Assembly (NCBI GenBank): GCA_965216915.1 | Contig: CBDCGS010000011.1 | Coordinates: 195,404-259,403, forward strand | Length of the DNA stretch: 64,000 bases | Source: Alphaproteobacteria bacterium | Lineage (GTDB): Bacteria > Pseudomonadota > Alphaproteobacteria > UBA828 | Direction: 5' to 3' | Part shown: piece by piece, positions 1 to 64,000 of the stretch | Layout: every line of letters begins with the position of its first letter | How positions within the stretch are numbered: the stretch's first letter is position 1 | The notes under the pieces: model-generated | Seen by the model: only the letters and a program-made list of their open reading frames with translations | Told to the model about the DNA's origin: nothing | Databases searched by the model: none | Made by a program: the position numbers and the translations under genes

Positions 1-174
1 GTTTCCTCGTGCAGCCGCGCACACTCGCGGTGATTTGCCTGGCGGCGAGCATAGCCTTCGAGGTCGTGACGGTCCTCTAGGCCGAACGCGATGCACCGCG
101 CCTGAACGACGCTCGCTCGCATCTCCCTGCCCCAATGTCTTCGCTCCACCGCACCGGCGTGGTAACGAGGGCGC

Positions 175-717
175 GTGACCACAATCAGAGCGGCAAGACC
201 ATCGGACGCCGCCGCGATCGCGGCGGTCCAGGTGGAAACCTGGCGGGACACCTACGCCGGCATTATCCCAGATCGCAGTCTCCTCGAGATGTCTCATCCC
301 ACGCACGAAGCGTTCTGGGCGCACCACCTTCGCCGGCCACCGCCGCGCGACACCACGTTGGTCGCCGTTACGGATGACACGACGATCGTCGGGTTCGGAA
401 ATGGCGGGCAGAACCGCGCACCTTCACTCGCGTTCGATGGCGAGGTGTTCACGCTCTATGTGCGGCCGGACCATCAGGGCCAAGGTGTCGGGCGCCGCCT
501 CATGATCGGGCTCTTGCGGGCCCTTGCTGTCAGCGGCCACCGATCGGCGGTGGTCTGGGTGCTCGCGGCGAACCCTGCGCGTTTCTTCTATCAGGCGCTG
601 GGCGGCACGCTGGTCGCGCAACGCACGGAGCCGTTTCATGGCACGCCGCTCGACGAGCTCGCCTTCGGGTGGCCTGATCTTGCGGCCATCGCGGATCAGG
701 GAACCGGCGGCGAGTGA
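175..717 (+). CDS. GNAT family N-acetyltransferase
   Basis: 180 aa. Acetyl-CoA-binding motif (QGQGVGRRLM) and the overall GNAT fold signature. Confidence 0.8.
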   Translation: MTTIRAARPSDAAAIAAVQVETWRDTYAGIIPDRSLLEMSHPTHEAFWAHHLRRPPPRDTTLVAVTDDTTIVGFGNGGQNRAPSLAFDGEVFTLYVRPDHQGQGVGRRLMIGLLRALAVSGHRSAVVWVLAANPARFFYQALGGTLVAQRTEPFHGTPLDELAFGWPDLAAIADQGTGGE

Positions 718-737
718 TGCCCGGGACGCCTCTCAGA

Positions 738-840
738 GCATGTCCCGTTCACTTCATGCTCACGGAACATGTTCTCTCGCATTGGAATTGACGCAAATAC
801 GTCGTCGCAGGTGATCCCACCTGCTTGGGATTTGCTCTAG
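738..840 (+). repeat. RIME/REP-like intergenic repeat, copy 1 (about 100 bp, contains the CAGGTGatccCACCTG hairpin)
   Basis: About 88% identical to 45904-46004 and to the reverse complement of 15368-15468. Its terminal CTAG supplies the TAG stop of the minus-strand gene 837..2168. It begins 20 bp after the GNAT stop codon. Confidence 0.6.
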
Positions 841-2168
841 AACGGGATCTTCGCCACCCGATCCCGCCGTGCGGTGCGCCGATCGATCATGCGATGGAGC
901 GGCCCGAGCAGCACGCTGACGTGGCTCATTGGGCCGCGCCAGCGGAGCGCGCGTGGCAGCTTGATCTCGACGCTCAACTCCTCCGGTGGCGTCCCCGCCG
1001 CATGGGCGGCGAGCTGGGTGCCCATGGCGGTTGCGGTCGGAATGCCGCGTCCGGAGTAGCCGGTCGCCGCCGTCACGCCGGACGCCAGCTCGTAGACGTG
1101 AGGGATCGTCTCCGGCACCACATCCATGTTGCCGTGCCAGAAATAGGGCCAGTCGAGCTTGCCGAGCTGGGGGTAGAGCCAGGCCATGCGCTCGCTCATG
1201 ATGCGGCGCGTGAAGGCGGCGTCGCGCCCGAGCCGCGCCTCGACCATGCCGCCGGTCACGATGCGGCCCTGGGCGAGCTTGAAATAGTGCATGTCGCCCG
1301 CGCTATCGACCAGGTGATTGTCGCTCGGCAACACGGACTTCACGACGTTGTCGTTGAGCGGCGCGCTGGCGAGGCCGAACGCGACCATGACCGAATAGGT
1401 GCGCCGGAGCGCGGGCCACAGGTCGCCCGAATAGGCGCCGGTGCCGACCACCACACGATCTGCGAGGAGCGCGCCCTGCGTCGTCTTGGCGCGCCACTTG
1501 CCGCCCTCCTTCTCGAGCGCGACGACCGGCGAGCGGGTGTAGATCGCCGCACCCTCGCGGAGCGCCGCCCGAGCCAAACCGCGCGCGTAGCCGAGCGGGT
1601 CGAGGTGGCCGGCCTCCGGGTGAATCCAGCCGCCATGGTAGCGGTCGGTGCCGGTCATCGCCCCGACCTCGGCCTTGTCCAACACGCGGCACGCCTTGCC
1701 GAGCGCAGCGAAGGCCTGGCAACGCCGCTCGAGATGCGCCATCGCGCTCGGCGCATGCGCGACGTTGAGGAGCCCGTTCTGCTTCGCCTCGCAGTCGATT
1801 TCGTAATCGCGGATCAGATCGAACACGAGGGTCGCGGCGTCGGCCTGCATGCGGACGAACCGCTCGCCCCATTTCGGGCCCAGCACGGCCTCCACCTCCT
1901 CGGGTTCGCGATAAAGGAAGGTCGGCGTGCAATGGCCGAGATTGCGCCCCGATCCGCCATTGCCGACCTCCGCCGCCTCGACCACCGCGACATCAATCCC
2001 GCGCTTCGCAAGATGAAGCGCGGTCGAGAGCCCGGTATAGCCGCCGCCGATCACTGCGACATCGACGCGGCGCGTCTCGTCCAGCGGCACGGTGTCGGGT
2101 GCCGGCGCGGCGGTCGCGGCCCAAAGCGCCTCCGAGGCGGGTGCATTGCGAAGGGAGCCACGTGCCAT
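837..2168 (-). CDS. FAD-dependent oxidoreductase (DadA / PuuB-like amine oxidoreductase family)
   Basis: 443 aa. N-terminal VAVIGGGYTGLSTAL dinucleotide-binding motif. Length and motifs are typical of DAO-family flavoproteins. Confidence 0.8.
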   Translation of the reverse strand: MARGSLRNAPASEALWAATAAPAPDTVPLDETRRVDVAVIGGGYTGLSTALHLAKRGIDVAVVEAAEVGNGGSGRNLGHCTPTFLYREPEEVEAVLGPKWGERFVRMQADAATLVFDLIRDYEIDCEAKQNGLLNVAHAPSAMAHLERRCQAFAALGKACRVLDKAEVGAMTGTDRYHGGWIHPEAGHLDPLGYARGLARAALREGAAIYTRSPVVALEKEGGKWRAKTTQGALLADRVVVGTGAYSGDLWPALRRTYSVMVAFGLASAPLNDNVVKSVLPSDNHLVDSAGDMHYFKLAQGRIVTGGMVEARLGRDAAFTRRIMSERMAWLYPQLGKLDWPYFWHGNMDVVPETIPHVYELASGVTAATGYSGRGIPTATAMGTQLAAHAAGTPPEELSVEIKLPRALRWRGPMSHVSVLLGPLHRMIDRRTARRDRVAKIPF

Positions 2169-2430
2169 GCCCCATCCTAGCGCGCGGCGTGGCCGATGGC
2201 GCGGGGTGAATCGCTCCGGTGGCGATCATGGGCCGCGCTTTGCCACGATTGAGGCGGAGGGGCCCCATGGCAGCTGATCGCGGCTTTGCCTCTACCAGGG
2301 GCTCTCCGCGCCGATCCCGCGGCGCGCACGTCCTATTGGTATTGAGGCGGCACCTCTCGGGTTGCGGTCCGGCGGTTCATCCACGCCCCGCGCGTGGCAT
2401 AGTTGGCGGAGTCCGAAGTCCCGACGGGTG

Positions 2431-3201
2431 ATGCCCATGGGCTCGACCAACGCAGACCGGATCCGCGCCCTGCTCAAGGGGATCGAAACCGGCGATCCCG
2501 CGGCCGTCGCCGTGATCAGCCCGGACACATACATTCAACACAACCCTCAGACCCATGAGGGACGCGAGGGTCTCGCCGCCCTCTTCCAACGGCTTTCGAA
2601 GAGCAATCCCCGGGTCAACGTCGTGCGCGCCTTCGAGGACGGCGACCACGTCTTCGCACACACCGAGTACGACTTTGCCACGCGCCGCATCGGCTTCGAG
2701 GTCTTTCGCTTCGAGAATGGCCTGGCCGTCGAGCACTGGGACAACATTCAGCCGCGGCGGGGGCCGAACCCGTCCGGCCATTCCATGGTCGACGGGCCGA
2801 CCGAGGCCGCCGATCTGGCGCGGACCGAGGCCAATCGCGAGCTGGTGCGCGGCTTCGTCGAACGCGTTCTGGTTCGGCGACGCCTCGACACGCTGGCGCA
2901 GGACATCGATGGCGCGCGCTTCACCCAGCACAATCCGCACATCGAAGATGGTGTGGCGGCGCTTCGGGCAGCCCTGGACGCGACGTCGGACGATGGCAGA
3001 AGGATCACATATGACCGCCTGCACCGCGTCCTGGCGCAAGGGAATTTCGTTCTCGCGGTGAGCGAGGGGTCTTTGGCGGGCGTGCACAGCGCGTTCTACG
3101 ACCTTTTCCGCGTCGCCGACGGCAAGATCGTCGAACATTGGGATACCGTCGAGGCGGTCCCGCCGCGGAGCGCGTGGCAGAACGACAACGGCAAATTCTG
3201 A
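2431..3201 (+). CDS. SnoaL-like / NTF2-like domain protein (two tandem domains)
   Basis: Two repeated modules of about 125 aa with the same pattern (GDP..V..DF.QHNP). Start chosen at the internal MPMG because the upstream part of the ORF is low-complexity. Function assignment is weak. Confidence 0.55.
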   Translation: MPMGSTNADRIRALLKGIETGDPAAVAVISPDTYIQHNPQTHEGREGLAALFQRLSKSNPRVNVVRAFEDGDHVFAHTEYDFATRRIGFEVFRFENGLAVEHWDNIQPRRGPNPSGHSMVDGPTEAADLARTEANRELVRGFVERVLVRRRLDTLAQDIDGARFTQHNPHIEDGVAALRAALDATSDDGRRITYDRLHRVLAQGNFVLAVSEGSLAGVHSAFYDLFRVADGKIVEHWDTVEAVPPRSAWQNDNGKF

Positions 3202-3211
3202 GCCCGTCCGA

Positions 3212-3240
3212 TCCGGCCCCTCTTTGGCCGGGCCGGTCGC
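3212..3240. terminator. GC-rich hairpin between convergent genes (possible bidirectional terminator)
   Basis: CCGGCCCctctttGGCCGGGCCGG lies between the stop at 3201 (+) and the stop at 3250 (-). No strong T-tract. Confidence 0.3.
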
Positions 3241-3249
3241 GGCCTGTTG

Positions 3250-4197
3250 CTAATTCTCGAAGAAATAGCGGCGGTCGACCCAATGTGGCGGCTCGTTGGC
3301 CCAGTTGGGTGCCTGCAAGGCGCCGAGCGCGGCGCGAAGCGCGGCGTACACGGCCTCGGGCGCAAGGTCCGTGCCGGCGACGATTTCTCCAAGGCGCTCG
3401 ATAATCACACCGGGCGCGGTCTCGGGCATGAAGACCGTGCGCGGGATCGGACGTCGGGTGACCAGCGCCTCGGCCCAGATCTCGTAGGCCGGCAGTTGCG
3501 CAAGCGCGATCCTGTCTGCGAGGGAGGTCAGCTCCTCCTCGGTGTAGCTGCCCGAGATCGTCAAGCTGCCACCGCAGATCGGCTCTCGCACGATCGCGTT
3601 GATGACGACCGTGTCGCCGATCACGGCCGCGATGGACCGTCCGACCGCCTCCGTCGTCACCGCGCACAGGCGCTCCCGATCACCACCGCCCAGCGAGATG
3701 AAAAGCTCCGGCTCGCCCAACATGTTGAAGCCGACGTCCGTCTGGGGCGTCTCGTCCAGCACCATCGCGGGCTCGGTCAGGAGCCATTGATCCGTTGTGC
3801 GCCCGTCCTCGTCACTGACGCATGCTTGCGGCCCGTGCGCCTGCGCACGACATGCGGCCTCGCTGCCGACCGAGACGACCCGGCGGAACTCCAGAGCGCC
3901 TGCGCCGGCGCTCCCCGGACTTAAGATCGAGCGCACCGTCTCGATATCTTCGCCCGCTCCAACCTCGACGGCGACCCGCCCGCAGGCGATGTCCGCCTTG
4001 GCTGCAGCGCGAATGCCATGACGGTCCAAGCGGTCGAGCAGCGCCTCGGAGAGCGCGTCCAATTGCGTGGGCGGGCCGTCGACCGCCAACACGAACTCGA
4101 CGGTCTCGAGCCCCTCGGACGCGTGGCTGGGGGCATCGTTGAGGGCGGCGGCGAGCAGGCCGGCCAAGGTTGTGGCGGTGATGAGGCGCGTCAGCAT
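3250..4197 (-). CDS. hypothetical secreted protein
   Basis: Start taken at MLTRLITATTLAGLLAAALN, a signal-peptide-like N-terminus. The longer ORF upstream is Arg-rich junk. No recognisable catalytic motif. Confidence 0.5.
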   Translation of the reverse strand: MLTRLITATTLAGLLAAALNDAPSHASEGLETVEFVLAVDGPPTQLDALSEALLDRLDRHGIRAAAKADIACGRVAVEVGAGEDIETVRSILSPGSAGAGALEFRRVVSVGSEAACRAQAHGPQACVSDEDGRTTDQWLLTEPAMVLDETPQTDVGFNMLGEPELFISLGGGDRERLCAVTTEAVGRSIAAVIGDTVVINAIVREPICGGSLTISGSYTEEELTSLADRIALAQLPAYEIWAEALVTRRPIPRTVFMPETAPGVIIERLGEIVAGTDLAPEAVYAALRAALGALQAPNWANEPPHWVDRRYFFEN

Positions 4198-4322
4198 CGG
4201 GCTCTCTCTCGTTTGCCGACGGCCGCACAACCCGCAACCGCCGCGCTGTTCAAGGCGTGCTTTGCGCCGATCATAGGCTGGTACACTTGCGCTCGTCCCG
4301 CACCAAGGGCGCGAGGCTTGTG

Positions 4323-5432
4323 ATGACCCAGAGACACGCAGCCGAGGGCGCAACCTACCGCGTCGGTCTGATCGGCAATTGCTGCACCCATGGTGAGTTC
4401 GTGGCGGCCGCGCTCAAAGAGGAGCCGCGCGCCAGGATCGTCACCGCGTTCGAAAACGATCCGCGGCGCGCCCCCGCGCTCGCCGAGGCCACGGGGTGCG
4501 CACTAACCGAGTCACCGGACGCGATCGTCGACGACCCCGCAATTGACATCGTCGCGCTCGCCTGCTCGCCGCACGAAAAGGCGGACTGGTGCGAGCGCGC
4601 GGCGCGTGCAGGGAAGCACATCTTCCTCAACAAGCCGATGTGCGAGAGCTTGGACGCGGCGCGCCGCATCCAACGGGTGATCGATGACACCGGCGTCAAG
4701 CTGGTCCACGACATCACCGTGTTTCGCTTTCACCCGATCGGGGCGAAGCTTCTCGACGCCGTGCGCGCGGGCACCTATGGCCCACCCCTCAGCTACATGA
4801 GCAGCTGGGGCATGACGTTCTCGCCCGATTTTCCGCTAGCGACCGTCTGGCCCGAGCGGCTCGACCCGCCGGCCGAGACTGGCGGGGGCGAGCTCACCAA
4901 CCTCGGATGCTACGCGATCGACTACATGGTCGCGCTCTGGGGCGCGCCGGTGCGCGTTCAGGCCAAGCTGATGCGACGCTGGCAGCCCTATGCCGCGGCA
5001 GGTGTCGAGAGCTTTGGCCAGATCATTGCGGATTACGGGGATTTCTACGCCGTGCTGGCCGCCGGCAAGCAGCCAATCGCGGGCCGTCCCACGATGGACG
5101 TCGCGGCCGCGCTCAAGCCCGAGGCCTGGCACAGCGTGATCGAGATCCGCTTCGAGGCGCACAACATCACCGCGCTGCCCTTCGCCGACACGGTGTTCGT
5201 CGACGGGCGTCCCATCGCGGCGGCCGCGTTTCTCGACGGCCACGAGACGCGCAGCCCGTTTGTTCAGCTGGTGGATGCAATCGAGACCGGCGCGGGGCCG
5301 GAGAGCGACGCCGCGACGGCGTGCCTCGGCGTGGAGGTGCTGATGGCCGCCTACCGCTCGGCACAAGCGGATGGCGCGCCGGTTGCGCTGCCGCTCGACG
5401 ACGGCACCAACCCCTTGGTCGCGCCGGATTGA
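4323..5432 (+). CDS. Gfo/Idh/MocA family oxidoreductase
   Basis: N-terminal Rossmann motif YRVGLIGNCCTHG and an EKP-like motif (CSPHEKAD). Start at MTQRH. Confidence 0.75.
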   Translation: MTQRHAAEGATYRVGLIGNCCTHGEFVAAALKEEPRARIVTAFENDPRRAPALAEATGCALTESPDAIVDDPAIDIVALACSPHEKADWCERAARAGKHIFLNKPMCESLDAARRIQRVIDDTGVKLVHDITVFRFHPIGAKLLDAVRAGTYGPPLSYMSSWGMTFSPDFPLATVWPERLDPPAETGGGELTNLGCYAIDYMVALWGAPVRVQAKLMRRWQPYAAAGVESFGQIIADYGDFYAVLAAGKQPIAGRPTMDVAAALKPEAWHSVIEIRFEAHNITALPFADTVFVDGRPIAAAAFLDGHETRSPFVQLVDAIETGAGPESDAATACLGVEVLMAAYRSAQADGAPVALPLDDGTNPLVAPD

Positions 5433-5435
5433 CAC

Positions 5436-5954
5436 TCACGACCGCTCGGCTCGCGTATCGTGCGCCTGCGTCGCAAGAAGAACGGTGCGGAGCGCGCGGG
5501 CGAGCGCCGCCGTCTCGGCCTCGCTGAGTTCGCCGGTCACCGCCGTCTCGAGCGCGTTGAATTGCGGAAACAGGCGGTGGATCGTGGCCTTGCCCCTGGC
5601 CGTCAGGCGGATCACGACACGCCGTCCGTCGGTGCGGTGCGGGCGACGCTCGGTCAAGCCATGTCCCTCGAGGGTCTTGAGAACCCCCGTCAGCGTGCCC
5701 TTGGTGATGCCCGCCTCCTCGGCGAGCTCGCCCGGCTCGCGCGGCCCCCAGACCCAGAGCACCCAAAGCACGGTGAAGCCGGAGAAGGAGAGACCGTGGC
5801 GGCTGAGCACGCGGCGCTCGGCGAGGTTGCGGAACGCGTTCGCGACGCGGAACACGTTGGAGATCGCAGACAACGCACCGACGTCGATGTCGAGGGCTTC
5901 GACGCGCGCGAGGGCGGCGCGCTCGGCGTCTGGAACGGCGGCGCGCTTGGCCAC
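5436..5954 (-). CDS. MarR family transcriptional regulator
   Basis: 172 aa. Winged-helix core (GLSFSGFTVLWVL...LTERRPHRTDGRRVVIRLT). Confidence 0.8.
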   Translation of the reverse strand: MAKRAAVPDAERAALARVEALDIDVGALSAISNVFRVANAFRNLAERRVLSRHGLSFSGFTVLWVLWVWGPREPGELAEEAGITKGTLTGVLKTLEGHGLTERRPHRTDGRRVVIRLTARGKATIHRLFPQFNALETAVTGELSEAETAALARALRTVLLATQAHDTRAERS

Positions 5955-5958
5955 GGCG

Positions 5959-6759
5959 TCAGATCGGCGCGAGCAGGGTGCGGCGCAGCGTGGTGCCGCT
6001 ACGCCAGGAGAACGCCACCTCGCGCCAGTAGCCCGCGATCAGCTCGCGCGGTGCAAGGCGCTCCAGCTCCTCCGCGGGCGAGGTGCCGAGAGTGAGCGTG
6101 AAGGTGCCGGTGAAGGAGCGGCCGATCTCCACGTCATAGCCGGCCATGGTGACGAACTCGTCGAGGCTGTCGGTGCCGTCCCCCTCGATCGCGGGCATCC
6201 AGCGGTTGTGCAGCATGGGGAGCGCATTGACGAAACCCGCATCCTCGCTCGGCCCCGTGATCTCGAAGGCGGCCTCGAAGAGCCGGCGATCGTAGGCGGC
6301 AAGCGTCGCACCGAAGCGGCCGCCGACCTCGAGCCGCGGCCCCGCGCGGCCGACGCGCACCGGCCGCGTCAGGAAGATCGAGCCGAGCTTCTTCGGATAG
6401 CCCTGATGCTGGCCGCGCACCATCGCATAGTCGGTGTCGACCCAGATGTAGACGCAGCGCGAATAGTGCTTGCCCTCGAACTGGCAGCGCACGACGACGA
6501 ACACCTCCTTGTATTGGGCACGCACGGGATCCAGCAGCTCCGCGAAGCTGTCGGAGCAGGCCTGCCAATCGGCCCAGACGATTGCGACGGCGCCCGGGTC
6601 GTCGTCCGCCGGCGTCACGCCGTCTGGCAAAAGCTCAGCGACCGCCGCCGGATCGGTGCGGTATTCGAGCGTCAGCATGTCGCCCGAATAGTGCCAGGGC
6701 GGCGGCGGCAGGAGCGAGGCCTTGCCCGTCGCCGACCGTGGAAACATGAAGCCTTTCAT
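5959..6759 (-). CDS. acetoacetate decarboxylase (ADC) family protein
   Basis: 266 aa. PPPPWHYSGDMLTLEYRTD N-terminus typical of the ADC superfamily. Co-directional with the MarR gene, 4 bp away. Confidence 0.7.
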   Translation of the reverse strand: MKGFMFPRSATGKASLLPPPPWHYSGDMLTLEYRTDPAAVAELLPDGVTPADDDPGAVAIVWADWQACSDSFAELLDPVRAQYKEVFVVVRCQFEGKHYSRCVYIWVDTDYAMVRGQHQGYPKKLGSIFLTRPVRVGRAGPRLEVGGRFGATLAAYDRRLFEAAFEITGPSEDAGFVNALPMLHNRWMPAIEGDGTDSLDEFVTMAGYDVEIGRSFTGTFTLTLGTSPAEELERLAPRELIAGYWREVAFSWRSGTTLRRTLLAPI

Positions 6760-6812
6760 CGCCCGTCCTCCCGCGCGGCGCTTCGCTTGTCAGTGAGCCT
6801 GCGAATAAATAT

Positions 6813-6828
6813 CGTTTGGGCCCAAACG
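6813..6828. promoter_or_regulatory. 16-bp perfect palindrome CGTTTGGGCCCAAACG in a divergent promoter region
   Basis: Lies between the ADC/MarR operon (minus) and the FAH-family gene (plus). A related box AGTTTGGACCCGAACG occurs at 10594-10609. Confidence 0.3.
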
Positions 6829-6849
6829 CATCAACTGGGCGGGGCGGCG

Positions 6850-7731
6850 ATGGAGCTGAGGCGAATCCTCCTGGACGGCTATCCGACGGTCGTGCGGCCG
6901 CATGGCGATGTGCTGGCGGCGGCCGACGGCCGCACCGTGCCGATCGCCGAGGCGGTGCACCTGCCGCCGACGGAGCCGCGTAAGATCATCTGCGTGCATC
7001 TCAACTACCGCAGCCGGGTCGAGGAGTTCATGACCAAGCTGCCGCCGGCGCCGACCTACTTCCACAAGCCGGTGACCGCGCTCAACAGCCACGGCGCCGA
7101 TGTGGTGCGGCCCGCGCGCTGCCGGTGGCTCAACTTCGAGGGCGAGATCGCGGTGGTGATCGGCCGGCATTGCCGCAATGTGAGCCGCGACGGCGTGGCG
7201 GATTACATCGCTGGCTACACGATCGCCAACGACTATGGCCTGCACGACTTCCGCGACACCGACGCGGGCTCGATGCTCCGCGTCAAGGGCTCCGACACGC
7301 TGTGTCCGGCGGGGCCCGGCGTCGTCAGCGGCTGGGATTTCCGCGGCAAGCGCATCAAGACCACCGTCAACGGCAGCCTCGCGCAGGACGGCAACACCGA
7401 CGAGATGGAGTGGGACATGCACTATCTCGTCGCCGACATTGCCCGCACGATCACGCTGGAGCCGGGCGATCTTCTGCTCACGGGCACGCCGGCGAACAGT
7501 CGGCCCGTCGAGCCGGGTGACGTCGTTGCCGTCGAGGTCGAGGGGCTCGGCCGCCTCGAAAATCGCATCGTGGAAGGCCCCGCGCCGATCGCCGACGATG
7601 TTGGCGCCCAGCCGTCGAGCTCCGAGGAGGTACGCTCCACCGCGCTCGGCGGCGATTGGGAGCACCGCGGCAAGCGCGCCCCCCGCGGACCCGGCGCGCA
7701 ACATTATGAGAGCGCGGTGGACGACGAATAG
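6850..7731 (+). CDS. fumarylacetoacetate hydrolase (FAH) family protein
   Basis: The C-terminal 290 aa of the long ORF matches the FAH fold (VCVHLNYRSRVEE...GEIAVVIG...TGTP). The upstream 5371-6849 part of that ORF is antisense to real genes. Confidence 0.8.
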   Translation: MELRRILLDGYPTVVRPHGDVLAAADGRTVPIAEAVHLPPTEPRKIICVHLNYRSRVEEFMTKLPPAPTYFHKPVTALNSHGADVVRPARCRWLNFEGEIAVVIGRHCRNVSRDGVADYIAGYTIANDYGLHDFRDTDAGSMLRVKGSDTLCPAGPGVVSGWDFRGKRIKTTVNGSLAQDGNTDEMEWDMHYLVADIARTITLEPGDLLLTGTPANSRPVEPGDVVAVEVEGLGRLENRIVEGPAPIADDVGAQPSSSEEVRSTALGGDWEHRGKRAPRGPGAQHYESAVDDE

Positions 7732-7799
7732 TCCCGACGCCCGCTATCGCGCCCGCCGCTAATCGGACGGGCAGGACGGTTCTCAGGAGGCGCTTAGCT

Positions 7800-9260
7800 T
7801 CAGGCAACCGAGCCTTCGAGAATCTGCAGCGTCTTGAGGTCGCTGTGGAAATCGAGGGCGTAGTCGCCGCCCTCGCGGCCGAGGCCGCTGATGCCGCAGC
7901 CGCCGAAAGGCGCGGTGAGGTCGCGGATCAGAAAGCAGTTGGCCCACACGGTGCCCGCGCGCACGGCACGGCCGACGCGCGCGGCCCGCGCGGCATCGCG
8001 CGTGTAGAGGATGGCGGAGAGGCCGTAGGCCGTGCTGTTGGCGCGCGCGATCGCCTCCGCCTCGTCCTGGAAGGTTTGGAGTGTCAGGACCGGGCCGAAA
8101 ACCTCGCGCTGCACGATCTCTGAGTCGTTGGAGGCCGGCTCGATGATCGTCGGCTCGTACCAGAGGCCGCCCTCGCGCCACACCTTGCCGCCACGGAGAA
8201 CGCGGTCGCCGGCGGCCCGTGCGCGCGCGACGAAGCCCGCGATGCGCGCGAGGTGATCGGGATGGATCACCGGCGAGACCGTGGTCGCCGGCTCGCGGCT
8301 GTCGCCGAGCACATGCGCGTCCGTATGGCTGTTGAGCGCCTCGACGAAGGGCCCGCGCACCGACGCCTCGACCAGGAGCCGGGTGCCGGCGAGGCAAACC
8401 TGGCCGGAATCGTCGAACTGGCCCGCTGCCTTCTTCGCAGCAGCGTCGAGATCAGCGTCGGCGAACACGATGAGCGGGCCCTTGCCGCCAAGCTCGGCGG
8501 TGAAAGGCACGATGTTGGCCGCCGCCGCCGCGCCGATGGACCGCGCCGTCTCGGGCGAGCCCGTGAACGAGATGCGGCGCACGCGGGGGTCCGCGACCAG
8601 CGCCGCACCCACCTCCTCGCCGATGCCCTGCACGATGTTGAAGACGCCGGGCGGAAGGCCCGCCTCGTCGATGAGGTCGCCGAGGATGGCAGCCGAGAGC
8701 GGCGACCATTCGGCGGGCTTGAGGATCACCGCGTTGCCCGCCGCGAGCGCGGGCGCGCACTTCCAGGACGACAGCATGAAAGGGGCATTCCAGGGCGTGA
8801 TGATCACCGCCGGGCCGGCGGGCATGCGCATCACGCGGTTGTCGGTGCCGTTGGATTGCCACACCCGCTCCTCGTAGGCCGCCGCCATCTCCGCATAGAC
8901 CCGAAAGTTGCGCGCGGCGCGGGGGATCACCCGCTTCTCCAGGCTCTCCTGGAGCATCGCCATGTCCAGGCACTCGACGCGCGCGATCTCCTCGGCGTGC
9001 GCGTCGATCAAATCGGCGAGGCGGTTCATGAAGACCGCCCGTTGCGCGAGCGGCATCGCCGCCCAATCGCGAAATGCGCAGGCTGCGGCATCAACGGCGC
9101 GGGCCGCGATCGCCGCGTCACCGCGCGCGACGTCGGCGAGCGTGTCCGACCAATCGAGCGGCGAGCGGTCCTCGAAGGTCTCGGATGACGGCAGCCAGGC
9201 GCCGCCGACATAGTGCTCGAGCGGCACCGAGACGCCCGCGATCTCGCAGCGCCGGGTCAT
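7800..9260 (-). CDS. NAD(P)+-dependent aldehyde dehydrogenase (hydroxymuconic-semialdehyde dehydrogenase-like)
   Basis: 486 aa. ALDH motifs FTGSPETARSI and ELGGKGP, and catalytic Cys in QVCLAGTRLLV. Confidence 0.9.
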   Translation of the reverse strand: MTRRCEIAGVSVPLEHYVGGAWLPSSETFEDRSPLDWSDTLADVARGDAAIAARAVDAAACAFRDWAAMPLAQRAVFMNRLADLIDAHAEEIARVECLDMAMLQESLEKRVIPRAARNFRVYAEMAAAYEERVWQSNGTDNRVMRMPAGPAVIITPWNAPFMLSSWKCAPALAAGNAVILKPAEWSPLSAAILGDLIDEAGLPPGVFNIVQGIGEEVGAALVADPRVRRISFTGSPETARSIGAAAAANIVPFTAELGGKGPLIVFADADLDAAAKKAAGQFDDSGQVCLAGTRLLVEASVRGPFVEALNSHTDAHVLGDSREPATTVSPVIHPDHLARIAGFVARARAAGDRVLRGGKVWREGGLWYEPTIIEPASNDSEIVQREVFGPVLTLQTFQDEAEAIARANSTAYGLSAILYTRDAARAARVGRAVRAGTVWANCFLIRDLTAPFGGCGISGLGREGGDYALDFHSDLKTLQILEGSVA

Positions 9261-9277
9261 GGCGGCTCTCCTTGGGA

Positions 9278-10552
9278 TTACACGCGCTCGATGGCGAGCG
9301 GCAGATGCTTGATGCCGTTGATGAAATTAGAGCGGAGATGGGCCTCGGGGCCGGTTTGCCGCAGGCTCTTCACCCGCTTCACGAATTCCTGCAGCACGAC
9401 GCGCAGCTCGAGGCGCGCGAGCCAAAGGCCGAGGCAGTTGTGCGGCCCGCTCCGCCCAAAGGCGAGGTGGGGATTGTCGGCCCGCGCCAGGTCGATGCTG
9501 TGCGGGTTCTCGAACACCGCCTCGTCCCGGTTGCCGGCGATGAACCACAACACCACCTTGTCGCCGGCCTTGATGGTCTTGCCGCGCTGCTCCGTGTCCT
9601 CGCGGGCGGTGCGGCGAAAATGCATGGTCGCCGAGGCCCAGCGGATGAACTCGTCGACGGCCGTGCCCCAAAGCGCCTCGTCCGCCGCTCGAAGCTGATC
9701 GTAGAGATGAGGCTGATTGGCAAGCGCGTGCAGCGTGGAGGCGATCGTGTAGCGGGTTGTGTCGTTGCCGGCCGACACGAGGAGCGCGAAGAAATTCTTG
9801 AACTCGCTCTCGGTGAGGCACTCGCCATCCTTCTTCGGGCGCAGCAGCATGGTGGTGACATCGTCGCGCGGCTCCTTGTAGCGGAGCGCGGCTTGCTTCT
9901 CGGCGTAATTGAAGATCTCGAGACCGGCCGGTGAGCGAAAGGGTGCGAAGCGGTATTTCTCGGTGTCGACCTGATCGACCACGTGGTCGGTGAAATCGGG
10001 ATCGCTGTTCGCGATCATCTGATTGGCCTGCGAGACGAGCCATTTGTCGTCCGCCTCGGGCGTGCCCATGATGCGTCCGAGCATACGCATCGGCAGCGGC
10101 TTGGCGATCGCCTCCAGCGCCTCGAACTCGTCGCGCGCAACCGCCTTGTCGAGGATCTTCACGGTGATCTCGCGGAGCTGCGGCTCGTAGGTCTCCATCA
10201 CACGACGGGCGAACGCGCGGTTGACGAGCTGGCGCTGACGCGTGTGCTCCGGCGGATCGAGTTCCATCATCGAGCGGCGCTTCTCCATCTCCTCGTCGGT
10301 CATCTCCTCGAGGCGGATGCCGCGTGTCGTGGTGAAGAGCTTGTAGTTGCGGTTGAACTCGTGGATGTCGTCGTAGCGCGTGACCGCCCAAAAGCCCGAC
10401 CCGTCGTCTTCGTCGAACCAGGCGATGGGGTCCTCGCGGCGCAGGCGATCGAAGGTCGCGTGCGGCACGCCGCCGGAAAACGCGTCGTGGGAGGCGATGT
10501 TGGCGAAGCCGTCGTCGGATTGCGCGGCGCCCAGAGGTGCGACCGATGCCAT
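9278..10552 (-). CDS. cytochrome P450 monooxygenase
   Basis: Heme-binding FGRSGPHNCLGLWLA, AGNDTTR I-helix motif and an ExxR region. Start moved to MASVAPLG; the upstream 94 codons of the ORF are low complexity. Confidence 0.85.
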   Translation of the reverse strand: MASVAPLGAAQSDDGFANIASHDAFSGGVPHATFDRLRREDPIAWFDEDDGSGFWAVTRYDDIHEFNRNYKLFTTTRGIRLEEMTDEEMEKRRSMMELDPPEHTRQRQLVNRAFARRVMETYEPQLREITVKILDKAVARDEFEALEAIAKPLPMRMLGRIMGTPEADDKWLVSQANQMIANSDPDFTDHVVDQVDTEKYRFAPFRSPAGLEIFNYAEKQAALRYKEPRDDVTTMLLRPKKDGECLTESEFKNFFALLVSAGNDTTRYTIASTLHALANQPHLYDQLRAADEALWGTAVDEFIRWASATMHFRRTAREDTEQRGKTIKAGDKVVLWFIAGNRDEAVFENPHSIDLARADNPHLAFGRSGPHNCLGLWLARLELRVVLQEFVKRVKSLRQTGPEAHLRSNFINGIKHLPLAIERV

Positions 10553-10631
10553 CGTTCTCGCTCGCTCGATTGCATGGCTGGTGCCCGCATGATAGTTTGG
10601 ACCCGAACGATTTGTCCAGCGGGGGAGATGC

Positions 10632-11516
10632 ATGGGAGAGATCATCGGCGCCGGCGTGCTCTCCCACGTGCCGACGATCATGCTGCCCGAAGAGGTGCGC
10701 TTCGCACTCAACGAGGGCAAGGAGATTAGCCTCCGCCCCGGCCTCAAGCGCCTTCGTGCCGAGGTGCTCGACACGCTCGCGCCCGACGCGATCATCGTGT
10801 TCGACACGCATTGGTATACGACGGTCGAATTCATCGTGACCGGGCACGCGCGGCGCGACGGCCTCTACACCTCCGACGAGCTGCCCCGGGGCATGCGCCA
10901 GGTCCCCTATGCGCTCGGCGGCGATCCGGATCTCGCGCGGCGCATCGCGGCGCGGGTCAGCGATGGCGGGGTGCGCTGCACGATGTGCGACGACCCCCAG
11001 CTACCGATCCACTACCCGACGATCAACCTCGCCCACTTCCTGAACGACGGCGAAGCCTGGCTCTCGATGAGCGTCTGCCAAACTGCGGAGGCCGCGGATT
11101 TTCTCGCCGTTGGCCGCGCGCTCGGTGAGGCCGTGGCCGATATCGGTCGGCGGGTCGTGCTGCTCGCGAGCGGCGGCCTGAGCCACCGCTTTTGGCCGCT
11201 CGGCGTGCTCGAGGCTCACGAAGCCTCCGACCCCGTCCACGTACGCACGCCCGAGGCACGCGCCGCCGACGAGGCGCGCATCGCGTGGTGGAAACAGGGC
11301 GACCACGGAGCCGTGATCGGCGCCATGGATGCCTACCGCCAGCACAAGCCCGAGGGCTTTTTCGGCCATTACCTCATGATGGTGGGCGCGCTCGGCGGCG
11401 CGGCCTGCACTGCGCCGGGCCGCGCCTTCAGCGCCTATGAGAACGCCGCCGGCACGGGCCAAATCCACATGTGGTTCGATCGGCCCGCCGGCGGATGGAC
11501 GGCGGACGAGCTCTAG
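10632..11516 (+). CDS. class III extradiol ring-cleavage dioxygenase (LigB family)
   Basis: 294 aa. N-terminal GAGVLSHVPTIM and a His-rich catalytic region (FDTHWY) typical of the LigB/HpaD-like subunit. Divergent from the P450-ALDH operon. Confidence 0.75.
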   Translation: MGEIIGAGVLSHVPTIMLPEEVRFALNEGKEISLRPGLKRLRAEVLDTLAPDAIIVFDTHWYTTVEFIVTGHARRDGLYTSDELPRGMRQVPYALGGDPDLARRIAARVSDGGVRCTMCDDPQLPIHYPTINLAHFLNDGEAWLSMSVCQTAEAADFLAVGRALGEAVADIGRRVVLLASGGLSHRFWPLGVLEAHEASDPVHVRTPEARAADEARIAWWKQGDHGAVIGAMDAYRQHKPEGFFGHYLMMVGALGGAACTAPGRAFSAYENAAGTGQIHMWFDRPAGGWTADEL

Positions 11517-11523
11517 GCGGGCG

Positions 11524-11964
11524 CTACCACTCGCCGGTGTTGGGCATGCTCTTCCAGGGCTCCGCCGGTTCCAGCGCCGCACCCCGTTGCAGGAGCTCGA
11601 TGGAGATCCCGTCGGGCGAGCGGATGAAGGCCATGTGTCCATCGCGCGGCGGTCGGTTGATCGTGACGCCCTTTTCCTGAAGGCCCTGGCAGGTCGCGTA
11701 GATGTCGTCGACGCGATAGGCGAGATGCCCGAAATTCCGGCCGCCCGTGTACTCCTCGGGGTCCCAGTTGTAGGTGAGCTCCACCACCGGCGCCTGATCC
11801 GCCTTGGCGCGATCGACATCGCCCGGTGCCGACAGGAACACGAGGGTGAAACGGCCTTTCTCGCTTTCGTAGCGACGCGTCTCAACCAGGCCGAGCGCCC
11901 CGCAATAAAAGCCGAGCGATTCGTCAAGGTCTTTGACGCGTACCATCGTGTGCAGATATTCCAC
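11524..11964 (-). CDS. gloA: lactoylglutathione lyase (glyoxalase I, VOC family)
   Basis: [14 protein letters not shown]...[14 protein letters not shown]...[18 protein letters not shown] closely follows the GloA pattern. The true start is possibly at MVRVKD (11947). Confidence 0.8.
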
Positions 11965-12074
11965 GCGCCGTCTCCTCTCGTTGGTCCTGGTGGCTCTTGG
12001 CCAGCACGTGGGGGCGGTTTTACCCTAAGCCCGCGGCATCCGTAAGGCATATCGGCCGCGCGCCAGCGCACGCG

Positions 12075-12665
12075 CTAACGCTTGGCGAACAAACCCTCGA
12101 GCAGGCATGCGATCGCGGCCTCCTGATCCGCCGCAGGCTCGCCCCAGGCGATCGCGAGAGCCGCCCGGTCGAACGCCGCCGACAGCACCGCAGCCAGTGC
12201 ATCGAGGGGCGCGCGCGGGATATGCCCTTCCTCCATCGCGTAGGCAAGGCCGGTGCGAAGCTCCGCCCGCCCGGTTCGCTCATCGATCTGGTCCATCGCC
12301 GCGGTGCCGAGCACCGCCGGGCCCTCGACCAAGAGGAGGCGCGCGCGCCCCACCACGGCCATCGCGGCAAAATACGCGGCAGCGCCCTCCTGCAGAGCGG
12401 TAAGAGGCGATCGTTCGCTCGCCGTGCGTTGATCGATCTGCGCGGCAACGGTCGCCGCCTCTTTCTCGAGAACGGCGGCGAACAGAGCGAGCTTGTCCTC
12501 GAAGTGGTGATACAGCGCGCCGCGCGTGACCCCCGCGGCCGCAACGATCTCGGGCGTGCTCGTTTCCGCAAAGCCATTCTCCGCGAAAAGGCCGCGCGCC
12601 GCGGCGATCAAGGCCGCCTGGGTCGTTTCGGACCGCACGCGGTTTGGCACCGAACGTTCTTGCAT
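12075..12665 (-). CDS. TetR/AcrR family transcriptional regulator
   Basis: The TetR N-terminal HTH is in [45 protein letters not shown]. Start at MQERS; the longer ORF reads through the operator palindromes. Confidence 0.8.
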
Positions 12666-12716
12666 ACATACAGCCTGTATGTTACTGATCGGACAGCTCA
12701 CATACACACTGTATGT
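12666..12716. promoter_or_regulatory. two TetR-type operator palindromes (ACATACAG-C-CTGTATGT and ACATACA-cac-TGTATGT)
   Basis: Two 17-bp near-identical perfect palindromes sit 34 bp apart in the 76-bp gap between the TetR gene (minus) and the VOC-AOR operon (plus). The first abuts the TetR ATG. Confidence 0.5.
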
Positions 12717-12741
12717 ATCTTGCACCACTCGAAGGCAAGGG

Positions 12742-13182
12742 ATGATGAAAGCGACCCAGTATTACCCGGTGATCCTGACCGACGATGTCGCCGGCACGGT
12801 GGCGTTCTACCGCCGCCATTTCCGCTTTGTCGCTCTTTATGAGAGCGACTGGTACGTCCACCTGCAGTCGAGCGAGGACAGGGGCGTCAACCTCGCGATC
12901 CTCCAGGGCGACCACGAAACCCTGCCCGAAGCCGGACGCGGGACCGTCTCAGGGCTGATGCTCAATTTCGAGGTCGAGGATGTCGACGCCGAGTTCGCAC
13001 GCGCCACGGCAAGCGACCTGCCCATCGTGGTCGCGCTACAGGACGAGCCTTGGGGGCAGCGCCACTTTGTCACGCGCGACCCCAACGGGGTCTTGATCGA
13101 CGTGATCAAGCCGATTCCGCCGAGTCCAGAATTTCTTGCGCACTACGCCGCCCCCGCGCCCGGCGGGCCCGCGACGGCCTGA
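12742..13182 (+). CDS. VOC family protein (glyoxalase/bleomycin-resistance fold)
   Basis: 146 aa from [15 protein letters not shown], with a beta-alpha-beta-beta-beta pattern. The upstream part of the ORF overlaps the TetR gene and operators. Confidence 0.7.
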
Positions 13183-13299
13183 CCCCGCCGCCTCTTCCGC
13201 GCGAAGACGCGCTCGTCCGCGCCGCGCTCCAGTGCTAGGCTCCCGCCCCAGAGCGCCGCGAGCGCGGCGCATCGAATGTCGCATGTGAGGGAGGGATTC

Positions 13300-15129
13300 A
13301 TGGCGTGGCAGGGACAGTTATTGCGGGTCGATCTCACGGCGGGCACCTGTGTCGGTGAACCCCTCAACTCCGCGTGGGCGGCGCAGTATCTGGGCCAGCG
13401 CGGGCTCGCGACCAAATACCTTGCGGAGGAGATGGACCCGAAGGCGGATCCACTCTCGCCGGAGAACAAGCTGATCTTTGCGACCGGCCCCTTGACAGGG
13501 ACCGGCGCGCCGACCGGCGGGCGCTACTCGGTCATCACGAAGGGGCCCCTCACCAATGCCATCGCCTGCTCCAATTCCGGCGGCTACTTCGGCGGCGAGC
13601 TGAAGCTCGCCGGCTGGGACATGGTCATCTTCGAGGGCAAGGCGAAGAAGCCCGTCTATCTCTACATCAAGGACGACCACGCCGTGTTGCTGCCCGCCAA
13701 GGGCTTCATCTGGGGCAAGTCGGTGTGGGATACTGAGCCGCTGCTCAAGGCGCGCCATCAGGACCCTGCGATCAAGGTCGCCTCGATTGGCCGCTCGGGC
13801 GAAACCCTAGTGCGCTACGCCTGCGTCGTGAACGACATGGATCGCGCGGCCGGACGCTCGGGCGTCGGTGCCGTCATGGGCTCGAAGAACCTCAAGGCGA
13901 TCGCCGTGCGCGGCACCAAGGGCGTCTCGGTGAATGACCCGAAGGCCTTCATGGCGGCGATCGCCCACGCCAATTCGGTCCTGCAGCCGAGCGAGGCCCG
14001 CGCCGGGCTCGCGAAAACCGGCACACTTTCGATGATCGATGTCACCCAGTCGTTCGGCAGCCTGCCTACGCGCAATAATCGGGACATCCAGTTCGAGGGC
14101 GCGAACAAGCTCGGCCCGGCCGCGATGGCGGCGCGCCGCCGCACCGACGGCGAAGCGAACCTCATGACCAACAAGGCTTGCTTCGGCTGCACGATCGGCT
14201 GCGGCCGCGTCGCGAAGATGGATCCCGGCCATTTCGCCATCGGGGAAAACGAGCGCTACCGCAAGCCCTCCGGCGGGCTCGAGTATGAATCGGCCTATGC
14301 GCTCGGGCCCATGGTCGGTGTCGACGACATCGAGGCCGCGACCTACGCCAACTTCATTTGCAACGAGCAGGGCATGGACCCGATCTCGTTCGGCGCGACC
14401 GTCTCGGCTGCCATGGAGCTTTATGAGACCGGCGCGATCTCGGACAAGGAGACCGGCGGCATCGCCTACCGGTTCGGCTCGGCGGAGGCGCTTTGCACGG
14501 CCGCCGACCAGGCCGGCACCGGCGAGGGCTTCGGCGCGGACCTCGGGCTTGGCGCGAAACGGCTCTGCGAAAAATATGGCCATCCCGAGTTCGCCATGGT
14601 CGCCAAGGGACAGGAGTTCCCCGGCTATGACGGGCGCTCGATGCAAGGCATGGCTCTCGCCTATGCCACCAGCAACCGCGGTGCCTGCCACCTGCGGGCC
14701 GACCCCTACGAGGACGATTTCTCCGGCGGCAAGCTGAAGGGCAAGGCCGAGATCGTGAAAACGTCGCAGGATCAGGTCGCTGCCATCGATTCGACCGGCC
14801 TTTGCCTCTTCCCGATGGGCGCGTGGGGCTTCCAGGAGGTCTCGAGCCTCGTCGACGCGGCGTGCGACGGCGATTGGAGCGTCGAGAATTTGCGCCTCGT
14901 CGGCGAGCGTATCTGGAATCTCGAGCGCCAATTCAATCTGAACGCCGGGTTCACTGCGGCGGACGACACGTTGCCCGATCGCATCCTCAAAGACGCGGCG
15001 AAGAGCGGCACGGGCAAGGGCAGCGTCGCCCAGCTCGACAAGATGCTGCCGCAATATTACGAGCTTCGAGGTTGGACGTCCGGCGGCGAGCCGACGCCGG
15101 AGACGCTCTCCCGCCTCGGCCTCGGATGA
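13300..15129 (+). CDS. aldehyde:ferredoxin oxidoreductase (tungsten/molybdenum-pterin AOR family)
   Basis: About 610 aa with the characteristic AOR N-terminus (GQLLRVDLT...KYLAEEM...LIFATGPLTGTGAPTGGRYSVITKGPLT), internal Cys residues for the 4Fe-4S cluster (CFGCTIGCGR) and C-terminal AOR domains 2/3. Confidence 0.85.
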   Translation: MAWQGQLLRVDLTAGTCVGEPLNSAWAAQYLGQRGLATKYLAEEMDPKADPLSPENKLIFATGPLTGTGAPTGGRYSVITKGPLTNAIACSNSGGYFGGELKLAGWDMVIFEGKAKKPVYLYIKDDHAVLLPAKGFIWGKSVWDTEPLLKARHQDPAIKVASIGRSGETLVRYACVVNDMDRAAGRSGVGAVMGSKNLKAIAVRGTKGVSVNDPKAFMAAIAHANSVLQPSEARAGLAKTGTLSMIDVTQSFGSLPTRNNRDIQFEGANKLGPAAMAARRRTDGEANLMTNKACFGCTIGCGRVAKMDPGHFAIGENERYRKPSGGLEYESAYALGPMVGVDDIEAATYANFICNEQGMDPISFGATVSAAMELYETGAISDKETGGIAYRFGSAEALCTAADQAGTGEGFGADLGLGAKRLCEKYGHPEFAMVAKGQEFPGYDGRSMQGMALAYATSNRGACHLRADPYEDDFSGGKLKGKAEIVKTSQDQVAAIDSTGLCLFPMGAWGFQEVSSLVDAACDGDWSVENLRLVGERIWNLERQFNLNAGFTAADDTLPDRILKDAAKSGTGKGSVAQLDKMLPQYYELRGWTSGGEPTPETLSRLGLG

Positions 15130-15371
15130 AGATCGCGGTCGAGCTCATCGCCATCGAGCGGCCGGGCATCACGGAGGCCGACAAAAACAGGGTGATCGAG
15201 CTGGCGGACGGCACGCCCGTGGCGGACGCCGTCGACGCCCTCCGCCTCGGCGACACGAGCGCGCTGGTGACGATGGTCAACGGCGAGCTTGTGCACCGCG
15301 ACGACCGCGCCGCCCAGCGCCTCGCCGACGGCGACACACTCATTGTGTGTCGCGCGATCAAGGGTGGCTAG
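15126..15371 (+). CDS. MoaD/ThiS family sulfur-carrier-like protein
   Basis: 81 aa ending in GG (CRAIKGG*). Its start overlaps the AOR stop (ATGA), indicating translational coupling. Confidence 0.7.
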   Translation: MKIAVELIAIERPGITEADKNRVIELADGTPVADAVDALRLGDTSALVTMVNGELVHRDDRAAQRLADGDTLIVCRAIKGG

Positions 15372-15468
15372 AGCAAATCCCGAGCAGGTGGACCACCTGT
15401 GGCGACGCATTTTCGTCAATGCCAATGAGAGAGCATGTCGCGTGAGCATGCGCGACCATGACATGCTC
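15368..15468 (-). repeat. RIME/REP-like intergenic repeat, copy 3 (inverted orientation)
   Basis: Its reverse complement aligns along the full length with copies 1 and 2 (ctagagcaaatcccgagcaggtgg...cgtgacatgc). Its terminal CTAG supplies the TAG stop of the MoaD-like gene. Confidence 0.6.
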
Positions 15469-15480
15469 TGGCCACGCTCC

Positions 15481-15538
15481 AGATGGACCTGGCTTACACC
15501 ACCGGCGCGAGATGGACTTGGCTTACACCACCGGCGCG
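15481..15538. repeat. tandem direct duplication, 2 x 29 bp (agatggacCtggcttacaccaccggcgcg)
   Basis: Two adjacent near-identical 29-mers with one mismatch. The second copy encodes the C-terminal GAPVV* of the minus-strand gene 15523..15861. Confidence 0.7.
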
Positions 15539-15861
15539 CCATACCCGTAGCTATAGGGCACGGCGCCTGAGAACGCGACGACGTCGCCATGTTCGATCTC
15601 GCGATCGGCGCGAATATCGGCGCCGACCAGCCCCGGCGTGATGTCGCGTCCGTTGACGAGCACCAGGAACAACGCGGCACGCGGGATGTTGAGTTGGTCG
15701 GCAAGCGCGCCGACCGTGGTTCCGGCGGGCAGCGCCATGACGAACCGATCTCCTCGCCCGTTTCCGCGGTGGGACACGCTGTTGAAGAGGCGCACCTCGA
15801 CATCGATCGTGGTGTCGCCGATATTGTGGCCGATTGGTGCAAGATCGGTCGCGTCGCGCAT
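15523..15861 (-). CDS. hypothetical small protein, possibly a MoaD/ThiS-like beta-grasp domain with a Gly/Tyr-rich C-terminal tail
   Basis: 112 aa from MRDATDL. The central hydrophobic pattern (VEVRLF...FVMALPAGTTVGALADQL...LVLVNGRDI...GDVVAFSGA) resembles a beta-grasp fold, but there is no terminal GG. Weak call. Confidence 0.35.
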   Translation of the reverse strand: MRDATDLAPIGHNIGDTTIDVEVRLFNSVSHRGNGRGDRFVMALPAGTTVGALADQLNIPRAALFLVLVNGRDITPGLVGADIRADREIEHGDVVAFSGAVPYSYGYGAPVV

Positions 15862-15913
15862 GACGTCCTCTCCTCCCGGGCTGAACCTCAGGGAGCCTGA
15901 AAAGACATACATT

Positions 15914-15924
15914 AAATATATATT
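15914..15924. promoter_or_regulatory. AT-rich palindrome AAATATATATT (candidate Rrf2 operator)
   Basis: A strongly AT-rich box in a 68% GC genome. It lies 7 bp after the Rrf2 stop and 53 bp upstream of the 15861 start. It resembles the box at 16462-16474. Confidence 0.3.
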
Positions 15925-15930
15925 ATCGTG

Positions 15931-16380
15931 TCAAGCACCATTTAATGGCCGGGGCGTGAGCAGGCGGCGGAGGTCGCCGCGCGGCTGCAACAGGTCGGCG
16001 AGCGTATAGCCGTCGAGCGTGCCGAGGAATGCCTCCAGCGCGTCGCGAAAGATTGATCTCAACCGGCAGACGGGCGCGATGCAGCATCCGCACGTCCTCA
16101 GGTTGAAGCACTCGACGATCTGAAAATCGAACTCCATGGTGCGGACCAGCGGGCCGATCGAAATCTCCTCGGGGTCGCGCCCAAGCCTGATCCCACCGCC
16201 TTTGCCGCGGACCGTGTGCACATAGCCGGCCTTCGAGAGGCTATGCACCACCTTCACGAGATGGTGGTTGGAAATCCCGTAGCGCTCCGCGATTTCGCGG
16301 ATGGTGCACAGCTCTTCACCATTGATTCCCAGATAGATGAGCACGCGAATCGCATAGTCGCTGTGCTGGGAGAGCCGCAT
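15931..16380 (-). CDS. Rrf2 family transcriptional regulator (IscR/NsrR-like)
   Basis: 149 aa from MRLSQHSDYAIRVLIYLG (Rrf2 HTH). C-terminal Cys cluster CFNLRTCGCCIAPVC suggests Fe-S ligands. The upstream part of the ORF is spurious. Confidence 0.8.
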   Translation of the reverse strand: MRLSQHSDYAIRVLIYLGINGEELCTIREIAERYGISNHHLVKVVHSLSKAGYVHTVRGKGGGIRLGRDPEEISIGPLVRTMEFDFQIVECFNLRTCGCCIAPVCRLRSIFRDALEAFLGTLDGYTLADLLQPRGDLRRLLTPRPLNGA

Positions 16381-16461
16381 TTGATTCCGCCTTCCGTGCT
16401 GCCGCCGGCCGCCACCACGGAAGAAGCGACGCCCGGCGGCGCGCGCTTGTCGTGGCCCGTC

Positions 16462-16474
16462 AAATATAGATATT
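16462..16474. promoter_or_regulatory. AT-rich near-palindrome AAATATAGATATT in the Rrf2 / MOSC-NnrS divergent region
   Basis: Lies 82 bp upstream of the Rrf2 start and 106 bp upstream of the MOSC start. It is the only AT-rich stretch in the 200-bp intergenic region. Confidence 0.3.
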
Positions 16475-16579
16475 GTAGCGATGTTTACGCATGACCACGA
16501 TTTCTGTTCCAAGCGCCTCGGACAGCGTCCGGCCGAGCGCTCATATGCAGCACCTGCCACGGGAAGGAGAACAGCGACC

Positions 16580-17425
16580 ATGGAATCGCGAGCGCACGAC
16601 GGCGTGATCGCCACCCTGTGGCGTTACCCGGTCAAATCCATGAACGGCGAGCAGGTGGAAAGCGCCGAGATCGTCGAGGGCGGGATCGTCGGCGATCGCG
16701 GATACGCCTTGATCGACACATCGAACGGCAAGGTCGTGAGCGCGAAATTCCCCAAGAAATGGGGCAAGCTCATTGGCCTCGACGCGGCGTTCACCAGCGA
16801 GCCGAGCGCGAACACCCCGCTGCCGCCCGTTCGGGTGACCTGGCCGAACGGTGAGACCGCGACGAGCGGGGTGGATGACCTCGATGCGAGGCTGACCGAG
16901 ATCGTGGAGCGCGCCGTCACTATGACCACCGCACGACCGCAAGAGGTGAGCCTGGAGCGCCTCGACCCCCTCGCCGAGGGCGAGGAGATTCTCGACATTG
17001 GCGAGCTCATGATGGAGGGGCGGTTCTCCGACTACGCGGCGCTTCATCTGATCACCACCTCCACGCTCACGCGCCTGGGGGAACTTCGTCCGGAGTCGCA
17101 ATTCGACGCGCGCCGGTTCAGGCCGAACATCGTCGTGGACACCGGCGCCGCCGCGGGTTTCGTCGAAAATGACTGGGTCGGCCGCACGATCGCGTTGGGC
17201 AAGGACGTCCGCATCAGGATTAGCGACCCGACGCCGCGCTGCTCCATCCCGACACTGGCCCAAGCGGGGCTCGACAAGGACCCCAAGGTCCTGCGCACCA
17301 TCGTCGAGCATAATCAGCTCCCGGTCCCGCTCCTCGACAATGAAATGCTGCCCTGCGCGGGCGTCTATGGCTTCGTGCTCCAAGGCGGGACGGTGCGCCG
17401 CGGAGACCCCATTCACGTCACCTAA
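16580..17425 (+). CDS. MOSC domain-containing protein (YcbX-like)
   Basis: 282 aa from MESRAHDGVIATLWRYPVKSMNGE (MOSC N-terminal beta-barrel), with a conserved Cys in the PTPRCSIPT region. Preceded by a GGGAAGGAGA Shine-Dalgarno sequence. Confidence 0.75.
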   Translation: MESRAHDGVIATLWRYPVKSMNGEQVESAEIVEGGIVGDRGYALIDTSNGKVVSAKFPKKWGKLIGLDAAFTSEPSANTPLPPVRVTWPNGETATSGVDDLDARLTEIVERAVTMTTARPQEVSLERLDPLAEGEEILDIGELMMEGRFSDYAALHLITTSTLTRLGELRPESQFDARRFRPNIVVDTGAAAGFVENDWVGRTIALGKDVRIRISDPTPRCSIPTLAQAGLDKDPKVLRTIVEHNQLPVPLLDNEMLPCAGVYGFVLQGGTVRRGDPIHVT

Positions 17426-17473
17426 GCGAATGCCGCAGCGCCGCGGGCCGGAGAGTTTTGGCGCGAGACGACG

Positions 17474-18643
17474 GTGACCGCTCCCCGGCCCCCGACGCAC
17501 GTCCCGACGATGCTGAGCGGCGGATTTCGTCCCTTCTTCCTCGGTGCCGGTGTTTGGGCGGTGCTGGTCGTCGCACTCTGGATGGCCTCCCTCCAAGACA
17601 TGCTATCGAACGCATCGGCGTTCGATGCCGCGACATGGCATCTGCACGAAATGATCTTCGGGTACTTCGCGGCGGCGATGGCCGGGTTCATGCTGACGGC
17701 CCTCCCCAATTGGACCGGCCGACGGCCCCTGCACGGCCGCCCGCTCGCGTTACTGGTCGGGCTTTGGCTCTCGGGTCGGGTCGCGGTTTGGTATTCGGAG
17801 CCGCTGTCACCGATCGGCGCAGCGTGCATCGACCTCTCGTTTCTCTTCGCCCTGCTGGCGATCGTGCTGCGCGAGATCTGGGCCGGACGCAATTGGCGCA
17901 ACCTCCCGGTGGCTGTTGCCGTCGGCGGTTTGCTCCTTGCCAACACCTTGCTTCATGTCGAGGTCATCACGGCGGTCGCGACCGGGGATATCGGCAGCCG
18001 ACTGGCACTCTCGATCGTCGTCGGGCTGATCAGCTTGATCGGCGGCCGCGTCGTCCCGAGCTTCACCCGAAACTGGCTCGATAAGCGGGGCGAGCGCGCC
18101 CTTCCGGCACCCTTCGGGAGCGTTGACCGCGTGTCGCTCGCGCTCGTGGTCGGCGCGCTCGCGGCATGGATCGGCGCACCGGATCATGGCGCGACGGGCG
18201 CGGCGCTCGTCGTGGCGGGTGTTGCGTCCTTCGTGCGCCTGGCGCGCTGGCGCGGCCACAGGACGGGGCCGGAGGCCCTCGTCTGGAGCCTTCACGTCGG
18301 CTTTCTCTGGCTGCCGGTCGGCCTCACGCTCCTCGGCATCGCAGCGGCCACCGATGCGCTGTCCCCCTCGGCCGCGCTGCATGCGTTGGGGATCGGTGCC
18401 ATCGGGTCGATGTCGCTCGCCGTGATGACACGGGCGACCCTCGGCCACACCGGTCGCGCGCTCCACGCCGATGGCATCAGCGCGGCGATCTATGGGCTTG
18501 TTCTCGTCACGGCGATCGCGCGCGTGCTCTCGGCGAGCCTCGCCGAGCCGATCGGGCCGCTCTTGTGGGCCGCTGCGGGCCTTTGGATCGCTGCGTTCTG
18601 TCTCTTCAGCGCGCGCTACGGAGCCATGCTGGTTCGGCGATGA
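17474..18643 (+). CDS. nnrS: NnrS family membrane protein (NO-response heme-copper protein)
   Basis: 389 aa with about 12 predicted TM helices. The conserved N-terminal FRPFFLGAGVWAV and spaced His residues follow the NnrS pattern. Confidence 0.8.
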   Translation: MTAPRPPTHVPTMLSGGFRPFFLGAGVWAVLVVALWMASLQDMLSNASAFDAATWHLHEMIFGYFAAAMAGFMLTALPNWTGRRPLHGRPLALLVGLWLSGRVAVWYSEPLSPIGAACIDLSFLFALLAIVLREIWAGRNWRNLPVAVAVGGLLLANTLLHVEVITAVATGDIGSRLALSIVVGLISLIGGRVVPSFTRNWLDKRGERALPAPFGSVDRVSLALVVGALAAWIGAPDHGATGAALVVAGVASFVRLARWRGHRTGPEALVWSLHVGFLWLPVGLTLLGIAAATDALSPSAALHALGIGAIGSMSLAVMTRATLGHTGRALHADGISAAIYGLVLVTAIARVLSASLAEPIGPLLWAAAGLWIAAFCLFSARYGAMLVRR

Positions 18644-18665
18644 CGCGAGGGCGCGGCGGTAGGGG

Positions 18666-19427
18666 CTAGGGCTCCGGAAAGATGAGCCCCGCCGCGAGGA
18701 AGCCGCCATCGACGCCGAGGATCTGGCCCGTGATGTAGGCGGCCTCCTCGCTGGCGAGGAAAAGCGCGGCGGCCGCGGTCTCCGGCGGCGTGCCATAGCG
18801 CCGCATCGGTGTCGCCGCCTTGTAGATTTGGCGCGTTGCGGCGGTGTGCATCTTCTTGACGAGATCCGTTTCGATCGCGCCCGGCGCGAGCGCGTTGACC
18901 GTGACCCCGTGCGGCGCAAGCTCATTGGCCATCACCTGGGTGAGCGTGTTCACGCCGCCTTTCGCAGCGCCATAGGCTGCGCGCCGACCGCCGCCTCGAA
19001 CACCCGCGGCGGAGGACAGGTTGACGATGCGGCCATAGCCGCGCTTGACCATTTCGCGCGCCGCCGCCTGGCCGCAGAGAAACGTCCCAGTCAGGTCGAT
19101 CTCGATCACACGGCGCCAATCCTCGACCGTCGTTTCGAGAAACGGCGCCTCCACGCCGACGCCGGCGCTATGGATGAGGATGTCGACCGCGCCCAATGCC
19201 GCTGCGGCCTGTGTCACCATCCCCGTCACCTGGTCGGGATCGGTCACGTCGACCACGATCGGAAGGACGCGTCCACCACCGCCTACCGTCTCTGCGGCTG
19301 CCTGCGCACCCTCCGCGTTGTTGTCGGCGATTGCGACGCTTGCCCCGCTCGCGGCGAGCTGCGAGGCGATCTCGAAACCAATGCCGCGCGCCCCGCCCGT
19401 GACAATGGCGCTCCGCCCCTCGAAATT
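18666..19427 (-). CDS. SDR family oxidoreductase (FabG-like)
   Basis: TGGARGIG cofactor motif, NSAG, and a YGAAK catalytic Tyr/Lys. Start at MNFEGR. Confidence 0.85.
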   Translation of the reverse strand, partial: NFEGRSAIVTGGARGIGFEIASQLAASGASVAIADNNAEGAQAAAETVGGGGRVLPIVVDVTDPDQVTGMVTQAAAALGAVDILIHSAGVGVEAPFLETTVEDWRRVIEIDLTGTFLCGQAAAREMVKRGYGRIVNLSSAAGVRGGGRRAAYGAAKGGVNTLTQVMANELAPHGVTVNALAPGAIETDLVKKMHTAATRQIYKAATPMRRYGTPPETAAAALFLASEEAAYITGQILGVDGGFLAAGLIFPEP

Positions 19428-19593
19428 CATCGCCCTCTCCTTCGCAATCATCGCGATCCTACCGCACCCATGGCGCTGCGCCTCGCGCAAAGCGAGGCGA
19501 TCCGGCGCGCGGATTCAGCCATTCAAACCGCCGCGCACACGGACTAGGATCGAGGCAAGAAACGACGCAACCGAGAACGGTGAGGGAGATCCG

Positions 19594-20061
19594 ATGAGCC
19601 CGGTGCGATCGGCAGCGGTCGCTCTCGCGATTGCGGCAAGCGTTGCCGCAGGCGCGTGCGCGCCATCATCATCGCGCGTCGCCGTGAAGGACCTGCCGAC
19701 GCTTGAGACCGCCTTCACATTTCCCTTGCTGTCGTTCGACGAGCTCGTGGATCTGTTTCAAGCGGCCGAGCTCCCCGGCGCCGAGCGGTCCACGCTGAGC
19801 ACGGATTTCGCACGGGTGGTTTGCGCGGCGAAGGGTTACCGCGTGGGCGGCGATGCCTTTGGCCGCTGCGCGACCACCGCGACCGCTGCGACGGCCGATC
19901 ATCGCGAAGCCTTGGTGCGCGCATGGACGCTGGGCGAGATCGCCCATCGGATCGCCAAGCTCGAGCATCGACGCCACCAAGGCTCCTTGGCCGGCCCGCG
20001 GCGGGCCACCCTTTGCTACGATCTCTCCATGGACGTGCTGACCGAGTGCGAGGACGTGTGA
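19594..20061 (+). CDS. hypothetical secreted/lipoprotein-like small protein
   Basis: 155 aa. N-terminal signal peptide ending AAGAC, preceded by a GAGGGAG Shine-Dalgarno sequence. No known domain recognised. Confidence 0.45.
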   Translation: MSPVRSAAVALAIAASVAAGACAPSSSRVAVKDLPTLETAFTFPLLSFDELVDLFQAAELPGAERSTLSTDFARVVCAAKGYRVGGDAFGRCATTATAATADHREALVRAWTLGEIAHRIAKLEHRRHQGSLAGPRRATLCYDLSMDVLTECEDV

Positions 20062-20075
20062 GTAGGGGCCGCGGT

Positions 20076-21800
20076 TCAAGCGAGCTCCGGCGCGCCGCCA
20101 CCGACATGGATCTCGTGCCAAAGTCCAAAGCAGAGCAGCGAAAAGACGAGCTTCGCGGCCTTGCGGTCGAGGGGGGCACCGAGCAGCGTTTCGAGCGCCA
20201 GCGGGTGCACGACCTCCTGAACGCCGTCGTTCTTAGCAAGATAGCGCGCAAGCGTCTCACGCCGGCGGTTTAGCCAATCCTGAATGGGCACGGTGAAGCC
20301 CCGTTTGCGCGCCCACACATCCATCCAATCGCGTTCCGACTTGAGCCAGGCCTTGAGGATGTGCTTGCCGATACGCCCGCGCACCTTGAGCCGGTCGGGA
20401 AGGCCGAACCCGAAGGCCGCGAGCCGCTGGTCGAGATAGGGCACACGCCCCTCGATGCCATGCGCCATGAGGCAACGATCCACCTTGGTCAGAAGATCGT
20501 CGGGCAGCCAGTCCGCGATGTCGCGGGCTTGGCGGCGCTGCAATCGGGTTAGCCCGCTCGCCTCCGCCGGCGGCGCTGGTTGGTGGTTCGCGCTGAGATC
20601 CGCAGTGAACAGCCGCTCGAAGCCGGCAAGGTCACCGCGTCCACGAAAGGGCCGGCGGCGCAGCGTGTCCCACCAGCCGCGCCGGTAGCGGCCATAGCCC
20701 GCGAAGATCTCGTCGCCCCCTTCGCCCGACAGGATGACCTTCACGTGGGGCGCGGCCGCTTCAGCCAGCTTGAGCAGCGGCAGCGCGGCGTAGTCGGCGA
20801 CGAGGTCGTCCATGGCGCGGCACATCGCCGGCAGGCCGGACCAAAAATCGTCCTCGTCGAACAGAACGGCCGTGTGGTCGGTGCCAAGCTCGCGCGCGAG
20901 CCGCTCGGCGACGGCGCGCTCGTCGCTCACGGTCGCGCTGGCGAAGCCGATCGTAAAGGTGCGGATCGTGCCGGCGACCGCGGCCATCTTGATGACCATC
21001 GCGGACGAATCGATGCCGCCGGACAGAAACGCCCCGTAGGGCACCTCTGATTGCAGATGCCGCTCGACCGCCTCTGCGAGATGACCGTCGAGCATGCGCA
21101 TGGCGTCCGCGTGACGTTGCGGCCCGCCGAGCGGCGGCGGATGGCGCGTGCGCGACACGATTGCCCCGTCGCGCACCACAAGCACCTCACCCGGCAGCAC
21201 CCGCTCGATCCCGGCGAACAGGGTGTCACGGCCGGCAAGATATTGGCGGTTCAAGAATGGCCCGAGCCCGGCGCGGTTGACCGCCGCCGGCCGGAGTCCC
21301 GCCTTGGTGAGGGCCGCGGGCTCGGAGGCGAAGGCGAAGCCCGCGTCGGTGCGCGCGTAGTAAAGCGGCTTGATGCCGAACGGATCGCGGCAGAGCACGA
21401 GGGTCCGGCTCGTCTCGTCGTAGATCGCGAGCGCGTACATCCCTTCGAGCCGATTGACGAACGCGGCCCCGTGGCGAGCGTAGAGGTGGAGGGCGGTTTC
21501 GGTATCCGAGCGTGTCTTGAGGCTAACGCCGGCGGCCTCGAGCTCTCGCTGCAATGCCACAAAATTGTAGATCTCGCCGTTGCCGACGATGTGGATCTTG
21601 TCGTGACGGTCGCTGATCGGTTGTGCGCCGCCCGTGACATCGATGATGCTGAGCCGCCGGTGCACGAGCCCGACATTGCCCGAAACGTAGACCCCCTTGC
21701 CGTCGGGCCCGCGATGGGCGAGGGCATCCGAGAGCGCCCGGAGCGCCACCGGCGCGACCTGTTTCCCTGCCGCAAGCGACAGCCCCGCGATGCCGCACAC
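20076..21800 (-). CDS. asparagine synthase (glutamine-hydrolysing) family amidotransferase
   Basis: MCGIAGL N-terminal nucleophile (Cys2) of class II glutaminases, followed by an SGGIDSS PP-loop ATP-pyrophosphatase motif. 574 aa. Confidence 0.9.
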   Translation of the reverse strand: MCGIAGLSLAAGKQVAPVALRALSDALAHRGPDGKGVYVSGNVGLVHRRLSIIDVTGGAQPISDRHDKIHIVGNGEIYNFVALQRELEAAGVSLKTRSDTETALHLYARHGAAFVNRLEGMYALAIYDETSRTLVLCRDPFGIKPLYYARTDAGFAFASEPAALTKAGLRPAAVNRAGLGPFLNRQYLAGRDTLFAGIERVLPGEVLVVRDGAIVSRTRHPPPLGGPQRHADAMRMLDGHLAEAVERHLQSEVPYGAFLSGGIDSSAMVIKMAAVAGTIRTFTIGFASATVSDERAVAERLARELGTDHTAVLFDEDDFWSGLPAMCRAMDDLVADYAALPLLKLAEAAAPHVKVILSGEGGDEIFAGYGRYRRGWWDTLRRRPFRGRGDLAGFERLFTADLSANHQPAPPAEASGLTRLQRRQARDIADWLPDDLLTKVDRCLMAHGIEGRVPYLDQRLAAFGFGLPDRLKVRGRIGKHILKAWLKSERDWMDVWARKRGFTVPIQDWLNRRRETLARYLAKNDGVQEVVHPLALETLLGAPLDRKAAKLVFSLLCFGLWHEIHVGGGAPELA

Positions 21801-21809
21801 GAAGGGTGA

Positions 21810-23156
21810 CTATTCCGCGGCGCTGCGATCGCTGAAGGTCGGGTCGATCACCTCGGGAAGATGCGCGGTGCGATGCGGGATGAGCGCGTCGGAGCCGCTG
21901 ACGACCGAGCGCGCCGGTTCCGCGGGCATGCCGACCGTGCTCGCGCGCTCGGCATAGGTGGCACCGATCGGACGGTCGCGGCGCATATAGTCGGGCTTGC
22001 CGTCGGCAGCGCGGAAATGGGGGATCACCTCCTCCGCGAAGATCTGCATGTTCTTCGTGACCATCCAGTTCGGCATCGGCCCGATGGGCGAGCCGGCGAG
22101 CACCATGCCGCCCGCGCCAAGCTCCTCGCAATAGGCGGCATATTTGTCGATAACCGTCTGCGGCGAGCCGACGATGATGTAGCCGTCCTCCAGCATCTCG
22201 TCGTAGCTGAGCTCCGAGATCGGCTTGAGGTTGTACTTCATGATCGCGCCCATGAAGTTGGCGAAGGAGGGCTTCGACATGTAGCCGGCCGGGAAATAGA
22301 TCTGCCACGGAATCTTGAGACCGGTGTTGAACACCCAGGAGATATGCGCCTTCGCCTCGCGATGGGCCTGCTCGTCGGTCTCCGCGACATAGGTCGGCAC
22401 GCAGGCGTTGAACTGGTCGTCGGTCGCCTCGTAGCCGAAATCGGTTTCCGCGATCTTGCGCAGGAGGTCGAAGCTCTTCTTGTGGAACCAGGACGGAGCG
22501 AAGATCGCGAGGTAAGTGTAGCGGTACTCCGCCACCTTGCGGATCGTCTCGAACGAGCCGTGGCCGGGAATCCAGATCGGCGGATGCGGCGTCTGCAGCG
22601 GGCGCGGCCAAGGATTGACGTTCGGAATATGGAAGTGGTCGCCCTGCCACGTGAAGGGGCCATCCTCCGTCCACGCCTTGATGATTAAGTCATGCGCCTC
22701 CCAGAAGCGCTCGACCGAGGCCGTCGGCGAGACCGGATTGTTGAAATATTCGGGGCCGATGCCGCGCACGAAGCCTGAGATGATGCGCCCGCCCGAGATC
22801 ACGTCGAGCATCGCGATTTCCTCGGCAACGCGGAGCGGGTTTCCGTGGAGCGGGATGGCATTGCCGACGATGCCGATCGGGATGTCGCGGGTGCGCTGCA
22901 CGAGCATCGCCGCGATGAGGTTGGGCGCCGGCATGGTGCCGTAGGCGTTGGCATGGTGCTCGTTGACGATCACCGAGTCGTAGCCGTAGCGCTCTGCCGC
23001 GACGAGCTGTTCGATATACTCGTTGTAGAGCTGGTGCCCCTGCTTGGGATCGTAATGCGCGTTCGAGAGCGTTCCCCAAGTCGACGGGAACGTTTCCGTC
23101 GGCGGCAGGTACGGATAGGGCATTAGGTGGAAAAAGTGGAACCTGAGCTTGTTCAT
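21810..23156 (-). CDS. LLM-class flavin-dependent oxidoreductase (luciferase-like monooxygenase)
   Basis: 448 aa TIM-barrel LLM pattern (VIVNEHH...GNPLRVAEEIAMLDVISGGR). Its start overlaps the stop of the upstream hydrolase gene. Confidence 0.85.
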   Translation of the reverse strand: MNKLRFHFFHLMPYPYLPPTETFPSTWGTLSNAHYDPKQGHQLYNEYIEQLVAAERYGYDSVIVNEHHANAYGTMPAPNLIAAMLVQRTRDIPIGIVGNAIPLHGNPLRVAEEIAMLDVISGGRIISGFVRGIGPEYFNNPVSPTASVERFWEAHDLIIKAWTEDGPFTWQGDHFHIPNVNPWPRPLQTPHPPIWIPGHGSFETIRKVAEYRYTYLAIFAPSWFHKKSFDLLRKIAETDFGYEATDDQFNACVPTYVAETDEQAHREAKAHISWVFNTGLKIPWQIYFPAGYMSKPSFANFMGAIMKYNLKPISELSYDEMLEDGYIIVGSPQTVIDKYAAYCEELGAGGMVLAGSPIGPMPNWMVTKNMQIFAEEVIPHFRAADGKPDYMRRDRPIGATYAERASTVGMPAEPARSVVSGSDALIPHRTAHLPEVIDPTFSDRSAAE

Positions 23157-24028
23157 GACGCGGCTCCTTGGACGAACTCGACGAGCGCGGCGGCGGTCGC
23201 ATCGGGCCGCTCAACGATCAGCGCGTGGCCGGTCTCCGGGATCGTGACGTGCCGGCAATCCGGCAGGTGGGAGGCGAAGCGCGCCGCCATCGCATTCGGA
23301 ATGAGCCGGTCGTCCTCCGCAGCCAAGACTAGGGACGGGCAGGCGACCCGCCCGAGACGGCGCGGCAGCTTGATGTTGTAGCGGGGCGACCACATGTAGC
23401 GCGCCGCCGCGGATGATTCGCCGAAGAGGAAGATGATGTCCTCGAGCGTGAGCTGCTGCTTCGGATCGAGCGAGGTGATGACCCCGTTCTCGACCACCGC
23501 ATCGGGGATGATCGGCGCGAGCGCGCTCTTGTCGTTGTAGAGCCGGTCGATCAGCTCCTCCGGCGAGATCTTGAACAAATCGACGCCAGGCTCGTCCTCG
23601 ATCCTGAGGCCGACGGGCGTAATCAACGTCAGGCTCTTCAGGCGGCGGAAGAGATAGGACGCATATTCGGCCGCGATCCAGCCGCCCAGCGAATAGCCCA
23701 CCATGTGCACCCGATCGATCTCGAGCGCATCGAGAAACGCGTCATAGTGCAGCGCGAGATCGTCGACCGAGACGATCCAGTCGGCGAGCGGCGTTTCGCC
23801 GAAGCCCGGATGCTCCGGCGCGATGAAATCGACGCTCTGCGCGCAGGCCTCGTAGAAGGGCAGCCACATGCGCGTCGAGCCCGCGCCGTGGAGAAACATC
23901 ACCGGCTCGCCCGCCCCCTTGCGCCGGTAGGCGGTCGGCACGCCACCCACATCGACGAAGCTCGGCTCGATGTAGTAGTTCGGTGGCTTGGGCACCGCTT
24001 CCGGCTTCAACGCACCCTCTGCGCCCAT
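23153..24028 (-). CDS. alpha/beta hydrolase fold protein
   Basis: HGAGS oxyanion region and a GYSLGG nucleophile elbow. 291 aa. Confidence 0.8.
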   Translation of the reverse strand: MGAEGALKPEAVPKPPNYYIEPSFVDVGGVPTAYRRKGAGEPVMFLHGAGSTRMWLPFYEACAQSVDFIAPEHPGFGETPLADWIVSVDDLALHYDAFLDALEIDRVHMVGYSLGGWIAAEYASYLFRRLKSLTLITPVGLRIEDEPGVDLFKISPEELIDRLYNDKSALAPIIPDAVVENGVITSLDPKQQLTLEDIIFLFGESSAAARYMWSPRYNIKLPRRLGRVACPSLVLAAEDDRLIPNAMAARFASHLPDCRHVTIPETGHALIVERPDATAAALVEFVQGAAS

Positions 24029-24087
24029 CGTTCACCCCTCGCGTTTTGATCGTGAAAGTCTAGCAGATCCGGCCGGTTTTGCCGCGG

Positions 24088-25143
24088 CTACGGCAACACC
24101 TTGCGGCGGCGAAACTCGGCGAAGAGGTCGAGGAACATCCGCTCCGTGTCCACCATCTCGGTATAGCCGCGGTCGATGCGCTTGGAATCCGACATGAGAA
24201 CGTCCCAGGACGTGTCCATGTTGAAGTCGAAATAGGGCCAGCCCGCGGTCTTCTCGTAGGGCAAGGGGATCAGGCCATGCTTTTCCACGATGCGCTCCCA
24301 GATCGGGCCTTTGTCGACCATCACCTCGGAGGAGCGGATGCGCTGTGGCATGCCGACCGCCATGCCGAAGAACGCCGCCCAATCGGGCCAGACGTTGACG
24401 TAGCGGAAGCCGTCGCCATTGGTGATGTTGAAGATCTCGTTGGCGGCATTGGGCGAGGTCGCCGACCACACGGTCATGCGCGCGAGAAGCCCCGAATCGG
24501 TCACCTGGTTGATTGCCTCGAAGCCGCCGATCTCGCCCGGATATTTGAGCGGCATGCCGAGCTCTTTCGAGATCGCGGCATAGGTGCCGAAGCACATGAT
24601 GAGGTTCATCGGGTTGCCGACCGCGAAGCCGCAGACGGCCTCGGGCCGCAGCACCGCCCACGACCAGCGCTTGCCCTCCTGAAACGCGATCAGGAAGTCC
24701 TCCTGGTCGTAGTAGAAGTTGGGCGGCATGTGGCGTGAGTCGCTTTCGAAGGCCGGTGTCTTGAAGGGGCCGAGCTGGCGGCCGTAGGCCTTGCTGCCCT
24801 CCTGCAGGACGACACGCTCCAGGCTCGGCGAGACCGCATCCATCACGGTCACCGGGTTGGCGACGAGCTTGCGGTTCTGCTCGGTGGTCGTCGCATCGAT
24901 CCCGCCGTAGAGCGCGCAGCAGAAAACGTGCGTCACGTCGGTGAGGTGGGCGAGCTTGCGCTCGGCCTCCGCCATGTCCAGCAGATCGCACGAGATGAAT
25001 TCGGCCTTCCCGGCCATCTCGTCGTCGGGCGAGCGCCGCGAGACGGCGACGATGTCCCAATCGTCGAGCATCGCCAGGTGGTTGATCAGATTGCGCCCGA
25101 TGACGCCGAGCCCACCGACCACGAGCGCTTTCTTGCGTGCCAT
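24088..25143 (-). CDS. NAD(P)-dependent oxidoreductase, extended SDR / epimerase-dehydratase-like
   Basis: N-terminal ALVVGGLGVIGRNL Rossmann motif; 351 aa. Sits where tmoE would be expected in a tmo operon. Confidence 0.7.
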   Translation of the reverse strand: MARKKALVVGGLGVIGRNLINHLAMLDDWDIVAVSRRSPDDEMAGKAEFISCDLLDMAEAERKLAHLTDVTHVFCCALYGGIDATTTEQNRKLVANPVTVMDAVSPSLERVVLQEGSKAYGRQLGPFKTPAFESDSRHMPPNFYYDQEDFLIAFQEGKRWSWAVLRPEAVCGFAVGNPMNLIMCFGTYAAISKELGMPLKYPGEIGGFEAINQVTDSGLLARMTVWSATSPNAANEIFNITNGDGFRYVNVWPDWAAFFGMAVGMPQRIRSSEVMVDKGPIWERIVEKHGLIPLPYEKTAGWPYFDFNMDTSWDVLMSDSKRIDRGYTEMVDTERMFLDLFAEFRRRKVLP

Positions 25144-25156
25144 GGGAGCGCGGGCC

Positions 25157-25459
25157 CTAAAGCGTTTTCTCGAGGTAGAAGCGGATTTGGTCGTCAGTGG
25201 TCTCGATGCGCCCGGCGAAGGAGGTGAGGTTGATCTCGAGTTCGGAGATCGCGATGGGTCGCCCCAGCGCGCGCGACAGCGTCTCCTGGCGGATCACGCA
25301 CTCGCCGTCCGTTTCGATCCGCACATAGGCAACCTTGTCGTCGATCACGAACTCCTTGCCCGGATTGTCCTCCTGGATCGCCTCGACCACGGCATCCGCG
25401 ACCTCGCCGGCCCGCATCACGGGGCCGACCGCGTTGTTGGTGTCCGTCCGTTCCGCCAT
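25157..25459 (-). CDS. tmoD: soluble diiron monooxygenase effector (coupling) protein, TmoD/MmoB family
   Basis: 100 aa. NNAVGPVMRAGE...DNPGKEF...AYVRIE...ELEINLTSFAGRI...DQIRFY aligns closely with the T4MO effector protein as I remember it. Confidence 0.85.
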   Translation of the reverse strand: MAERTDTNNAVGPVMRAGEVADAVVEAIQEDNPGKEFVIDDKVAYVRIETDGECVIRQETLSRALGRPIAISELEINLTSFAGRIETTDDQIRFYLEKTL

Positions 25460-25478
25460 GTTCGCCCCCGTTTGCGCC

Positions 25479-25814
25479 TCAGGCCTGAGAGAATTTCGGC
25501 TCGACTCCCTCGGTGTCGACGAACACGTCCTCGCCCTCGACCTTCACCGGATATTTCGCAACCTCGGCGTGGCCGGGATTGACGCCCTTGCCCGTCACGA
25601 CGTCGAACTCCCAGAGGTGCATGCAGCAGGTCAGCACCTTGCCCTCCAAGTCACCGTCCGCGAGCTCGACCTCCTGATGGGGGCAATTCGACTGGATGGC
25701 GTGCACTCCCTCGCCCTCGACATGGACGAGCAACACATCCGTGCCGCCGACGTCGAAGACCTCCATATCGCCCTCCCACAGATCGTCGAGCGTGCAGACC
25801 TTCTGAAATGCCAT
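25479..25814 (-). CDS. tmoC: Rieske-type [2Fe-2S] ferredoxin of an aromatic monooxygenase
   Basis: 111 aa. CPHQ...CCMHLW Rieske ligands. N-terminal KVCTLDDLWEGDME resembles T4MO ferredoxin TmoC. Confidence 0.85.
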   Translation of the reverse strand: MAFQKVCTLDDLWEGDMEVFDVGGTDVLLVHVEGEGVHAIQSNCPHQEVELADGDLEGKVLTCCMHLWEFDVVTGKGVNPGHAEVAKYPVKVEGEDVFVDTEGVEPKFSQA

Positions 25815-25817
25815 GTG

Positions 25818-26105
25818 CTATTCCGCCGGTTCGTCGAAGTATTCGTCGAAGTAGATGTCGATGCTGTCGAAATAGGCGATCCCGGCGGCCTCCGCCGTCA
25901 TCTCGCGCGGCCAAGGCGGCGCGTCATTGGTCTCGGTGGTGGGGCGCACGCGCAAGACCTTGTCGGGCCGCGGCGCGACGTGCAGATCGATCGAGTGCTC
26001 AGCGCACGCCGCCGCCACCTCGTCCATGGTCAGCTCCGGCGCGATCTCGACGACCTTGATATGGCAGTCGTACTGGAAGCGCGACAGGATCGGAAACGCC
26101 GCCAC
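25818..26105 (-). CDS. tmoB: aromatic monooxygenase hydroxylase gamma subunit (TmoB-like)
   Basis: 95 aa. MAAFPI...HVAPRPDKVLRVRP...PREMTAEAAG matches the TmoB pattern MSAFPV...RVAPREGVMRVRK...PRDMTIAESG as recalled. Confidence 0.7.
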   Translation of the reverse strand: MAAFPILSRFQYDCHIKVVEIAPELTMDEVAAACAEHSIDLHVAPRPDKVLRVRPTTETNDAPPWPREMTAEAAGIAYFDSIDIYFDEYFDEPAE

Positions 26106-26132
26106 GAAACTCGCTCCTCGCTGTGGGCTCGC

Positions 26133-27623
26133 CTATTCCGCGGCCTGCGCGCGGAAGCCGTCGATCCAGCGATAGTCGGCGCCGTCGCGCCCGCCCTCGC
26201 TCACCACGCCGATGCCCATATAGAGCAAAACGTTGTCGAGGGTGGGCGGGTCGATCTCGCCCGAATACATGCGGTCGACGATCGTCTCGTGCTTCTTGTA
26301 GCGGTCGGGGTCGGTGGTGAAGATCCACCGGCAGACCTCGGTGCAGAAATTGTGGCGCCGCCCCTCATGCTCCAGCTGGTAGGCCCGCGCCTTCCAGGGC
26401 TCGCCGGGCCGGTTGGAGATCGGGATCTGGCACATGTTGCAGATGATCGGGATGCAGTTCGGGTGTGTCTTCTCCTCGTGCCCCGCCAGGAGGTTGTTGG
26501 TGATCACGTCCCAATAGGTGCCGAAGGAGGCGTTCCAGCCCGGATATTTTTCCTCCAGCCACTCCCGCTCCGCCGGGCCCACATTGCCGGGCGGGTTCCA
26601 CCAGACGGTTGGGCGCCACGACCAGATGCCGCCTTGCTGGCAATGATGGTGGTTCTCGATGTCGTCGAGGAAAAGGTCCCAATACCAGGGCCGCTCGAGG
26701 CCGATGTCGGCCACCTGACGGTCATACTGGCGGATGATCCACTCGTGCATGAACTCCTTGAACGACATGTGCCGCTGCTCGAGCGGGATGTAGTAGTCCA
26801 TGGGGATGCCGACGGCGATGGCGAAGAGCCGCCACATGCGCCAGAACGCGACGTCCAGGGCCTGCTGCGCCTCGGCCTTCTTGCCGTTGCGGATCATGAT
26901 TTCGATCGTCGGCGTGCCGAGCTGGGCGTGGCGCGCCTCGTCCGACTGGATGCTCGTGATCAGGTTCGCGAAGGTGTAATCGCCCATGTTGGCGGCGTCC
27001 GTCGACAGCCCGATCATTTGCAGGTTGGTGAGGCCGGTTTCGAAGGCGAACGAGACCATGACCGAGCCCGTGATCGCATCCCGCGACATCATGATGTCGT
27101 CGATGGCATGGCGCCCGCCGAGGATCGCCCAGTTTTTCGTATGCGCCGCCTGGTGCGCCCAATCGAAATGGCGGTTCATCGAGACCAGCTCGTGCGGGAA
27201 ATAGAGCTGGAGCTGCGCGTGACGCATCTCGTCGAGCATGCCGTAGGTCGCCATGTTGCGCATGCTCGGCGAGGGGCCGAAGCGCGCCATCCGCGCCTGG
27301 AACTGGCAGGCCTGATACTCCGTCAGCGCAACAATACCGTAGTGCAGCTTGAGCACGCTCGCCCAGCCTTCGTCCGCCTGCTCGTAGAAGCGCGAGCGGG
27401 CGAGCGCCGCCTTGACCGAATAGGCGCTCGAATCCTTCTCCCGCTGGACCTTCACATACTCGCGATAGGAGACCTTGTAGGGTTCGTCGAAGCTCTCCCA
27501 TTCACTCACCGGGATGCCGTAGGGATCGCTCATCCCGGGTGGGAACAGCTCTTCGGCGGACACGTATTTCGGCGTCCAGTTGGTGTCCCGCGCGATGTCG
27601 TACCAGGCGGACCGGTCAAGCAT
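26133..27623 (-). CDS. tmoA: soluble diiron monooxygenase hydroxylase alpha subunit (toluene-4-monooxygenase TmoA-like)
   Basis: Two diiron ExxH motifs (LDEMRHAQL and SDEARHAQL). N-terminal MLDRSAWYDIARDTNWTPKY resembles TmoA. Start ATG at 27623 is preceded by AGGAGG at -7; the ORF track's 27671 is a TTG further upstream. Confidence 0.9.
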   Translation of the reverse strand: MLDRSAWYDIARDTNWTPKYVSAEELFPPGMSDPYGIPVSEWESFDEPYKVSYREYVKVQREKDSSAYSVKAALARSRFYEQADEGWASVLKLHYGIVALTEYQACQFQARMARFGPSPSMRNMATYGMLDEMRHAQLQLYFPHELVSMNRHFDWAHQAAHTKNWAILGGRHAIDDIMMSRDAITGSVMVSFAFETGLTNLQMIGLSTDAANMGDYTFANLITSIQSDEARHAQLGTPTIEIMIRNGKKAEAQQALDVAFWRMWRLFAIAVGIPMDYYIPLEQRHMSFKEFMHEWIIRQYDRQVADIGLERPWYWDLFLDDIENHHHCQQGGIWSWRPTVWWNPPGNVGPAEREWLEEKYPGWNASFGTYWDVITNNLLAGHEEKTHPNCIPIICNMCQIPISNRPGEPWKARAYQLEHEGRRHNFCTEVCRWIFTTDPDRYKKHETIVDRMYSGEIDPPTLDNVLLYMGIGVVSEGGRDGADYRWIDGFRAQAAE

Positions 27624-27643
27624 GGCAAACCTCCTGGACACGG

Positions 27644-27672
27644 CGCCGCGGCGCTGCGTCGGCGTGCCCAAA
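27644..27672 (-). promoter_or_regulatory. candidate sigma-54 (-24/-12) promoter for the tmoA operon
   Basis: The minus strand reads TTGGGCACGccgaCGCAGC, which matches GG-N10-GC spacing with 5/6 of TGGCAC. It lies about 20-45 nt upstream of the tmoA ATG. The match is only partial. Confidence 0.2.
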
Positions 27673-27813
27673 ACCCATCGATCTGTCAGGGCATTGTCGG
27701 TTCAGACGGGCGTGAAAGGCAAGCGTTTCGGCCTCAGACGCCCCTCTTGAACGCACGCCATGGGCCGGGCATCGTGCGGACTCGCGTGCGACATCGAGGC
27801 AGGGAGGCAAATC

Positions 27814-29166
27814 GTGGCCCAACGGCGGAAACACAGTGGCGGGCGTGGCGGCATCCAAACTGCGCTCGCCGCGCTGAAGAAGGACGGCATCCAGCACATC
27901 CGGTTCGAGCTTCCAGACATGCATGGCAGCGCGCGCTCCAAGCAGGTGCCCGTGGAGCGCTTTGCCGAGTTCGTCCGCGACGGGGTGAACATGTATGGCG
28001 GCATCGTCGCCCTCGACACGGCCTCCCACGTGATCCCCGGCACCCGCTACAACGAGGAGGTCAAATATCGCGATCAGACCCTGATCGCGGACCTTGCCAC
28101 CCTCCAAACCGTTCCCTGGATCCCCGAGACAGCGCGGGTGATCTGCGACACCCAATGGGCCGACGGCACGCCTCTCCACGGCGCGCCGCGTCACGTTGTT
28201 CGCCGCTTGCTCGATGCCGTCGACGCGCTCGGCTACAAGGCCGTCATGTCCCACGAGTACGAGTTCTATGTGCTCGATTCGGCGAATCACAGGCCGCTCT
28301 TCGAGGGCGTGCACATCTTCAACAACCTCAGAAACGAGCATATCCCGGCGGTCCGCGCCGTGGTCGATGGGCTGCGCGCCGCCGGCCTGCCGATGCTCAC
28401 CGCCAACGCCGAATACGCGCCCTCGCAATACGAGCTCGTCTACAGCCACGCCGAGGGCATGGCCGCCGTCGACAACGCCTACACCTTCAAGAATGCCGTG
28501 AAGGAGATCGTGCAGCACGCGGGGCACACCGCGACCTTCATGTCGAAGCCGTTCAGCGACACGGCCGGCTCCGGCTGCCACTTCCACATCAGCTTGGTCG
28601 ACAAGAAAACCGGGCGGAATGTGTTCTACAACCCGCGCAAGCGGGGTGAGATGCCGGATGTCCTGCGCCATTTCGTGCAGGGCATCATCAGTCATGGGCG
28701 CGCCTGCACGGCGCTCTTCAATCCGACCCCCAACTGCTACCGGCGCCTCAGGCCCCACACCTTCGCGCCCTCCAACATTTCCTGGGGCGAGGAGGATCGA
28801 AGCGCCATGGTGCGCATCAAGCGTGCGGGCAGCAATGCCATGCATGTGGAGATGCGGGCCTCCTCGTCCATCAGCAACCCCTATCTCGTGGCCGCGGGCA
28901 CGCTCGCCTGCGGGCTGCTCGGCCTCAAGGAGGCGATGCCGCTCGTCGAGCAAACCGCCGGTCCGAGCGAGGACGACCCGACCCTCCCGCCCTTCCCCGC
29001 CAACCTCGACGCCGCGCTCGACGCGCTCAACGGCGACAGGGCGGTCGTCGACCTGCTGGGCGAGGAATTCGTCGACATCTTCACGACCATGAAGCGCGCC
29101 GAACTCGCGCGTTTCCACACCGAGGTGACCGAGTGGGAGCGGCGTGAATATATCGAGCTCTACTAA
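27814..29166 (+). CDS. glutamine synthetase family protein (GlnA-like; gamma-glutamyl-amine ligase type, e.g. PuuA/GmaS/IpuC-like)
   Basis: GS catalytic domain (beta-grasp N-domain IQHIRFELPDMHG and C-domain motifs). Start proposed at the GTG at 27814, preceded by GGGAGG; the ORF track's ATG at 27760 has no Shine-Dalgarno sequence. Confidence 0.8.
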   Translation: MAQRRKHSGGRGGIQTALAALKKDGIQHIRFELPDMHGSARSKQVPVERFAEFVRDGVNMYGGIVALDTASHVIPGTRYNEEVKYRDQTLIADLATLQTVPWIPETARVICDTQWADGTPLHGAPRHVVRRLLDAVDALGYKAVMSHEYEFYVLDSANHRPLFEGVHIFNNLRNEHIPAVRAVVDGLRAAGLPMLTANAEYAPSQYELVYSHAEGMAAVDNAYTFKNAVKEIVQHAGHTATFMSKPFSDTAGSGCHFHISLVDKKTGRNVFYNPRKRGEMPDVLRHFVQGIISHGRACTALFNPTPNCYRRLRPHTFAPSNISWGEEDRSAMVRIKRAGSNAMHVEMRASSSISNPYLVAAGTLACGLLGLKEAMPLVEQTAGPSEDDPTLPPFPANLDAALDALNGDRAVVDLLGEEFVDIFTTMKRAELARFHTEVTEWERREYIELY

Positions 29167-29193
29167 CCGACGAGCACATCTAGGAGAGGCCAC

Positions 29194-29583
29194 ATGGTGA
29201 CGTTTCATCGCTCGATGCCGATCCTCGAAGTGTCGGATGTCGTGGCGAGCGGCACGTTCTATCGCGAGAAACTCGGCTTCCAAACCGCGTTCTTCGGCGA
29301 CCCGCCGGCTTTTTGCATCGTTGGGCGGGATGCGGTCACGATCGGGCTGGACCAGGCCAGATCGCCGAACCGCGCGCCGCAGAACGCGGGGTGGGCGGCC
29401 TATCTGTACGTCGACGATGCCGAGGCTCTCTGCGGCGAGTTTCGCGCGGCCGGCGTCGACATCACGCGCGAGCCCGAGGATACGTTCTACGGATGCCGCG
29501 ACTTCGATATCCGCGATCCCGATGGCCATCTCATCGCCTTCGGGCAGGATCTCCATCCGGGTCCGGATGGCCCGGGCTTGTAG
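29194..29583 (+). CDS. VOC family protein (glyoxalase/bleomycin-resistance/dioxygenase fold)
   Basis: 129 aa (LEVSDVVASGTFYREKLGF...DFDIRDPDGHLIAFGQ). Confidence 0.7.
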   Translation: MVTFHRSMPILEVSDVVASGTFYREKLGFQTAFFGDPPAFCIVGRDAVTIGLDQARSPNRAPQNAGWAAYLYVDDAEALCGEFRAAGVDITREPEDTFYGCRDFDIRDPDGHLIAFGQDLHPGPDGPGL

Positions 29584-29636
29584 GCAGCATCACCGATCTC
29601 GACGACGTATCGGCGCGGCGCTAGGCTAGCGGCACC

Positions 29637-29993
29637 GTGAAGGGAGGAGCCATGAGCGCGCAGGATGCCGGGCGCGGCTGCCACGATGTGGGCGGCCTGC
29701 CCGCCGATCAGGTCGACAGAGCCGAGCATGCCTCGGCGCTCTGGGAGAAGCGGGTCGATGCCTTGATGATGCTGCTCTCCAACCGCTCACGGCGGGTCAT
29801 CACCGTCGATGAGCTGCGGCGCGGCATCGAGGAGCTCGGCGCCGACGCCTACGACCGCATGAGCTATTACGAGCGCTGGATCGCCTCGATCACCCACAAC
29901 CTTTTGGAAAAGGGGGTGATCAGCACCGATGAGCTCGGCCGGCGCATGGCCGAGGTCGAGGCCCGCGGCGATGCCGGGGAGGCGCAACGCTGA
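29637..29993 (+). CDS. nitrile hydratase beta subunit, N-terminal half (split beta)
   Basis: HDVGGLP corresponds to the conserved YDVGG of the NHase beta N-terminus. 118 aa, ending at the natural domain linker. Its stop overlaps the next ATG (ATGA). Confidence 0.7.
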   Translation: MKGGAMSAQDAGRGCHDVGGLPADQVDRAEHASALWEKRVDALMMLLSNRSRRVITVDELRRGIEELGADAYDRMSYYERWIASITHNLLEKGVISTDELGRRMAEVEARGDAGEAQR

Positions 29994-30274
29994 TGGCGCG
30001 CTTCGGGGCCGGCGACACCGTGCGCGTCAGGCGGGCGTTCCCGCCGGGGCACGTGCGCACACCGTATTACATCCGCGGCAAGAGCGGCGTGGTCGAGCGG
30101 CTTTGCGGCGCGTTCGGCAACCCGGAAGAGCTCGCCTTCGGGCGCGACGGCCTGCCCGCGCAGCCGCTTTACCGGGTCCGCTTCGAGCAAGCGACGATTT
30201 GGCCCGACTATGGCGGCCAGGTCGGCGACACGGTCGACGTGGAGCTCTACGAACATTGGCTCGAGCCCGTTTGA
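29993..30274 (+). CDS. nitrile hydratase beta subunit, C-terminal half (split beta)
   Basis: 93 aa. GDTVRVRRAFPPGHVRTPYYIRGKSGVV aligns to the NHase beta C-domain (GDVVRF...GHARRARYVRGKTGTVV) as recalled. Confidence 0.7.
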   Translation: MARFGAGDTVRVRRAFPPGHVRTPYYIRGKSGVVERLCGAFGNPEELAFGRDGLPAQPLYRVRFEQATIWPDYGGQVGDTVDVELYEHWLEPV

Positions 30275-30292
30275 AACAGGAAAGACGCAACC

Positions 30293-30919
30293 ATGAGCGA
30301 GCACCCGCATGATCATGTCCCGCCGCCGGAAGAGGATGGTGCGTTGAGCCACTACCAAATCATGGAAATCGCCGTGCGCGAGCTTCTCGTGGAAAAGGGC
30401 GTGTTCAGCGCCGACGACGTGCGCGCCGAGATCGAGGCGATGGATGCCCGAAGCCCCGCGCAGGGCGCGGCCGTGGTCGCCCGTGCCTGGACGGACCCCG
30501 CGTTCAAGGCCTCTCTCCTGGAAGACGGCACCGCCGCCTGCGCCTCGCTCGGTCTCGACATGGGGCCCATCAATCTGGTGGTCGTCGAGAACACGCCCCA
30601 GGTGCATAACGTGATCGTCTGCACCCTTTGCTCCTGCTACCCACGGTTCCTGCTCGGCATTCCCCCGGCTTGGTACAAATCGAAGGCCTACCGCTCGCGC
30701 GTCGTGCGCGAGCCGCGCACCGTGCTGCGCGAATTCGGCACCGAGCTTCCAGGCGACGTCGCGGTGAGGGTGCATGATTCCACCGCCGACATGCGCTACC
30801 TCGTGTTGCCGATGCGCCCAGCGGGAACCGACGGCTGGTCGCGAGAGGCGCTGGCTGATCTCGTCGGGCGCGACAGCCTGATCGGGGTCACCCTGCCCAG
30901 CCAGCCGGCAAGCGCGTAG
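30293..30919 (+). CDS. nitrile hydratase alpha subunit, cobalt type
   Basis: VCTLCSCYP metal-binding motif; threonine (not serine) in the motif and tyrosine after it indicate Co-type. The downstream PPAWYKS...YRSRVV...RYLVLPMRPAGTDGWS is nearly identical to known NHase alpha subunits. Confidence 0.85.
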   Translation: MSEHPHDHVPPPEEDGALSHYQIMEIAVRELLVEKGVFSADDVRAEIEAMDARSPAQGAAVVARAWTDPAFKASLLEDGTAACASLGLDMGPINLVVVENTPQVHNVIVCTLCSCYPRFLLGIPPAWYKSKAYRSRVVREPRTVLREFGTELPGDVAVRVHDSTADMRYLVLPMRPAGTDGWSREALADLVGRDSLIGVTLPSQPASA

Positions 30920-30935
30920 CCGAGCGACGCTCGCC

Positions 30936-32612
30936 ATGTACGACCTCGCAATTCGCGGCGCGATGCTTGCCGATGGGCTCGGCGGCCCGCTGCGCCAGGC
31001 CGACGTGGCCGTCGCCGGCGACCGCATCGCGGCCGTCGGCCAGATCGACGAGCCGGTGCGCGAGACGGTCGATGCGGGTGGCCTCGTCCTGGCCCCCGGC
31101 ATTGTCGATGTTCACACCCACTACGACGCGCAGCTCACCTGGGAGACCAGGGCGACGCCATCACCCGCGCTCGGCGTGACCACGGTCGTGGTCGGCAATT
31201 GCGGGTTCGGCATCGCGCCGTGCCCGCCGGACTGCCGTACCCTCATGGCACGCAACCTTGCCGAGGTCGAGGGCATGGCGATCGCCGCGCTCAGCGCGGG
31301 CATCGATTGGAGCTTCGAGACCTTTCCGGAATACCTCGATCTGCTGCGCCGCAAAGGCTGCTATCCCAATGTCGGCGCCTTCATCGGCCACACCGCGGTG
31401 CGCACGGCGGTGCTAGGCGCGGAAGCCTCGGAGCGCGCGGCGACGGACGACGAGGTGGCGACGATGCGCGCGCTCGTCGACGAGGCCATGGCCGCGGGCG
31501 CAATCGGCTTCGCCACGTCGACATCGATCAACCACAACGGCGATGGGGGCGTGCCCGTGCCCTCGCGTCTCGCCGAGGAGAGTGAGCTGCGCGCGCTCGT
31601 CGGCGTCTTGGGCGCGCGCCGGCAGGGTGTGTTCCAGCTCACGGTCGGGCCCAGCGTGACCGTGCCGTTCCTCGAAGCATTGAGCGCGGAGATCGACCGT
31701 CCCGTGTTCATGACCGCGGCGCTCCACAACGACACCTTCCCCGACCGCGCGATCGGCATGCTCGATGACGCGGCGGCCGCGCAATCTCGCGGCCATGGCG
31801 TCTGGGCGCAGGTCTCGTGCCAACCGCTGTCGATGGATTTTTCGATGCAGACGGCCTTCCCGCTGCAAAGCCTCGACGCGTGGGAGCCGCTCCACACCGC
31901 CGATCACACGTCGTTCGTCGACATCATCAAGAGCGACGCCTTCCGCGACCAGTTTCGCGCCGATCTCGAGACACCGAAGCGCGGCACGCTGTTCTACGGC
32001 GACTGGGAAAAGGTCCAAGTCGCCATGACCCACCGCTCCGAGAACCGCGCGCTCGAGGGCGAGACGATCGCGAGCTTGGCGGCGCGCGATGGGCGCGATC
32101 CGGTCGATCTCTTCTTCGATCTCGCCGCGGAGGAGAACCTCGACACCGTGTTCACCGCCGCGCTCCTCAACTCCAACGACACGGCGGTCAAGGAGCTTCT
32201 GCAGCATGATGGGGGGCTGGTCAGCCTTTCCGACGCAGGCGCGCATCTCTGCTACCTGTGCGATGCCGGCTATGGTCTCCACCTGCTCGGCCATTGGGTG
32301 CGGGAGGAGAGCGCCTTCGACCTCGCGGACGGCGTGCGGCGGATCACCAGCCTGCCCGCGCAGCTCTATGGCATCGTCGATCGCGGCGAGATCGCGCCGG
32401 GCAAATTCGCCGACCTCCTGCTCTTCGATCCGCAAACCGTGGCGCGCGGCCCGCTCCGCCGCGTGGGCGACCTTCCCGGCGGCGAAAGCCGCCTGATCCG
32501 TGACCCGCTCGGCGTGCATGGCGTTTGGATCAATGGCGTGATGGTGCACGACGGCCGCGACTACGCCGACGTCGCGCCGCCCGGACGCGTGCTGGACCGC
32601 TTCGCCGCCTGA
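30936..32612 (+). CDS. N-acyl-D-amino-acid deacylase family amidohydrolase (D-aminoacylase-like)
   Basis: 558 aa. N-terminal DLAIRGAMLADG...IVDVHTHYD metal-binding HxH motif and the VVGNCG motif characteristic of the D-aminoacylase family. Confidence 0.8.
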   Translation: MYDLAIRGAMLADGLGGPLRQADVAVAGDRIAAVGQIDEPVRETVDAGGLVLAPGIVDVHTHYDAQLTWETRATPSPALGVTTVVVGNCGFGIAPCPPDCRTLMARNLAEVEGMAIAALSAGIDWSFETFPEYLDLLRRKGCYPNVGAFIGHTAVRTAVLGAEASERAATDDEVATMRALVDEAMAAGAIGFATSTSINHNGDGGVPVPSRLAEESELRALVGVLGARRQGVFQLTVGPSVTVPFLEALSAEIDRPVFMTAALHNDTFPDRAIGMLDDAAAAQSRGHGVWAQVSCQPLSMDFSMQTAFPLQSLDAWEPLHTADHTSFVDIIKSDAFRDQFRADLETPKRGTLFYGDWEKVQVAMTHRSENRALEGETIASLAARDGRDPVDLFFDLAAEENLDTVFTAALLNSNDTAVKELLQHDGGLVSLSDAGAHLCYLCDAGYGLHLLGHWVREESAFDLADGVRRITSLPAQLYGIVDRGEIAPGKFADLLLFDPQTVARGPLRRVGDLPGGESRLIRDPLGVHGVWINGVMVHDGRDYADVAPPGRVLDRFAA

Positions 32613-32695
32613 GGTGGAGCGGGACGGGCCGGGCAGCGCAAGCCACCCATTGACCTCCGCCGAGGGGACGCGCCGCGTGGTACGCCTTTCGCGTG

Positions 32696-32721
32696 TGCAT
32701 GAGTGAACGTGACATGCTCTA
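32696..32721 (-). repeat. truncated fragment of the RIME/REP-like repeat
   Basis: gcatgagtgaacgtgacatgctctag matches the reverse complement of the 5' arm of copy 2 (gcatg[agcatgc]gtgaacgtgacatgc) fused directly to the terminal tctag. Confidence 0.35.
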
Positions 32722-32746
32722 GACACGCCCCAGGGACGCAGCCGCC

Positions 32747-33679
32747 ATGGAGCAGATCCTCTCCGCCTGTGTCCCGGTGTTCGGGATTGTCGCGTGTGGC
32801 TACGTCGTCGGCCGGCTCGGGATCCTCGGGACGGGTGCGGTCGCTGCGCTGAACCGCTTCGTCTATGCGATCGGCTTTCCGGCGCTGCTGATCCACGGCC
32901 TGGCGCGGATCGACATCGGCACTGAGCTCCGCTGGGACTTCCTCGGGGCCTATGCGTTCGGACTCGGTGTCACGGCGCTGCTGGCGCTCGGCAGCCTGCG
33001 GCTCGACGGCACCGCGGGCGCCAAGCCGGCGGCGATGCGGGTCGTCAACGCGACCTATGGCAACACCGGCTATCTCGGCATCCCGCTCGGCGTGATGATC
33101 TTCGGCGAGGCCGCGCTGCCGCCTGCGAGCCTCACCGTGGTCGCGCATAGCGTGTTGGTGCTGCCCATCGCGTGCGCGATGCTCGACGCGCAACGCGGCG
33201 CGCGCTGGTGGACGCCCGGCACTGACACGATGCGCCGGTTGGCGACCAACCCGCTGCTCTGGGGTGTGGCGCTCGGCCTGCTGCTCGCCGCCACAGGCGC
33301 GACGATCCCCGCGCCGATCGACCGCTTTCTGGGGCTTCTCGGCGAGGCGGCGGGCCCGGTCGCGCTGATCAGCATCGGCCTCTTCGGCGCCACCTTGCCG
33401 GCGCGCGCGCTCATCCGCCGCGGCGCGATGCCTTCGGCCTTGAAGCTGATCGCCTTTCCTCTCGCCGTGTGGCTCGCGCTTGAGACCTTTGTCCCGCTCG
33501 ATGGCATGTGGCGCGACATGGCGCTGCTGATGGCGGCGGCGCCGCTCGGTGCGACGGCCTTCGTTCTCGCCGAGCGCAGCGGCGTGGAGCGTGACGAGAC
33601 CTCCGCGACGATCATCGTCACCACCATATTGTCGCTGCCCGTCTTCGCGCTGATCCTATCCTTGGTTGCCACCCCCTGA
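32747..33679 (+). CDS. AEC (auxin efflux carrier) family transporter
   Basis: 310 aa, about 10 TM helices, with the two-repeat topology typical of AEC/malonate-uptake family permeases. Confidence 0.8.
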   Translation: MEQILSACVPVFGIVACGYVVGRLGILGTGAVAALNRFVYAIGFPALLIHGLARIDIGTELRWDFLGAYAFGLGVTALLALGSLRLDGTAGAKPAAMRVVNATYGNTGYLGIPLGVMIFGEAALPPASLTVVAHSVLVLPIACAMLDAQRGARWWTPGTDTMRRLATNPLLWGVALGLLLAATGATIPAPIDRFLGLLGEAAGPVALISIGLFGATLPARALIRRGAMPSALKLIAFPLAVWLALETFVPLDGMWRDMALLMAAAPLGATAFVLAERSGVERDETSATIIVTTILSLPVFALILSLVATP

Positions 33680-33726
33680 CCCTGCGCGATAATGGGCGGG
33701 CAACAACGTCACGGGGGAGCCACGCA

Positions 33727-35121
33727 ATGAGTGACGACGGTTTTGTCCATCCCTATGTACCCAATGCGGCGCCGGGGCCGCGCAGGGCGCTGCTCGATGC
33801 GATCGGTGTCGCAAGCGTCGGCGAGCTCTACGCCGCGATCCCCGAGGCCTTGCGCCTGAAGACGCCGCTCGACCTCCCCGCCCCCCTTCGCGCCGAGCAG
33901 GATCTGCGCAAGCACGTGGAAGGGATCATCGCACGCAATCAGTCCTGCGCCGACCACCTGAACTTCTGCGGTGCCGGCTGCGCGCAGCACTATGTCCCGG
34001 CGATCTGCGACGAAATCGTGCATCGCGGCGAGTTTCTCACCGCTTATGGCGGCGGCACCTATTCCGACCACGGCAAGAACCAGGCGCTCTTCGAGTATCA
34101 GAGCCTGATCGGCGAGCTCGTCGGCATGGAGGTCGTCTCGGCGCCGACTTACGACGCCGGCGCCGCCGCCGACAGCGCCGTCCTCATGGCCTGCCGCATC
34201 ACCGGACGGCGGCGCATTCTCGTGCCCGAAAGCATGAGCGCGGACCGGCGCTCGCAGATGCGCGGCTTCACCAAGCCGCATGCGAGCGTGGAGGTGGTGG
34301 CACGCGATCCCGCGACCGGCCTCCTCGACCTCGCCGATCTCGACGCCAAACTCTCCCCGGACGTCGGGGCGGTGTTGTTCGAAAGCCCGGGCTATCTCGG
34401 ACAGATCGAAACCCAAGCCGCAGAGATCACCGCGCGCGCCCGGAAAGCCGGTGCGCTTTCGATCGCCGGCGTGGACCCGATCAGCCTCGGGGTGCTCGCC
34501 GCCCCCGCCGACTATGGCGCCGATTTCGTGATCGGCGACTTGCAGCCGCTCGGGATCCACATGTATGCGGGTGGCGGGAACGCCGGGTTCATCGCGAGCC
34601 GCGACGAGGAGCGCTTCGTCGCCGAGTTTCCCTCGATGCTGTTCAGCATCGCACCCGGCAGCGATGACGGCACGTTCGGCTTCGCCTGGTCGACCATGGA
34701 GCGCACCTCCTACGACACCCGGCACGACGCGACGGACTATTACGGCACGACCCAGTGGATCTGGGGTATCGGCGCCGCGGTCTATCTCGCCCTGCTCGGG
34801 CCGAAGGGACTCGCCGAGCTTGGCAGCGGCATCATGCAGCGTGCGCGATATGCCGCCGAACGCATCGCCGGCCTCGACGGCGTCAGCGTTCCCCGGCTCG
34901 ACCAGCCGTTCTTCAAGGAGTTCGTCGTGGATTTCTCAGGCACCGGAAAATCGGTCGCCTCCATAAACACCGCACTGCGCGAGGCGGGCATCTTCGGCGG
35001 CAAGGATTTGAGCGGCGAGTTCCCCGACCTCCGGCATAGCGCGCTCTATTGCGTCACGGAGGTCCACGGCAAGGCCGACATCGACCGGCTGGTCGATGCG
35101 TTGACGGAGGCTGTGCGATGA
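33727..35121 (+). CDS. gcvPA: glycine dehydrogenase (decarboxylating) subunit 1-like (GcvPA family)
   Basis: 464 aa. Subunit-1 architecture (YVPNAAP...TAYGGGTYSDHGKNQALFEYQ). Confidence 0.8.
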   Translation: MSDDGFVHPYVPNAAPGPRRALLDAIGVASVGELYAAIPEALRLKTPLDLPAPLRAEQDLRKHVEGIIARNQSCADHLNFCGAGCAQHYVPAICDEIVHRGEFLTAYGGGTYSDHGKNQALFEYQSLIGELVGMEVVSAPTYDAGAAADSAVLMACRITGRRRILVPESMSADRRSQMRGFTKPHASVEVVARDPATGLLDLADLDAKLSPDVGAVLFESPGYLGQIETQAAEITARARKAGALSIAGVDPISLGVLAAPADYGADFVIGDLQPLGIHMYAGGGNAGFIASRDEERFVAEFPSMLFSIAPGSDDGTFGFAWSTMERTSYDTRHDATDYYGTTQWIWGIGAAVYLALLGPKGLAELGSGIMQRARYAAERIAGLDGVSVPRLDQPFFKEFVVDFSGTGKSVASINTALREAGIFGGKDLSGEFPDLRHSALYCVTEVHGKADIDRLVDALTEAVR

Positions 35122-36713
35122 GCGCGACGAACGGCGGCTTCCGCGCCGCACGCTGGAACGAGCCCCTCCTCAACACGCTCTCGGAGCCCGGTGCGCGCGG
35201 CATCGTTCCGCCCGCCATCGATCGCGAGATCGCCGATGCCGTCGGCGATGTCGCCGCGGCGCTTCCGGATTCGGTCAGGCGCGCCGCGCCACCCGACCTG
35301 CCGGAGCTGCCGCAGCATCGCGTGCTGCGTCACTTCTTGCGGCTGTCGCAGATGTCGATGGGCTTCGACGTGACGCCCGACATGATGGGCACCTGCACCA
35401 TGAAATACAGCCCCAAGGTGCATGAATATGTGGCGCGCCGCCCGGAATTCGCGGACGTCCATCCGCTGCAGGACGAGAGCACTCTGCAGGGCACGCTCGA
35501 GATCCTCTACCGTTTCAACCGCATGATGTGTGCGATCGCGGGCATGGACGAGTTCACGTTCCAGCCGGCGAGCGGCGCCCAGGGTATCTACACCAACGCC
35601 TGCATCATTCGCGCCTATCACGAATCGCGGGGCGATCTCGCGCAGCGCAACGAGATCATCACGACGGCGTTCTCGCACCCGGCCGATGCGGCGACGCCAG
35701 CGGTCGCGGGCTTCAAGGTGATCACGCTGATGCCGGGAGAGATGGGCTTCGCCGACGTCGACGCGCTCAAGGCCGCGGTCTCGGAGCGCACGGCCGGCCT
35801 CATGCTGACCAACCCGGAGGACACGGGTCAGTTCAACCCGGCGATCCGCGAGTTCGTCGACATCGTGCACGAGGCGGGCGGGCTCTGCGCCTATGACCAG
35901 GCGAACGGCAACCCGCTGCTTGGCGTCGTGCGCGCCGGCGACACCGGCTTCGACATGTGCCAATTCAACCTGCACAAGACATTCTCGGCGCCGCACGGCG
36001 CCATCGGCCTCGGCTGCGCGGCGGTCGGCGTGAAGGAGCATTTGCGCAAGTTCCTGCCGCGCCCGATCGTCACCCATGATGGCGAGCGCTACGGCCTCGA
36101 TCACGCGCCGGGCGAGAGCATCGACAAGATCCGCGCCTTCATCGGCAACGTGCATGCGGTGCTCAAGGCCTATTCGTGGGTGATGAGCCTCGGCGCCGAG
36201 GGCCTGCGCGCGGTCGCCGAGACGGCGGTACTCAATAATAACTACATGCTCGCCAACATTCGGAAGATCCGCGGCACCGCGATCCCGTGGCCCAAGAACA
36301 CCTATCCGAAGCTCGAGCAGGTGCGCTACAGCTGGGAGCCGCTTTACGAGGAGACCGGCGTCACGAGCCACGACATTATGAACCGCATGGTGGATTTCGG
36401 CGTGCAGCACTACATGGAAAGCCACGTGCCGATGCTGGTGCCGCAGCCCTTCACGATCGAGCCCGGCGAATCGCTCACAGTCGAGGAGATGGACGGGGTA
36501 CTCGACGCGCTCCGCAAGATCGCCGACGAGGCCTACAACACGCCGAAGGTCGTGCAGGAGGCGCCGCACAACGCCGCCACCACGCCGATCGACGGCGACG
36601 TGCCCGAAGATCCCGATTGCTGGGCGTTCACCTGGCGCGCGTACGAGCGCAAGAAGGACAATTGGGCCAACGTCGCGCGGCGCAACGAGGGCAGCCGCGG
36701 CGGCTACGGTTGA
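35118..36713 (+). CDS. gcvPB: glycine dehydrogenase (decarboxylating) subunit 2-like (GcvPB family, PLP-binding)
   Basis: PLP lysine region NLHKTFSAPHG. Start overlaps the gcvPA stop (ATGA). The ORF track starts 69 nt upstream, in a non-homologous region. Confidence 0.8.
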   Translation: MSATNGGFRAARWNEPLLNTLSEPGARGIVPPAIDREIADAVGDVAAALPDSVRRAAPPDLPELPQHRVLRHFLRLSQMSMGFDVTPDMMGTCTMKYSPKVHEYVARRPEFADVHPLQDESTLQGTLEILYRFNRMMCAIAGMDEFTFQPASGAQGIYTNACIIRAYHESRGDLAQRNEIITTAFSHPADAATPAVAGFKVITLMPGEMGFADVDALKAAVSERTAGLMLTNPEDTGQFNPAIREFVDIVHEAGGLCAYDQANGNPLLGVVRAGDTGFDMCQFNLHKTFSAPHGAIGLGCAAVGVKEHLRKFLPRPIVTHDGERYGLDHAPGESIDKIRAFIGNVHAVLKAYSWVMSLGAEGLRAVAETAVLNNNYMLANIRKIRGTAIPWPKNTYPKLEQVRYSWEPLYEETGVTSHDIMNRMVDFGVQHYMESHVPMLVPQPFTIEPGESLTVEEMDGVLDALRKIADEAYNTPKVVQEAPHNAATTPIDGDVPEDPDCWAFTWRAYERKKDNWANVARRNEGSRGGYG

Positions 36714-36731
36714 GCCGCGCCGCCCGGCATC

Positions 36732-37853
36732 ATGACCCGCACGCGGCGGCTCGGCCTGATCGTCAACCCGATCGCCGGCATGGGTGGCAGCGTCGGCCTC
36801 AAGGGCACCGACACGCCGACGATCCTACGCGAGGCGCGGGCGCGAGGCGCGACGCCCCAAGCGCCCGCGCGCGCGGAGGCGGTTTTGCGCATCCTGGCCG
36901 AAAGCAACGCGTCGATCGCGCTGCTCTCGGTGCCTGGCGCCATGGGCGCGGACCCGGCCGGTGCCGCCGGCTTCCCCGTCGAGACGATCGGCGGCTCGTG
37001 CGGCGACGAGACCGGTGCGGCGGACACGCGCCGCGCCGCGGCGGCGATGGCCGACGCCGGTGTCGCGCTTATCCTGTTCGCGGGCGGCGACGGTACCGCG
37101 CGCGATATCGCGGCCGCCGTTGGTGATCGCGTGCCAGTGGTCGGTGTGCCGGCCGGCGTGAAGATGCACTCCGCCGTCTACGCGACGAGCCCGCGCGCGG
37201 CCGCGCACCTGGTGCTCCGCGCGCTCGACGGCGCGCTGGAGACACGCGAGCGCGAGGTGATGGATATCGACGAAGCCGCGTTTCGCGCCGGTGCGGTCTC
37301 GGCAACGCTCTACGGCTATCTCCGCGTGCCCTACGCGCCCGATCTCGTGCAGAACGTGAAAACCGGCGGCGTGAGCGGCGATCACGCCGCGCTGGCCGCT
37401 GCTGCCGCCGAGGTGGCGTCGCGGCTGGCACCGGACCGCATCGCGATTCTCGGGCCCGGCACGACCATGCGCGCGGTGGCGACCGCGCTCGGTGTCGAGA
37501 AGACATTGCTCGGAGTAGACCTGGTGCGCGGCGGCGCCCTCCTTGCCGCCGACGCGGGGGAAGCCGACATCCTCGCGGCGCTCGAGGCCGCACCCGGATC
37601 GATCGTCGTCACGCCGATCGGCGGCCAGGGACACTTCATCGGGCGCGGCAACCAGCAGATCAGCCCGGGTGTGATCGCGCGGGTCGGCACCGACAACATC
37701 ATCGTCGTGGCAACGCCCGAGAAAATCGCCTCGTTGCGCGACAACACGCTGCACGTCGATTCCGGCGATCCCGCGCTCGACGCCGCACTCGTAGGCTGGC
37801 GACGGGTGATCACGGGCTTCGGCAGCGAGACGGTGTGCCGCGTGGCCACCTGA
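36732..37853 (+). CDS. ATP-NAD kinase family protein (diacylglycerol/NAD kinase-like fold)
   Basis: GGDGT motif in ILFAGGDGTARD. 373 aa. Precise function unknown. Confidence 0.6.
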   Translation: MTRTRRLGLIVNPIAGMGGSVGLKGTDTPTILREARARGATPQAPARAEAVLRILAESNASIALLSVPGAMGADPAGAAGFPVETIGGSCGDETGAADTRRAAAAMADAGVALILFAGGDGTARDIAAAVGDRVPVVGVPAGVKMHSAVYATSPRAAAHLVLRALDGALETREREVMDIDEAAFRAGAVSATLYGYLRVPYAPDLVQNVKTGGVSGDHAALAAAAAEVASRLAPDRIAILGPGTTMRAVATALGVEKTLLGVDLVRGGALLAADAGEADILAALEAAPGSIVVTPIGGQGHFIGRGNQQISPGVIARVGTDNIIVVATPEKIASLRDNTLHVDSGDPALDAALVGWRRVITGFGSETVCRVAT

Positions 37854-37890
37854 CGACAACACGGTGAACAGGAATGAAGGAGAAGAGGAC

Positions 37891-38901
37891 ATGACGAGAC
37901 TCAATTGGGGCGTGCTCGGAACATCGCTGTTCGCCGTCGAACATATGATCCCGGCGCTCCAGCAATGCGAAAGCCTGACGGTCGCGGGGATCGCGAGCCG
38001 CGATCGCGCCGCCGCGGAGCGGATCGGCGAACAGTTCGGCATCGCGCGGCGCTATGGAAGCTACGACGAAATGCTTGCGGACCCCGCGATCGACGTCGTG
38101 TTCAACCCGCTGCCCAACCACCTGCACGTCCCGTGGACGATCAAGGCCGCGCAGGCGGGCAAGCACGTTCTCTGCGAGAAGCCGCTCGCCCTCGACGCCG
38201 AGGAAGCGGCCACGCTCATCCCGGTTCGCGACGAAACCGGCGTCGTGATTCAAGAGGCGTTCGTGGTGCGCCATCACCCGCAATGGCGCCGCGTGCGCGA
38301 GCTCGCGACCAATGGGCGCATCGGCGCGGTGCGCGCGATCCAAGGCTGGTTCAGCTACAACCTTGACGACCCGGACAACTATCGCAGCAAGCGCGAGATG
38401 GGCGGCGGCGGCTTGTTCGATATCGGCGTCTATCCGCTGGTCACATCGCGTTTCGTCTTTGGCGCCGAGCCGACGCGCGTCGCGGCGTTCGTCGAACGAC
38501 ATCCGGTCTACGATGTGGATCGCCTCGCAAGCTGCACCCTGGCGTTCCCCGAGGGCATCGCCACGTTCACCTGCGCGACGCACCTCTCGGTGCACCAGCA
38601 CATGGCGATCCACGGCACCAAGGGGCGCATCGAGCTGCCGGACCCGTTCGCGCAGGCGCCGAGCCGCCGCGCGCGGGTGGTGATTCTCGGCGAGCGCGAG
38701 ATTTGGGACCCGCTGGCGATCGAGGAAGAGACGCTCGACCCCGTCAATCAATATGTCATTCAGGCCGAGGCGTTTTGCGCGGCAGTACGCGGCGAACGGC
38801 CGCTCGAATTCCCGCTCGAGGATTCGCTGAATACGATGCGCATCCTCGATGCGCTTTTCAGAGCGGGCGAGAGCGGGCGCTGGGAGGACGTGGCCCGCTG
38901 A
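37891..38901 (+). CDS. Gfo/Idh/MocA family oxidoreductase
   Basis: N-terminal Rossmann motif NWGVLGTSLFAVEHMIPAL and an EKP motif (CEKPLALD). Confidence 0.75.
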   Translation: MTRLNWGVLGTSLFAVEHMIPALQQCESLTVAGIASRDRAAAERIGEQFGIARRYGSYDEMLADPAIDVVFNPLPNHLHVPWTIKAAQAGKHVLCEKPLALDAEEAATLIPVRDETGVVIQEAFVVRHHPQWRRVRELATNGRIGAVRAIQGWFSYNLDDPDNYRSKREMGGGGLFDIGVYPLVTSRFVFGAEPTRVAAFVERHPVYDVDRLASCTLAFPEGIATFTCATHLSVHQHMAIHGTKGRIELPDPFAQAPSRRARVVILGEREIWDPLAIEEETLDPVNQYVIQAEAFCAAVRGERPLEFPLEDSLNTMRILDALFRAGESGRWEDVAR

Positions 38902-39042
38902 CGCATCCTTGCATGTGAAGCGCAGGCTGCCGGCGAGCGCGTTGGTGGGCGCGGCCAGCCATTCGAAGCGCCGCCCGCGCGGTGATCCTGCTATAACATC
39001 ACCAACACCGCCGCGCAGAAACGGCGACCGAGGGAGGGCACC

Positions 39043-41016
39043 ATGACCGATCCCACGCGCGCGATCCGTCTTTACGGCACCGAGGCGCCAACGCCGGAGG
39101 TGCGCGCGGTGCGCGCAGGCGGCCTCTCGGCCGAGCTCGAAGCCGGAAAGCTGCGTTATGTGCGCCGGGGCGGGCACGAGGCATTGCGCGGCCTCGCCTT
39201 CGTGGTCCGTGGCCCTGGCTGGGAGACCTTCGCGCCCACGCTCACGAACCTTTCGGTCGAGGAATCGGGCGGTGGCTTTCGCATTGGCTACGACGCGCGG
39301 ATCGAGGCGGCCTGCGGCACCCTGACCTTCCGCGCCGAGATCGAAGCGGTCGACGAGAGCGGCTTGCGCTTTTCGATCGAGGGCGCGGCGGAAACCGCGT
39401 TCGAGACCGGCCGCACGGGCTTTGTGGTGCTGCATCCCGTGGAGGGCGTGGCCGGTGCACCATGCCGGATCGACCACACCGACGGCACGCACGAAGATAC
39501 CGTGTTTCCCGACCTCGTGATGCCACTACAGCCCTTTTTCGACATTCGCGCGATGCGGCACCAGGTCGCCCCCGGCCTCTGGCTCACCTGCCACCTCGAT
39601 GGCGCCGACCCCTGGGAGACGGAAGACCAGCGCAATTGGACCGATGCCTCCTACAAGACCTACTTTCGGCCGCTCGCCCTCCCCTTCCCCTATACGCTCG
39701 CGGCCGGCGAGCGGTTTTCGCAAACCGCCGAGCTCCGCTTCGAGGGTGCGCCGCCGGCGTCGGGGCCGACGGCGGGCGGCGACGCGATCGCGGTGCGCGT
39801 CGACGGGCCGACGGGTGCCACGATGCCGCTGGTCGGCCTCGGCGTGCAGGCAAGCCATGCCAATGACGGCCTCGACGATCTCGATCTGATCCGCCCGCTC
39901 GGCGCGCATTATCTCGTTTGCCAATTCAATCCGAGCGCCGGCCACGGCGCGGCCGAGCTTGCCGGCTACCGCGACCTCGCGGCGGCGCTTGGGCTCGACG
40001 TCACGCTCGAAATCGTCGTCCCGTGCGAGCGGCCGGTCGCCGACGAGATTGCCGAGGCAGCGGCTGCTGTCGGCGCGGCGGGGCTCACGCCGGCCTCGGT
40101 GATCGTCGAGCAAAAACGCCTCCTCTATTTCACGCTGGAGACGATCGAGGCACTCGGCATACCAAGCTTCGAGGAAACTTATGCCGCCGCGCGCGCGGCC
40201 TTTCCCGGTGTGCGCCTCGGCGGCGGCGTACTCACGAACTTCACCGAGCTCAACCGCAACCACCCCGATCCGGCGCTCTTCGACTATCTGACCCACAACA
40301 CCTGCGCGGTGGTGCACGAGCCCGACGACCGGTCCGTGATGGAGACGCTGCAGTCCCTGCCCTCGATCGTCGCCACCGCGAAATCGTTCGCGGGCGGCAA
40401 GCCCTATCGCCTCGGGCCAAGCGCGATCGGCATGCGCTTCAACCCGTATGGCCCGAGCACGCACGACAATCAGGACAATGGCCGGCACTCGTTCAACCAG
40501 CAGGACCCGCGCCAGCGCAGTCTCCTTGGCGCGGCGTTCACGCTTGGCTACATGGCGCGCGTCGCGCCGCTCGGCATCGAGGCGATCGCCCTCGGCATGC
40601 CCGCCGGAGAGCTTGGCGCGGTGTACCGCAAGATGGGCCACGAGCAGCCATGGTTCGACACGCTCGCCGGCCCGGCCGTGTTTCCGCTCTATCACATCGT
40701 CGCGGGGATGGCGCAGGCATCGGGCGCGGCCCTGCGGACCGCCGAAAGCGACGACCCGACGCGCGTGCTGGCCCTCGCGCACGAGGTCGCGGGCGGCGGG
40801 ACGCGGCTCTGGCTTGCGAACCTGACCCCATCGCCGCAGCGCGTCGAGGTGGCCGGCGTGCCGTCGGAAGCGATGATCGGCGGCCTCGATGAGGACAAGT
40901 TCGTTGCAGCGACCACCGACCCCCTTGCCTTCCAAGCCGCCGAGGGGCAGACGGGCGATCCGCGCCAAATCTCGCTGAAGCCCTTCGGCATCGCTCGGAT
41001 CACCACCGACGGATAA
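39043..41016 (+). CDS. hypothetical protein (657 aa, no recognised family)
   Basis: Long ORF with protein-like amino-acid composition and no obvious low complexity. No motif I can assign. Confidence 0.5.
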   Translation: MTDPTRAIRLYGTEAPTPEVRAVRAGGLSAELEAGKLRYVRRGGHEALRGLAFVVRGPGWETFAPTLTNLSVEESGGGFRIGYDARIEAACGTLTFRAEIEAVDESGLRFSIEGAAETAFETGRTGFVVLHPVEGVAGAPCRIDHTDGTHEDTVFPDLVMPLQPFFDIRAMRHQVAPGLWLTCHLDGADPWETEDQRNWTDASYKTYFRPLALPFPYTLAAGERFSQTAELRFEGAPPASGPTAGGDAIAVRVDGPTGATMPLVGLGVQASHANDGLDDLDLIRPLGAHYLVCQFNPSAGHGAAELAGYRDLAAALGLDVTLEIVVPCERPVADEIAEAAAAVGAAGLTPASVIVEQKRLLYFTLETIEALGIPSFEETYAAARAAFPGVRLGGGVLTNFTELNRNHPDPALFDYLTHNTCAVVHEPDDRSVMETLQSLPSIVATAKSFAGGKPYRLGPSAIGMRFNPYGPSTHDNQDNGRHSFNQQDPRQRSLLGAAFTLGYMARVAPLGIEAIALGMPAGELGAVYRKMGHEQPWFDTLAGPAVFPLYHIVAGMAQASGAALRTAESDDPTRVLALAHEVAGGGTRLWLANLTPSPQRVEVAGVPSEAMIGGLDEDKFVAATTDPLAFQAAEGQTGDPRQISLKPFGIARITTDG

Positions 41017-41054
41017 GCACGCATCACGGCAATCAAAACGAGGAGCGCGACGCC

Positions 41055-41855
41055 ATGGCAGAAGCCACACTCAAGAGCATGACGCAGCACAGCCGACTCA
41101 AGGTCGGCACGTTTCTCGTGGAGTTCTCGACACCGGGGATCGGACAGATTCTCAAGGCCGCAGGCTGCGAATTTGTGCTGCTCGACATGGAGCATTCGGG
41201 ATTCGGCTTCGACACCATCAAGCAAATGCTGCGCTACATGCAGGCAGCCGACATGCCAACGATCGTGCGTGTGCCCTCGCGCGAGTACCACCACGCCGCC
41301 CGCGCGATGGACATGGGCGCGGAGGGCATCATGCTGCCGATGATCGGGTCGGCCAGCGTCGCCAAGGAGCTGCTCGGCTACATCAAGTACGCCCCGCGCG
41401 GCGAGCGTGGCGTTGCGCTACAGATCGCGCATGATCGTTATGCCCCGGGTCCCGTGCTCAAGAAGCTCCGCGATGCCAATCGACGAAGCACGTTCTTCGC
41501 CCTGATCGAGACCGCCGAGGGCGTGGAGAACGCCTTCGAGATTGCCGCGCTCAAAGATGTCGACGCGCTCTGGATCGGCCATTTCGACCTCAGCGTCTCG
41601 ATGGGGATCGCGGGCCAGTTCGATCACCCCGATTTCTTGGCGGCGGTCGATCGCGTCACGAAGGCCGCGAAGAAACACAAGAAGGCGCTGGGCCGTTTGG
41701 TGCCGAACGTCGACGCCGGCGCGACACTCTTCAAGCAAGGCTTCGATTTCATTTGCTATTCGGGCGACGTTTGGCTGTTGCAGCAGGCGATGAGCGCCGG
41801 CGCGGAAGGGCTTCGTGCGCGCTGCAAGGGCGGGCGACCGCGCAAGAGGAGCTGA
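41055..41855 (+). CDS. HpcH/HpaI family aldolase (2-keto-3-deoxy-acid aldolase)
   Basis: 266 aa. The family's characteristic pattern (RVPSREYHHAARAMDMGAEGIMLPMI...DALWIGHFDLS). Confidence 0.8.
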   Translation: MAEATLKSMTQHSRLKVGTFLVEFSTPGIGQILKAAGCEFVLLDMEHSGFGFDTIKQMLRYMQAADMPTIVRVPSREYHHAARAMDMGAEGIMLPMIGSASVAKELLGYIKYAPRGERGVALQIAHDRYAPGPVLKKLRDANRRSTFFALIETAEGVENAFEIAALKDVDALWIGHFDLSVSMGIAGQFDHPDFLAAVDRVTKAAKKHKKALGRLVPNVDAGATLFKQGFDFICYSGDVWLLQQAMSAGAEGLRARCKGGRPRKRS

Positions 41856-41858
41856 CCC

Positions 41859-42911
41859 ATGGCAGACAAATTCCGTGTCGCGCTGTCGAGCGATTTCCTG
41901 CAGTCGGACGGCAAACCAGCGTTTCCCATGTTCGACCGGAGCCCCCTCGATGACGATCCCGACATCGAATGGCGTTATCTCGAGAACCGTGACGGCCCTG
42001 TCGATGCGGAAGAGCTTGCGGACCACGATGCGCTCATCCTGCTTGCCCAGCGCTTCGACCGTGTGAGCGTGCCGGCGGATGGCCGCTTGGCGTTGGTGGC
42101 GCGTTTCGGCGTCGGCTACGATTCGGTGGACGTTCAGGCGTGCACCGACAACGGGATCGCGCTCACGATCACGCCCAACGGGGTGCGCCGCCCCGTCGCG
42201 GTCTCCATCATCACGCTGATGCTCGCCGTCACCGGCAAGCTCTTGATCAAGGACCGGCTGACCCGGCAGGGGCCCGACGGCTTCGCCCAGAAGATCCACC
42301 ATATGGGCGTCGGCATCGTCGGCAAGACCCTGGGCTCGGTCGGCATCGGCAACATCGGCGCCGAGATGTTCCGCCTCGCCAAGCCCTTCGACATGGATTT
42401 CATCGCCTGCGACCCCTATGCCGAGGAGGCGACGGCGGCCGAGCTCGGCGTGCGCTTGGTGGACATGGAGACACTCTGCCGCGAATCGGACATTCTCGCC
42501 GTCAATTGCCTCTACAACGACGAGACCCACCACATCGTCAACGCCGAGCGGATCGCGCTCATGAAACCAACCGCCTACCTGATCAACACCTCGCGCGGCG
42601 GAACCGTGGACCAAAAAGCGCTCACCGCGGCACTCCAAGAGGAGCGCATCGCGGGTGCCGGGCTCGATGTCGTCGACCCCGAGCCGCCGGAGCCCGATGA
42701 CCCCATCCTCACCCTCGGCAATGTGGTGTTTGGCCCGCACGCGCTCTGCTGGACCGACCAGTGCTTCGCCGGGATCGGCGCGGATGACATCAACGCCGCC
42801 TCCGCCGTGAAGCGCGGCGAGCAGCCGGACGGGGTGGTCAACCGCGAGATCCTCGAGAACGCTGCGTGGCGCGCCAAGCTCGAGCGTTATGGCGCACAGT
42901 TCGGGCGCTAG
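41859..42911 (+). CDS. D-isomer-specific 2-hydroxyacid dehydrogenase family protein
   Basis: GxGxxG NAD-binding motif VGIVGKTLGSVGIGNIG, and catalytic His in FGPHALCWT. Confidence 0.85.
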   Translation: MADKFRVALSSDFLQSDGKPAFPMFDRSPLDDDPDIEWRYLENRDGPVDAEELADHDALILLAQRFDRVSVPADGRLALVARFGVGYDSVDVQACTDNGIALTITPNGVRRPVAVSIITLMLAVTGKLLIKDRLTRQGPDGFAQKIHHMGVGIVGKTLGSVGIGNIGAEMFRLAKPFDMDFIACDPYAEEATAAELGVRLVDMETLCRESDILAVNCLYNDETHHIVNAERIALMKPTAYLINTSRGGTVDQKALTAALQEERIAGAGLDVVDPEPPEPDDPILTLGNVVFGPHALCWTDQCFAGIGADDINAASAVKRGEQPDGVVNREILENAAWRAKLERYGAQFGR

Positions 42912-42932
42912 CGGACGACGGGTCGCTCGGGC

Positions 42933-44093
42933 GTGATGGAGGGCTTCAACTTCCCGCCGCCCACGCTGCCGTGCGGGGCGGAGGCGCTGCGCGCGGAGGT
43001 GCGCGCGTTCGCCGCCCGCGTCCGCGCCGAGGACGGCTGGCCGCCGAACTCCGACTTCGGCGCCAGGTTCTCGCCCGAGTTCAGCCGCAAGCTCGGCGCG
43101 CAAGGCTGGATCGGCATGACCTGGCCCAGCGCCTACGGCGGTCACGAGCGGAGCGCGCTGGAGCGCTACGTCGTGATCGAGGAGCTGCTTGCGGCCGGCG
43201 CGCCCGTCTTCGCCCACTGGATCGCCGACCGGCAGAGCGGCCCGCTCCTCATGCGCTATGGCTCCGAGACGCAGTGCCGCGCCATTCTGCCGCGCATCGT
43301 CGCCGGCGAATGCTACTTCGCGATCGGCATGAGCGAGCCGGATTCGGGCTCCGACCTCGCTTCGGTGCGCACGCGCGCCGAGCACACCGCGGACGGCTGG
43401 CGCATCAACGGCACCAAGGTATGGACCAGCAACGCCCATCGCTGCGACTACATGATCGCCCTCTGCCGCACGGGCCCCGCCGGGGATGACCGGCATGGCG
43501 GGCTCAGCCAGTTCCTGATCGACCTGAAGAACGACGGCTTGACGATCAACCCGATCATCAACATCGCGGGCTCCCACGAGTTCAACGAGGTGGTGTTCGT
43601 GGATGTCGAGATCCCGGCCGACCGGCTGATCGGCGACGAGGGGGGCGGCTGGACCCAGGTCACGAGCGAGCTCGCGCTCGAGCGCAGCGGGCCCGAGCGG
43701 TTCCTGAGCACGTTTCACCTGCTGAAGGCGCTCGTCGATGCGGGCGGTCCCAACCCCGATGTGCGGCTCGCCCAGACGATCGGCCGGCTCACCGCCAACC
43801 TCTGGGCGCTCAGGCGCATGTCGCTTTCGGTCGCGGGCATGCTCGACGCGGGCGAGCTTCCCGATGTCGAGGCGGCGATCGTGAAGGACATGGGCAACCG
43901 CTTCGAGCGCGAGGTGATGGAGGCGATCCGCCTCGCCGTCCCGCTCGAGCCGACGCGCGCGGGCGATGCCAATGCGCCGACCGTCGCCAACCAGCTCGCC
44001 ACCGCGCTCCTCTACCTTCCGTCCTACACGCTGCGCGGCGGCACGACGGAGATCATGCGCGGCATCATCGCACGGGGGCTCGGGCTCCGATGA
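42933..44093 (+). CDS. acyl-CoA dehydrogenase family protein
   Basis: ACAD middle beta-barrel and C-terminal helical domain (YFAIGMSEPDSGSDLASV...GTKVWTSN). Confidence 0.85.
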   Translation: MMEGFNFPPPTLPCGAEALRAEVRAFAARVRAEDGWPPNSDFGARFSPEFSRKLGAQGWIGMTWPSAYGGHERSALERYVVIEELLAAGAPVFAHWIADRQSGPLLMRYGSETQCRAILPRIVAGECYFAIGMSEPDSGSDLASVRTRAEHTADGWRINGTKVWTSNAHRCDYMIALCRTGPAGDDRHGGLSQFLIDLKNDGLTINPIINIAGSHEFNEVVFVDVEIPADRLIGDEGGGWTQVTSELALERSGPERFLSTFHLLKALVDAGGPNPDVRLAQTIGRLTANLWALRRMSLSVAGMLDAGELPDVEAAIVKDMGNRFEREVMEAIRLAVPLEPTRAGDANAPTVANQLATALLYLPSYTLRGGTTEIMRGIIARGLGLR

Positions 44094-45073
44094 GCGACAC
44101 CGCGCGCCTGCTCGCCGATGCCGCGGACCGCCTGTTCGGCGAGCATGCCGAGGCGGCGCGCGCGGCCGCTGCGAACGGCGACTGGCCCGAAGACGCGTGG
44201 CGCGCGTTCGAAACGGCTGGACTGGCGCAGGCGCTGCTGCCGGAGGATGCGGGCGGTGCAGATTTGGTCGGCGGGCTCGAGGTGCTTCGCGCCGCCGGAC
44301 GCCACGCCGTCCCACTGCCGACCGCGGAGACGCTCCTGGCGCACCGCCTCCTGGCGCAGGCCGCCATTCCCGCGCCGCCCGGACCGCTGACGTTGGCGTT
44401 GGCCGATCCGGAGGCGCATGGCGCGCGCGCTCGCGTGCCATGGGCGCGAAACGCCGATGCGCTCGTGGTGGTTGATGAGGCGGGCATCGCGCTTGTTCCG
44501 TTGGCCGGCGCATCGATTTCGCCGGCTGACAACGTCGCGGGCGAGCCGCGCGACCGCGTCGACCTCGACGGCCGCCCCGCGGATCGGCGCGCCCTGCCGG
44601 AGGCCCTCGACGTCGCCGCCGTGCGCCGCCTCGCCGCGCTCGGCCGCGCGGCGCAGCTTCGCGGCGCGCTCGAGCGAGTGCTCGCGATGACCGTGCAGTA
44701 CGCCAATGAGCGCAAGCAATTCGGGCGCGCGATCGCGCGTTTCCAGGCGATCCAGCATCACCTCGCGACCATCGCGGGACATGTCGCGGCGAGCGGCGCG
44801 GCCGTCGATGCCGCAGCGGAAAGCGGCGACCCGCTGGCGCTCGCGGCGGCGAAGGCGCGCGCGAGTGAAGCCGCGGGTGAGGTGGCAGCGCTGGCCCACC
44901 AGGTGCACGGCGCCATCGGCTTCACCGAGGAGCACACGCTTCACCATTGGACCAAACGCCTGTGGGCCTGGCGGGAGGAATATGGCAACGAGGCCCATTG
45001 GTGGGCCGAGATTGGTCGTGGCAGGGCCGTTGCGGGTGGCGACGCGCTCTGGCCCTCGATCGTGACCGCCTGA
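44090..45073 (+). CDS. acyl-CoA dehydrogenase family protein (C-terminal-domain-type partner subunit)
   Basis: FGRAIARFQAIQHHLA ACAD C-terminal signature. Start overlaps the previous stop (ATGA), suggesting a two-subunit ACAD. Confidence 0.7.
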   Translation: MSDTARLLADAADRLFGEHAEAARAAAANGDWPEDAWRAFETAGLAQALLPEDAGGADLVGGLEVLRAAGRHAVPLPTAETLLAHRLLAQAAIPAPPGPLTLALADPEAHGARARVPWARNADALVVVDEAGIALVPLAGASISPADNVAGEPRDRVDLDGRPADRRALPEALDVAAVRRLAALGRAAQLRGALERVLAMTVQYANERKQFGRAIARFQAIQHHLATIAGHVAASGAAVDAAAESGDPLALAAAKARASEAAGEVAALAHQVHGAIGFTEEHTLHHWTKRLWAWREEYGNEAHWWAEIGRGRAVAGGDALWPSIVTA

Positions 45074-45110
45074 GCGCGCCACACGCTGTTGAACGAGGGA
45101 GCGAGCGCCC

Positions 45111-45902
45111 ATGGCACCAGACATCCTGCTCGACGTTGCCGACAAGATCGCGACGATCACGCTCAACCGCCCCGAGCGGCGCAACGCCTTCACCCTCGCC
45201 ATGATCGACGCCTGGGCCGACGCCCTCGAGGACTGCCGCGCGCGATCGGATGTTCATGCCGTGGTCGTCACGGGCGCGGGCAAGGCCTTCTGTAGCGGCG
45301 GCGACATTTCCGAGCTGATGCAGGCCCGTCAAGATCTCGGGCCGGTCGACCGCAAGGCCGAAATCGCGGAGCATGTGCACCGCATCCCGCGTGTGCTCGA
45401 CCAGATGGACAAGCCGCTGATCGCCGCGGTGAATGGCGCTGCGATCGGGGCCGGGCTGGACCTTGCGCTCATGGCGGACATTCGGTTCGCGGCCACGTCC
45501 GCCCGCTTCGGCGAGACCTACGTCAAGGTCGGGCTCGCGCCGGGTGCTTGCGGCGCGCATTTTCTGCCGCGCATCGTCGGCACGGCGCGCGCGCTCGAGC
45601 TTCTTTGGACGGGCGACCTCATCGAGGCCGCGGAAGCCGCGCAGATCGGGCTTGTCAACCGCGTCTGGCCCGATGACGAGCTGATCCCGCAAACCATGGA
45701 TTTCGCGGGCCGGCTCGCGACGGGGCCGAGCCAAGCCATCCGCGGCATCAAGCGGCTCGTGCGGGAGGGCCTGCGCGCAGACATGCCAACCAGCCTCGAG
45801 CTCGCATCGTCGCTCTATGGCGTGTTGTCGGCCACCGACGACCATCGCGAGGCCGTGGACGCTTTCCTCGAAAAGCGCGCACCCCGCTTTGCCGGAACCT
45901 AG
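45111..45902 (+). CDS. enoyl-CoA hydratase/isomerase family protein
   Basis: Crotonase fold (ATITLNRPERRNAF...VVVTGAGKAFCSGGDI). Confidence 0.85.
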   Translation: MAPDILLDVADKIATITLNRPERRNAFTLAMIDAWADALEDCRARSDVHAVVVTGAGKAFCSGGDISELMQARQDLGPVDRKAEIAEHVHRIPRVLDQMDKPLIAAVNGAAIGAGLDLALMADIRFAATSARFGETYVKVGLAPGACGAHFLPRIVGTARALELLWTGDLIEAAEAAQIGLVNRVWPDDELIPQTMDFAGRLATGPSQAIRGIKRLVREGLRADMPTSLELASSLYGVLSATDDHREAVDAFLEKRAPRFAGT

Positions 45903-45903
45903 C

Positions 45904-46004
45904 GCATGTCACGTTCACGCATGCTCATGCGAATGCTCTCTCTCATTGGAATTGACGCAAATGCGTCGTCGCAGGTGATGCCACCTGCTCGGGATTTGCT
46001 CTAG
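45904..46004 (+). repeat. RIME/REP-like intergenic repeat, copy 2
   Basis: Begins 2 bp after the enoyl-CoA hydratase stop. It ends in CTAG, 3 bp before the next gene. Contains the CAGGTGatgcCACCTG hairpin. Confidence 0.6.
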
Positions 46005-46006
46005 CC

Positions 46007-46975
46007 TTGGCCGATCCCACGCCTCCCACCCGCGCAGAGATCGAAGGCGCGCGCGCCGCGCTCGGCGCGCTCATCGTTGAGACGCCGGTGCAGCGCTGGA
46101 TCAGCGCGCGCCACGGCTCCGAGGTGCACCTCAAGCTCGAGCTGTTTCAGCGCACCGGCACCTTCAAGGCGCGCGGCGCGCTGCTCAACGCCTTTGCGCT
46201 CGATGACCACGCCCGCGCGCGCGGCGTCACGGCCGTCAGCGCCGGCAATCATGCGATCGCCGTCGCCTTTGCCGCGAAGCAGACGGGAACACACGCCAAG
46301 CTCGTCATGATGGAAAGCGCAAACCCCTTTCGGGTCGCCCAATGCCGGCACTATGGGGCGGCGATCGTGCAGACGCCGGACGTCCACACCGCCTTCCAAA
46401 CCGCGAGCGCGATCGAGGCCGACGAAGGGCGGACCTTTGTTCATCCCTTCGAGGGGCGCGAGACCGTGCTCGGCACGGCGACCGTGGGGCTCGAGCTCGC
46501 GACACAAACGCCGGATCTTGATGCCGTCATCGTGCCGATCGGCGGCGGCGGGCTCTGCGCGGGCGTCGCGACGGCGATGAAGCTCGCCCAGCCGCGTTGC
46601 CAGGTGATCGGCGTGGAGCCGCGGGGCGCCGACACCATGCACAGAAGCTTCGCCGCCGGCGCGCCGCAAGCGATCGAGGCGGTGCGCACGATCGCCGACA
46701 GCCTCGGCGCGCCCTTCGCGCTGCCCTACTCGTTCGGCCTTTGCCGGCGCTTCGTCGACGACCTGGTGCTGATCGACGACGACGACATGCGGCGCGCCAT
46801 GGGCGTGCTGTTCGCCGAAATGAAGCTTGCTGTGGAACCCGCGGGCGCGGCGGCCACCGCCGCGCTGCTCGGCCCCCTCAAGGAGCGGCTGCGTGGCAAA
46901 CGGGTCGCGGTCATCGTCTGCGGTGCCAACATCGATCTCGCGACGTTCGTATCGCAGGCGATTTTCGAGAGATAA
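46007..46975 (+). CDS. threonine/serine dehydratase family PLP-dependent enzyme
   Basis: PLP lysine in GTFKARGA and glycine-rich loop PIGGGGL. The ORF caller assigns a TTG start directly after the repeat; the true start is uncertain. Confidence 0.75.
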   Translation: MADPTPPTRAEIEGARAALGALIVETPVQRWISARHGSEVHLKLELFQRTGTFKARGALLNAFALDDHARARGVTAVSAGNHAIAVAFAAKQTGTHAKLVMMESANPFRVAQCRHYGAAIVQTPDVHTAFQTASAIEADEGRTFVHPFEGRETVLGTATVGLELATQTPDLDAVIVPIGGGGLCAGVATAMKLAQPRCQVIGVEPRGADTMHRSFAAGAPQAIEAVRTIADSLGAPFALPYSFGLCRRFVDDLVLIDDDDMRRAMGVLFAEMKLAVEPAGAAATAALLGPLKERLRGKRVAVIVCGANIDLATFVSQAIFER

Positions 46976-46991
46976 CGGCAGACTCGCCCGC

Positions 46992-47783
46992 CTACCAGGT
47001 GTTGCGCAGCTCGCGCAGCTTTAGGAACACCGTCTTCGCGTCCGGCTCGTCGGGCAGATCGGGGAAGGCCTCTCTCAGCCGCGCGATCACGGTCGGGCTG
47101 TGCAGGCGGAAGAAGGTGTTGATCTCCTTCTCGAGCGCGAGCGTGGAGACCATGGCGCGGTTCGGGTCCTGGTCGGACACATCGGCCAAGAGCGACGCGG
47201 CGCGGGCGTTGTCTGGCTCGCGGTCGAGCGTGAACTCGAGATTGTTCGCGATGTAGTCGTGACCGGGATAGATCCGCGTCGCGTCGGGAAGCCCGGCGAG
47301 TTGGCTTGCGAACGTCTCGTAGAGCTCGTTGGGGTGGCCGCCATTGTGGCAGTTGCCCGCGCCCGCGTTGAACAGCGTGTCGCCGCAAAAAAGCGCGGGC
47401 GTGTCGGTGCGCGAGAGGAGGCAGACGTGGCTCATGGTGTGCCCGGGCGTATCGAGCGCCTCGAGCTCGACCGTGCGGCCGATCTTGATCACGTCGCCCG
47501 CCGCGAGCCCGCGATCCATGTTGGGGATCTTGTCCTTCGCGTTGGCGTGCGCGATCAGCGTCGCGCCCGTCGCCTTCATCATCGCGGCATTACCGCCGGT
47601 GTGGTCGCCATGCTCGTGGGTGTTGAGGATTTGGGTGATCGTCCAGCCCTTCGACTCCGCGCCGGCGAGGCACTTCTTGTGGTCGAGCGGGTCGACCGCG
47701 AGCGCCTCCCCTGTTTCAGGGCACGCGATCAGATAGTTGAAATTGCGGTACGCGTTCGCGGTCCAAATTTGCTCGACGATCAT
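46992..47783 (-). CDS. gloB: hydroxyacylglutathione hydrolase (glyoxalase II)
   Basis: MBL-fold THEHGDH zinc motif, GloB-like length and conserved C-terminal region. Confidence 0.85.
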   Translation of the reverse strand: MIVEQIWTANAYRNFNYLIACPETGEALAVDPLDHKKCLAGAESKGWTITQILNTHEHGDHTGGNAAMMKATGATLIAHANAKDKIPNMDRGLAAGDVIKIGRTVELEALDTPGHTMSHVCLLSRTDTPALFCGDTLFNAGAGNCHNGGHPNELYETFASQLAGLPDATRIYPGHDYIANNLEFTLDREPDNARAASLLADVSDQDPNRAMVSTLALEKEINTFFRLHSPTVIARLREAFPDLPDEPDAKTVFLKLRELRNTW

Positions 47784-47835
47784 GCCCTTTTCCTTTTCGT
47801 CTCCCGGCCGTCATCACCCGGACGGCCGCGGTTTG

Positions 47836-48624
47836 TCATTCGCCGCGGAACACCGGCTTGCGCTTTTCCATGAACGCGCGCCGGCCCTCGGTGTAGTCGT
47901 TGCTGAGGAAACACGCCGAGACCAGCGCATCGCAGAGCGACTGGTCGACGCCGTCGCCGCCCGCGCGCAGGAGCTCGGTGATCATGCGCTTGGTCGCCGC
48001 CATGCTGAGCGGCGCGTTGGCCGCAAGACGTTCGCAATAATCGGCGACGGCATCATCGAGCTCGGCGTCCGGGACGAGCCGGTTGACCAGGCCCATCTGC
48101 GCGGCCTCTGAGGCGCTGAAGTGGCGGCCCGTGAGCAGGATCTCCTTGGCGAAGGCTGGCCCCACCAGGTCGCAGAGCTGCTTCAACGAACCCATGCGAT
48201 AGCCGACGCCAAGGCGCGCAGCGGGGATCGCGAAACGGGAGCCCTCGCTCGCGATGCGGAGGTCGCAGGCGATGGCGATGCCAAGGCCGCCGCCCATGCA
48301 ATAGCCGCGGATCATCGCCAGCGTCGGCTTGCGCGCTTCGCGGAGCCGCGTCGTCGTGCCCTCGGCGAGCTCATCGTAGCGTGCCACCGCCTCCTCGCTC
48401 GCGCGTTGCTCCTCGAACTCGGAGATATCGGCGCCCGAGATGAACGCCTTCTCGCCAGCCCCCTTGAGCACGATCGCGCGGACCTCGTGGTCGGCCTCGA
48501 AGGTGGCCAGCGCCTCGGGCAGCGCCTCCCACATGGCCACGGTCAGCGCGTTGTGGCGGCTCGGATTGTTGAAGGTGATCCAGCCGATCGCGCCGGCTTT
48601 CTCGGCCAGAAGTTGGTCGGTCAT
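47836..48624 (-). CDS. enoyl-CoA hydratase/isomerase family protein
   Basis: Crotonase motifs (ITFNNPSRHNAL...LKGAGEKAFISGADI). Start at MTDQL. Confidence 0.85.
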   Translation of the reverse strand: MTDQLLAEKAGAIGWITFNNPSRHNALTVAMWEALPEALATFEADHEVRAIVLKGAGEKAFISGADISEFEEQRASEEAVARYDELAEGTTTRLREARKPTLAMIRGYCMGGGLGIAIACDLRIASEGSRFAIPAARLGVGYRMGSLKQLCDLVGPAFAKEILLTGRHFSASEAAQMGLVNRLVPDAELDDAVADYCERLAANAPLSMAATKRMITELLRAGGDGVDQSLCDALVSACFLSNDYTEGRRAFMEKRKPVFRGE

Positions 48625-48661
48625 CGTGCATCCCCCCAAACGCGCCGCGCGCGTCTCTTCG

Positions 48662-49852
48662 TCATATCACGCCATCCGCGCGAAACGCCGCGATCTCCGC
48701 CGGCTCATAGCCGAGAGCCGCCAACACCTCGTCCGTGTGGACGCCGAGCTCCGGCGTCGCGGACCGGATGCGGCAGGGCGTGCGGCTGAGGCGCGTCGCC
48801 TGCCCGACGAGATCGATCGCGCCGAGCGCCGGGTGCGTCACCGGCGCGGTCACGCCGAGATGCCGCACTTGCGGGTCTGCGAACACGTCATCGACCGCGT
48901 AGATCGGGCCCGTCGGCACGCCCGCCTCGTTGAGACGATCGATCCATGCAGCGCTGGTCTTCTGGCGTGTCGCCTCGCTGATGAGCGCGTTGAGCGCGAC
49001 GCGATTGTCGGAGCGGCCTTGGCCCGTCGCAAAACGCGGATCATCGATCAGCTCCGGCCGGCCAATCGCGTGGCAGAGCCGCTCGTAGATCGGGCCTCCC
49101 GAGGTCGCGATGTTGATGTGGCCATCCTGCGTTTCGAACACGCCGGTGGGGATGCTGGTCGGGTGGTCGTTGCCGGCCTGCCGCGGCACCTCGTTCCGGA
49201 TGAGCCAGCGCGCCGCCTGAAAATCCATCATCGCGATCTGGGCCTGCAACAGCGAGGATTGCACCCATTGGCCCTCGCCCGACTGCTCCCGCTCGAGCAG
49301 CGCCACCAGAATGCCGATCGCCGTGTAGAGGCCCGCGCTCAGGTCCGCGATCGGAATGCCCGCGCGCACCGGCCCCTGGCCCGGAAGGCCGGTCACCGAC
49401 ATCAGCCCACCCATGCCCTGGGCAATCTGATCGAAGCCCGGCCGCTTGGCATAGGGCCCGTCCTGCCCGAAACCCGAGATGCTGGCATAGACGAGCCGCG
49501 GGTTGATCGCCTTGAGGGTGTCGTAGTCGATGCCGAGCCGGTGCTTCACGTCGGGCCGGTAGTTTTCGATCACGACGTCCGCGGTTTCGACCAGCCGCTT
49601 GAAGATCGCGACACCCGCCGCCTCTTTGAGGTTGAGCGTGATGCTCCGCTTGTTGCGGTGGAGGTTCTGAAAATCGGCGCTATGGCGTCCCTTGATCGGG
49701 TCGTTCTCGGTGCCGGGCACGGACGGTGCCTCGACCTTGATCACATCCGCGCCCCAATCGGCGAGCTGCCGCGCGGCCGTCGGGCCCGCGCGATAGCGCG
49801 TCAAATCGAGCACCTTGAAGCGGGCAAGCGCTCCGGCAACGTCGGTCATCAA
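48662..49852 (-). CDS. CaiB/BaiF family CoA-transferase (family III)
   Basis: N-terminal LARFKVLDLTRYRAGPTAARQLADWGADVIKVE pattern, and a conserved Asp region. Confidence 0.85.
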   Translation of the reverse strand: MMTDVAGALARFKVLDLTRYRAGPTAARQLADWGADVIKVEAPSVPGTENDPIKGRHSADFQNLHRNKRSITLNLKEAAGVAIFKRLVETADVVIENYRPDVKHRLGIDYDTLKAINPRLVYASISGFGQDGPYAKRPGFDQIAQGMGGLMSVTGLPGQGPVRAGIPIADLSAGLYTAIGILVALLEREQSGEGQWVQSSLLQAQIAMMDFQAARWLIRNEVPRQAGNDHPTSIPTGVFETQDGHINIATSGGPIYERLCHAIGRPELIDDPRFATGQGRSDNRVALNALISEATRQKTSAAWIDRLNEAGVPTGPIYAVDDVFADPQVRHLGVTAPVTHPALGAIDLVGQATRLSRTPCRIRSATPELGVHTDEVLAALGYEPAEIAAFRADGVI

Positions 49853-49909
49853 TGCCTCCTCGCCCGCGCATTCTAGCGGGCGCCGGGGGCGGCGGCGAGG
49901 CCCCGGGCG

Positions 49910-51265
49910 GTGGGGTCACTCTGTGTTACAAGAGCATCGAAGAAAAATCGCCGCGTGACTTGCGTCCGCCGCCATTCGGGAGCTAGTGCGTTGAAAAGAA
50001 GGCACTTCATCTCAATCGTTGGTGTGGCTGCTGTCATCGGAGTGGCGGCCGTCGCCTACGTCGTTTCGGGCGGCTGGACGGTCGAGCCGCTGCGGGTCTC
50101 CGGGTCGCTCTGGGTAGCGACGGTGGATAGCGAGGCGCGGGTCTTTTTCGTGACCGCCGAAACGCGCGAGACGGCCAGCGGCCTGAGATCGACCGGATTC
50201 GCGGAAGAATATGAATCCCTCCGGTTGGTTTCCCGCGCGGCTCGAGACGGGGCGGACCGCGCGGAGAGCGGTTTGGCGCGTGACGGCGCGGGAAGGATAT
50301 TGGGAACCGCAGGTGGCATCCTTTGGCTTTGGCAAAACCGCGACAACGGTTTTGGCGTCGAAGGCCGTGACCTCGAGACCCTCTCGGTGCGCGCATCGCC
50401 TGAGGATATTCGCGGGGCCAACCCCCACTTGGCGGAACTCCTTCCCAACGACACGAAATTTGTCGCCGTTTCGGCCCGGCTCGATGCGTTGGTCGTGAAG
50501 ACGCTCGACGCGCAGACGCTGGTGATGAACCCGGACAACAACGAGCTCGATGTGCCGCCCCGCCCGGCAGAGCGCGAGGCATCAGACGACGAGTCGTCCT
50601 GGTTCAGCTCGGCCCTCATCGACAATGATCGGCTTGCCGGCTTTGTCGCCGGCGGCAGGGAAGAGTCGGGCCATCGGCTGCGCGATAGCCTCGTCGGCGG
50701 CATAGATCTCGGCGATACCTGGTTTGGATTGCTATCGGCCGAGACGTTCGATGAGCTGAGCCGACAACCGAGCGGAAGCCCGCTGAGTGAACCGCCTTCG
50801 GGGAGTTTCGAGGACGTGCCTTACCAACTGTATCGGCTGGCGATCGGGCGCGACCAAGGAGATGATCCGGTGATCGCGCCCGCAACCGCCAAGACTGCCG
50901 AGCCTCTGCGGACTGATCGATACCTGCGACCAGGATTGATCACGCGCTACGATGCCCTCGATCGTGAGACGCGCGTCTTGCAGCTCCTCGAGCCACGATC
51001 GGTCCTCCTGGTCGCCAAGCCGACCCTTGCGGACGAAAGCCATTGGTACGTGGAGCGCATGACCTTCGACGGAGAGATCCGGTGGCGTGGCGATACGGGC
51101 CTCGCTCTAATCGAAAGGCTGCTCGTTGGCGACGAAGCGATCGTTCTCGGCGGCTATGCCCTCCCGTTGCGCGACCGCGACGGCAATCCCTTCGCGGATG
51201 AAAATCCCTATCGCCTCGTGCATATCGACTTGGTTAGCGGAGCGGTTGTCGCACGCGGTCTGTGA
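49910..51265 (+). CDS. hypothetical membrane-anchored protein
   Basis: A single N-terminal TM helix (RRHFISIVGVAAVIGVAAVAYVV) followed by about 400 aa of unknown domain. A more likely start is the TTG at 49991, preceded by GGGAG. Confidence 0.45.
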   Translation: MGSLCVTRASKKNRRVTCVRRHSGASALKRRHFISIVGVAAVIGVAAVAYVVSGGWTVEPLRVSGSLWVATVDSEARVFFVTAETRETASGLRSTGFAEEYESLRLVSRAARDGADRAESGLARDGAGRILGTAGGILWLWQNRDNGFGVEGRDLETLSVRASPEDIRGANPHLAELLPNDTKFVAVSARLDALVVKTLDAQTLVMNPDNNELDVPPRPAEREASDDESSWFSSALIDNDRLAGFVAGGREESGHRLRDSLVGGIDLGDTWFGLLSAETFDELSRQPSGSPLSEPPSGSFEDVPYQLYRLAIGRDQGDDPVIAPATAKTAEPLRTDRYLRPGLITRYDALDRETRVLQLLEPRSVLLVAKPTLADESHWYVERMTFDGEIRWRGDTGLALIERLLVGDEAIVLGGYALPLRDRDGNPFADENPYRLVHIDLVSGAVVARGL

Positions 51266-51302
51266 GCCCAAACGGCCGGGTGCGCTCAACGCGTTGCCAC
51301 GT

Positions 51303-52196
51303 TCAGTCCGGCGCGAAGTCGTAGATGTCCGCGTCGAAGCGCGCGAAGCCGGCATAGTCGACGAGCTCGTAGAACTCCGCGCGGGTCATCATGCGCGGCA
51401 CCAGGTCTGCTTGGGCGTCGGTCTTGTCGAGCTGCGCAAGGCCATCCTCGATCGCCTTGAGGGCGAGGCGCAGTGTCGTCACCGGATAGATCACGATGTT
51501 GTAACCGAGATCGGCGAGCGCACGGTGGCTCAACAGCGGCGATTTGCCGAATTCCGTCATGTTGGCGAGCAGCGGCACCGGGATGGCCGCGCGGAACGCC
51601 GCGAACTCGTCGGCCGTCTCCAGCGCTTCGGGAAAGATCATGTGCGCGCCCGCGTCGACATAGGCTTTGGCGCGGTCGATCGCGGCCGCGAGCCCCTCGG
51701 GTCCGCGCGCGTCGGTGCGGGCGATGACGACGAAATTGGGGTCGCTCGCAGCCGCCACCGCAGCGCGCACCCGGCGCGCCATCACGTCGGCGGGCACGAT
51801 GGTCTTGTGGTCGAGGTGGCCGCAGCGCTTTGGGTTGACCTGGTCTTCGAGGTGGCACCCGGCGAGCCCGGCCTCCTCCAGCAGCGCGACGGTGCGGGCG
51901 GCGTTCATCGGCTCGCCGAAACCGGTGTCGATGTCGACGATCGTCGGCAGCACGCTCGCGCGCGCGATCTGCCCCGCGCGGCCGACCACCTCGGCCTGGT
52001 TGGTGAGCCCGATATCGGGCAGGCCGAGCTCGCCGGCGAGCGCCGCGCCCGAAACGTAGACGCCATCGAAGCCCTGGCGTGCGATCAGCTTCGCGACGAT
52101 CGGCGCGAAGGCGCCGGGGAAGCGGAGCAGCGTGCCGCTCCCAAGCGCCTCGCGGAACTGCCGCCGGCGCTCCGCCGCGTTGGTGCCCTGGATCAT
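51303..52196 (-). CDS. isocitrate lyase/PEP mutase family protein (2-methylisocitrate lyase-like)
   Basis: 297 aa. ICL/PEPM signature region (GCHLEDQVNPKRCGH) and a TIM-barrel pattern. Confidence 0.8.
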   Translation of the reverse strand: MIQGTNAAERRRQFREALGSGTLLRFPGAFAPIVAKLIARQGFDGVYVSGAALAGELGLPDIGLTNQAEVVGRAGQIARASVLPTIVDIDTGFGEPMNAARTVALLEEAGLAGCHLEDQVNPKRCGHLDHKTIVPADVMARRVRAAVAAASDPNFVVIARTDARGPEGLAAAIDRAKAYVDAGAHMIFPEALETADEFAAFRAAIPVPLLANMTEFGKSPLLSHRALADLGYNIVIYPVTTLRLALKAIEDGLAQLDKTDAQADLVPRMMTRAEFYELVDYAGFARFDADIYDFAPD

Positions 52197-52247
52197 GCCG
52201 CCCTCCTGCGCTGGGTGCCGGAGCGTAGCAAACCGCCCAGGCGCGCG

Positions 52248-53228
52248 TCAGGGGAAGGGCACGACCTCTTGGTCGATCGCACCGAACAGGCTGTGCCCCG
52301 TGGCGTCGCACATGTCGATGGTGATGCGGTCGCCGTGGCGCATGAAGGGCGTCGCGCTTTTGCCCTGGTCGATCTTCTCGATCATGCGGCGCTCCAAGAG
52401 GCATGACGAGCCGCGCGCCCGGTCGCTGTTCGAGACCGTGCCGGAGCCGATGATCGTGCCGGGCCCGAGCGGGCGGGTCTTCGCCGCATGCGCGATCAGC
52501 TCCGGAAAGCCGAACTGCATCTCGACGCCCGCATCGGGATCGCCCATCCGCACGCCGTTGAGCGTGCTGACCAGGGCACCGTGCAACCGCTCACCATCCC
52601 ACGCGTCGCCGAGCGCGTCGGGGGTGACGGCGGTCAGCGAAAACCCGCTCGGCGGCTTGCCGTGCACGAAGCCGAAGCCCTTCTCGAGCTCCGCCGGAAC
52701 GAGGCGCCGCAGCGAGATGTCGTTGAGCAGCATGACGAGCACGATATGGCGCGCGGCGTCGGCCGGTGTGACGCCTGCGGGGACGGCGTCAGTGATCACC
52801 GCGGTTTCGGCCTCGAAATCGATGCCCCAGGCCTCCTCCGCGCGGATCGCCTCGCGCGCGCCAAGCAGCGGCTCGGACGCGCCCTGGTACATGAGCGGAT
52901 CGGTCTCCAGCGTGTCGGGCAGCGTGTCGCCCCGCGCGCGGCGGGCGAGCTCGATGTGGTTGAGATAGCCGCTGCCGTCGAGGAACTGCGCCGCCCGCGG
53001 CAGAGGCGCCGTGAGCGCCGCGGCGTCGAGGGGGAACGCGTCGACCGCAGCACCTGCGTGCAGCCGCTCCGAGAGGGCGCGGAGCAGGGGTTCGACGCGC
53101 GGCCATTCGTCGAGCGCGGCGCGCAGGGTCGGCGCGATGGCGGCGGCGGAAGTTCCGAGGCTGATCGCGGCATCGACCACGATCAGCGCGCCGTCCGGTC
53201 CGCCCTCGCGGAGCGACGCGAGCCTCAT
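52248..53228 (-). CDS. fumarylacetoacetate hydrolase family protein
   Basis: FAH C-terminal fold (TIIGSGTVSN...HGDRITI). Its start overlaps the stop of the upstream HGO-like gene (ATGA). Confidence 0.75.
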   Translation of the reverse strand: MRLASLREGGPDGALIVVDAAISLGTSAAAIAPTLRAALDEWPRVEPLLRALSERLHAGAAVDAFPLDAAALTAPLPRAAQFLDGSGYLNHIELARRARGDTLPDTLETDPLMYQGASEPLLGAREAIRAEEAWGIDFEAETAVITDAVPAGVTPADAARHIVLVMLLNDISLRRLVPAELEKGFGFVHGKPPSGFSLTAVTPDALGDAWDGERLHGALVSTLNGVRMGDPDAGVEMQFGFPELIAHAAKTRPLGPGTIIGSGTVSNSDRARGSSCLLERRMIEKIDQGKSATPFMRHGDRITIDMCDATGHSLFGAIDQEVVPFP

Positions 53229-54349
53229 CCCTCGCTCCAGGATGCCGCGTAGTCGACCCACTCGACCCCGTCGGGCAACGCGGCGACGTCGAGGGCATCG
53301 CGCGTATCCACCATCACGGCGACCTCATCGGTCTCGCGGCGCGTGCCCTTGGCAGCCGCGGCGAAGGCCTTCGGGTGGGGCCCATGGGTGATGCCCGCGG
53401 GGTGAAGCGTGAGCCAACCCGCGCCGATGTTGTCGCGCGAGAGGAAGTTGCCATCGTGATAGAAGATCACCTCGTCATAGTCGTCATTGTTGTGGAAGAA
53501 CGGCAGCTTCAGCGCGCCCGGATCGCTCTCGACCGGACGCGGAGCGAAGGTGCAGACCACGAAGCGCTCGGTCACGAAGGTCGCGTGGACCGATGGCGGC
53601 AGGTGGTAGCGCGCGCTGATTATCGGGCGGATGTCTCGCCAATTGATCCGCAAGGGCATCAGCGTGCCGTGCCAGCCCACCGCATCGAGCGGGTTGTGGG
53701 GATAGTGCGCGGTGCTCACGACACCGAGCCGCTTGATTGCGACCTGCCAGGGCGTCGCGCCCTGCTGGGCCCGAAAGGCCTCGTCGAGCGTCGGCGCGTC
53801 GAGAACCGCGGGATCGAAAAACGCGGTCGGGCCCAAGAGGCCGCGATCGGGCAGGGCGTAGCTATCGTTGACGGCTTCGACGAGGAGAAACGTGGAGGGC
53901 TCCGCGGGCTCGAGCCGCCACATGGTGCCGCGCGGCAGCACGAGATAGTCGCCGTCGCGATAGTCGAGATGGCCATAGTCGCAGTAGAGCGCGCCGGCGC
54001 CCGTGTGCGCGAAGAGCAAGAGGTCTCCGTCGGCATCGCGAACCAGCCGGTCCATCGCGCCATCGAGCCGCCATAGCCCGATCGCGCAATGCGCATTGGC
54101 AAAGAGCGTCGGCGCCTCCCAGGGGCTCCCGTGGCCAGCTTCAAGCCGGGTGCCGTCGAAGGCACGGGGGCGGAGCGGCCCCTCGATGGCGCTCCACGAT
54201 GTCGGCGCATGCCGGTGATGCATGTGCGTCACCGCGCCGTAAAACCCCTCGCGGCCGAGCTCCCGCTCGTAGGTGCCCTCCGGAAGATCCGCATGGGCTT
54301 GACGCGACGCCGTGCCCTCGACGCGAGACAACGGGATTCCTTTCCGCAT
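53225..54349 (-). CDS. hmgA: homogentisate 1,2-dioxygenase family protein
   Basis: HGO cupin region (GDYLVLPRGTMWRL...FHNNDDYDEVIFYHDGNF). Shorter (374 aa) than canonical HmgA, so it may be a subfamily member. Confidence 0.7.
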   Translation of the reverse strand: MRKGIPLSRVEGTASRQAHADLPEGTYERELGREGFYGAVTHMHHRHAPTSWSAIEGPLRPRAFDGTRLEAGHGSPWEAPTLFANAHCAIGLWRLDGAMDRLVRDADGDLLLFAHTGAGALYCDYGHLDYRDGDYLVLPRGTMWRLEPAEPSTFLLVEAVNDSYALPDRGLLGPTAFFDPAVLDAPTLDEAFRAQQGATPWQVAIKRLGVVSTAHYPHNPLDAVGWHGTLMPLRINWRDIRPIISARYHLPPSVHATFVTERFVVCTFAPRPVESDPGALKLPFFHNNDDYDEVIFYHDGNFLSRDNIGAGWLTLHPAGITHGPHPKAFAAAAKGTRRETDEVAVMVDTRDALDVAALPDGVEWVDYAASWSEG

Positions 54350-55401
54350 CAGAGCACCCCTCGCCGCACTTGATCGCGCTCGATCGATTCGAATAGCGCG
54401 CGGAAATTGCCCTCGCCGAAGCCTTCATTGCCTTTGCGCTGGATGATCTCGAAAAAGATCGGCCCGATCACCGTTTCGGTGAAGATTTGCAGCAACAAGC
54501 CCTCATCGGGCGCACCGTCAATCAAAAGACGCAGGTCCCGCAGACGCGGCAAGGGCTCGCCATGGTTGGGGAGCCGCGCATCGACGGCCTCGTAGTAGGT
54601 GTCGGGAACGGTCATGAACGTGACGCCTGCGTCGCGAAGGCCGCCGACCGTCGCGTAGATATCGTCAGTGCCGAGCGCGATGTGCTGAATGCCCTCGCCG
54701 TTGTAGGCCTCGAGGAACTCCTCGATTTGCGACTTATCGTCGGCCGATTCGTTGATGGGTATGCGGATGCGGCCGCAGGGGCTGGTCATGGCGCGGCTCT
54801 TGAGGCCGGTGAGCTGGCCTTCGATGTCGAAATAGCGGATCTCGCGAAAATTGAAGAGACGCTCGTAGAAATCCGCCCAGTCGTCCATTCGGCCGCGGTT
54901 CACATTGTGCGTCAGATGGTCGACATAGGTGAGGCCCACGCCGTCGGCCTCAGGCATCGCTTCGCCGGTGGGCACGAAGTCGATATCGTAGATCGAGCCG
55001 TCGGGGCCATAGCGGTCCACGAGGTAGATCAGGCTGCCGCCGATCCCTTTGATCGCGGGGATGTTGAGCTCCATGGGGCCGATCTGGCTCTGGAAGGGCC
55101 GGGCGCCGCGCTCCAGCGCGTAGGCATAGGCCGCGGCCGCGTCGCGCACGCGAAAGGCCATGGCGCACGCCGATGGCCCGTGCACCCGCGCAAACGCTTG
55201 GGCGAAGCTATCCGCCTCCGCGTTGACGATGAAGTTGACGCTGCCTTGGCGGTAGAGCGTCACGTCCTTCGATCGGTGCTTCGCCACCGCCGCGAACCCG
55301 AGCTGGCGGAACAGCCGATCGAGATCGCGCGTGTCGGGCGCCGTGTATTCGACGAACTCGAAGCCGTCGGTGCCCACCGGATTATCCCAGAGGTCGCTCA
55401 T
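54349..55401 (-). CDS. hppD: 4-hydroxyphenylpyruvate dioxygenase
   Basis: 350 aa. Two VOC modules with conserved His/Glu iron ligands and the HppD C-terminal FFEIIQRKG...[15 protein letters not shown]. Confidence 0.9.
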
Positions 55402-55489
55402 CGCATCGCTCCTCTAGCCGTTCGGTACCGTGCGAGGACGCAGGCGGCGGTGTGACCGCGATTACTTCCGGCTGCGTCAATCTCACGCA

Positions 55490-55529
55490 TCATGGTTTAC
55501 ATAGGTAACGAGGTATTAACGAACCATGA
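55490..55529. promoter_or_regulatory. inverted repeat TCATGGTT-N24-AACCATGA spanning the MarR start (candidate operator for the hppD / MarR divergent region)
   Basis: An 8-bp perfect inverted repeat whose spacer contains TTACATAGGTAA. It lies between hppD (minus) and the MarR gene (plus). Confidence 0.3.
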
Positions 55530-56068
55530 CGACGCCAATCGCGATCAGTTCGCCCACCAACGGCAACGCCGATGGAACCCGTGCGATGGCGCCGCGATTC
55601 GTCTCTCATCGCCTCGCGAGGATAACCAATGTCGCCAATCGGGGCCTCACCCGATTGATCAGCGGTCAATTCGGCCTGACGCTCTCGGAGTGGCGGGTCA
55701 TGGCCGCGATCGGCGACAAGAGCGGCATCTCGGCGAACGCGGTTTGCCGGGCAACCGCGATGGACAAGGTGCGGGTCAGCCGTGCCGTCTCCGGCTTGCT
55801 CGACCAGGGATATCTGCGGCGCGATACCGATGCGGCGGACCGTCGGCGCTCGAAGCTCTATCTCAGCGCCGCCGGCGAGCGTGCCCATGACACGATTCTG
55901 CCGCTCGCCGAGCGCTACGATCGGATGATGCTCGAACCGCTGTCGGGCGAGGAAGAGCGGCTGCTGAACGCGCTGTTCGAAAAGCTCGAGAGCGGCTTGG
56001 CCGACATCGCCGCGCGCGGCTTCCAACTCCCCGAGGCGAGCGCAGAAGGCGAACCGTCGCGTCGCTAG
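55526..56068 (+). CDS. MarR family transcriptional regulator
   Basis: 180 aa. Winged HTH (LTLSEWRVMAAIG...ISANAVCRATAMDKVRVSRAVSGL). Confidence 0.8.
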   Translation: MTTPIAISSPTNGNADGTRAMAPRFVSHRLARITNVANRGLTRLISGQFGLTLSEWRVMAAIGDKSGISANAVCRATAMDKVRVSRAVSGLLDQGYLRRDTDAADRRRSKLYLSAAGERAHDTILPLAERYDRMMLEPLSGEEERLLNALFEKLESGLADIAARGFQLPEASAEGEPSRR

Positions 56069-56101
56069 CCCGGCGTACCATCGCGACACGCCGTGCCGGC
56101 C

Positions 56102-57133
56102 CTAAGGCCGCATGATCATGCGGCCAAAGAAATTGCGGCTTTCCATCACCGCGTGCGCCTCCGAAGCCTCGCTCAAGTGAAACGCCTTGTGGATCACCGG
56201 CGTAAGCTTGCCGGCCGCCATCAGATCGAGCACGTGCGCGACCTGGGCGCGGGTCGAGCGCCCACAGCCGTGCACGCTGATGTGCTTGCGGAAGAACTCG
56301 ATGAAATCGACCTCCACCTGTTCGCCGCCATGGGCGCCGATCGTCGCCATGCGCCCTCCGGCGGCGAGCGCGTCGATCGACTGAATGAGAATATCCCCGC
56401 CCGTCATTTCGAGGGCGACGTCCACGCCGCAGCCGTCTGTGAGCCGCCGGGCCTCGTCGCCGATCCGGCGCTCCGTGTAGTTGATGCCCGCATCGGCCCC
56501 GAGCCCGCGCGCCTTCTCGAGCTTGTCATCGCTGCCCGCGGCGGCGATCACATGAGCGCCGGCGAGCTTGGCGATTTGGACCGCGGCCGAGCCCACGCCG
56601 CCGCCGGCCGCGGTGATCAGCACCGAATCGCCGGCTTGTAGACGCGCAACCTCGATCAACGCCTCCCACGCGGTGGCGAACGGGATCTGTCCCGCCACGG
56701 CGTCGTCGTAGGAAAGGCCGTCCGGGATGCGCACCACGTGGTTCTGGCCGACCTTGACGTACTCGCCATAGCCGCCCCACACCGTCACACCCAGAATGTC
56801 GGCGTTGGGACAGATGTTCTCGGCGCCCGAGATGCAGGCACGGCAAGTGCCGCAGCTCAGCATGAAATGCGGCGCCACCCGATCGCCCGTCTTGTACTGG
56901 CTGACGCCGGGCCCGACCTCGACGATCTCACCGACGGCATCGACCCCCATGACGTGCGGCATCGCGCTCTCGACGCCGAACAGGCCCTTGCGGAGATCGG
57001 TGTCGCAATGGTTGACCCCACTCGCGTGTACCTTGATCACGAGCTCGCCGAACCCCGCGGTCGGTGTTTGCACGTCCTGGTAGGACAGCGTGTCGAACGC
57101 CTCGCCATAGCCATTGATCACGGCCGCTTTCAT
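56102..57133 (-). CDS. zinc-dependent alcohol dehydrogenase family (MDR) oxidoreductase
   Basis: GHE-like catalytic zinc ligands (CDTD, HVMGVD, structural Cys cluster CGTCRAC) and a GGGVG Rossmann motif. Confidence 0.85.
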
Positions 57134-58065
57134 GGCTCATCTCCTGCATTGCCGATGCCGTTCGCGAATGCCGCCGCCGCCGCGCGATGGACCGTGCTGT
57201 GACGGCGCGCGAGGCAATCGACATCCTCCGCGTACCCACCGCCGACCACACAGGCGAGCGGAAGGCCCGCGTCGCGACACGTCTCGATCACGAACCGGTC
57301 GCGGGCCGCGAGTCCGGCGTCGGTGAGCGCGAGCCGCCCGAGCTTGTCCTCCGCGTGAGGGTCAACGCCGGCATTGTAGAACACGATATCGGGACGATGC
57401 CGCGCGATGATCGCGGGCAAATGGGTCTCGACGATCGAGAGGTACACGGCATCGCCCGTTCCAGGCGGCACGCCGATGTCGAGATCGCTGGCTTGCTTCT
57501 GATGCGGATAGTTCGCCTCGCAGTGCAGCGAGAACGTAAAGACGGCAGGCTCGCCCTCGAAGATCGCCGCCGTGCCGTCGCCCTGATGCACATCGAGATC
57601 GAACACCAGCGGGCGCCGAATCGCGCCTTCCGCCTGCAACACGCGGATCGCGACGGCGACGTCGTTGAACACGCAAAACCCGGCGCCATAGTCGGGGAAC
57701 GCATGATGGCTGCCGCCGGCGGTGTTGCATGCAAGCCCGCCGGCGAGCGCATGGCGCGCCGCGAGCACGGTGCCGCCGACCGCAGCCCGGCTGCGGCGCA
57801 CGAGTGCCGCCGACAGCGGCAGGCCGAGGCGTCGCTGCGCCCGCGCATCGAGCGCCAGATCGATCACCGCGGCGACGTAGTCGGAGGCGTGAGCACGCTC
57901 CAGCCACGCGCGCCGCGCGGGCTCCGGGTGGATCAGATCATCCGACGTGATCACGCCATCCTCGAGCAGCACCTCCTTGATGCGCCCGAACTTGCCCATC
58001 GGGAAGCGATGCCCGGGTGGAAGGGGCACCGTGTAATCCGGGTGGAAAGCGACAGGAACACCCAT
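57130..58065 (-). CDS. histone deacetylase family protein (AcuC/HDAC-like amidohydrolase)
   Basis: HDAC signature ([18 protein letters not shown]). Start at [11 protein letters not shown]; the upstream Arg-rich extension in the ORF track is probably not translated. Confidence 0.8.
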
Positions 58066-58081
58066 GGCGGGCTGCGCGCCT

Positions 58082-58429
58082 TCAGATGATGGCGAGCACG
58101 TTCTCGGGCGGTCGCCCCAGCGCCGCCTTGGCACCGTTGACCACGATCGGCCGCTCGATCAGAATCGGGTGCGTGACCATGGCCTCGATCAGCTGGCTCC
58201 GGCTCAAGGCCTCGTCTCCAAGGCCCGCCTCCTTGTAGGCTGCCTCTTTCGTCCGCATCAGAGCGCGCGGTTCCATGGCGAGCTTGTCCAAAATGTCGCC
58301 AAGCGTCTTCGAAGACGGTGGCGCCTTAAGGTATTCAACGATTTCGGGCTCAATTCCCTTGTCGCGCAATAGCTGAAGCGTCTGACGCGATTTAGAACAG
58401 CGCGGATTGTGGTAGATAGTCACCGCCAT
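58082..58429 (-). CDS. arsC: arsenate reductase, glutaredoxin-coupled ArsC family
   Basis: 115 aa. [15 protein letters not shown] matches the ArsC N-terminal catalytic Cys motif (ITIYHNPACGTSR). The upstream part of the 215-aa ORF is spurious. Confidence 0.8.
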
Positions 58430-60932
58430 GGAACATCTCCCGATGTCTGAACGAGCGCGCGGAATCTGGCATGCCGCGCAAGCCTGTGTCCAGCGGGCGG
58501 GCGGCGCTCTCGCATGCCTCGCGCTCGTCGCCATGCTCGGTGCCGCGGCGGCCCAAGCGGCGGAACCCGAGACGACGTCGGAAGATGGCGCGACCGAGGC
58601 CACGTCGGAAGGCGGCGCCCCCGAGGCCACCGTCGCGACCGAGCTGGAGCGTCTTGTCGAAACCATCGAAACCCCCGAGAGCCGCGAGCGTTTGCTCTCC
58701 GAGCTGCGCGCGCTCCTCGCGGCGAGCAAGACGGACGAGGCGGAAGAAGAACCGGAGGGCGCCTCGGCTCTGCAGGGGATCTCGGACGGGCTCGCGCTGG
58801 TCGGCGATCAGTTGGTCACGCTCGCGCGCGAGATCGCGGACATCCCCGATGTCGCCGATTGGCTTGGCGGCCAATGGGATGAAGCAGGCGGCCGATCCGC
58901 GTGGCTCACCAGCCTCTGGAAGATCGCCGCGGTCATCGGCAGCGCCATTGTTGTCGCCTTGGTCGCGTTCTACCTGCTCCGCCGGCCGCGGCGCCGTGTC
59001 GAGGCCGTGCAGGCGCCAAAGCGCTGGCTCAGACCCCTTCTGCTCGCCGCCTACAACCTTTTGCGCTTCGGCCCACATCTCATTTTCGTCGGCGTCGGTT
59101 ATGGCATCATCACGGTAATCGATCCGAGCGAAACCGCGCGCCTGATCACGCTCGCGTTCATCAACGCCCACCTCATCGCGAGCGCCGTGAGGATCGCCGC
59201 CAACATGGCATTCGCGCCGCACACGCCGCAGCTTCGGCTGAACAAGATCACCGACGTGACCGCGATGTATTGCGTCATTTGGTGGCGCCGGCTGGTCAAC
59301 ATCACGGTCTATGGCTATTTCGCGTGTCAGGCCATTCTCCTGCTCGGCCTCCCGGAGAGCGGCTACAGCGCGCTCGTGCGCATCTTGGGCATCGTCGTCG
59401 TCGGCCTCCTGATCGCGCTCATCCTGCAGAACCGGATCTCATTTGCGAAATGGATGCGCGAGACCGCGCAGGAGGGGCGCAGCCGCCTGCACTTGCGGGT
59501 GTTCGCGATCCTCGGACGCGCGGCCGATTTTTGGCACATCCCCGCGATCATCTACGTCGTCGCGGGCGGGATGCTCGCGGCCGCCGAAGGGATCGAGGGG
59601 TTCCTTTTCCTCGTGAAAAGCACGGCAGCAACGGCCGCCATCGCCTGGATCGCAGGATTGGTCAGTGGCGGCCTGCGCCACCTGTTCGAGCGCGGCTTCC
59701 GCCTGCGGGCGGAGACCCAGGAGCGCTATCCGGGCCTTCAGGCACGCGTGAACCGCTACCTCCCGCTAGTGCGCCGCATTCTCCAGGGCATCGTCTTCGT
59801 CATTGCGGTCATCTTGATCTTCGAGGCCTGGGAGGCCGACGCGTTCGGCTGGCTCGCGTCCGACACCGGGCAGGATGTGATCGGGACCATTGCCTCGATC
59901 CTCGCAATCGTCGTGATCGCGCTGCTCGTGCTCGAAATCGTCACGACCCTGATCGACCGTTACCTCACGACCGCCGACGCCGACGGCCATCTCGTCGAGC
60001 GCAGCCAACGCGCTCGGACCCTGCTGCCCCTCGCACGCAATGCGTTGCGCGTCATCGTGGGGATCATCGCGGCGCTGATGGTGCTATCCGAGATCGGCAT
60101 CGACATCGCACCCGTGCTTGCCGGTGTCGGCGTCGTGGGCCTCGCGATCGGGTTCGGCGCGCAGACCCTGGTGAAGGACATCATCACCGGGCTCTTCATC
60201 CTGCTCGAGGACAGTGTCGCCGTCGGCGACGTGGTGAATGCGGGCGGCCTGTCGGGGGTGGTCGAGGTCGTGACCATCCGCACGATCCGGCTCCGCGATC
60301 TCAGCGGCAACGTGCACACCATCCCGTTCAGCGCGGTCGACACCGTCACGAACATGACGAAGGACTTCTCCTACTACCTGATCGAGGCGGGCGTCGCGTA
60401 TCGCGAGGACTACGAAGAGGTTGTCGCGGTCATGCGGCAGGTCGGCGAGGAGCTGCAGGACGACCCCGATTACGGGCCGAACATGCTGGAGCCGCTCGAA
60501 ATCATGGGACTTCACTCCTTTGCCGACTCGGCGGTCGTGATCCGTGCGCGGATCAAAACCATCCCGTCGAAGCAGTGGGCGACGGGCCGCGAATACAACC
60601 GGCGCATGAAGGCCGCCTTCGACGCGCACGGCATCGAGATCCCCTTCCCGCACAGCACGATCTACTTCGGCGAGGACAAGCAGGGTCGCGCGCCCGTCGC
60701 GCACCTCCTCCTGGATCAACAACGCCTCGTCGAAGCGGCGGAGGGCGTCGAGGAGACGCCGGAGAAAGATGTCGAGAAGGCTCCGGAGATCGAGAAGACG
60801 CCGGAGAAAGAGGCGTCGCCCACGGTTGAGCGCCCCGCCGCGCCGGCGCCATCGGCCGAAACGCCCAAACGGTCCGATCGCCGGCCAAAGGCCGCCGGTG
60901 ACAGCGATAGCGGGGAAGCCCCGGATATGTAG
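58428..60932 (+). CDS. mechanosensitive ion channel family protein (MscK/KefA-like, MscS domain)
   Basis: Signal peptide, an acidic/coiled N-terminal domain, about 11 TM helices, and the MscS pore helix plus beta-domain (GFGAQTLVKDIITGLFILLED...GDVV). Acidic C-terminal tail. Confidence 0.8.
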   Translation: MEHLPMSERARGIWHAAQACVQRAGGALACLALVAMLGAAAAQAAEPETTSEDGATEATSEGGAPEATVATELERLVETIETPESRERLLSELRALLAASKTDEAEEEPEGASALQGISDGLALVGDQLVTLAREIADIPDVADWLGGQWDEAGGRSAWLTSLWKIAAVIGSAIVVALVAFYLLRRPRRRVEAVQAPKRWLRPLLLAAYNLLRFGPHLIFVGVGYGIITVIDPSETARLITLAFINAHLIASAVRIAANMAFAPHTPQLRLNKITDVTAMYCVIWWRRLVNITVYGYFACQAILLLGLPESGYSALVRILGIVVVGLLIALILQNRISFAKWMRETAQEGRSRLHLRVFAILGRAADFWHIPAIIYVVAGGMLAAAEGIEGFLFLVKSTAATAAIAWIAGLVSGGLRHLFERGFRLRAETQERYPGLQARVNRYLPLVRRILQGIVFVIAVILIFEAWEADAFGWLASDTGQDVIGTIASILAIVVIALLVLEIVTTLIDRYLTTADADGHLVERSQRARTLLPLARNALRVIVGIIAALMVLSEIGIDIAPVLAGVGVVGLAIGFGAQTLVKDIITGLFILLEDSVAVGDVVNAGGLSGVVEVVTIRTIRLRDLSGNVHTIPFSAVDTVTNMTKDFSYYLIEAGVAYREDYEEVVAVMRQVGEELQDDPDYGPNMLEPLEIMGLHSFADSAVVIRARIKTIPSKQWATGREYNRRMKAAFDAHGIEIPFPHSTIYFGEDKQGRAPVAHLLLDQQRLVEAAEGVEETPEKDVEKAPEIEKTPEKEASPTVERPAAPAPSAETPKRSDRRPKAAGDSDSGEAPDM

Positions 60933-60983
60933 CGACCGGCGACGTCCGGACGCTTGGCACCCAGAATCTGAACGGAGCACGCG

Positions 60984-61772
60984 ATGCAAAAGGCTCGCCC
61001 GATGGGGCCCGTCAATTGGGTCGGATTGAGCACGCTCTACACGAAGGAAGTGCGGCGGTTCACGAAGGTTTCGCTCCAGACCATCGTCGCCCCGACGCTC
61101 ACGAGCCTGCTGTTTCTCGCGGTGTTCGCGCTGGCGCTCGGGCGGGCGGTCAGCGAGGTCGGCGGCGTCCCGTTTCTCCAGTTCATGGCGCCCGGGCTGA
61201 TCATCATGGCGATCGTGCAGAACAGCTTCGCCAACACCTCCTCGTCGCTGATGATCTCGAAGGTTCAGGGCAACATCGTCGACATCCTGATGCCGCCGCT
61301 GACGCCAACCGAGCTCCTTGTCGGCGTCGCGGCCGGCGGCGTGTCCCGCGGGCTCGCGGTCGGTCTCGTGCTGTCGCTCGCGATGCTGGCCTTCGTGCCG
61401 CTCTCCGTGCATGACCTCGGCATGATCATCTTCCACGCCGTCGGCGCCTCGCTCCTGCTCTCGCTGCTCGGGATCGCGACCGCGATCTGGGCCGAGAAGT
61501 TCGACCAGCTTGCCGCCATGACCAATTTCGTGGTGACCCCGCTCGCCTTCCTCTCGGGCACCTTCTATTCCATCGAGCGCCTGCCGGAGGCCCTGCGCGT
61601 TGCAAGCCAATTCAACCCGTTCTTCTATCTGATCGACGGCTTCCGCTACGGTTTCATCGGCCATGCGGATGGCTCGCTCGCGGTCGGCGCCGGCGTCGTG
61701 ATCGGCGCGAATGCGGCACTTTGGCTGCTGTGTCATCGCATCCTCTCGAGCGGCTATCGCCTCAAGGCGTAG
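60984..61772 (+). CDS. ABC-2 type transporter permease
   Basis: 262 aa, 6 TM helices, ABC-2 family pattern. No ATPase gene adjacent. Confidence 0.75.
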   Translation: MQKARPMGPVNWVGLSTLYTKEVRRFTKVSLQTIVAPTLTSLLFLAVFALALGRAVSEVGGVPFLQFMAPGLIIMAIVQNSFANTSSSLMISKVQGNIVDILMPPLTPTELLVGVAAGGVSRGLAVGLVLSLAMLAFVPLSVHDLGMIIFHAVGASLLLSLLGIATAIWAEKFDQLAAMTNFVVTPLAFLSGTFYSIERLPEALRVASQFNPFFYLIDGFRYGFIGHADGSLAVGAGVVIGANAALWLLCHRILSSGYRLKA

Positions 61773-61858
61773 CCGTCCCTGCGTTGACTCCGACGCGCCC
61801 CGATCGGATAGTCGGCCGATCCGCGCGCGAAGCGATCACACACCAGGAGGAAGCTGCG

Positions 61859-63028
61859 GTGTCCGACTCTTTGATGAAGAACTACGGCCGGTTCGACATC
61901 GCGTTTGAGCGCGGCGAAGGGGCCTATCTGTTCACGCCCGACGGCAAGCGCTATCTCGATTTCGGTTGCGGCATCGGGGTGACGAGCCTGGGTCACGCGC
62001 ACCCGCATGTCGTCGCCGCCTTGGAGGGCCAGGCGAAGCGCCTGTGGCACGTCTCCAACCTCTATCACATCGCACCGCAGATCAGGCTCGCGGAGCGCCT
62101 GACCGACAACTCGTTTGCTGACCGGGTGTTGTTTTGCAATTCGGGCGCGGAGGCGGTGGAGGCCTCTCTCAAGCTCGCGCGGATCTACCACGACGGTCGC
62201 GGCGAGGCAGAGCGCTACCGCGTGATCACCTTCCGCAATGCGTTCCACGGGCGCACCTTGGCGACGATTGCGGCAGGCGGGCAGGAGAAGCACCTCAAGG
62301 GGTTCGCCCCGGTGGTCGATGGCTTCGATCAGGTGGAGCTGAACGATTTGGATGCCACGCGCGCCGCAATCACCGACGAGACGGCCGCGATTCTGGTCGA
62401 GCCGGTTCAGGGCGAAGGCGGCGTGCACATCGCGAGCGACGAATTTCTGCGTGGCTTGCGCGCGCTCGCCGACGAGCACGGCATTCTCCTCCTGATGGAC
62501 GAGGTGCAGTGCGGCGTCGGGCGCACCGGCCGCCTGTTCGCCCATGAGTGGGCGGGGATCGAGCCCGACGTGATGGCCGTCGCCAAGGCACTCGGCAACG
62601 GTTTCCCCATCGGCGCTTGTCTCGCCAAGGAAAATGTCGCCGCGGCGCTCGTCCCCGGCAGCCACGGCACAACCTTCGGCGGGAATCCGCTTGCCACCGA
62701 AGTTGGCAATGCGGTGCTCGACGTGGTGCTCGCCGATGGGTTCCTCGATCAGGTTCAGCGCAATGCGGCCATGCTGCGCGAGCGCCTGGCGGCGATCGCG
62801 GGCAACGGAGCCGTGTTCGACGAGGTGCGCGCACGCGGCATGATGTTCGGGCTCGTCTCCAAGGTGCCGATCCTCGAGCTTCTCGGCGCGCTTCGTGAGA
62901 ATGGGCTTCTCGCGCTTCCGGCCGAGGGCAACGTGCTGCGCATGCTGCCGCCGCTCACCATCGGCGAGGCCGAGATCGACGAGGCCAGCGACGCCCTGAC
63001 CAGGGCGTGCGCGGCGGTCGGGCCGTGA
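61859..63028 (+). CDS. argD: acetylornithine aminotransferase (class III aminotransferase)
   Basis: PLP lysine in AVAKALGNGFP, plus CNSGAEAVE and DEVQCGVGRTG motifs. Start proposed at the GTG at 61859 (AGGAGG at -8); the ATG at 61874 is the alternative. Confidence 0.85.
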   Translation: MSDSLMKNYGRFDIAFERGEGAYLFTPDGKRYLDFGCGIGVTSLGHAHPHVVAALEGQAKRLWHVSNLYHIAPQIRLAERLTDNSFADRVLFCNSGAEAVEASLKLARIYHDGRGEAERYRVITFRNAFHGRTLATIAAGGQEKHLKGFAPVVDGFDQVELNDLDATRAAITDETAAILVEPVQGEGGVHIASDEFLRGLRALADEHGILLLMDEVQCGVGRTGRLFAHEWAGIEPDVMAVAKALGNGFPIGACLAKENVAAALVPGSHGTTFGGNPLATEVGNAVLDVVLADGFLDQVQRNAAMLRERLAAIAGNGAVFDEVRARGMMFGLVSKVPILELLGALRENGLLALPAEGNVLRMLPPLTIGEAEIDEASDALTRACAAVGP

Positions 63029-63933
63029 CGAACCGCAGGCATTTCCTCGGGCTGGAAATGCTCGAGCCGGAGACGCTTCGCGCCATCGTCGACCATGCTC
63101 TGGCGCTCAAGCGCGCGGGCACCAACGGGGCGCGACCGCTTGACGGCAAGATGCTTGCGGCGATCTTCGAAGTACCGTCCACCCGCACGCGTGTCTCCTT
63201 CGACGTGGCGATGCGCCAGCTCGGCGGCGACACGATCTCGCTGACCTCGGTCGAGACGCAGCTCGGGCGCGGTGAGACCGAGCGCGACACCGCCCGTGTG
63301 CTGTCGCGCTATGTCGATGCCATCGTCATCCGGACGCGCTCCCATGAGACCTTGCTGGCGCTCGCCGATGCCGCCGACGTGCCGGTCATCAACGGGCTGA
63401 CCGATCGCACCCATCCGTGCCAGCTCATCGCGGACATCATGACCTTCGAGGAGGTTCGCGGACCGATCACCGGCAAGACGGTCGCTTGGCTCGGTGACGG
63501 CAACAACATGGCGACCTCGTGGGTCCAATCGGCCGCGCAATTCGGCTTCGCGCTCCGCCTGGCCTGTCCCGAGGCGCATGCGCCGGACCCGGCGGTCCTC
63601 GCGTGGGCGCGGCAGCGCGGCGCGGACATCACGACCACCGCCGACGTCGAGGCGGCGGCGGCCGGCGCCGATTGCGTCGTGACCGACACCTGGGTTTCGC
63701 TGAGCGACTCGAACGCGAAATCAATCGACGCCTTGGCCCCCTATCAGGTGAATGAGCGCATCATGGCTTTGGCCGCGACCGACGCGATCTTCATGCATTG
63801 CCTGCCCGCCAAACGGGGGCAGGAGGTGGTCGACGCGGTCATGGACGGGCCCCAATCCGTCGTGTTCGAGGAGGCGGCAAACCGCGTACCGGCCCAGAAG
63901 GCCATCCTGCTATGGTGCTTCGGCGCCCTATGA
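63025..63933 (+). CDS. argF: ornithine carbamoyltransferase
   Basis: STRTR carbamoyl-phosphate motif, HPCQ and HCLP ornithine-binding motifs. Start taken as the GTG overlapping the argD stop (GTGA); the ATG at 63058 is the alternative. Confidence 0.9.
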   Translation: MTNRRHFLGLEMLEPETLRAIVDHALALKRAGTNGARPLDGKMLAAIFEVPSTRTRVSFDVAMRQLGGDTISLTSVETQLGRGETERDTARVLSRYVDAIVIRTRSHETLLALADAADVPVINGLTDRTHPCQLIADIMTFEEVRGPITGKTVAWLGDGNNMATSWVQSAAQFGFALRLACPEAHAPDPAVLAWARQRGADITTTADVEAAAAGADCVVTDTWVSLSDSNAKSIDALAPYQVNERIMALAATDAIFMHCLPAKRGQEVVDAVMDGPQSVVFEEAANRVPAQKAILLWCFGAL

Positions 63934-63951
63934 CCGGCGCGGGGCCGCACG

Positions 63952-63986
63952 ACGACATCGTGCGGCCCTTTCGCTTAGGCGCCTCG
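63952..63986 (+). terminator. rho-independent terminator after argF
   Basis: 10-bp perfect stem GGGCCGCACG/CGTGCGGCCC with a 7-nt loop, followed by TTTCGCTT. Lies 19 bp after the argF stop. Confidence 0.55.
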
Positions 63987-64000
63987 GGCGCGCGGGGGCG

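Follow-up and report, generated by a model that had tools for sequence, protein, structure and literature searches.

The window, a 64-kb stretch of DNA, carries three copies of a dispersed repeat of about 101 bp. We give a probability of about 0.7 to its being a non-autonomous, TA-duplicating MITE with inverted ends, two hairpin modules and termini compatible with stop codons.

All three copies (n = 3 in 64 kb) are intergenic, 104 to 108 bp long and too short for coding. Copy 1 spans positions 733-840 of the plus strand (covariance model, 100.3 bits, E 1.2e-21; also folded) and has its GAGC...GCTC core at 736-837, module A at 733-777, the linker at 778-791 and module B at 792-840; a TA follows the core at 838-839, and at 734-735 the decayed 5' TA reads CA. 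Copy 2 lies on the minus strand at 15368-15471 (82.6 bits, E 1.9e-17), with the core at 15371-15468, module A at 15428-15471, the linker at 15416-15427 and module B at 15368-15415, a TA at 15369-15370 and CA instead of TA at its 5' end. Copy 3, at 45899-46004 on the plus strand (97.5 bits), has its core at 45902-46001, module A at 45899-45941, the linker at 45942-45955 and module B at 45956-46004, and is bordered by TA on both sides (45900-45901 and 46002-46003). An earlier note on this DNA had reported three full copies at essentially these places, which the model and the alignment extend slightly at the ends; the pairwise identity of 85-90% it gave is too high, as the three copies are 80-85% identical. 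They are as distant from each other as from copies in other genera, so there was no recent burst in the window. With just three full copies in 64 kb, one could think of chance similarity or of a segmental duplication limited to the window, but this is hardly credible: allowing up to 3 mismatches, a 25-nt core was matched three times in the window and in none of 100 shuffles, the flanks of the three copies are mutually unrelated, and dozens of copies are found in unrelated contexts and genera. The local duplication that the earlier note had set as its alternative thus gives way to copies dispersed over genomes with a conserved structure.

In each copy a short linker joins two hairpins, module A on the 5' side and module B on the 3' side. 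Both hairpins had been noticed before, and the three copies do not differ in GGGATTTGCTCTAG. The element is bounded by inverted ends, TA-GAGC...GCTC-TA, with CTAGAGCA and TGCTCTAG conserved. Terminal inverted repeats, (C)TAGAGCA...TGCTCTAG, match at 12 of 14 positions in copy 1, and the termini pair with each other in minimum-free-energy folds; this inversion is reliable over 7-8 terminal bases and is not kept across subfamilies beyond about 8 nt. Compensatory changes affect 12 of the 16 pairs of helix 1, the inner stem of module A, a pattern more in keeping with selection on a hairpin than with simple TIR binding; helix 2 is 97% paired, and the folds are more stable than those of shuffles (z -1.6 to -4.5). 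Across genera, the identity of module B, counted only where the search pattern left the bases free, is 86%, and that of the module A inner stem and the linker about 60%; this difference hints at an extra constraint on module B. The family comes in the modular forms A-B, A-B-B, B-B and B-only. A possible mini-ORF in module B (ATG CGT CGT CGC AGG TGA) was rejected, its ATG being missing from many copies.

One decayed module A stands alone at 32684-32722 on the minus strand (CTAGAGCATGTCACGTTCACTCATGCACACGCGAAAGGC; 12.5 bits in the covariance model, model positions 6-39), in an intergenic stretch bordered by an amidohydrolase gene and a Mem_trans transporter gene. It shows 82% identity with module A of copy 3; its 3' arm has decayed, and it now folds no better than shuffles. 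The segment 32696-32721 had been taken for a deletion remnant fusing both ends of the element; it belongs instead to this solo module, which looked like the 3' end because the two ends of the element are inverted repeats of each other.

Outside the window, an exact-pattern scan, whose pattern demanded a 3' CTAG, gave 45 loci spread over about 13 alphaproteobacterial genomes, and the covariance model added another 6 copies, diverged ones, in the flanks of these loci, bringing the copies in the fetched loci to more than 50. The proposal of a dispersed, structured intergenic family of REP/RIME type is borne out by this presence in many alphaproteobacterial genomes and by the modular ("mosaic") build. 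BLAST searches of PLSDB plasmids returned no match with a window copy and one weak Sinorhizobium match with a consensus-like copy, which led to the rhizobial relatives. Identical architecture is found in a relative on pNGR234b (L046, 266-370; 72.8 bits) and in one downstream of pckA in S. fredii (L133, 447-553; 30.3 bits). A 105-nt relative in Brucella (L135, 6826-6930; 29.7 bits, E 1e-5) lies 73 nt downstream of bp26; it is laid out as a TTAGAGCG...CGCTCTAA hairpin, a CCTTTGTTTTGA linker, a second hairpin and a ...TCTAG end, and provides the TAG stop of a converging called gene. The conserved 13-mer, searched as a text string in the literature, gave no match. The range of the family has Rhodospirillales-like genomes at one end and Brucella and Sinorhizobium at the other.

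Two filled/empty orthologous sites show TA duplication, in pairs of relatives whose flanks are 81-85% identical and which stand outside the window's own lineage. The filled sequence in locus L056 reads cgctT-TA-[GAGC...GCTC]-TA-Tatactgg and the orthologous empty one in L057 reads cgctC-TA-Tatactgg. At the 3' side of the hydratase gene, L056 is exactly 103 nt longer than L057 and L050, corresponding to the 101-nt core plus TA. The empty sites of L057 (GGCTAGTCG) and L050 (GATTAGTTG) are overlapping convergent stops. In L049/L013, the corresponding TA of the hydratase gene stop codon holds an element in the orientation opposite to that of L056; this TA has been hit independently in two lineages. 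Copy 3 of the window is itself absent from the orthologous junctions of three relatives, L047, L137 and L138, where 5-13 nt separate a TAG from the next gene.

From these sites we suggest that insertion takes place at a TA dinucleotide, usually within a YTAR context (CTAG, TTAG or CTAA), with duplication of the TA, and that the element presumably owes its movement to a DDE transposase that acts in trans and duplicates TA, either of the IS630/Tc1-mariner group or of the IS5/IS427 group, such as IS711. An autonomous element with matching ends turned up neither in the window nor in the 45 loci or the PLSDB plasmids. Inverted TAGAG ends 0.5-4 kb apart, sought in the window and the fetched loci, were chance pairs, plus one pair in L043. 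The two inverted copies of L043 were discarded as an autonomous element, since they enclose YciI-like and DUF1326-like genes and no transposase.

Movement by a Y1 transposase (RAYT or IS200/IS605-like) would make the repeat a REP/BIME-type unit instead, with subterminal hairpins recognised on single-stranded DNA and insertion beside (C/T)TA producing no true duplication. The two subterminal imperfect hairpins with structure-preserving covariation and the BIME-like A-B-B and B-B arrays agree with such a process, and the apparent duplication could represent two similar cleavage sites, as the YTA of the left flank and the CTA of the right end share TA. We nevertheless consider it very unlikely. 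The ends GAGCA...TGCTC are inverted copies of each other, as in DDE elements. Hairpins A and B have no sequence in common, in contrast to the left and right ones of IS200/IS605, and the element has no GTAG or CGTC tag. In addition, the element agrees with the MITEs ERIC, RUP and Correia in its length of about 105 bp and in having TA at each end (PMC2229807), and no Y1 gene was noticed during an unsystematic look at the fetched loci.

All three window copies share a stop codon with a neighboring gene. The TAG of the DAO-family FAD oxidoreductase gene (837-2168, minus strand; PF01266, E 1e-65) is the reverse complement of 837-839, that is, the last base of copy 1 (C837) plus the flanking TA; a GNAT acetyltransferase gene on the plus strand (175-717) ends in TGA 18 nt before copy 1, which therefore lies between convergent genes. 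The ThiS/MoaD-family gene (15126-15371, plus strand; PF02597) has its TAG at 15369-15371, formed by the flanking TA and the terminal base of copy 2, directly after an intact C-terminal Gly-Gly. It had been correctly recognised that the element supplies these two stops, at 837 and 15371. In the enoyl-CoA hydratase gene (45111-45902, plus strand), the TAG at 45900-45902 consists of the flanking TA and the first base of copy 3, and orthologues without the element likewise end in TAG. Copy 3 is within an operon, between this stop and the TTG start of a PALP gene at 46007; the spacing of 2 bp after a stop and 3 bp before a start had been described accurately but for another copy.

Across the family, with a crude GC3-based gene caller (GC3 > GC1 > GC2 rule, used against antisense shadow ORFs) and the pattern requiring a 3' CTAG, at least one end supplies the stop of a flanking gene in 35 of 49 copies (~70%), including the three of the window. 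A converging gene takes its stop from the B end in about 29 of the 49, and a co-oriented gene from the A end in about 11; in about 6 copies both ends provide a stop. Stop codons account for only 22-31% of the neutral TA or YTAR sites of the window (p < 1e-8 against the 35 of 49), and gene stops are more frequent at the B end than at the A end (29 vs 11, p = 0.006). Since the first base of the element is G and the last is C, a gene reading towards it meets TAG at either junction, so it can enter a TAG or TAA stop at its TA and leave the protein unchanged. The shared CTAG or TTAG of two overlapping convergent stops would also be tolerated as a target, with both proteins unchanged. Copies probably hug stop codons because insertion there is harmless to the proteins, be it through target choice or through survivorship. 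Once inserted, they would be co-transcribed in 3' UTRs or, as copy 3, between cistrons, and the transcribed hairpins may affect mRNA decay or translation, which is speculative.

The position of most copies at gene 3' ends could alternatively mean that selection, and not transposition, maintains them as an RNA-level module (a terminator, stabiliser, processing site or small RNA). Both hairpins are conserved with covariation and fold better than shuffles, gene stops are commoner at the B end, and the Rfam Brucella sRNAs BASRCI408 and BASRCI27 include Bru-RS-like sequence, so that relatives occur within detected transcripts. However, presence/absence polymorphism and both orientations at one site indicate spread by transposition, the second L056 copy lies between divergent genes, 11 nt upstream of a start codon, and DNA palindromes give apparent covariation even without an RNA function. 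The scans of the three window copies found no hairpin with a U-tract inside or abutting them and no sigma-70-like promoter in or beside them; Rfam had 0 matches in the window at gathering or E-value thresholds and no family at threshold for the element, with sub-threshold similarity only for BASRCI27, on a relative. The roles proposed in the earlier note are accordingly reduced: a terminator does not agree with the lack of a U-tract after any hairpin, nor a free-standing small RNA with the lack of promoter, terminator and Rfam family, and an mRNA-stability role is possible. As a full explanation, maintenance at the RNA level seems unlikely to us.

The conservation of module B, the most conserved part, also recalls the original CIR idea of a DNA signal for CcrM methylation, in which an exposed GANTC at the module B tip would be functional. 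The apex of module B carries GANTC in 24 of the 34 copies aligned, the Sinorhizobium relative among them, a single copy retains the motif with a changed middle base (GACTC), and the same layout appears in the CIR literature (PMC2229807). Against this, none of the three window copies has GANTC, and the Brucella and S. fredii relatives examined lack it at the module B loop; the motif is therefore dispensable for persistence, and we regard a methylation signal as highly improbable.

A broader possibility, which we hold to be doubtful, is that the repeat is more than a selfish MITE, with termini adapted to colonise stops and module B co-opted by the host as a gene-end signal. The G...C termini beside TA would regenerate TAG both ways, making stops, including CTAG, a safe harbour, and the near-invariant, usually CcrM-tipped module B would be a hairpin recognised by a protein or through methylation. 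The host might use it in RNA decay or processing, or in chromosome-level functions. The bias of the B end toward gene stops would follow from such a co-option.

Taking the repeat as a TA-duplicating MITE, the association with stop codons has a simple reason, as the termini rebuild TAG, and the comparison of filled with empty sites suggests a transposase that duplicates TA. In annotation, the elements should be masked as repeats, and gene callers should expect stop codons inside them, as well as the space just upstream of a start in copy 3. Repeats of the CIR/Bru-RS type have been known for decades; TA duplication and stop regeneration are new here, modest additions that do not overturn current views. 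The wide family range and the conservation of module B make this a reasonable system in which to find a partner transposase or a host factor.

Among known repeats, REPs are units of 20-40 bp with a GTAG or CGTC tag, linked to RAYTs and without target duplication. Our element shares with REP/BIME families palindromic units in mosaic arrays at gene ends, and differs in its unit of about 100 bp, CTAG/TA ends, inverted termini and TA duplication. RUP has IS630-Spn1 as its partner. ERIC/IRU, RUP and Correia/NEMIS are mostly intergenic, have about 100-150 bp, TIRs and a TA duplication, and form stable hairpins when transcribed (PMC2229807). The window element is similar to them in size, inverted ends, TA termini and duplication, but has no sequence relation to them and two independent arms instead of one end-to-end stem.

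The RIME1 and RIME2 repeats of Sinorhizobium (Osteras et al. 1995) are reportedly intergenic and mosaic, with about 108-109 bp and large palindromes. Size and mosaic build resemble this description, and plasmids and chromosomes of Sinorhizobium carry relatives of the window element; in the fetched Sinorhizobium strains, the pckA-chvI and chvI-exoS spacers, reportedly the original RIME site, have no such element.

Bru-RS1 and Bru-RS2 (Halling & Bricker 1994, cited in PMC10800456, PMC3163539 and PMC2266754) are palindromic intergenic Brucella repeats of 103-106 bp. From its position and size, the copy downstream of bp26 would be a published Bru-RS; its similarity to the family is moderate, and it has the same layout and termini as the window element, with stem sequences that differ outside the termini and the linker, especially in module B. 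CIR1-4 (Chen & Shapiro 2003) are CcrM-associated intergenic repeats of Caulobacter, according to Delihas 2008 (PMC2229807) and PMC10969869. PMC2229807 gives them about 110 bp in intergenic regions, two inverted-repeat arms with a linker, 5'-TA-3' termini, GANTC at the terminal loop of one arm and no ORF, and mentions them in alphaproteobacteria, Brucella included; in that review, the terminal inverted repeat is listed as absent, and for CIR/Bru-RS-type repeats the target duplication is listed as unknown and the mobility mechanism as unclear. The family of the window likewise has about 105-110 bp, intergenic location, two arms with a linker, TA termini and no ORF, and mostly GANTC at the arm loop, unlike the window copies themselves; its TA duplication and short inverted termini depart from the CIR description. 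CIR/Bru-RS, with the CIR likeness judged by published description, is thus the closest described family, and the best reading is that the repeat belongs to this type, and probably to the RIME type too.

The three full copies of the ~100-bp repeat reported in the earlier note were recovered in the window by direct reading, alignment and covariance model, at 733-840 (+, 100 bits; copy 1), 15368-15471 (-, 83 bits; copy 2) and 45899-46004 (+, 98 bits; copy 3). Their pairwise identity is 80-85%, a little lower than the 85-90% first given, and a 25-nt core occurs 3 times in the window with up to 3 mismatches, versus 0 occurrences in 100 shuffles. The fourth piece, previously taken for a fusion of both ends, is instead a solo minus-strand module A, the 5' hairpin of the element (32684-32722; repeat finding and pattern search, with a model match at positions 6-39 only). 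It is 82% identical to the first 39 nt of the element and its 3' arm has decayed; it resembled the 3' end, the element's two termini being inverted repeats of each other.

Copy 1 is flanked by the genes for a GNAT acetyltransferase and a DAO-family FAD oxidoreductase, copy 2 by a ThiS/MoaD-family gene (which follows the gene for an aldehyde:ferredoxin oxidoreductase) and a 129-aa ORF, and copy 3 by the genes for an enoyl-CoA hydratase and a PLP-dependent (PALP) enzyme. At one end of all three copies the terminal TAG serves as the stop codon of a flanking gene, as had been proposed for two of them. The region 13276-15371 holds the aldehyde:ferredoxin oxidoreductase gene, of the tungsten type, followed by the ThiS/MoaD-family gene, whose protein has a Gly-Gly C-terminus ending exactly at the TAG derived from copy 2. 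Ten nt from the 5' end of this copy there is a tandem duplication of 2 x 29 nt (15481-15538; perfect register, 96% match), which includes the TAA stop (15523-15525) of the 129-aa ORF (15523..15912, -).

The element is composed of two hairpin modules joined by a CTCTTTGGAATTGA-like linker. Module A (~44 nt) is bounded by YTAGAGC...GCTCTA, and module B (~49 nt) is a long imperfect hairpin, AGCAAAT..GCAGGTG-loop-CACCTGC..ATTTGCT, with CTAG at its end. The element has inverted outer ends, CTAGAGCA and TGCTCTAG, which base-pair with each other in the predicted folds; these folds are more stable than those of shuffled sequences (z from -1.6 to -4.5). In an alignment of 34 copies, compensatory changes were found in 12 of the 16 pairs of the module A stem, all 5 covariation measures exceeding 500 of 500 shuffles and every slid control. 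Within this alignment module B is nearly invariant, apart from GGTG/CACC becoming GATG/CATC in the apical stem of some copies and a flipped outer stem in the Sinorhizobium relative. Identity between copies reaches 86% in the half of module B not fixed by the search pattern versus ~60% in the inner stem of A and the linker.

An exact scan with CACCTGNNNGGGATTTGCTCTAG, a pattern demanding a 3' CTAG, over one genome per prokaryotic species returned 45 loci in ~13 alphaproteobacterial genomes or MAGs, with record titles naming Rhodospirillales, Rhodospirillaceae, Elstera, MarineAlpha10 and a 'Rhizobiaceae' MAG. The covariance model built from the 34 copies added more diverged copies close to the seed loci. 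These matches in other genomes bear out a dispersed, structured repeat, and a merely local duplication is refuted by the spread over 45 loci and by the further diverged copies. The element occurs as A-linker-B, A-B-B, B-B, B-only and with a collapsed A hairpin. Tandem module B arrays (B-B, A-B-B) are present in seven of the fetched loci (L007, L011, L024, L025, L029, L035, L040), joined by GCTCTA-TTGGAnTTGA, and collapsed A modules in L009 and in L030 (7651-7729), forms that point to slippage or recombination inside elements. Another locus, L043, carries inverted copies (3064-3170, -; 4197-4303, +) around a 1-kb segment with YciI-like and DUF1326-like genes, a layout like that of a composite transposon, without a transposase. 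In L049 (Ga0257122_1020689), an unrelated palindromic repeat of ~60 nt, GATCGAATCATGATTAAATGGAACCGC...GCGGTTCAATTTAATCATGTGAATCCGATCGAT, directly adjoins the element (2405-2470).

Orthologous filled and empty sites were obtained from related metagenome loci, fetched through the protein adjoining one marine copy. At the first site, L056 is exactly 103 nt longer after the gene than L057 and L050, which corresponds to a 101-nt core (GAGC...GCTC) plus TA. At the second, L056 reads cgctT-TA-[element]-TA-Tatactgg versus cgctC-TA-Tatactgg in L057. The stop-codon TA of the hydratase gene at the first site has received the element twice: L049/L013 carries it in the orientation opposite to that in L056, and the two are therefore independent insertions at an equivalent TA. 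The operon of copy 3 lacks the element in three relatives (L047, 4790-4808; L137; L138; 71-74% protein identity), where TAG is followed by 5-13 nt to the next gene. On the evidence of these sites the element is mobile, with duplication of TA on insertion and a preference for YTAR-like targets.

Because G is the first base of the core and C its last, any gene that runs into the element meets a TAG, formed as TA-G at the left junction and as C-TA at the right one. In L057 (GGCTAGTCG) and L050 (GATTAGTTG) the empty sites are overlapping convergent stops sharing the central TA, and insertion there leaves TAG to both genes. Among 49 copies evaluated with a crude gene caller (coding rule GC3 > GC1 > GC2), at least one end is a stop codon in 35; the B end stops a converging gene in ~29, the A end a co-oriented gene in ~11, and both ends are stops in ~6. 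For comparison, stop codons account for 22% of the TA and 31% of the YTAR sites that lie in the window but not within gene bodies (p < 1e-8). These counts carry a caveat, since the 3' CTAG of the search pattern favours B ends selected as stops, but the stop-codon trend is shared by copies that were detected without the pattern. The bias of B over A ends (29 versus 11, p = 0.006) may be partly due to this ascertainment. Either a choice of target or the persistence of insertions that do no harm could underlie the excess, two readings that these counts do not separate. In the window (1-64000), CTAG is strongly depleted, with 25 sites versus ~195 expected from base composition, 5 of them within element copies, and gene-like ORFs seem to end in TAG unusually often (23 of 59, crude caller).

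We found no terminator-like or sigma-70-like sites within or beside the three window copies, and no Rfam family match. Copy 3 parts two cistrons whose orthologs are only 5-13 nt from each other. The TTG start of the PALP gene (46007) is 2 nt past this copy and ~100 nt from the upstream stop, so its translation may be affected; its ribosome-binding site, if any, must now lie within the 3' arm of module B.

BLAST with a consensus-like copy revealed a relative of the same layout on pNGR234b, with more copies on Sinorhizobium, Martelella, Nitratireductor and Agrobacterium plasmids. The model also matched two more distant elements, one lying 3' of pckA in S. fredii (E 2e-5) and one of 105 nt lying 3' of bp26 in Brucella (E 1e-5), where a Bru-RS element has been reported as the IS711 insertion site (PMC2266754 and its reference 12). 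Bru-RS elements are preferred targets of IS711 in Brucella, which duplicates TA at YTAR (PMC3163539, PMC2266754). The Rfam Brucella sRNA families BASRCI408, BASRCI27 and BASRCI153 overlap Bru-RS-like repeat sequence (L135, Brucella CP106870.1, 6846-6990 and 2584-2797; L043 4176-4311), and therefore may partly model a repeat element.

By description, our family fits the CIR elements of Caulobacter, Brucella and other alphaproteobacteria, ~110 bp long, with two inverted-repeat arms, a linker, GANTC at a terminal loop and TA at the termini (PMC2229807, review). GANTC, the CcrM site, tips the module B hairpin in 24 of the 34 aligned copies (GACTC in place of GATTC in one), whereas the three window copies have it nowhere. 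The initial REP/RIME-like assignment pointed to the right area, a genuine, dispersed and structured repeat, which is best regarded as a MITE-like element that duplicates TA and belongs to the CIR/Bru-RS type, here in a Rhodospirillales-like genome. This kind of element is already known; for CIR, the target-site duplication is listed as unknown and the mobility mechanism as unclear (PMC2229807), and our additions to the published picture, both modest, are the duplication of TA and the termini that regenerate stop codons.

Follow-up and report, generated by a model that had tools for sequence, protein, structure and literature searches.

Probable loss of tmoE from a tmoABCD-PRISE gene cluster for a TMO-type soluble diiron monooxygenase

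The 64-kb stretch of DNA analysed here (referred to as the window) contains the genes tmoABCD of a TMO-type soluble diiron monooxygenase, directly followed by the gene for an SDR-like protein, and encodes neither a beta subunit (TmoE) nor an NADH:ferredoxin oxidoreductase (TmoF). Because related loci carry tmoE exactly at this junction, we take the window to represent a derived state, which arose by a clean, lineage-specific deletion of this single gene, with the SDR being no substitute for the beta subunit. By comparison with related genomes, we lean towards the view that the beta subunit and the reductase are supplied in trans.

The retained hydroxylase genes

The preliminary description of this DNA had recognised four hydroxylase genes in the order known from T4MO, and this assignment was confirmed by Pfam for the alpha subunit, the gamma subunit, the Rieske ferredoxin and the effector, all encoded on the minus strand (Table 1). 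The tmoA product contains a Phenol_Hydrox domain (E=4e-75) and a YHS domain and aligns over its full length with the solved alpha subunits of ToMO (1t0q, E=5.5e-200) and T4MO (3dhg, E=1.8e-197). The six diiron ligands are all conserved in the alignment to 1t0q (E104, E134, H137, E197, E231 and H234), and the two E...ExxH motifs of a carboxylate-bridged diiron site, as expected of a TMO-type enzyme, are present. The same holds for the TmoB-type gamma gene after the alpha gene, the dedicated Rieske ferredoxin and the cofactor-less effector of the MmoB/DmpM type, as identified by Pfam. The ligands of the ferredoxin are visible in the translation (C44, H46, C63 and H66 in CPH...CCMH), and the gamma subunit is 52-76% identical to the product of the gene 3' of tmoA in the relatives. 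The strong Shine-Dalgarno sequence described for tmoA was also found, as an AGGAGG motif located 7 nt 5' of the ATG at 27626. An in-frame TTG at 27671 lies further upstream (ORF 26133-27671) and is probably not the start. No sigma-70 consensus was detected in the intergenic region 27627..27759 by a promoter scan, and scanning for promoters and terminators gave no informative signal.

Table 1. Features of the tmoABCD cluster and its surroundings (positions refer to the window)
Feature	Position	Strand	Remarks
AsnB-like amidotransferase	20076-21800	minus	Pfam
Luciferase-like monooxygenase (LLM)	21810-23156	minus	Pfam
Alpha/beta hydrolase	23153-24028	minus	Pfam
PRISE-family extended SDR	24088..25143	minus	351 aa; Pfam PRISE-like E=1e-23, Epimerase E=1e-11
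tmoD-stop/SDR-start junction	25144..25156	minus	GGCCCGCGCTCCC; 13 nt; site of tmoE or tmoE+tmoF in relatives
TmoD-like effector/coupling protein	25157..25459	minus	100 aa; Pfam MmoB_DmpM E=1.2e-30
TmoC-like Rieske [2Fe-2S] ferredoxin	25479..25814	minus	111 aa; Pfam Rieske E=7.6e-18
TmoB-like gamma subunit	25818..26105	minus	95 aa, GTG start; Pfam TmoB E=1.2e-16
TmoA-like alpha subunit	26133..27626	minus	497 aa; best start ATG at 27626
Intergenic region tmoA/glutamine-synthetase-like gene	27627..27759	divergent	holds the AGGAGG of tmoA
Glutamine-synthetase-like gene, gamma-glutamyl-amine ligase type	27760..29166	plus, divergent	Pfam Gln-synt_C E=1e-85

The best matches of the alpha subunit among 5.8 billion protein clusters and 185,579 species genomes are 86-87% identical, and a further homologue (P0006), encoded on a 110-kb contig, shows 83% identity. 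Among the characterised systems, T4MO of Pseudomonas mendocina KR1 (tmoABCDEF) and ToMO of P. stutzeri OX1 (touABCDEF) share with the window an alpha subunit alignable from end to end, the six diiron ligands, the C-terminal YHS region and the order alpha-gamma-Rieske-effector. They differ from it in that the window has a PRISE-family SDR gene in place of tmoE and tmoF in cis, and neighbouring genes for enzymes of the amide, nitrile and amine type instead of aromatic ring-cleavage genes. The isoprene and alkene monooxygenases (isoABCDEF, xamoABCDEF) belong to the TMO-type group and have the same six-gene order (PMC11825192), but their clusters are complete and tied to glutathione or CoM epoxide pathways, both of which are absent in the window. 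The multicomponent phenol hydroxylases of the dmpKLMNOP type fall into the same diiron hydroxylase superfamily, whereas their alpha subunits are much more distant (E about 1e-46), their gene order is different and, unlike the window, they lack a Rieske ferredoxin.

The position of tmoE and the SDR gene

The claim that tmoE and tmoF are missing from the 64 kb held in all searches. No beta gene was found in the window by tblastn with the beta subunits of four relatives (E<=10) or by Pfam analysis of the ORFs; the best match (E=9e-5) fell on the alpha subunit itself and reflects the weak paralogy of alpha and beta. The tblastn search covers 25 kb on one side and 36 kb on the other side of the cluster. 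For the reductase, Pfam analysis of essentially all coding-like ORFs of the 64 kb yielded no Fer2/FAD_binding_6/NAD_binding_1 protein, a six-frame motif scan of the window revealed no TmoF-type reductase, and the TmoF-like reductase of a relative (L070) gave no tblastn match in the window at E<=1e-3. Because tmoF is missing beside the clusters of most relatives as well, a reductase encoded in trans would be the norm in this group. TmoF is said not to be strictly required in vivo, as reportedly found by Yen & Karl in 1992.

We compared the junction sequence with those of seven relatives and additionally used gene-order maps. Eighteen related loci are complete from tmoD to the orthologous SDR gene, and in every one of them tmoE is present between the two, either by itself (L002, L003, L006, L008, L031, L032, L037, L038, L063, L068, L069, L071, L077, L078 and L149) or together with tmoF (3/18; L027, L030 and L076). 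The alpha subunits of these loci, where present, are 80-87% identical to that of the window. Uncharacterised tmoABCDE(F)-PRISE clusters of marine or aquatic alphaproteobacterial MAGs (e.g., JABIXB010000140.1, PTKB01000010.1 and CBDFKL010000006.1) resemble the window in the same gene order, the downstream SDR (81-89% identity) and the usual lack of tmoF, but retain tmoE between tmoD and the SDR gene. A direct tmoD-SDR junction was found in the window alone among about 45 related loci, suggesting a single event, which could be recent. A scan of metagenomes yielded 80 loci with the SDR and no second junction of this kind; close SDR homologues in those loci that also contain monooxygenase genes are always preceded by tmoE or tmoF. 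Sharing of a beta gene, which favours supply in trans, occurs elsewhere in the group: L034 and L035 are organised as A-B-A'-B'-C-D-E, and L029 shows a divergent A'-B'-E adjoining A-B-C-D.

That an assembly or sequencing artefact dropped about 1 kb with tmoE from the record appears very improbable to us. The missing segment comprises exactly one gene and parts of two spacers with both neighbours left intact, no collapse-prone repeat is evident, and the composition is uniform across the junction; nothing direct speaks for an artefact, although the source may be metagenome-assembled like the closest relatives.

The SDR belongs to the PRISE family (PF22917, E=9.8e-24, 84.5 bits at a cut-off of 27) and starts with the N-terminal motif VVGGLGVIG. 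One might suppose that it stands in structurally for the beta subunit, because its gene sits where tmoE normally lies and the two proteins are similar in length (351 vs. about 329 aa). We assign a negligible probability to this idea, which is practically disproved by the relatives, where both genes coexist: orthologues of the SDR (81-89% identical) are encoded 3' of tmoE or tmoF in the same operons of the 18 loci. In addition, the protein is an extended SDR with a Rossmann fold, yields no Phenol_Hydrox match with Pfam, and no beta query matched at its coordinates by tblastn even at E<=10. The earlier opinion that this protein is not a beta subunit is therefore well founded, and these comparisons identify the PRISE SDR as a partner conserved downstream of the monooxygenase genes in this clade.

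Supply of the missing components and fate of the cluster

A precedent for tmoABCD without tmoE in cis is provided by a monophyletic clade of 15 species-representative alphaproteobacterial genomes, in which tmoABCD is followed by housekeeping genes and no tmoE is present within 10 kb. The complete chromosome OY763937.1 contains an orphan tmoE (P0153) about 33 kb away from tmoABCD, heading an operon for a thiolase, an enoyl-CoA hydratase and an acyl-CoA dehydrogenase; the physical tie of both loci is demonstrated in this one chromosome, and two further contigs show the same arrangement around an orphan tmoE. In neighbour-joining trees (no bootstrap), the orphan beta subunits are sister to the in-cluster beta subunits of L008, L021 and L025, as in the alpha tree. 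They are 79-82% identical and as conserved as in-cluster beta subunits (82% for L008 vs. L021), and the dN/dS values of alpha within the clade are 0.07-0.10. As judged from these sequences, tmoABCD without tmoE in cis is a stable, selected state there. The clusters of this clade share with the window the lack of a beta gene in cis, the purifying selection and alpha subunits of 82-84% identity, whereas their tmoD is followed by genes for BolA, a deacetylase and DegP instead of the SDR. Their loss of tmoE, with its different junction, was probably an event independent of that in the window. The relocated tmoE is known for the clade from OY763937.1. Within the 64 kb of the window, the thiolase of the orphan-beta operon has no counterpart, and the hydratase and dehydrogenase queries matched distant paralogues only (33-37% identity).

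Because related marine bacteria keep tmoE elsewhere, we consider a split gene set likelier than a new kind of enzyme. The preliminary description had offered the alternatives that the beta subunit and the reductase are encoded elsewhere or that the cluster represents a reduced architecture. The former is the better supported one, by the precedent of the sister clade only, whereas the latter found no support, as the closest relatives carry tmoE at the junction and the alpha subunit shows the same degree of conservation as those accompanied by a beta subunit. According to the scenario we propose, the ancestral cluster in a marine-type alphaproteobacterial lineage would have consisted of tmoABCDEF and a following PRISE-family reductase gene. 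The lineage of the window would have lost tmoF first and tmoE second, the latter being excised cleanly so that tmoD and the SDR gene were left intact at a distance of 13 nt. The enzyme would most likely still be a normal (alpha-beta-gamma)2 hydroxylase, receiving a beta subunit encoded elsewhere in the genome, either by an orphan tmoE or within a second alpha/gamma/beta cluster, and electrons would pass from a trans-encoded NADH:ferredoxin oxidoreductase to the cis-encoded Rieske ferredoxin.

The retained tmoABCD genes show no sign of decay. They contain no frameshifts or stops, and their independent branch is long, with an amino-acid divergence of about 15%. At the positions that do not vary among 27 relatives, substitutions private to the window amount to one each in the gamma subunit and the effector and none in the alpha subunit and the ferredoxin. 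The dN/dS values of alpha are about 0.10-0.14 for the window vs. its relatives, compared to 0.11 between two complete operons, and the window's alpha is as conserved as those encoded beside a beta gene. An intact look of the genes would also be expected if tmoE had been lost by a recent inactivating deletion, after which the hydroxylase could not assemble and the four genes would be a dying remnant next to a persisting SDR and its downstream genes. The restriction of the tmoD-SDR junction to the window among the loci examined fits such an event, as do the lack of the AAGGAGG motif which precedes the SDR start in L003 and L006, and the reshuffled downstream region, where the 2OG oxygenase gene has given way to hydrolase, LLM and AsnB genes. 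Erosion does happen in this clade, as evident from partial clusters: L149 retains C-D-E-SDR without alpha or gamma beside IS remnants, and the ferredoxin is missing in L004 and L005. We still regard a recent inactivation, the strongest competitor of supply in trans, as rather unlikely. With no damage visible on a long independent branch, the deletion would need to be very recent; both of its end-points lie in short spacers and spare tmoD, which would be likelier with tmoD still under selection; and the tmoABCD genes of the sister clade are stable and selected without tmoE in cis.

The lack of a beta gene in the 64 kb and the intact, constrained state of the remaining genes would fit a minimal architecture, in which the alpha/gamma pair is active with the ferredoxin and the effector and without any beta subunit. 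We give this reading very little credence, because the hydroxylases of characterised soluble diiron monooxygenases are all of alpha2beta2 or alpha2beta2gamma2 composition (PMC11825192), the closest relatives all encode a beta subunit, and the one genome of the ABCD-only clade inspected further (OY763937.1) does so in trans. Furthermore, the alpha subunit is unchanged at positions invariant in beta-carrying relatives, so that a remodelled beta interface is not apparent.

Pathway context and implications

The hydrolase, LLM and AsnB-like genes (20076..24028) are presumably members of the same operon, as judged from their tight co-oriented spacing. They take the place 3' of the SDR gene that is occupied by a 2OG-Fe(II) oxygenase gene in most of the MAG clusters, and were found next to the monooxygenase genes in none of 62 related genome loci. 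The glutamine-synthetase-like gene product scores below every NCBIfam equivalog cut-off and is only 33% identical to that of the glutamine-synthetase-like gene near the relatives' clusters. The conserved PRISE partner together with the neighbours linked to nitrogen metabolism suggests that the enzyme does not belong to a classical toluene pathway. A non-aromatic pathway context is plausible but unproven, and the substrate may differ from an aromatic hydrocarbon.

Soluble diiron monooxygenases are normally recognised as complete six-gene operons, and genome surveys of hydrocarbon or pollutant oxidation score full tmoABCDEF sets (e.g., PMC13603553). The literature searched contained no description of TMO-type clusters that are split or lack the beta gene. 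The loci compared here indicate that a widespread alphaproteobacterial group of marine and aquatic habitats has these components scattered: the cluster usually lacks tmoF, tmoE can be the first gene of a beta-oxidation-like operon at a distance of tens of kilobases, and a single beta gene can serve two alpha/gamma pairs. Surveys of this kind would record the enzyme as absent from these organisms despite purifying selection on the retained genes. With the window, there would be two independent cases in which tmoE has left the cluster. If a beta subunit were truly absent from the genome, its indispensability would be challenged, and an active alpha/gamma pair without it would constitute a minimal soluble diiron monooxygenase unlike any characterised member of the family.

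Monooxygenase genes and the absence of beta and reductase

In the monooxygenase region, which has a G+C content of ~64–69%, closely packed minus-strand genes code for a tmoA-like alpha subunit, a TmoB-like gamma subunit, a TmoC-like Rieske ferredoxin and a TmoD-like effector, directly followed by a 351-aa PRISE-family SDR. The four tmoABCD-like genes in the order of toluene 4-monooxygenase (T4MO) and the strong ribosome-binding site proposed in the preliminary description were borne out by Pfam matches, alignments and an AGGAGG sequence. Because the latter lies 7 nt upstream of the ATG at 27626 and homologues start at the same MLxR motif, this ATG is the predicted true start of alpha. The window alpha aligned over its full length with the crystallised alpha subunits of toluene/o-xylene monooxygenase (ToMO; E=5.5e-200) and T4MO (E=1.8e-197) and retained all six diiron iron ligands in these alignments, and the CxH...CxxH ligands of the ferredoxin were read from its translation. 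By sequence and gene order, we classify the system as a putative TMO-type diiron monooxygenase, with four of the six defining components found in the window; beta and reductase were the two not found there. By homology to the roles of these components in T4MO and ToMO (PMC11825192, PMC9004368), alpha and gamma would bear the diiron active site, the ferredoxin would act as electron donor, and oxygen activation would be under the control of the effector.

The claim that neither tmoE (beta) nor a reductase gene (tmoF) is present anywhere in the 64 kb held in full. Searching the window by tblastn with four beta subunits from relatives only returned faint alpha/beta paralogy on alpha, and Pfam analysis of essentially all coding-like ORFs yielded neither a second Phenol_Hydrox protein nor a Fer2/FAD_binding_6/NAD_binding_1 reductase. 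A six-frame motif scan of the window for a reductase was negative, as was tblastn with the TmoF-like reductase of a relative.

Features of the window and of related loci (window positions unless a locus is named)
Feature	Position	Strand	Pfam E-value or remark
Alpha: Phenol_Hydrox + C-terminal YHS domain	26133-27671	-	4e-75
Gamma: TmoB	25818-26105	-	1e-16
Ferredoxin: Rieske	25479-25814	-	8e-18
Effector: MmoB/DmpM	25157-25459	-	1e-30
PRISE-like Rossmann SDR	24088-25143	-	1e-23
Alpha/beta hydrolase	23153-24028	-	1.6e-22
Luciferase-like monooxygenase (LLM)	21810-23156	-	7.9e-42
AsnB-type amidotransferase	20076-21800	-	1.1e-78
Cobalt-type nitrile hydratase, CTLCSC motif	29637-30919	+	beta in two ORFs: 118 aa N-half, 93 aa C-half
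Aldehyde:ferredoxin oxidoreductase group	13183-15129 (+), 16385-17425 (+), 9278-10864 (-)		
Orphan beta heading thiolase/enoyl-CoA hydratase/acyl-CoA dehydrogenase operon	L148 8001-12407; L150 6001-10343; L151 6001-10228		

The tmoD-SDR junction among relatives

Neither a set of 5.8 billion protein clusters nor the one-genome-per-species GTDB set contained an alpha more than 87% identical to that of the window, whose closest relatives came from uncultured marine and aquatic Alphaproteobacteria (Rhodospirillaceae-like, MarineAlpha10, Sneathiellaceae). The operon genes were mapped on 62 genome loci and 80 metagenome loci. A tmoE gene (~329 aa) immediately precedes an SDR orthologue, 81–89% identical to the window SDR, at 15 loci (L002, L003, L006, L008, L031, L032, L037, L038, L063, L068, L069, L071, L077, L078, L149), and a TmoF-like reductase fills a 1-kb gap between the two genes in L027, L030 and L076 or immediately precedes the SDR in L070. 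Because relatives hold tmoE, or tmoE and tmoF, before the SDR, the ancestor of the clade probably had the layout tmoABCDEF-SDR, with tmoF dropped from the cluster in most descendants. Yen and Karl reportedly found in 1992 that tmoF is non-essential for T4MO activity in vivo, in keeping with how often the clusters lack it. The presence of both tmoE and the SDR orthologue in relatives also confirmed the earlier view that the SDR is not a beta subunit, and settles that it does not substitute for one.

Among all mapped loci, the window is the only one where the SDR starts 13 nt past the tmoD stop. Both flanking genes are intact, and the layout is derived by clean excision of one gene after the earlier loss of tmoF. 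This unique junction, together with further signs of cluster erosion among relatives, is in line with a recent inactivating deletion of tmoE, which we consider possible but rather unlikely; an assembly artefact is very improbable. Had such a deletion occurred long ago, the remaining genes should bear traces of it. At positions otherwise invariant among 28 clade members, private substitutions numbered 0 in alpha, 1 in gamma, 0 in the ferredoxin and 1 in the effector, not above the counts of operons retaining tmoE. The dN/dS values of the window alpha were 0.10 vs. L002 and 0.14 vs. L008, compared to 0.11 between these two complete operons, and neither measure revealed detectable decay of tmoABCD. 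Because the window alpha stands without such traces on a separate, fairly long branch (~15% amino-acid divergence), either tmoE was deleted only very recently or tmoABCD remains in use.

Neighbouring genes and pathway context

Throughout the clade, only the PRISE-family reductase is a conserved partner, and it is often accompanied by a 2OG-Fe(II) oxygenase, EamA transporters and a GS-like gene; the genes following the window SDR (hydrolase, LLM, AsnB-like) differ from those of the relatives. In a divergent operon, a cobalt-type nitrile hydratase with a split beta subunit has a GS-like ligase, a glyoxalase-fold protein and an amidohydrolase as its neighbours, and the operon further codes for a transporter and a two-subunit GcvP-like decarboxylase. 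The three-gene layout of the nitrile hydratase resembles that of thiocyanate hydrolase; its alpha subunit scored above the NCBIfam cut-off for nitrile hydratase and below that for thiocyanate hydrolase. In the related locus L081 (32-3116), a 52%-identical SDR homologue adjoins an orthologous split nitrile hydratase (69–75% identical) in the vicinity of amidase and GNAT genes, and SDR and nitrile hydratase may form one functional module independent of the monooxygenase. This arrangement and the nitrogen-compound genes of the divergent operon are a hint that the pathway may handle amines, amides or nitriles and not toluene.

Clear genes of aromatic catabolism occur at one place of the window only, 25 kb from the monooxygenase (52248-55413, minus strand), where a homogentisate pathway set comprises 4-hydroxyphenylpyruvate dioxygenase, homogentisate dioxygenase-like and fumarylacetoacetase genes with a MarR regulator. 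A tungsten/molybdenum-type aldehyde:ferredoxin oxidoreductase (AFOR_N/C, E=1e-121) is also present, with a MOSC-domain protein, an Rrf2 regulator and a cytochrome P450 nearby, in surroundings that otherwise look like an aerobic alphaproteobacterial genome. No Pfam match was obtained for the long ORFs at 38986-41016 (+, 676 aa), 49910-51265 (+, 451 aa) and 44024-45253 (-, 409 aa), the last two of which are doubtful as genes because of their weaker coding signals.

Beta genes in trans and dispersed components among relatives

Fifteen species-representative genomes (L012-L020, L022-L024, L028, L029, L044) contain tmoABCD without any tmoE within 10 kb, tmoD being followed by BolA, deacetylase and DegP genes. 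In the alpha tree, these genomes group in a single clade next to its sister, the complete clusters L008, L011, L021 and L025, and apart from the window branch; because clade and junction both differ, tmoE was apparently lost independently in the window and in this group. The alpha dN/dS values of 0.07–0.10 inside the clade show that a cluster without a cis beta is a stable, selected state there. On the 4.15-Mb chromosome of L029 (OY763937.1), a beta query found a second beta gene. It is an orphan tmoE ~33 kb from tmoABCD, with a solute-binding-protein gene on one side and thiolase, enoyl-CoA hydratase and acyl-CoA dehydrogenase genes on the other, and the tmoE-thiolase layout recurs on two more contigs. 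Nine 90%-identity clusters of orphan betas (>70 member sequences) make up one clade, whose sister group, as in the alpha tree, comprises L008, L021 and L025 with their in-cluster betas. To these betas, the orphans are 79–82% identical (L008 vs. L021: 82%). For this group, a beta gene that lies in trans and has been maintained is thus demonstrated.

Further layouts lead in the same direction. L029 carries a divergent alpha'-gamma'-beta set without ferredoxin and effector (6885-12500), back to back with tmoABCD and immediately next to rplM and rpsI, which encode ribosomal proteins. The operons of L034 (547-5884) and L035 (5262-10602) read alpha-gamma-alpha'-gamma'-ferredoxin-effector-beta, their two alphas being 67% and 76% identical to the window alpha; the two alpha/gamma pairs with a single beta imply that one beta serves both alphas. 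L149 (7281-10070) retains ferredoxin-effector-beta-SDR without alpha and gamma, and the L004 and L005 clusters lack the ferredoxin. From these arrangements, the component genes of the clade are evidently modular and often dispersed.

Several related loci showed additional peculiarities. In the L149 locus, which is otherwise syntenic with L008, hydantoinase A/B genes and a truncated piece of a GFO/IDH/MocA gene take the place of alpha and gamma upstream of the cluster, with IS remnants nearby. Such hydantoinase A/B-type (ATP-dependent carboxylase/lactamase-like) pairs lie just upstream of the clusters in L001 (5377-9404), L004 (5882-9832) and L149 (2549-6396). Between gamma and ferredoxin, L011 has inserted genes for a periplasmic binding protein and a SnoaL-like protein (12430-14486), and L036 an ORF of 686 aa that matches no Pfam family (12232-14292). 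Natural alpha-gamma fusions of ~600 aa (Phenol_Hydrox + YHS + TmoB; P0012, P0017, P0021, P0022, P0023, P0051, P0099) are 58–69% identical to the window alpha.

The hydroxylase is alpha2beta2 or alpha2beta2gamma2 in every characterised member (PMC11825192), and we regard a real beta-independent enzyme as highly unlikely. Because characterised hydroxylases all contain beta, the sister clade has a beta in trans and the window genes show no decay, we favour, at moderate probability, the reading that beta and an NADH:ferredoxin reductase are encoded elsewhere in the source genome. In the literature searched, TMO-type clusters that are split or lack beta were not described. Most probably, the window represents a split system or a fresh deletion rather than a new enzyme architecture, and the dispersal of subunit genes in marine Alphaproteobacteria is a general pattern worth recording.

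What the first reader, a model, noticed from the sequence alone, without database searches (positions are those of the whole stretch)
29637..30919. Cobalt-type nitrile hydratase with the beta subunit split into two coupled genes (betaN-betaC-alpha)
The alpha gene carries the Co-type VCTLCSCY centre. The beta homolog is encoded as a 118-aa N-domain gene and a 93-aa C-domain gene, split exactly at the interdomain linker, with the stop of the first overlapping the ATG of the second (TGATG). Three-subunit enzymes of this family are known for toyocamycin nitrile hydratase and thiocyanate hydrolase, but are uncommon in proteobacterial NHases. No NHase activator gene (P14K/NhlE-like) follows; an amidohydrolase does.
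Basis: partly seen in the sequence, partly recalled or inferred. Interest (0 to 1): 0.6.

Follow-up and report, generated by a model that had tools for sequence, protein, structure and literature searches.

The report
Three-gene cobalt nitrile hydratase operon
This is a real cobalt-type nitrile hydratase whose beta subunit is made from two overlapping genes, but the layout has already been characterised in Streptomyces enzymes and occurs in hundreds of bacterial genomes, so it is an ordinary new member of a known kind.

Summary
Three co-directional genes encode a beta N-domain protein (29652-29993, or from GTG 29637), a beta C-domain protein (29993-30274) and an alpha subunit (30293-30919) with V109-CTLCSC-Y116. 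The first stop and second start overlap as TGATG.

The split is not a frameshift artefact. In 76-78 of 80 related genome loci the same three genes are separate ORFs. The stop/start junctions take several forms and use both relative reading frames. The two halves joined align end to end with a natural single-chain beta subunit, with no segment missing.

The layout is not new. Streptomyces canus ScNHase has the same order (anhD-anhE-anhA) and no activator, and AnhD doubles as the maturation chaperone. ToyJKL and a Microvirga plasmid enzyme are also three-subunit.

It is not rare in proteobacteria. At least 533 species genomes carry a relative, and 72 of the best 80 are Pseudomonadota.

It fails the thiocyanate hydrolase threshold. 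No activator or cobalt transporter was found in the window.

A D-aminoacylase-family amidohydrolase follows the alpha gene here and in about 14 of 80 relatives. It may hydrolyse the amide product. The substrate is unknown.

Verdict: new member of a known kind, low-to-moderate interest.

The parts
29642..29649 (+). Shine-Dalgarno-like GGGAGGAG ahead of the probable betaN start
   Evidence: Read directly from the sequence. It lies 2-4 nt before ATG 29652. Homologues align only from residue 9-16 of the longer GTG ORF.
29652..29993 (+). betaN: N-terminal domain of the nitrile hydratase beta subunit as its own 113-aa protein (118 aa if the GTG at 29637 is used). It corresponds to AnhD of ScNHase.
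   Evidence: Pfam NHase_beta_N, E 5e-18. NCBIfam nitrile_beta scores 60 bits against 14 bits for nitrile_acc. HDxGG, WEKRVDA, DExR (Arg56) and YYERW (Tyr72/73) are conserved in 72 homologues. It aligns to residues 3-99 of PDB beta subunits.
29991..29995 (+). TGATG stop/start overlap coupling betaN and betaC translation
   Evidence: In 57 of 76 related loci the junction is a 4-nt (ATGA/GTGA, 41 loci) or 1-nt (TGATG/TAATG, 16 loci) overlap.
29993..30274 (+). betaC: C-terminal SH3-like domain of the beta subunit as its own 93-aa protein. It corresponds to AnhE of ScNHase.
   Evidence: Pfam NHase_beta_C, E 1.7e-21, profile 10-98 of 98. It aligns to residues 140-227 of 1v29_B. His20, Arg22, Thr23, Pro24 and Arg28 are invariant in 31 homologues. 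GHxRTPxYxRG is present in 61 of 63.
30293..30919 (+). alpha subunit, 208 aa, which carries the metal site
   Evidence: Pfam NHase_alpha, E 7e-82. TIGR01323 scores 260.1 bits, above the 249.85 cut-off. Best PDB matches are Co-type NHase alpha chains, E 1e-55 to 1e-66.
30617..30640 (+). Codons for V109-C-T-L-C-S-C-Y116, the Co-type metal-binding motif
   Evidence: The same motif is in 65 of 72 related alpha subunits; 6 have VCTLCSCF.
30936..32612 (+). D-aminoacylase-family metallo-amidohydrolase, 558 aa, 16 nt downstream of alpha. Candidate amide-hydrolysing partner; this role is inferred.
   Evidence: Pfam Amidohydro_3. Best PDB match is D-aminoacylase 1m7j (E 2e-42), with the HxH and GNCG metal-ligand motifs aligned. 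It is found directly after the NHase in about 14 of 80 related loci and in L084, which has a different downstream context. It also occurs without an NHase in L085/L086.

Best explanation
The three genes encode a functional cobalt-type nitrile hydratase built from three polypeptides (alpha, betaN, betaC), most likely assembled as an (alpha-betaN-betaC)2 heterohexamer like ToyJKL and ScNHase.

**Catalysis (inferred from the family).** The alpha subunit binds non-corrin Co(III) through the three cysteines of C110-T-L-C113-S-C115. Two of these are oxidised after translation. Arg56 of betaN and Arg22 of betaC take the places of the two beta-subunit arginines that hold the oxidised cysteines. Tyr72/73 of betaN line the pocket. 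The enzyme hydrates R-CN to R-CONH2.

**Expression (shown plus inferred).** The overlapping stop/start is shown here and is conserved across the family. That it delivers the two beta halves in matched amounts is inferred.

**Maturation (by analogy).** No separate activator is needed. By analogy with AnhD of ScNHase, betaN probably doubles as the cobalt-insertion and subunit-swapping chaperone.

**Downstream step (inferred, about 40% confidence).** The D-aminoacylase-type amidohydrolase probably converts the amide to acid plus ammonia.

The natural nitrile is not identified.
For: - Domain assignments and curated thresholds.
- Best structural relatives are Co-type NHases.
- betaN+betaC joined is collinear with a natural single-chain beta (P0138, 56% identity, 5 gapped positions in 206) and with 4fm4_B over residues 3-195.
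- The same three separate genes occur in 76-78 of 80 related genome loci.
- Overlap junctions are of several kinds and use both relative frames.
- Catalytic motifs are conserved family-wide.
- All three genes show the codon-position GC pattern of real genes (GC3 0.84-0.87).
- No second copy or activator-like paralogue exists in the 64 kb.
- ScNHase has anhD(N)-anhE(C)-anhA, no activator, AnhD as chaperone and an AnhD2E2A2 assembly: PMC7329996.
- ToyJKL is an (alpha-beta-gamma)2 hexamer of 21.2, 10 and 11.4 kDa subunits: PMC8574189.
- The amidohydrolase pairing recurs in two different downstream contexts.
Against: - No activity, metal content or expression data exist for this locus.
- No cobalt transporter was found in the window, unlike the Streptomyces and Burkholderia plasmid loci, which have HoxN.
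- An activator could lie elsewhere in the genome.
- The sequences of AnhDEA and ToyJKL themselves were not available for direct comparison. Only a Streptomyces plasmid homologue was compared: 44% (betaN), 50% (betaC) and 60% (alpha) identity.
- The amidohydrolase occurs without an NHase in L085/L086, and about 80% of related NHase loci lack it. The coupling is therefore optional.
Confidence: 0.85

Rival explanations
1. The split is a sequencing or assembly frameshift, or a decaying pseudogene, of an ordinary single beta-subunit gene.
For: A 1-nt overlap at a domain boundary is what an indel in a continuous gene could look like.
Against: - The 120 best database relatives of betaC are all stand-alone proteins of 93-153 aa.
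- 76-78 of 80 genome loci from many phyla keep separate betaN and betaC ORFs.
- Junctions are ATGA-type in 41 loci, TGATG-type in 16, and overlaps of 8, 11, 14 or 23 nt (distance -7, -10, -13 or -22) in 11 more. These put betaC in different frames relative to betaN.
- Both halves keep gene-like GC3 and their conserved motifs.
Confidence: 0.01
2. It is a thiocyanate hydrolase. That enzyme also has three subunits, encoded in the order betaN-like, betaC-like, alpha-like, and it hydrolyses SCN- to COS and ammonia.
For: The three proteins hit SCNase chains 2dd4_B (E 6e-6), 2dd4_A (E 7e-9) and 2dd4_C (E 6e-57). The alpha subunit scores 229.6 bits against TIGR03887.
Against: - The 229.6 bits is below the 291.45-bit TIGR03887 cut-off, while the nitrile_alph cut-off is passed.
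- Every NHase chain in the PDB outranks or equals the SCNase chains.
- The SCNase subunits carry N-terminal extensions that are absent here. The matches start at residue 45 of 2dd4_B and residue 35 of 2dd4_A.
- No sulfur-oxidation or COS/cyanate genes lie nearby.
Confidence: 0.03
3. It is a tailoring enzyme for a cyano-deazapurine, as ToyJKL is for toyocamycin, or acting on preQ0. On this reading it is not a catabolic nitrile hydratase.
For: The split layout is the ToyJKL layout (PMC7329996; PMC8574189). In six related loci, QueF and a Vut_1/YhhQ-like transporter lie 2-4 kb upstream of the NHase.
Against: - No deazapurine biosynthesis, QueF or YhhQ genes were found among the genes scanned in this window.
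- The QueF/Vut_1 genes are also present in L085/L086, where the NHase is absent. They therefore belong to the genomic backbone, not to the NHase cassette.
- The surrounding genes are catabolic: monooxygenases, hydrolases and CoA-dependent enzymes.
Confidence: 0.05
4. betaN is only an activator (a P14K/NhlE-type chaperone), and the working enzyme is alpha plus betaC.
For: Known activators resemble the beta N-terminus. betaN gives a faint nitrile_acc match of 14.3 bits, E 0.029. AnhD acts as a chaperone in ScNHase (PMC7329996).
Against: - betaN scores 60 bits against nitrile_beta, compared with 14 bits against nitrile_acc (cut-off 46).
- It keeps the catalytic-pocket motifs DExR and YYERW of true beta subunits.
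- In ScNHase, AnhD is both a structural subunit of AnhD2E2A2 and a chaperone.
Confidence: 0.05

Closest known systems
ScNHase (AnhD-AnhE-AnhA) of Streptomyces canus CGMCC 13662 (Guo et al. 2019, 2020; PMC7329996)
   Same: - Co-type alpha subunit.
- Beta subunit encoded as an N-domain gene then a C-domain gene then alpha.
- No activator gene.
- The conserved His of the betaC GHxRTP motif (His20 here) probably corresponds to AnhE-His21, which is cited as a substrate-binding residue (PMC13243292).

A Streptomyces plasmid locus with the same layout is 44% (betaN), 50% (betaC) and 60% (alpha) identical to the window proteins.
   Different: - The host is probably an alphaproteobacterium; the closest loci are Alphaproteobacteria MAGs.
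- Identity to actinobacterial versions is only about 45-60%.
- The genes here are followed by a D-aminoacylase-type amidohydrolase, not by the aquaporin and HoxN cobalt transporter of the Streptomyces plasmid locus.
- The AnhDEA sequences themselves were not compared.
Toyocamycin nitrile hydratase ToyJKL of Streptomyces rimosus
   Same: Three subunits of about 21, 10 and 11 kDa, with the two small ones corresponding to the two halves of beta. Assembly is (alpha-beta-gamma)2 (PMC8574189). The predicted sizes here are similar (208, 113 and 93 aa).
   Different: In ToyJKL the alpha gene is named first (toyJ), which suggests, from recall and not checked here, the order alpha-beta-gamma; here the order is betaN-betaC-alpha. 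ToyJKL sits in a deazapurine antibiotic cluster, and no such genes are found here.
Canonical two-subunit Co-type NHases (P. putida 3qxe, Pseudonocardia thermophila 1ire, Bacillus smithii 1v29)
   Same: The same alpha fold and VCTLCSCY site (E 1e-55 to 1e-61). The same beta domains and the same arginine and tyrosine positions.
   Different: - Those have one beta gene of 219-233 aa plus a dedicated activator gene.
- Here beta is in two genes, the linker is about 25 residues shorter than in 1v29_B, and no activator was found.
- betaC is only about 40% identical to them, against 50-78% to stand-alone betaC proteins.
Thiocyanate hydrolase of Thiobacillus thioparus (2dd4)
   Same: Three subunits homologous to betaN, betaC and alpha. 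Cobalt site with oxidised cysteines.
   Different: The window alpha falls below the curated SCNase threshold. The N-terminal extensions are absent. NHases are the closer relatives.
Eukaryote-type beta-alpha fusion NHases (Monosiga brevicollis type; PMC3323583)
   Same: The beta part of a beta/His-rich-linker/alpha fusion protein (P0221) is 45% identical to betaN+betaC joined. That is closer than the canonical bacterial beta subunits. No activator is known for these enzymes either (PMC7193024).
   Different: Those are single polypeptides, whereas this locus has three genes. The taxonomic origin of P0221 could not be established.

Membership tests
Co-type nitrile hydratase (EC 4.2.1.84) | Alpha subunit passing the curated family threshold | tested here: met
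   TIGR01323 scores 260.1 bits against a 249.85 cut-off. Pfam NHase_alpha E 7e-82.
Co-type nitrile hydratase (EC 4.2.1.84) | Metal motif C-T-L-C-S-C with the Thr and following Tyr typical of cobalt enzymes (VCTLCSCY; iron enzymes have VCSLCSCT) | tested here: met
   V109-CTLCSC-Y116. The Co/Fe rule itself is from established knowledge and PMC7329996.
Co-type nitrile hydratase (EC 4.2.1.84) | Beta-subunit N and C domains present, with the two active-site arginines and the YY(E)xW tyrosines | tested here: met
   Pfam NHase_beta_N and NHase_beta_C. Arg56 and Tyr72/73 of betaN and Arg22 of betaC align to the conserved positions in 1v29_B and 3qxe_B and are conserved in the family. That these are the catalytic arginines is from recalled knowledge of the structures.
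Co-type nitrile hydratase (EC 4.2.1.84) | Bound cobalt, oxidised cysteines and nitrile-hydrating activity | not testable with these tools
   Needs expression with cobalt, metal analysis, mass spectrometry and an activity assay.
Three-subunit NHase (ScNHase AnhDEA / ToyJKL type) | Beta subunit encoded by two separate genes corresponding to the N and C halves | tested here: met
   The split is conserved in 76-78 of 80 related loci. The joined halves are collinear with a single-chain beta.
Three-subunit NHase (ScNHase AnhDEA / ToyJKL type) | Gene order N-half, C-half, alpha (the ScNHase order) | tested here: met
   The order in ScNHase is given in PMC7329996.
Three-subunit NHase (ScNHase AnhDEA / ToyJKL type) | No dedicated activator gene | tested here: inconclusive
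   None is adjacent, and tblastn finds no beta-like paralogue in the 64-kb window. The neighbouring genes scanned with Pfam show none. No small conserved downstream gene appears in 80 related loci. The rest of the genome is not available.
Three-subunit NHase (ScNHase AnhDEA / ToyJKL type) | Sequence clustering with AnhDEA/ToyJKL rather than with two-subunit NHases | not tested
   The AnhDEA and ToyJKL sequences were not retrievable. As a proxy, a Streptomyces plasmid N-C-alpha locus is 44/50/60% identical. Nearly all of the closest 150 cluster representatives of betaC are stand-alone proteins.
Thiocyanate hydrolase | Gamma (alpha-like) subunit passing the curated TIGR03887 threshold | tested here: not met
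   229.6 bits against a 291.45 cut-off.
Thiocyanate hydrolase | N-terminal extensions on the two small subunits (157 and 126 aa) | tested here: not met
   The window proteins are 113 and 93 aa. Their matches start at residue 45 of 2dd4_B and residue 35 of 2dd4_A.
NHase activator (P14K/NhlE; TIGR03889) | betaN passes the accessory-protein model | tested here: not met
   14.3 bits against a cut-off of 46. The same protein scores 60.2 bits against nitrile_beta.

The most novel reading that the evidence does not exclude
The split-beta cassette and the D-aminoacylase-family metallo-amidohydrolase that follows it form an undescribed two-step nitrile-to-acid route. The amidohydrolase would take the place of the usual signature amidase. 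The route would serve an unidentified natural nitrile, for example an alpha-amino- or N-acylamino-nitrile. Its product would be passed to the adjacent transporter and GcvP-like decarboxylase genes.

In addition, this very abundant and mostly uncultured proteobacterial clade would be the bacterial counterpart of the 'eukaryotic-type' fused nitrile hydratases.
Probability: 0.2. Interest if true: 0.45.

Novelty: new member of a known kind. Interest (0 to 1): 0.22.

Why it matters
It matters modestly. Only a few three-subunit, activator-free nitrile hydratases have been characterised, mostly from Streptomyces. This survey shows that the same layout is widespread in uncultured Alphaproteobacteria and Burkholderiales. 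These could be a source of enzymes that express without a helper protein, which is useful for biocatalysis and for breaking down nitrile pesticides.

The recurrent pairing with a D-aminoacylase-type amidohydrolase hints at an unknown natural nitrile substrate. None of this changes how the enzyme family is understood.

Tried and rejected
- **Exact-sequence look-ups.** Look-ups of alpha and betaC in the contig index found nothing, so the source organism was not identified. The identical betaC and amidohydrolase proteins are recorded on a 1.79-Mb NCBI/ENA contig.
- **RNA and signal scans.** An Rfam scan of 27000-34000 gave no riboswitch, only a chance-level ALIL hit at E 0.73. The promoter/terminator scan showed nothing between the NHase genes and nothing above shuffle expectation.
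- **Paralogues.** tblastn of the three proteins against the window found no second copy and no activator-like paralogue.
- **Cobalt uptake.** Pfam scans of 47 window ORFs found no cobalt transporter.
- **Rejected readings.** Frameshift or pseudogene, programmed frameshifting (both relative frames occur), thiocyanate hydrolase and betaN as a pure activator.
- **Neighbourhood clustering.** Apart from the three NHase genes, no partner is conserved across all 80 loci. The amidohydrolase/AEC/GcvP block and the QueF/Vut_1/amidase genes belong to a genomic backbone that also exists without the NHase.
- **Not run.** Structure prediction was skipped because the sequence evidence was decisive and the tool folds single chains only.
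Full report
**1. What is in the sequence**

Three co-directional ORFs occupy 29637-30919.
- The first (GTG 29637, or more likely ATG 29652, to 29993) matches Pfam NHase_beta_N (E 5e-18). It covers positions 3-104 of the 226-position NCBIfam nitrile_beta model.
- The second (29993-30274, 93 aa) matches NHase_beta_C (E 1.7e-21). It covers positions 137-226 of the same model.
- The third (30293-30919, 208 aa) matches NHase_alpha (E 7e-82). It passes the curated nitrile_alph cut-off, 260.1 against 249.85 bits.

The alpha subunit has VCTLCSCY at residues 109-116, the cobalt-type form of the metal motif. The stop of the first gene (TGA 29991-29993) shares one base with the ATG of the second, so the sequence reads TGATG. 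All three genes have the codon-position GC pattern of real genes in this 67% GC window, with GC3 of 0.84-0.87.

A GGGAGGAG lies just before ATG 29652. Homologues align only from residue 9-16 of the longer ORF. The 113-aa form is therefore the likelier product.

**2. Is the split real?**

Yes.
- A search of 5.8 billion proteins with the 93-aa protein gave 1784 relatives. The best 120 are all stand-alone proteins of 93-153 aa at 71-78% identity.
The best 80 loci were fetched.
- In 76-78 of the 80 loci, betaN, betaC and alpha are three separate neighbouring ORFs in the same order.
- The betaN-stop/betaC-start junction is a 4-nt ATGA/GTGA overlap in 41 loci and a 1-nt TGATG/TAATG overlap in 16 loci.
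- In 11 more loci the overlap is 8, 11, 14 or 23 nt (distance -7, -10, -13 or -22). Most of these put betaC in the other relative frame.

A sequencing error or a programmed frameshift cannot give this pattern. Overlapping, translationally coupled genes are a conserved trait of the family.

**3. Is anything missing between the halves?**

The two halves joined (206 aa) align end to end with a natural single-chain relative, P0138 (202 aa). Identity is 56%, with 5 gapped positions. They also align as one stretch with the 206-aa Comamonas beta subunit 4fm4_B, residues 3-195.

Compared with longer beta subunits such as 1v29_B (229 aa), about 25 residues of the variable linker are absent.

**4. Are the catalytic features kept?**

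Alignment to solved beta subunits places three sets of residues at conserved active-site positions:
- betaN Arg56 in DELRRGIE;
- betaN Tyr72/73 in YYERW;
- betaC His20 and Arg22 in GHVRTP.

That these are the arginines contacting the oxidised cysteines is recalled from the NHase structural literature. It was not measured here.

Across the family the motifs hold:
- HDxGG, WEKRVDA, DExR and YYERW are conserved in betaN.
- GHxRTPxYxRG is present in 61 of 63 betaC proteins.
- VCTLCSCY is present in 65 of 72 alpha subunits, with VCTLCSCF in 6.

**5. Activator**

The alpha gene is followed after 16 nt by an amidohydrolase, not by a P14K/NhlE-type gene.
- tblastn finds no second beta-like sequence in the 64 kb.
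- Pfam scans of 47 window ORFs, the three NHase genes included, show neither an activator nor a cobalt transporter.
- No small gene is conserved downstream of alpha in the 80 related loci.
- betaN scores 60 bits against nitrile_beta and only 14 bits against the accessory-protein model, whose cut-off is 46. It is a true beta N-domain with the faint activator resemblance expected from the known homology.

The rest of the genome could not be searched.

**6. What is already known**

*Streptomyces canus ScNHase (PMC7329996).*
- The gene order is anhD-anhE-anhA. AnhD and AnhE are homologous to the N- and C-termini of the beta subunit.
- The genome has no activator gene.
- Cobalt inserts without an activator under reducing conditions.
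- AnhD acts both as a beta part and as the metal and self-subunit-swapping chaperone.
- The assembly is AnhD2E2A2.

*Other three-subunit enzymes.*
- Toyocamycin nitrile hydratase ToyJKL is an (alpha-beta-gamma)2 hexamer of 21.2, 10 and 11.4 kDa subunits (PMC8574189).
- A three-subunit enzyme on a Microvirga flocculans plasmid, in an alphaproteobacterium, is cited in PMC11573777.

*Annotated examples.* RefSeq annotates the stand-alone halves as 'SH3-like domain-containing protein' or 'nitrile hydratase':
- a Streptomyces plasmid, with N-C-alpha followed by an aquaporin and a HoxN cobalt transporter;
- a Planktothrix plasmid, with asnB followed by N-C-alpha;
- Burkholderia, Rhizobium and Agrobacterium plasmids.

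Identity of the window proteins to the Streptomyces and Planktothrix sets is 44-52% (betaN), 50-57% (betaC) and 60-61% (alpha).

**7. How common is it?**

By record title, the best 80 genome loci divide as follows:

| Group | Loci |
|---|---|
| Alphaproteobacteria | 49 |
| Betaproteobacteria / Burkholderiales | 16 |
| Gammaproteobacteria | 3 |
| Unclassified Pseudomonadota | 4 |
| Planctomycetota | 4 |
| Verrucomicrobiia, Actinomycetota, Ca. Cybelea, a Clostridia MAG | 1 each |

Most of these are MAGs.

In the 50%-identity representative library, 1547 proteins match betaC at E up to 0.001. About 121 of the best 150 are shorter than 150 aa. The rest include a few single-chain beta subunits, betaC-alpha fusions and beta-linker-alpha fusions.

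Among the 40 plasmid hits listed, 16 are annotated as stand-alone SH3-like proteins and 14 as full-length nthB.

The layout is rare only among characterised enzymes. It is not rare in proteobacterial genomes.

**8. Rivals**

- **Thiocyanate hydrolase.** It has the same three-part layout. However, the alpha subunit is below the curated SCNase cut-off (229.6 against 291.45 bits), NHase chains outrank the SCNase chains, and the SCNase N-terminal extensions are absent.
- **ToyJKL-like tailoring role.** No deazapurine genes were found among the genes scanned in the window. QueF and Vut_1 genes occur near the NHase in six related loci, but they are also present where the NHase is absent.

**9. Context and likely role**

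The 558-aa downstream protein belongs to the D-aminoacylase branch of the amidohydrolases. Its best PDB match is 1m7j (E 2e-42), with the HxH and GNCG metal-ligand motifs aligned. It is part of a tight family of 558-aa proteins.

- It follows the NHase directly in about 14 of 80 related loci.
- It also follows the NHase in L084, where the downstream genes differ.
- In L085/L086 the same amidohydrolase, AEC transporter, GcvPA/PB-like, NAD-kinase-like, HpcH aldolase and 2-hydroxyacid dehydrogenase backbone exists with a PhyH gene and no NHase.
- In L004 the NHase sits between PhyH and the amidohydrolase.

The NHase therefore behaves as a three-gene cassette that is often, but not always, placed in front of this amidohydrolase. 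A nitrile to amide to acid-plus-ammonia route is a reasonable inference at roughly 40% confidence. The substrate is unknown.

**10. Verdict**

The feature is a new member of a known kind, the three-subunit, activator-free Co-type nitrile hydratase of the ScNHase type.

The interest lies in how abundant this clade is in uncultured proteobacteria and in the unusual amidohydrolase partner. The architecture itself is not new.

Noticed in passing
window 24088-27671 (- strand), with 20076-24028: A soluble di-iron monooxygenase gene set lies here. It comprises a TmoA-like hydroxylase with a YHS domain (26133-27671), TmoB (25818-26105), a Rieske ferredoxin (25479-25814) and an MmoB/DmpM effector (25157-25459). 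It is followed by a PRISE/epimerase-like gene, an alpha/beta hydrolase, a luciferase-like monooxygenase and an asparagine synthase. It diverges from the GS-like/glyoxalase/NHase genes on the other strand.
   Followed up: partly
window 33727-37853: A GcvPA/GcvPB-like pair has no GcvT or GcvH beside it and is followed by an NAD-kinase-like gene. The block amidohydrolase/AEC/GcvPAB/NAD-kinase-like/HpcH aldolase/2-hydroxyacid dehydrogenase is conserved in L085/L086, where a PhyH gene sits in place of the NHase.
   Followed up: partly
window 39043-41016: A 657-aa ORF with gene-like codon bias has no Pfam match.
   Followed up: no
L082 4803-6259 (Burkholderia sp. PAMC 26561 plasmid): The three-part NHase here is in the order betaC-alpha-betaN, next to a HoxN cobalt transporter. 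The betaC homologue has a 60-residue N-terminal extension with a twin-arginine-like signal (SRRSWLKALAASGAAVAMG). This suggests export of the enzyme to the periplasm.
   Followed up: no
L047 7310-7998 (Verrucomicrobiia MAG): Two tandem betaN genes, both matching NHase_beta_N (E 1e-18 and 5e-21), precede betaC and alpha. One may have specialised as a chaperone.
   Followed up: no
proteins P0150, P0154, P0221, P0138: Close relatives of betaC occur in other architectures.
- P0138 is a single-chain beta subunit.
- P0154 is a betaC-alpha fusion with an intact VCTLCSCY.
- P0150 is a betaC-alpha fusion that has lost the cysteine ligands (IVSSLGGSY).
- P0221 is a beta/His-Asp-rich-linker/alpha fusion of the eukaryotic type. 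Its beta part is 45% identical to the window's betaN+betaC.
   Followed up: partly
L004 3288-5856; also L008, L011, L016, L023, L039: QueF (the preQ0 nitrile reductase), a Vut_1/YhhQ-like transporter and a signature amidase lie 2-4 kb upstream of the split NHase. preQ0 is a nitrile. The same genes are present in L085/L086 without the NHase.
   Followed up: partly
L083 2731-5916 (Planktothrix agardhii plasmid): An asparagine synthase gene directly precedes betaN-betaC-alpha. It sits next to methyltransferase, TauD-type dioxygenase and glutathione S-transferase genes, which may form a natural-product cluster. The window also has an AsnB, at 20076-21800, but 8 kb away on the other strand.
   Followed up: no
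window 13276-15129 and 52248-55401: A tungsten-type aldehyde:ferredoxin oxidoreductase (AFOR_N and AFOR_C) lies at 13276-15129. A homogentisate pathway set (HPPD, HgmA-like, fumarylacetoacetase) lies at 52248-55401. The window as a whole is rich in catabolic genes.
   Followed up: no
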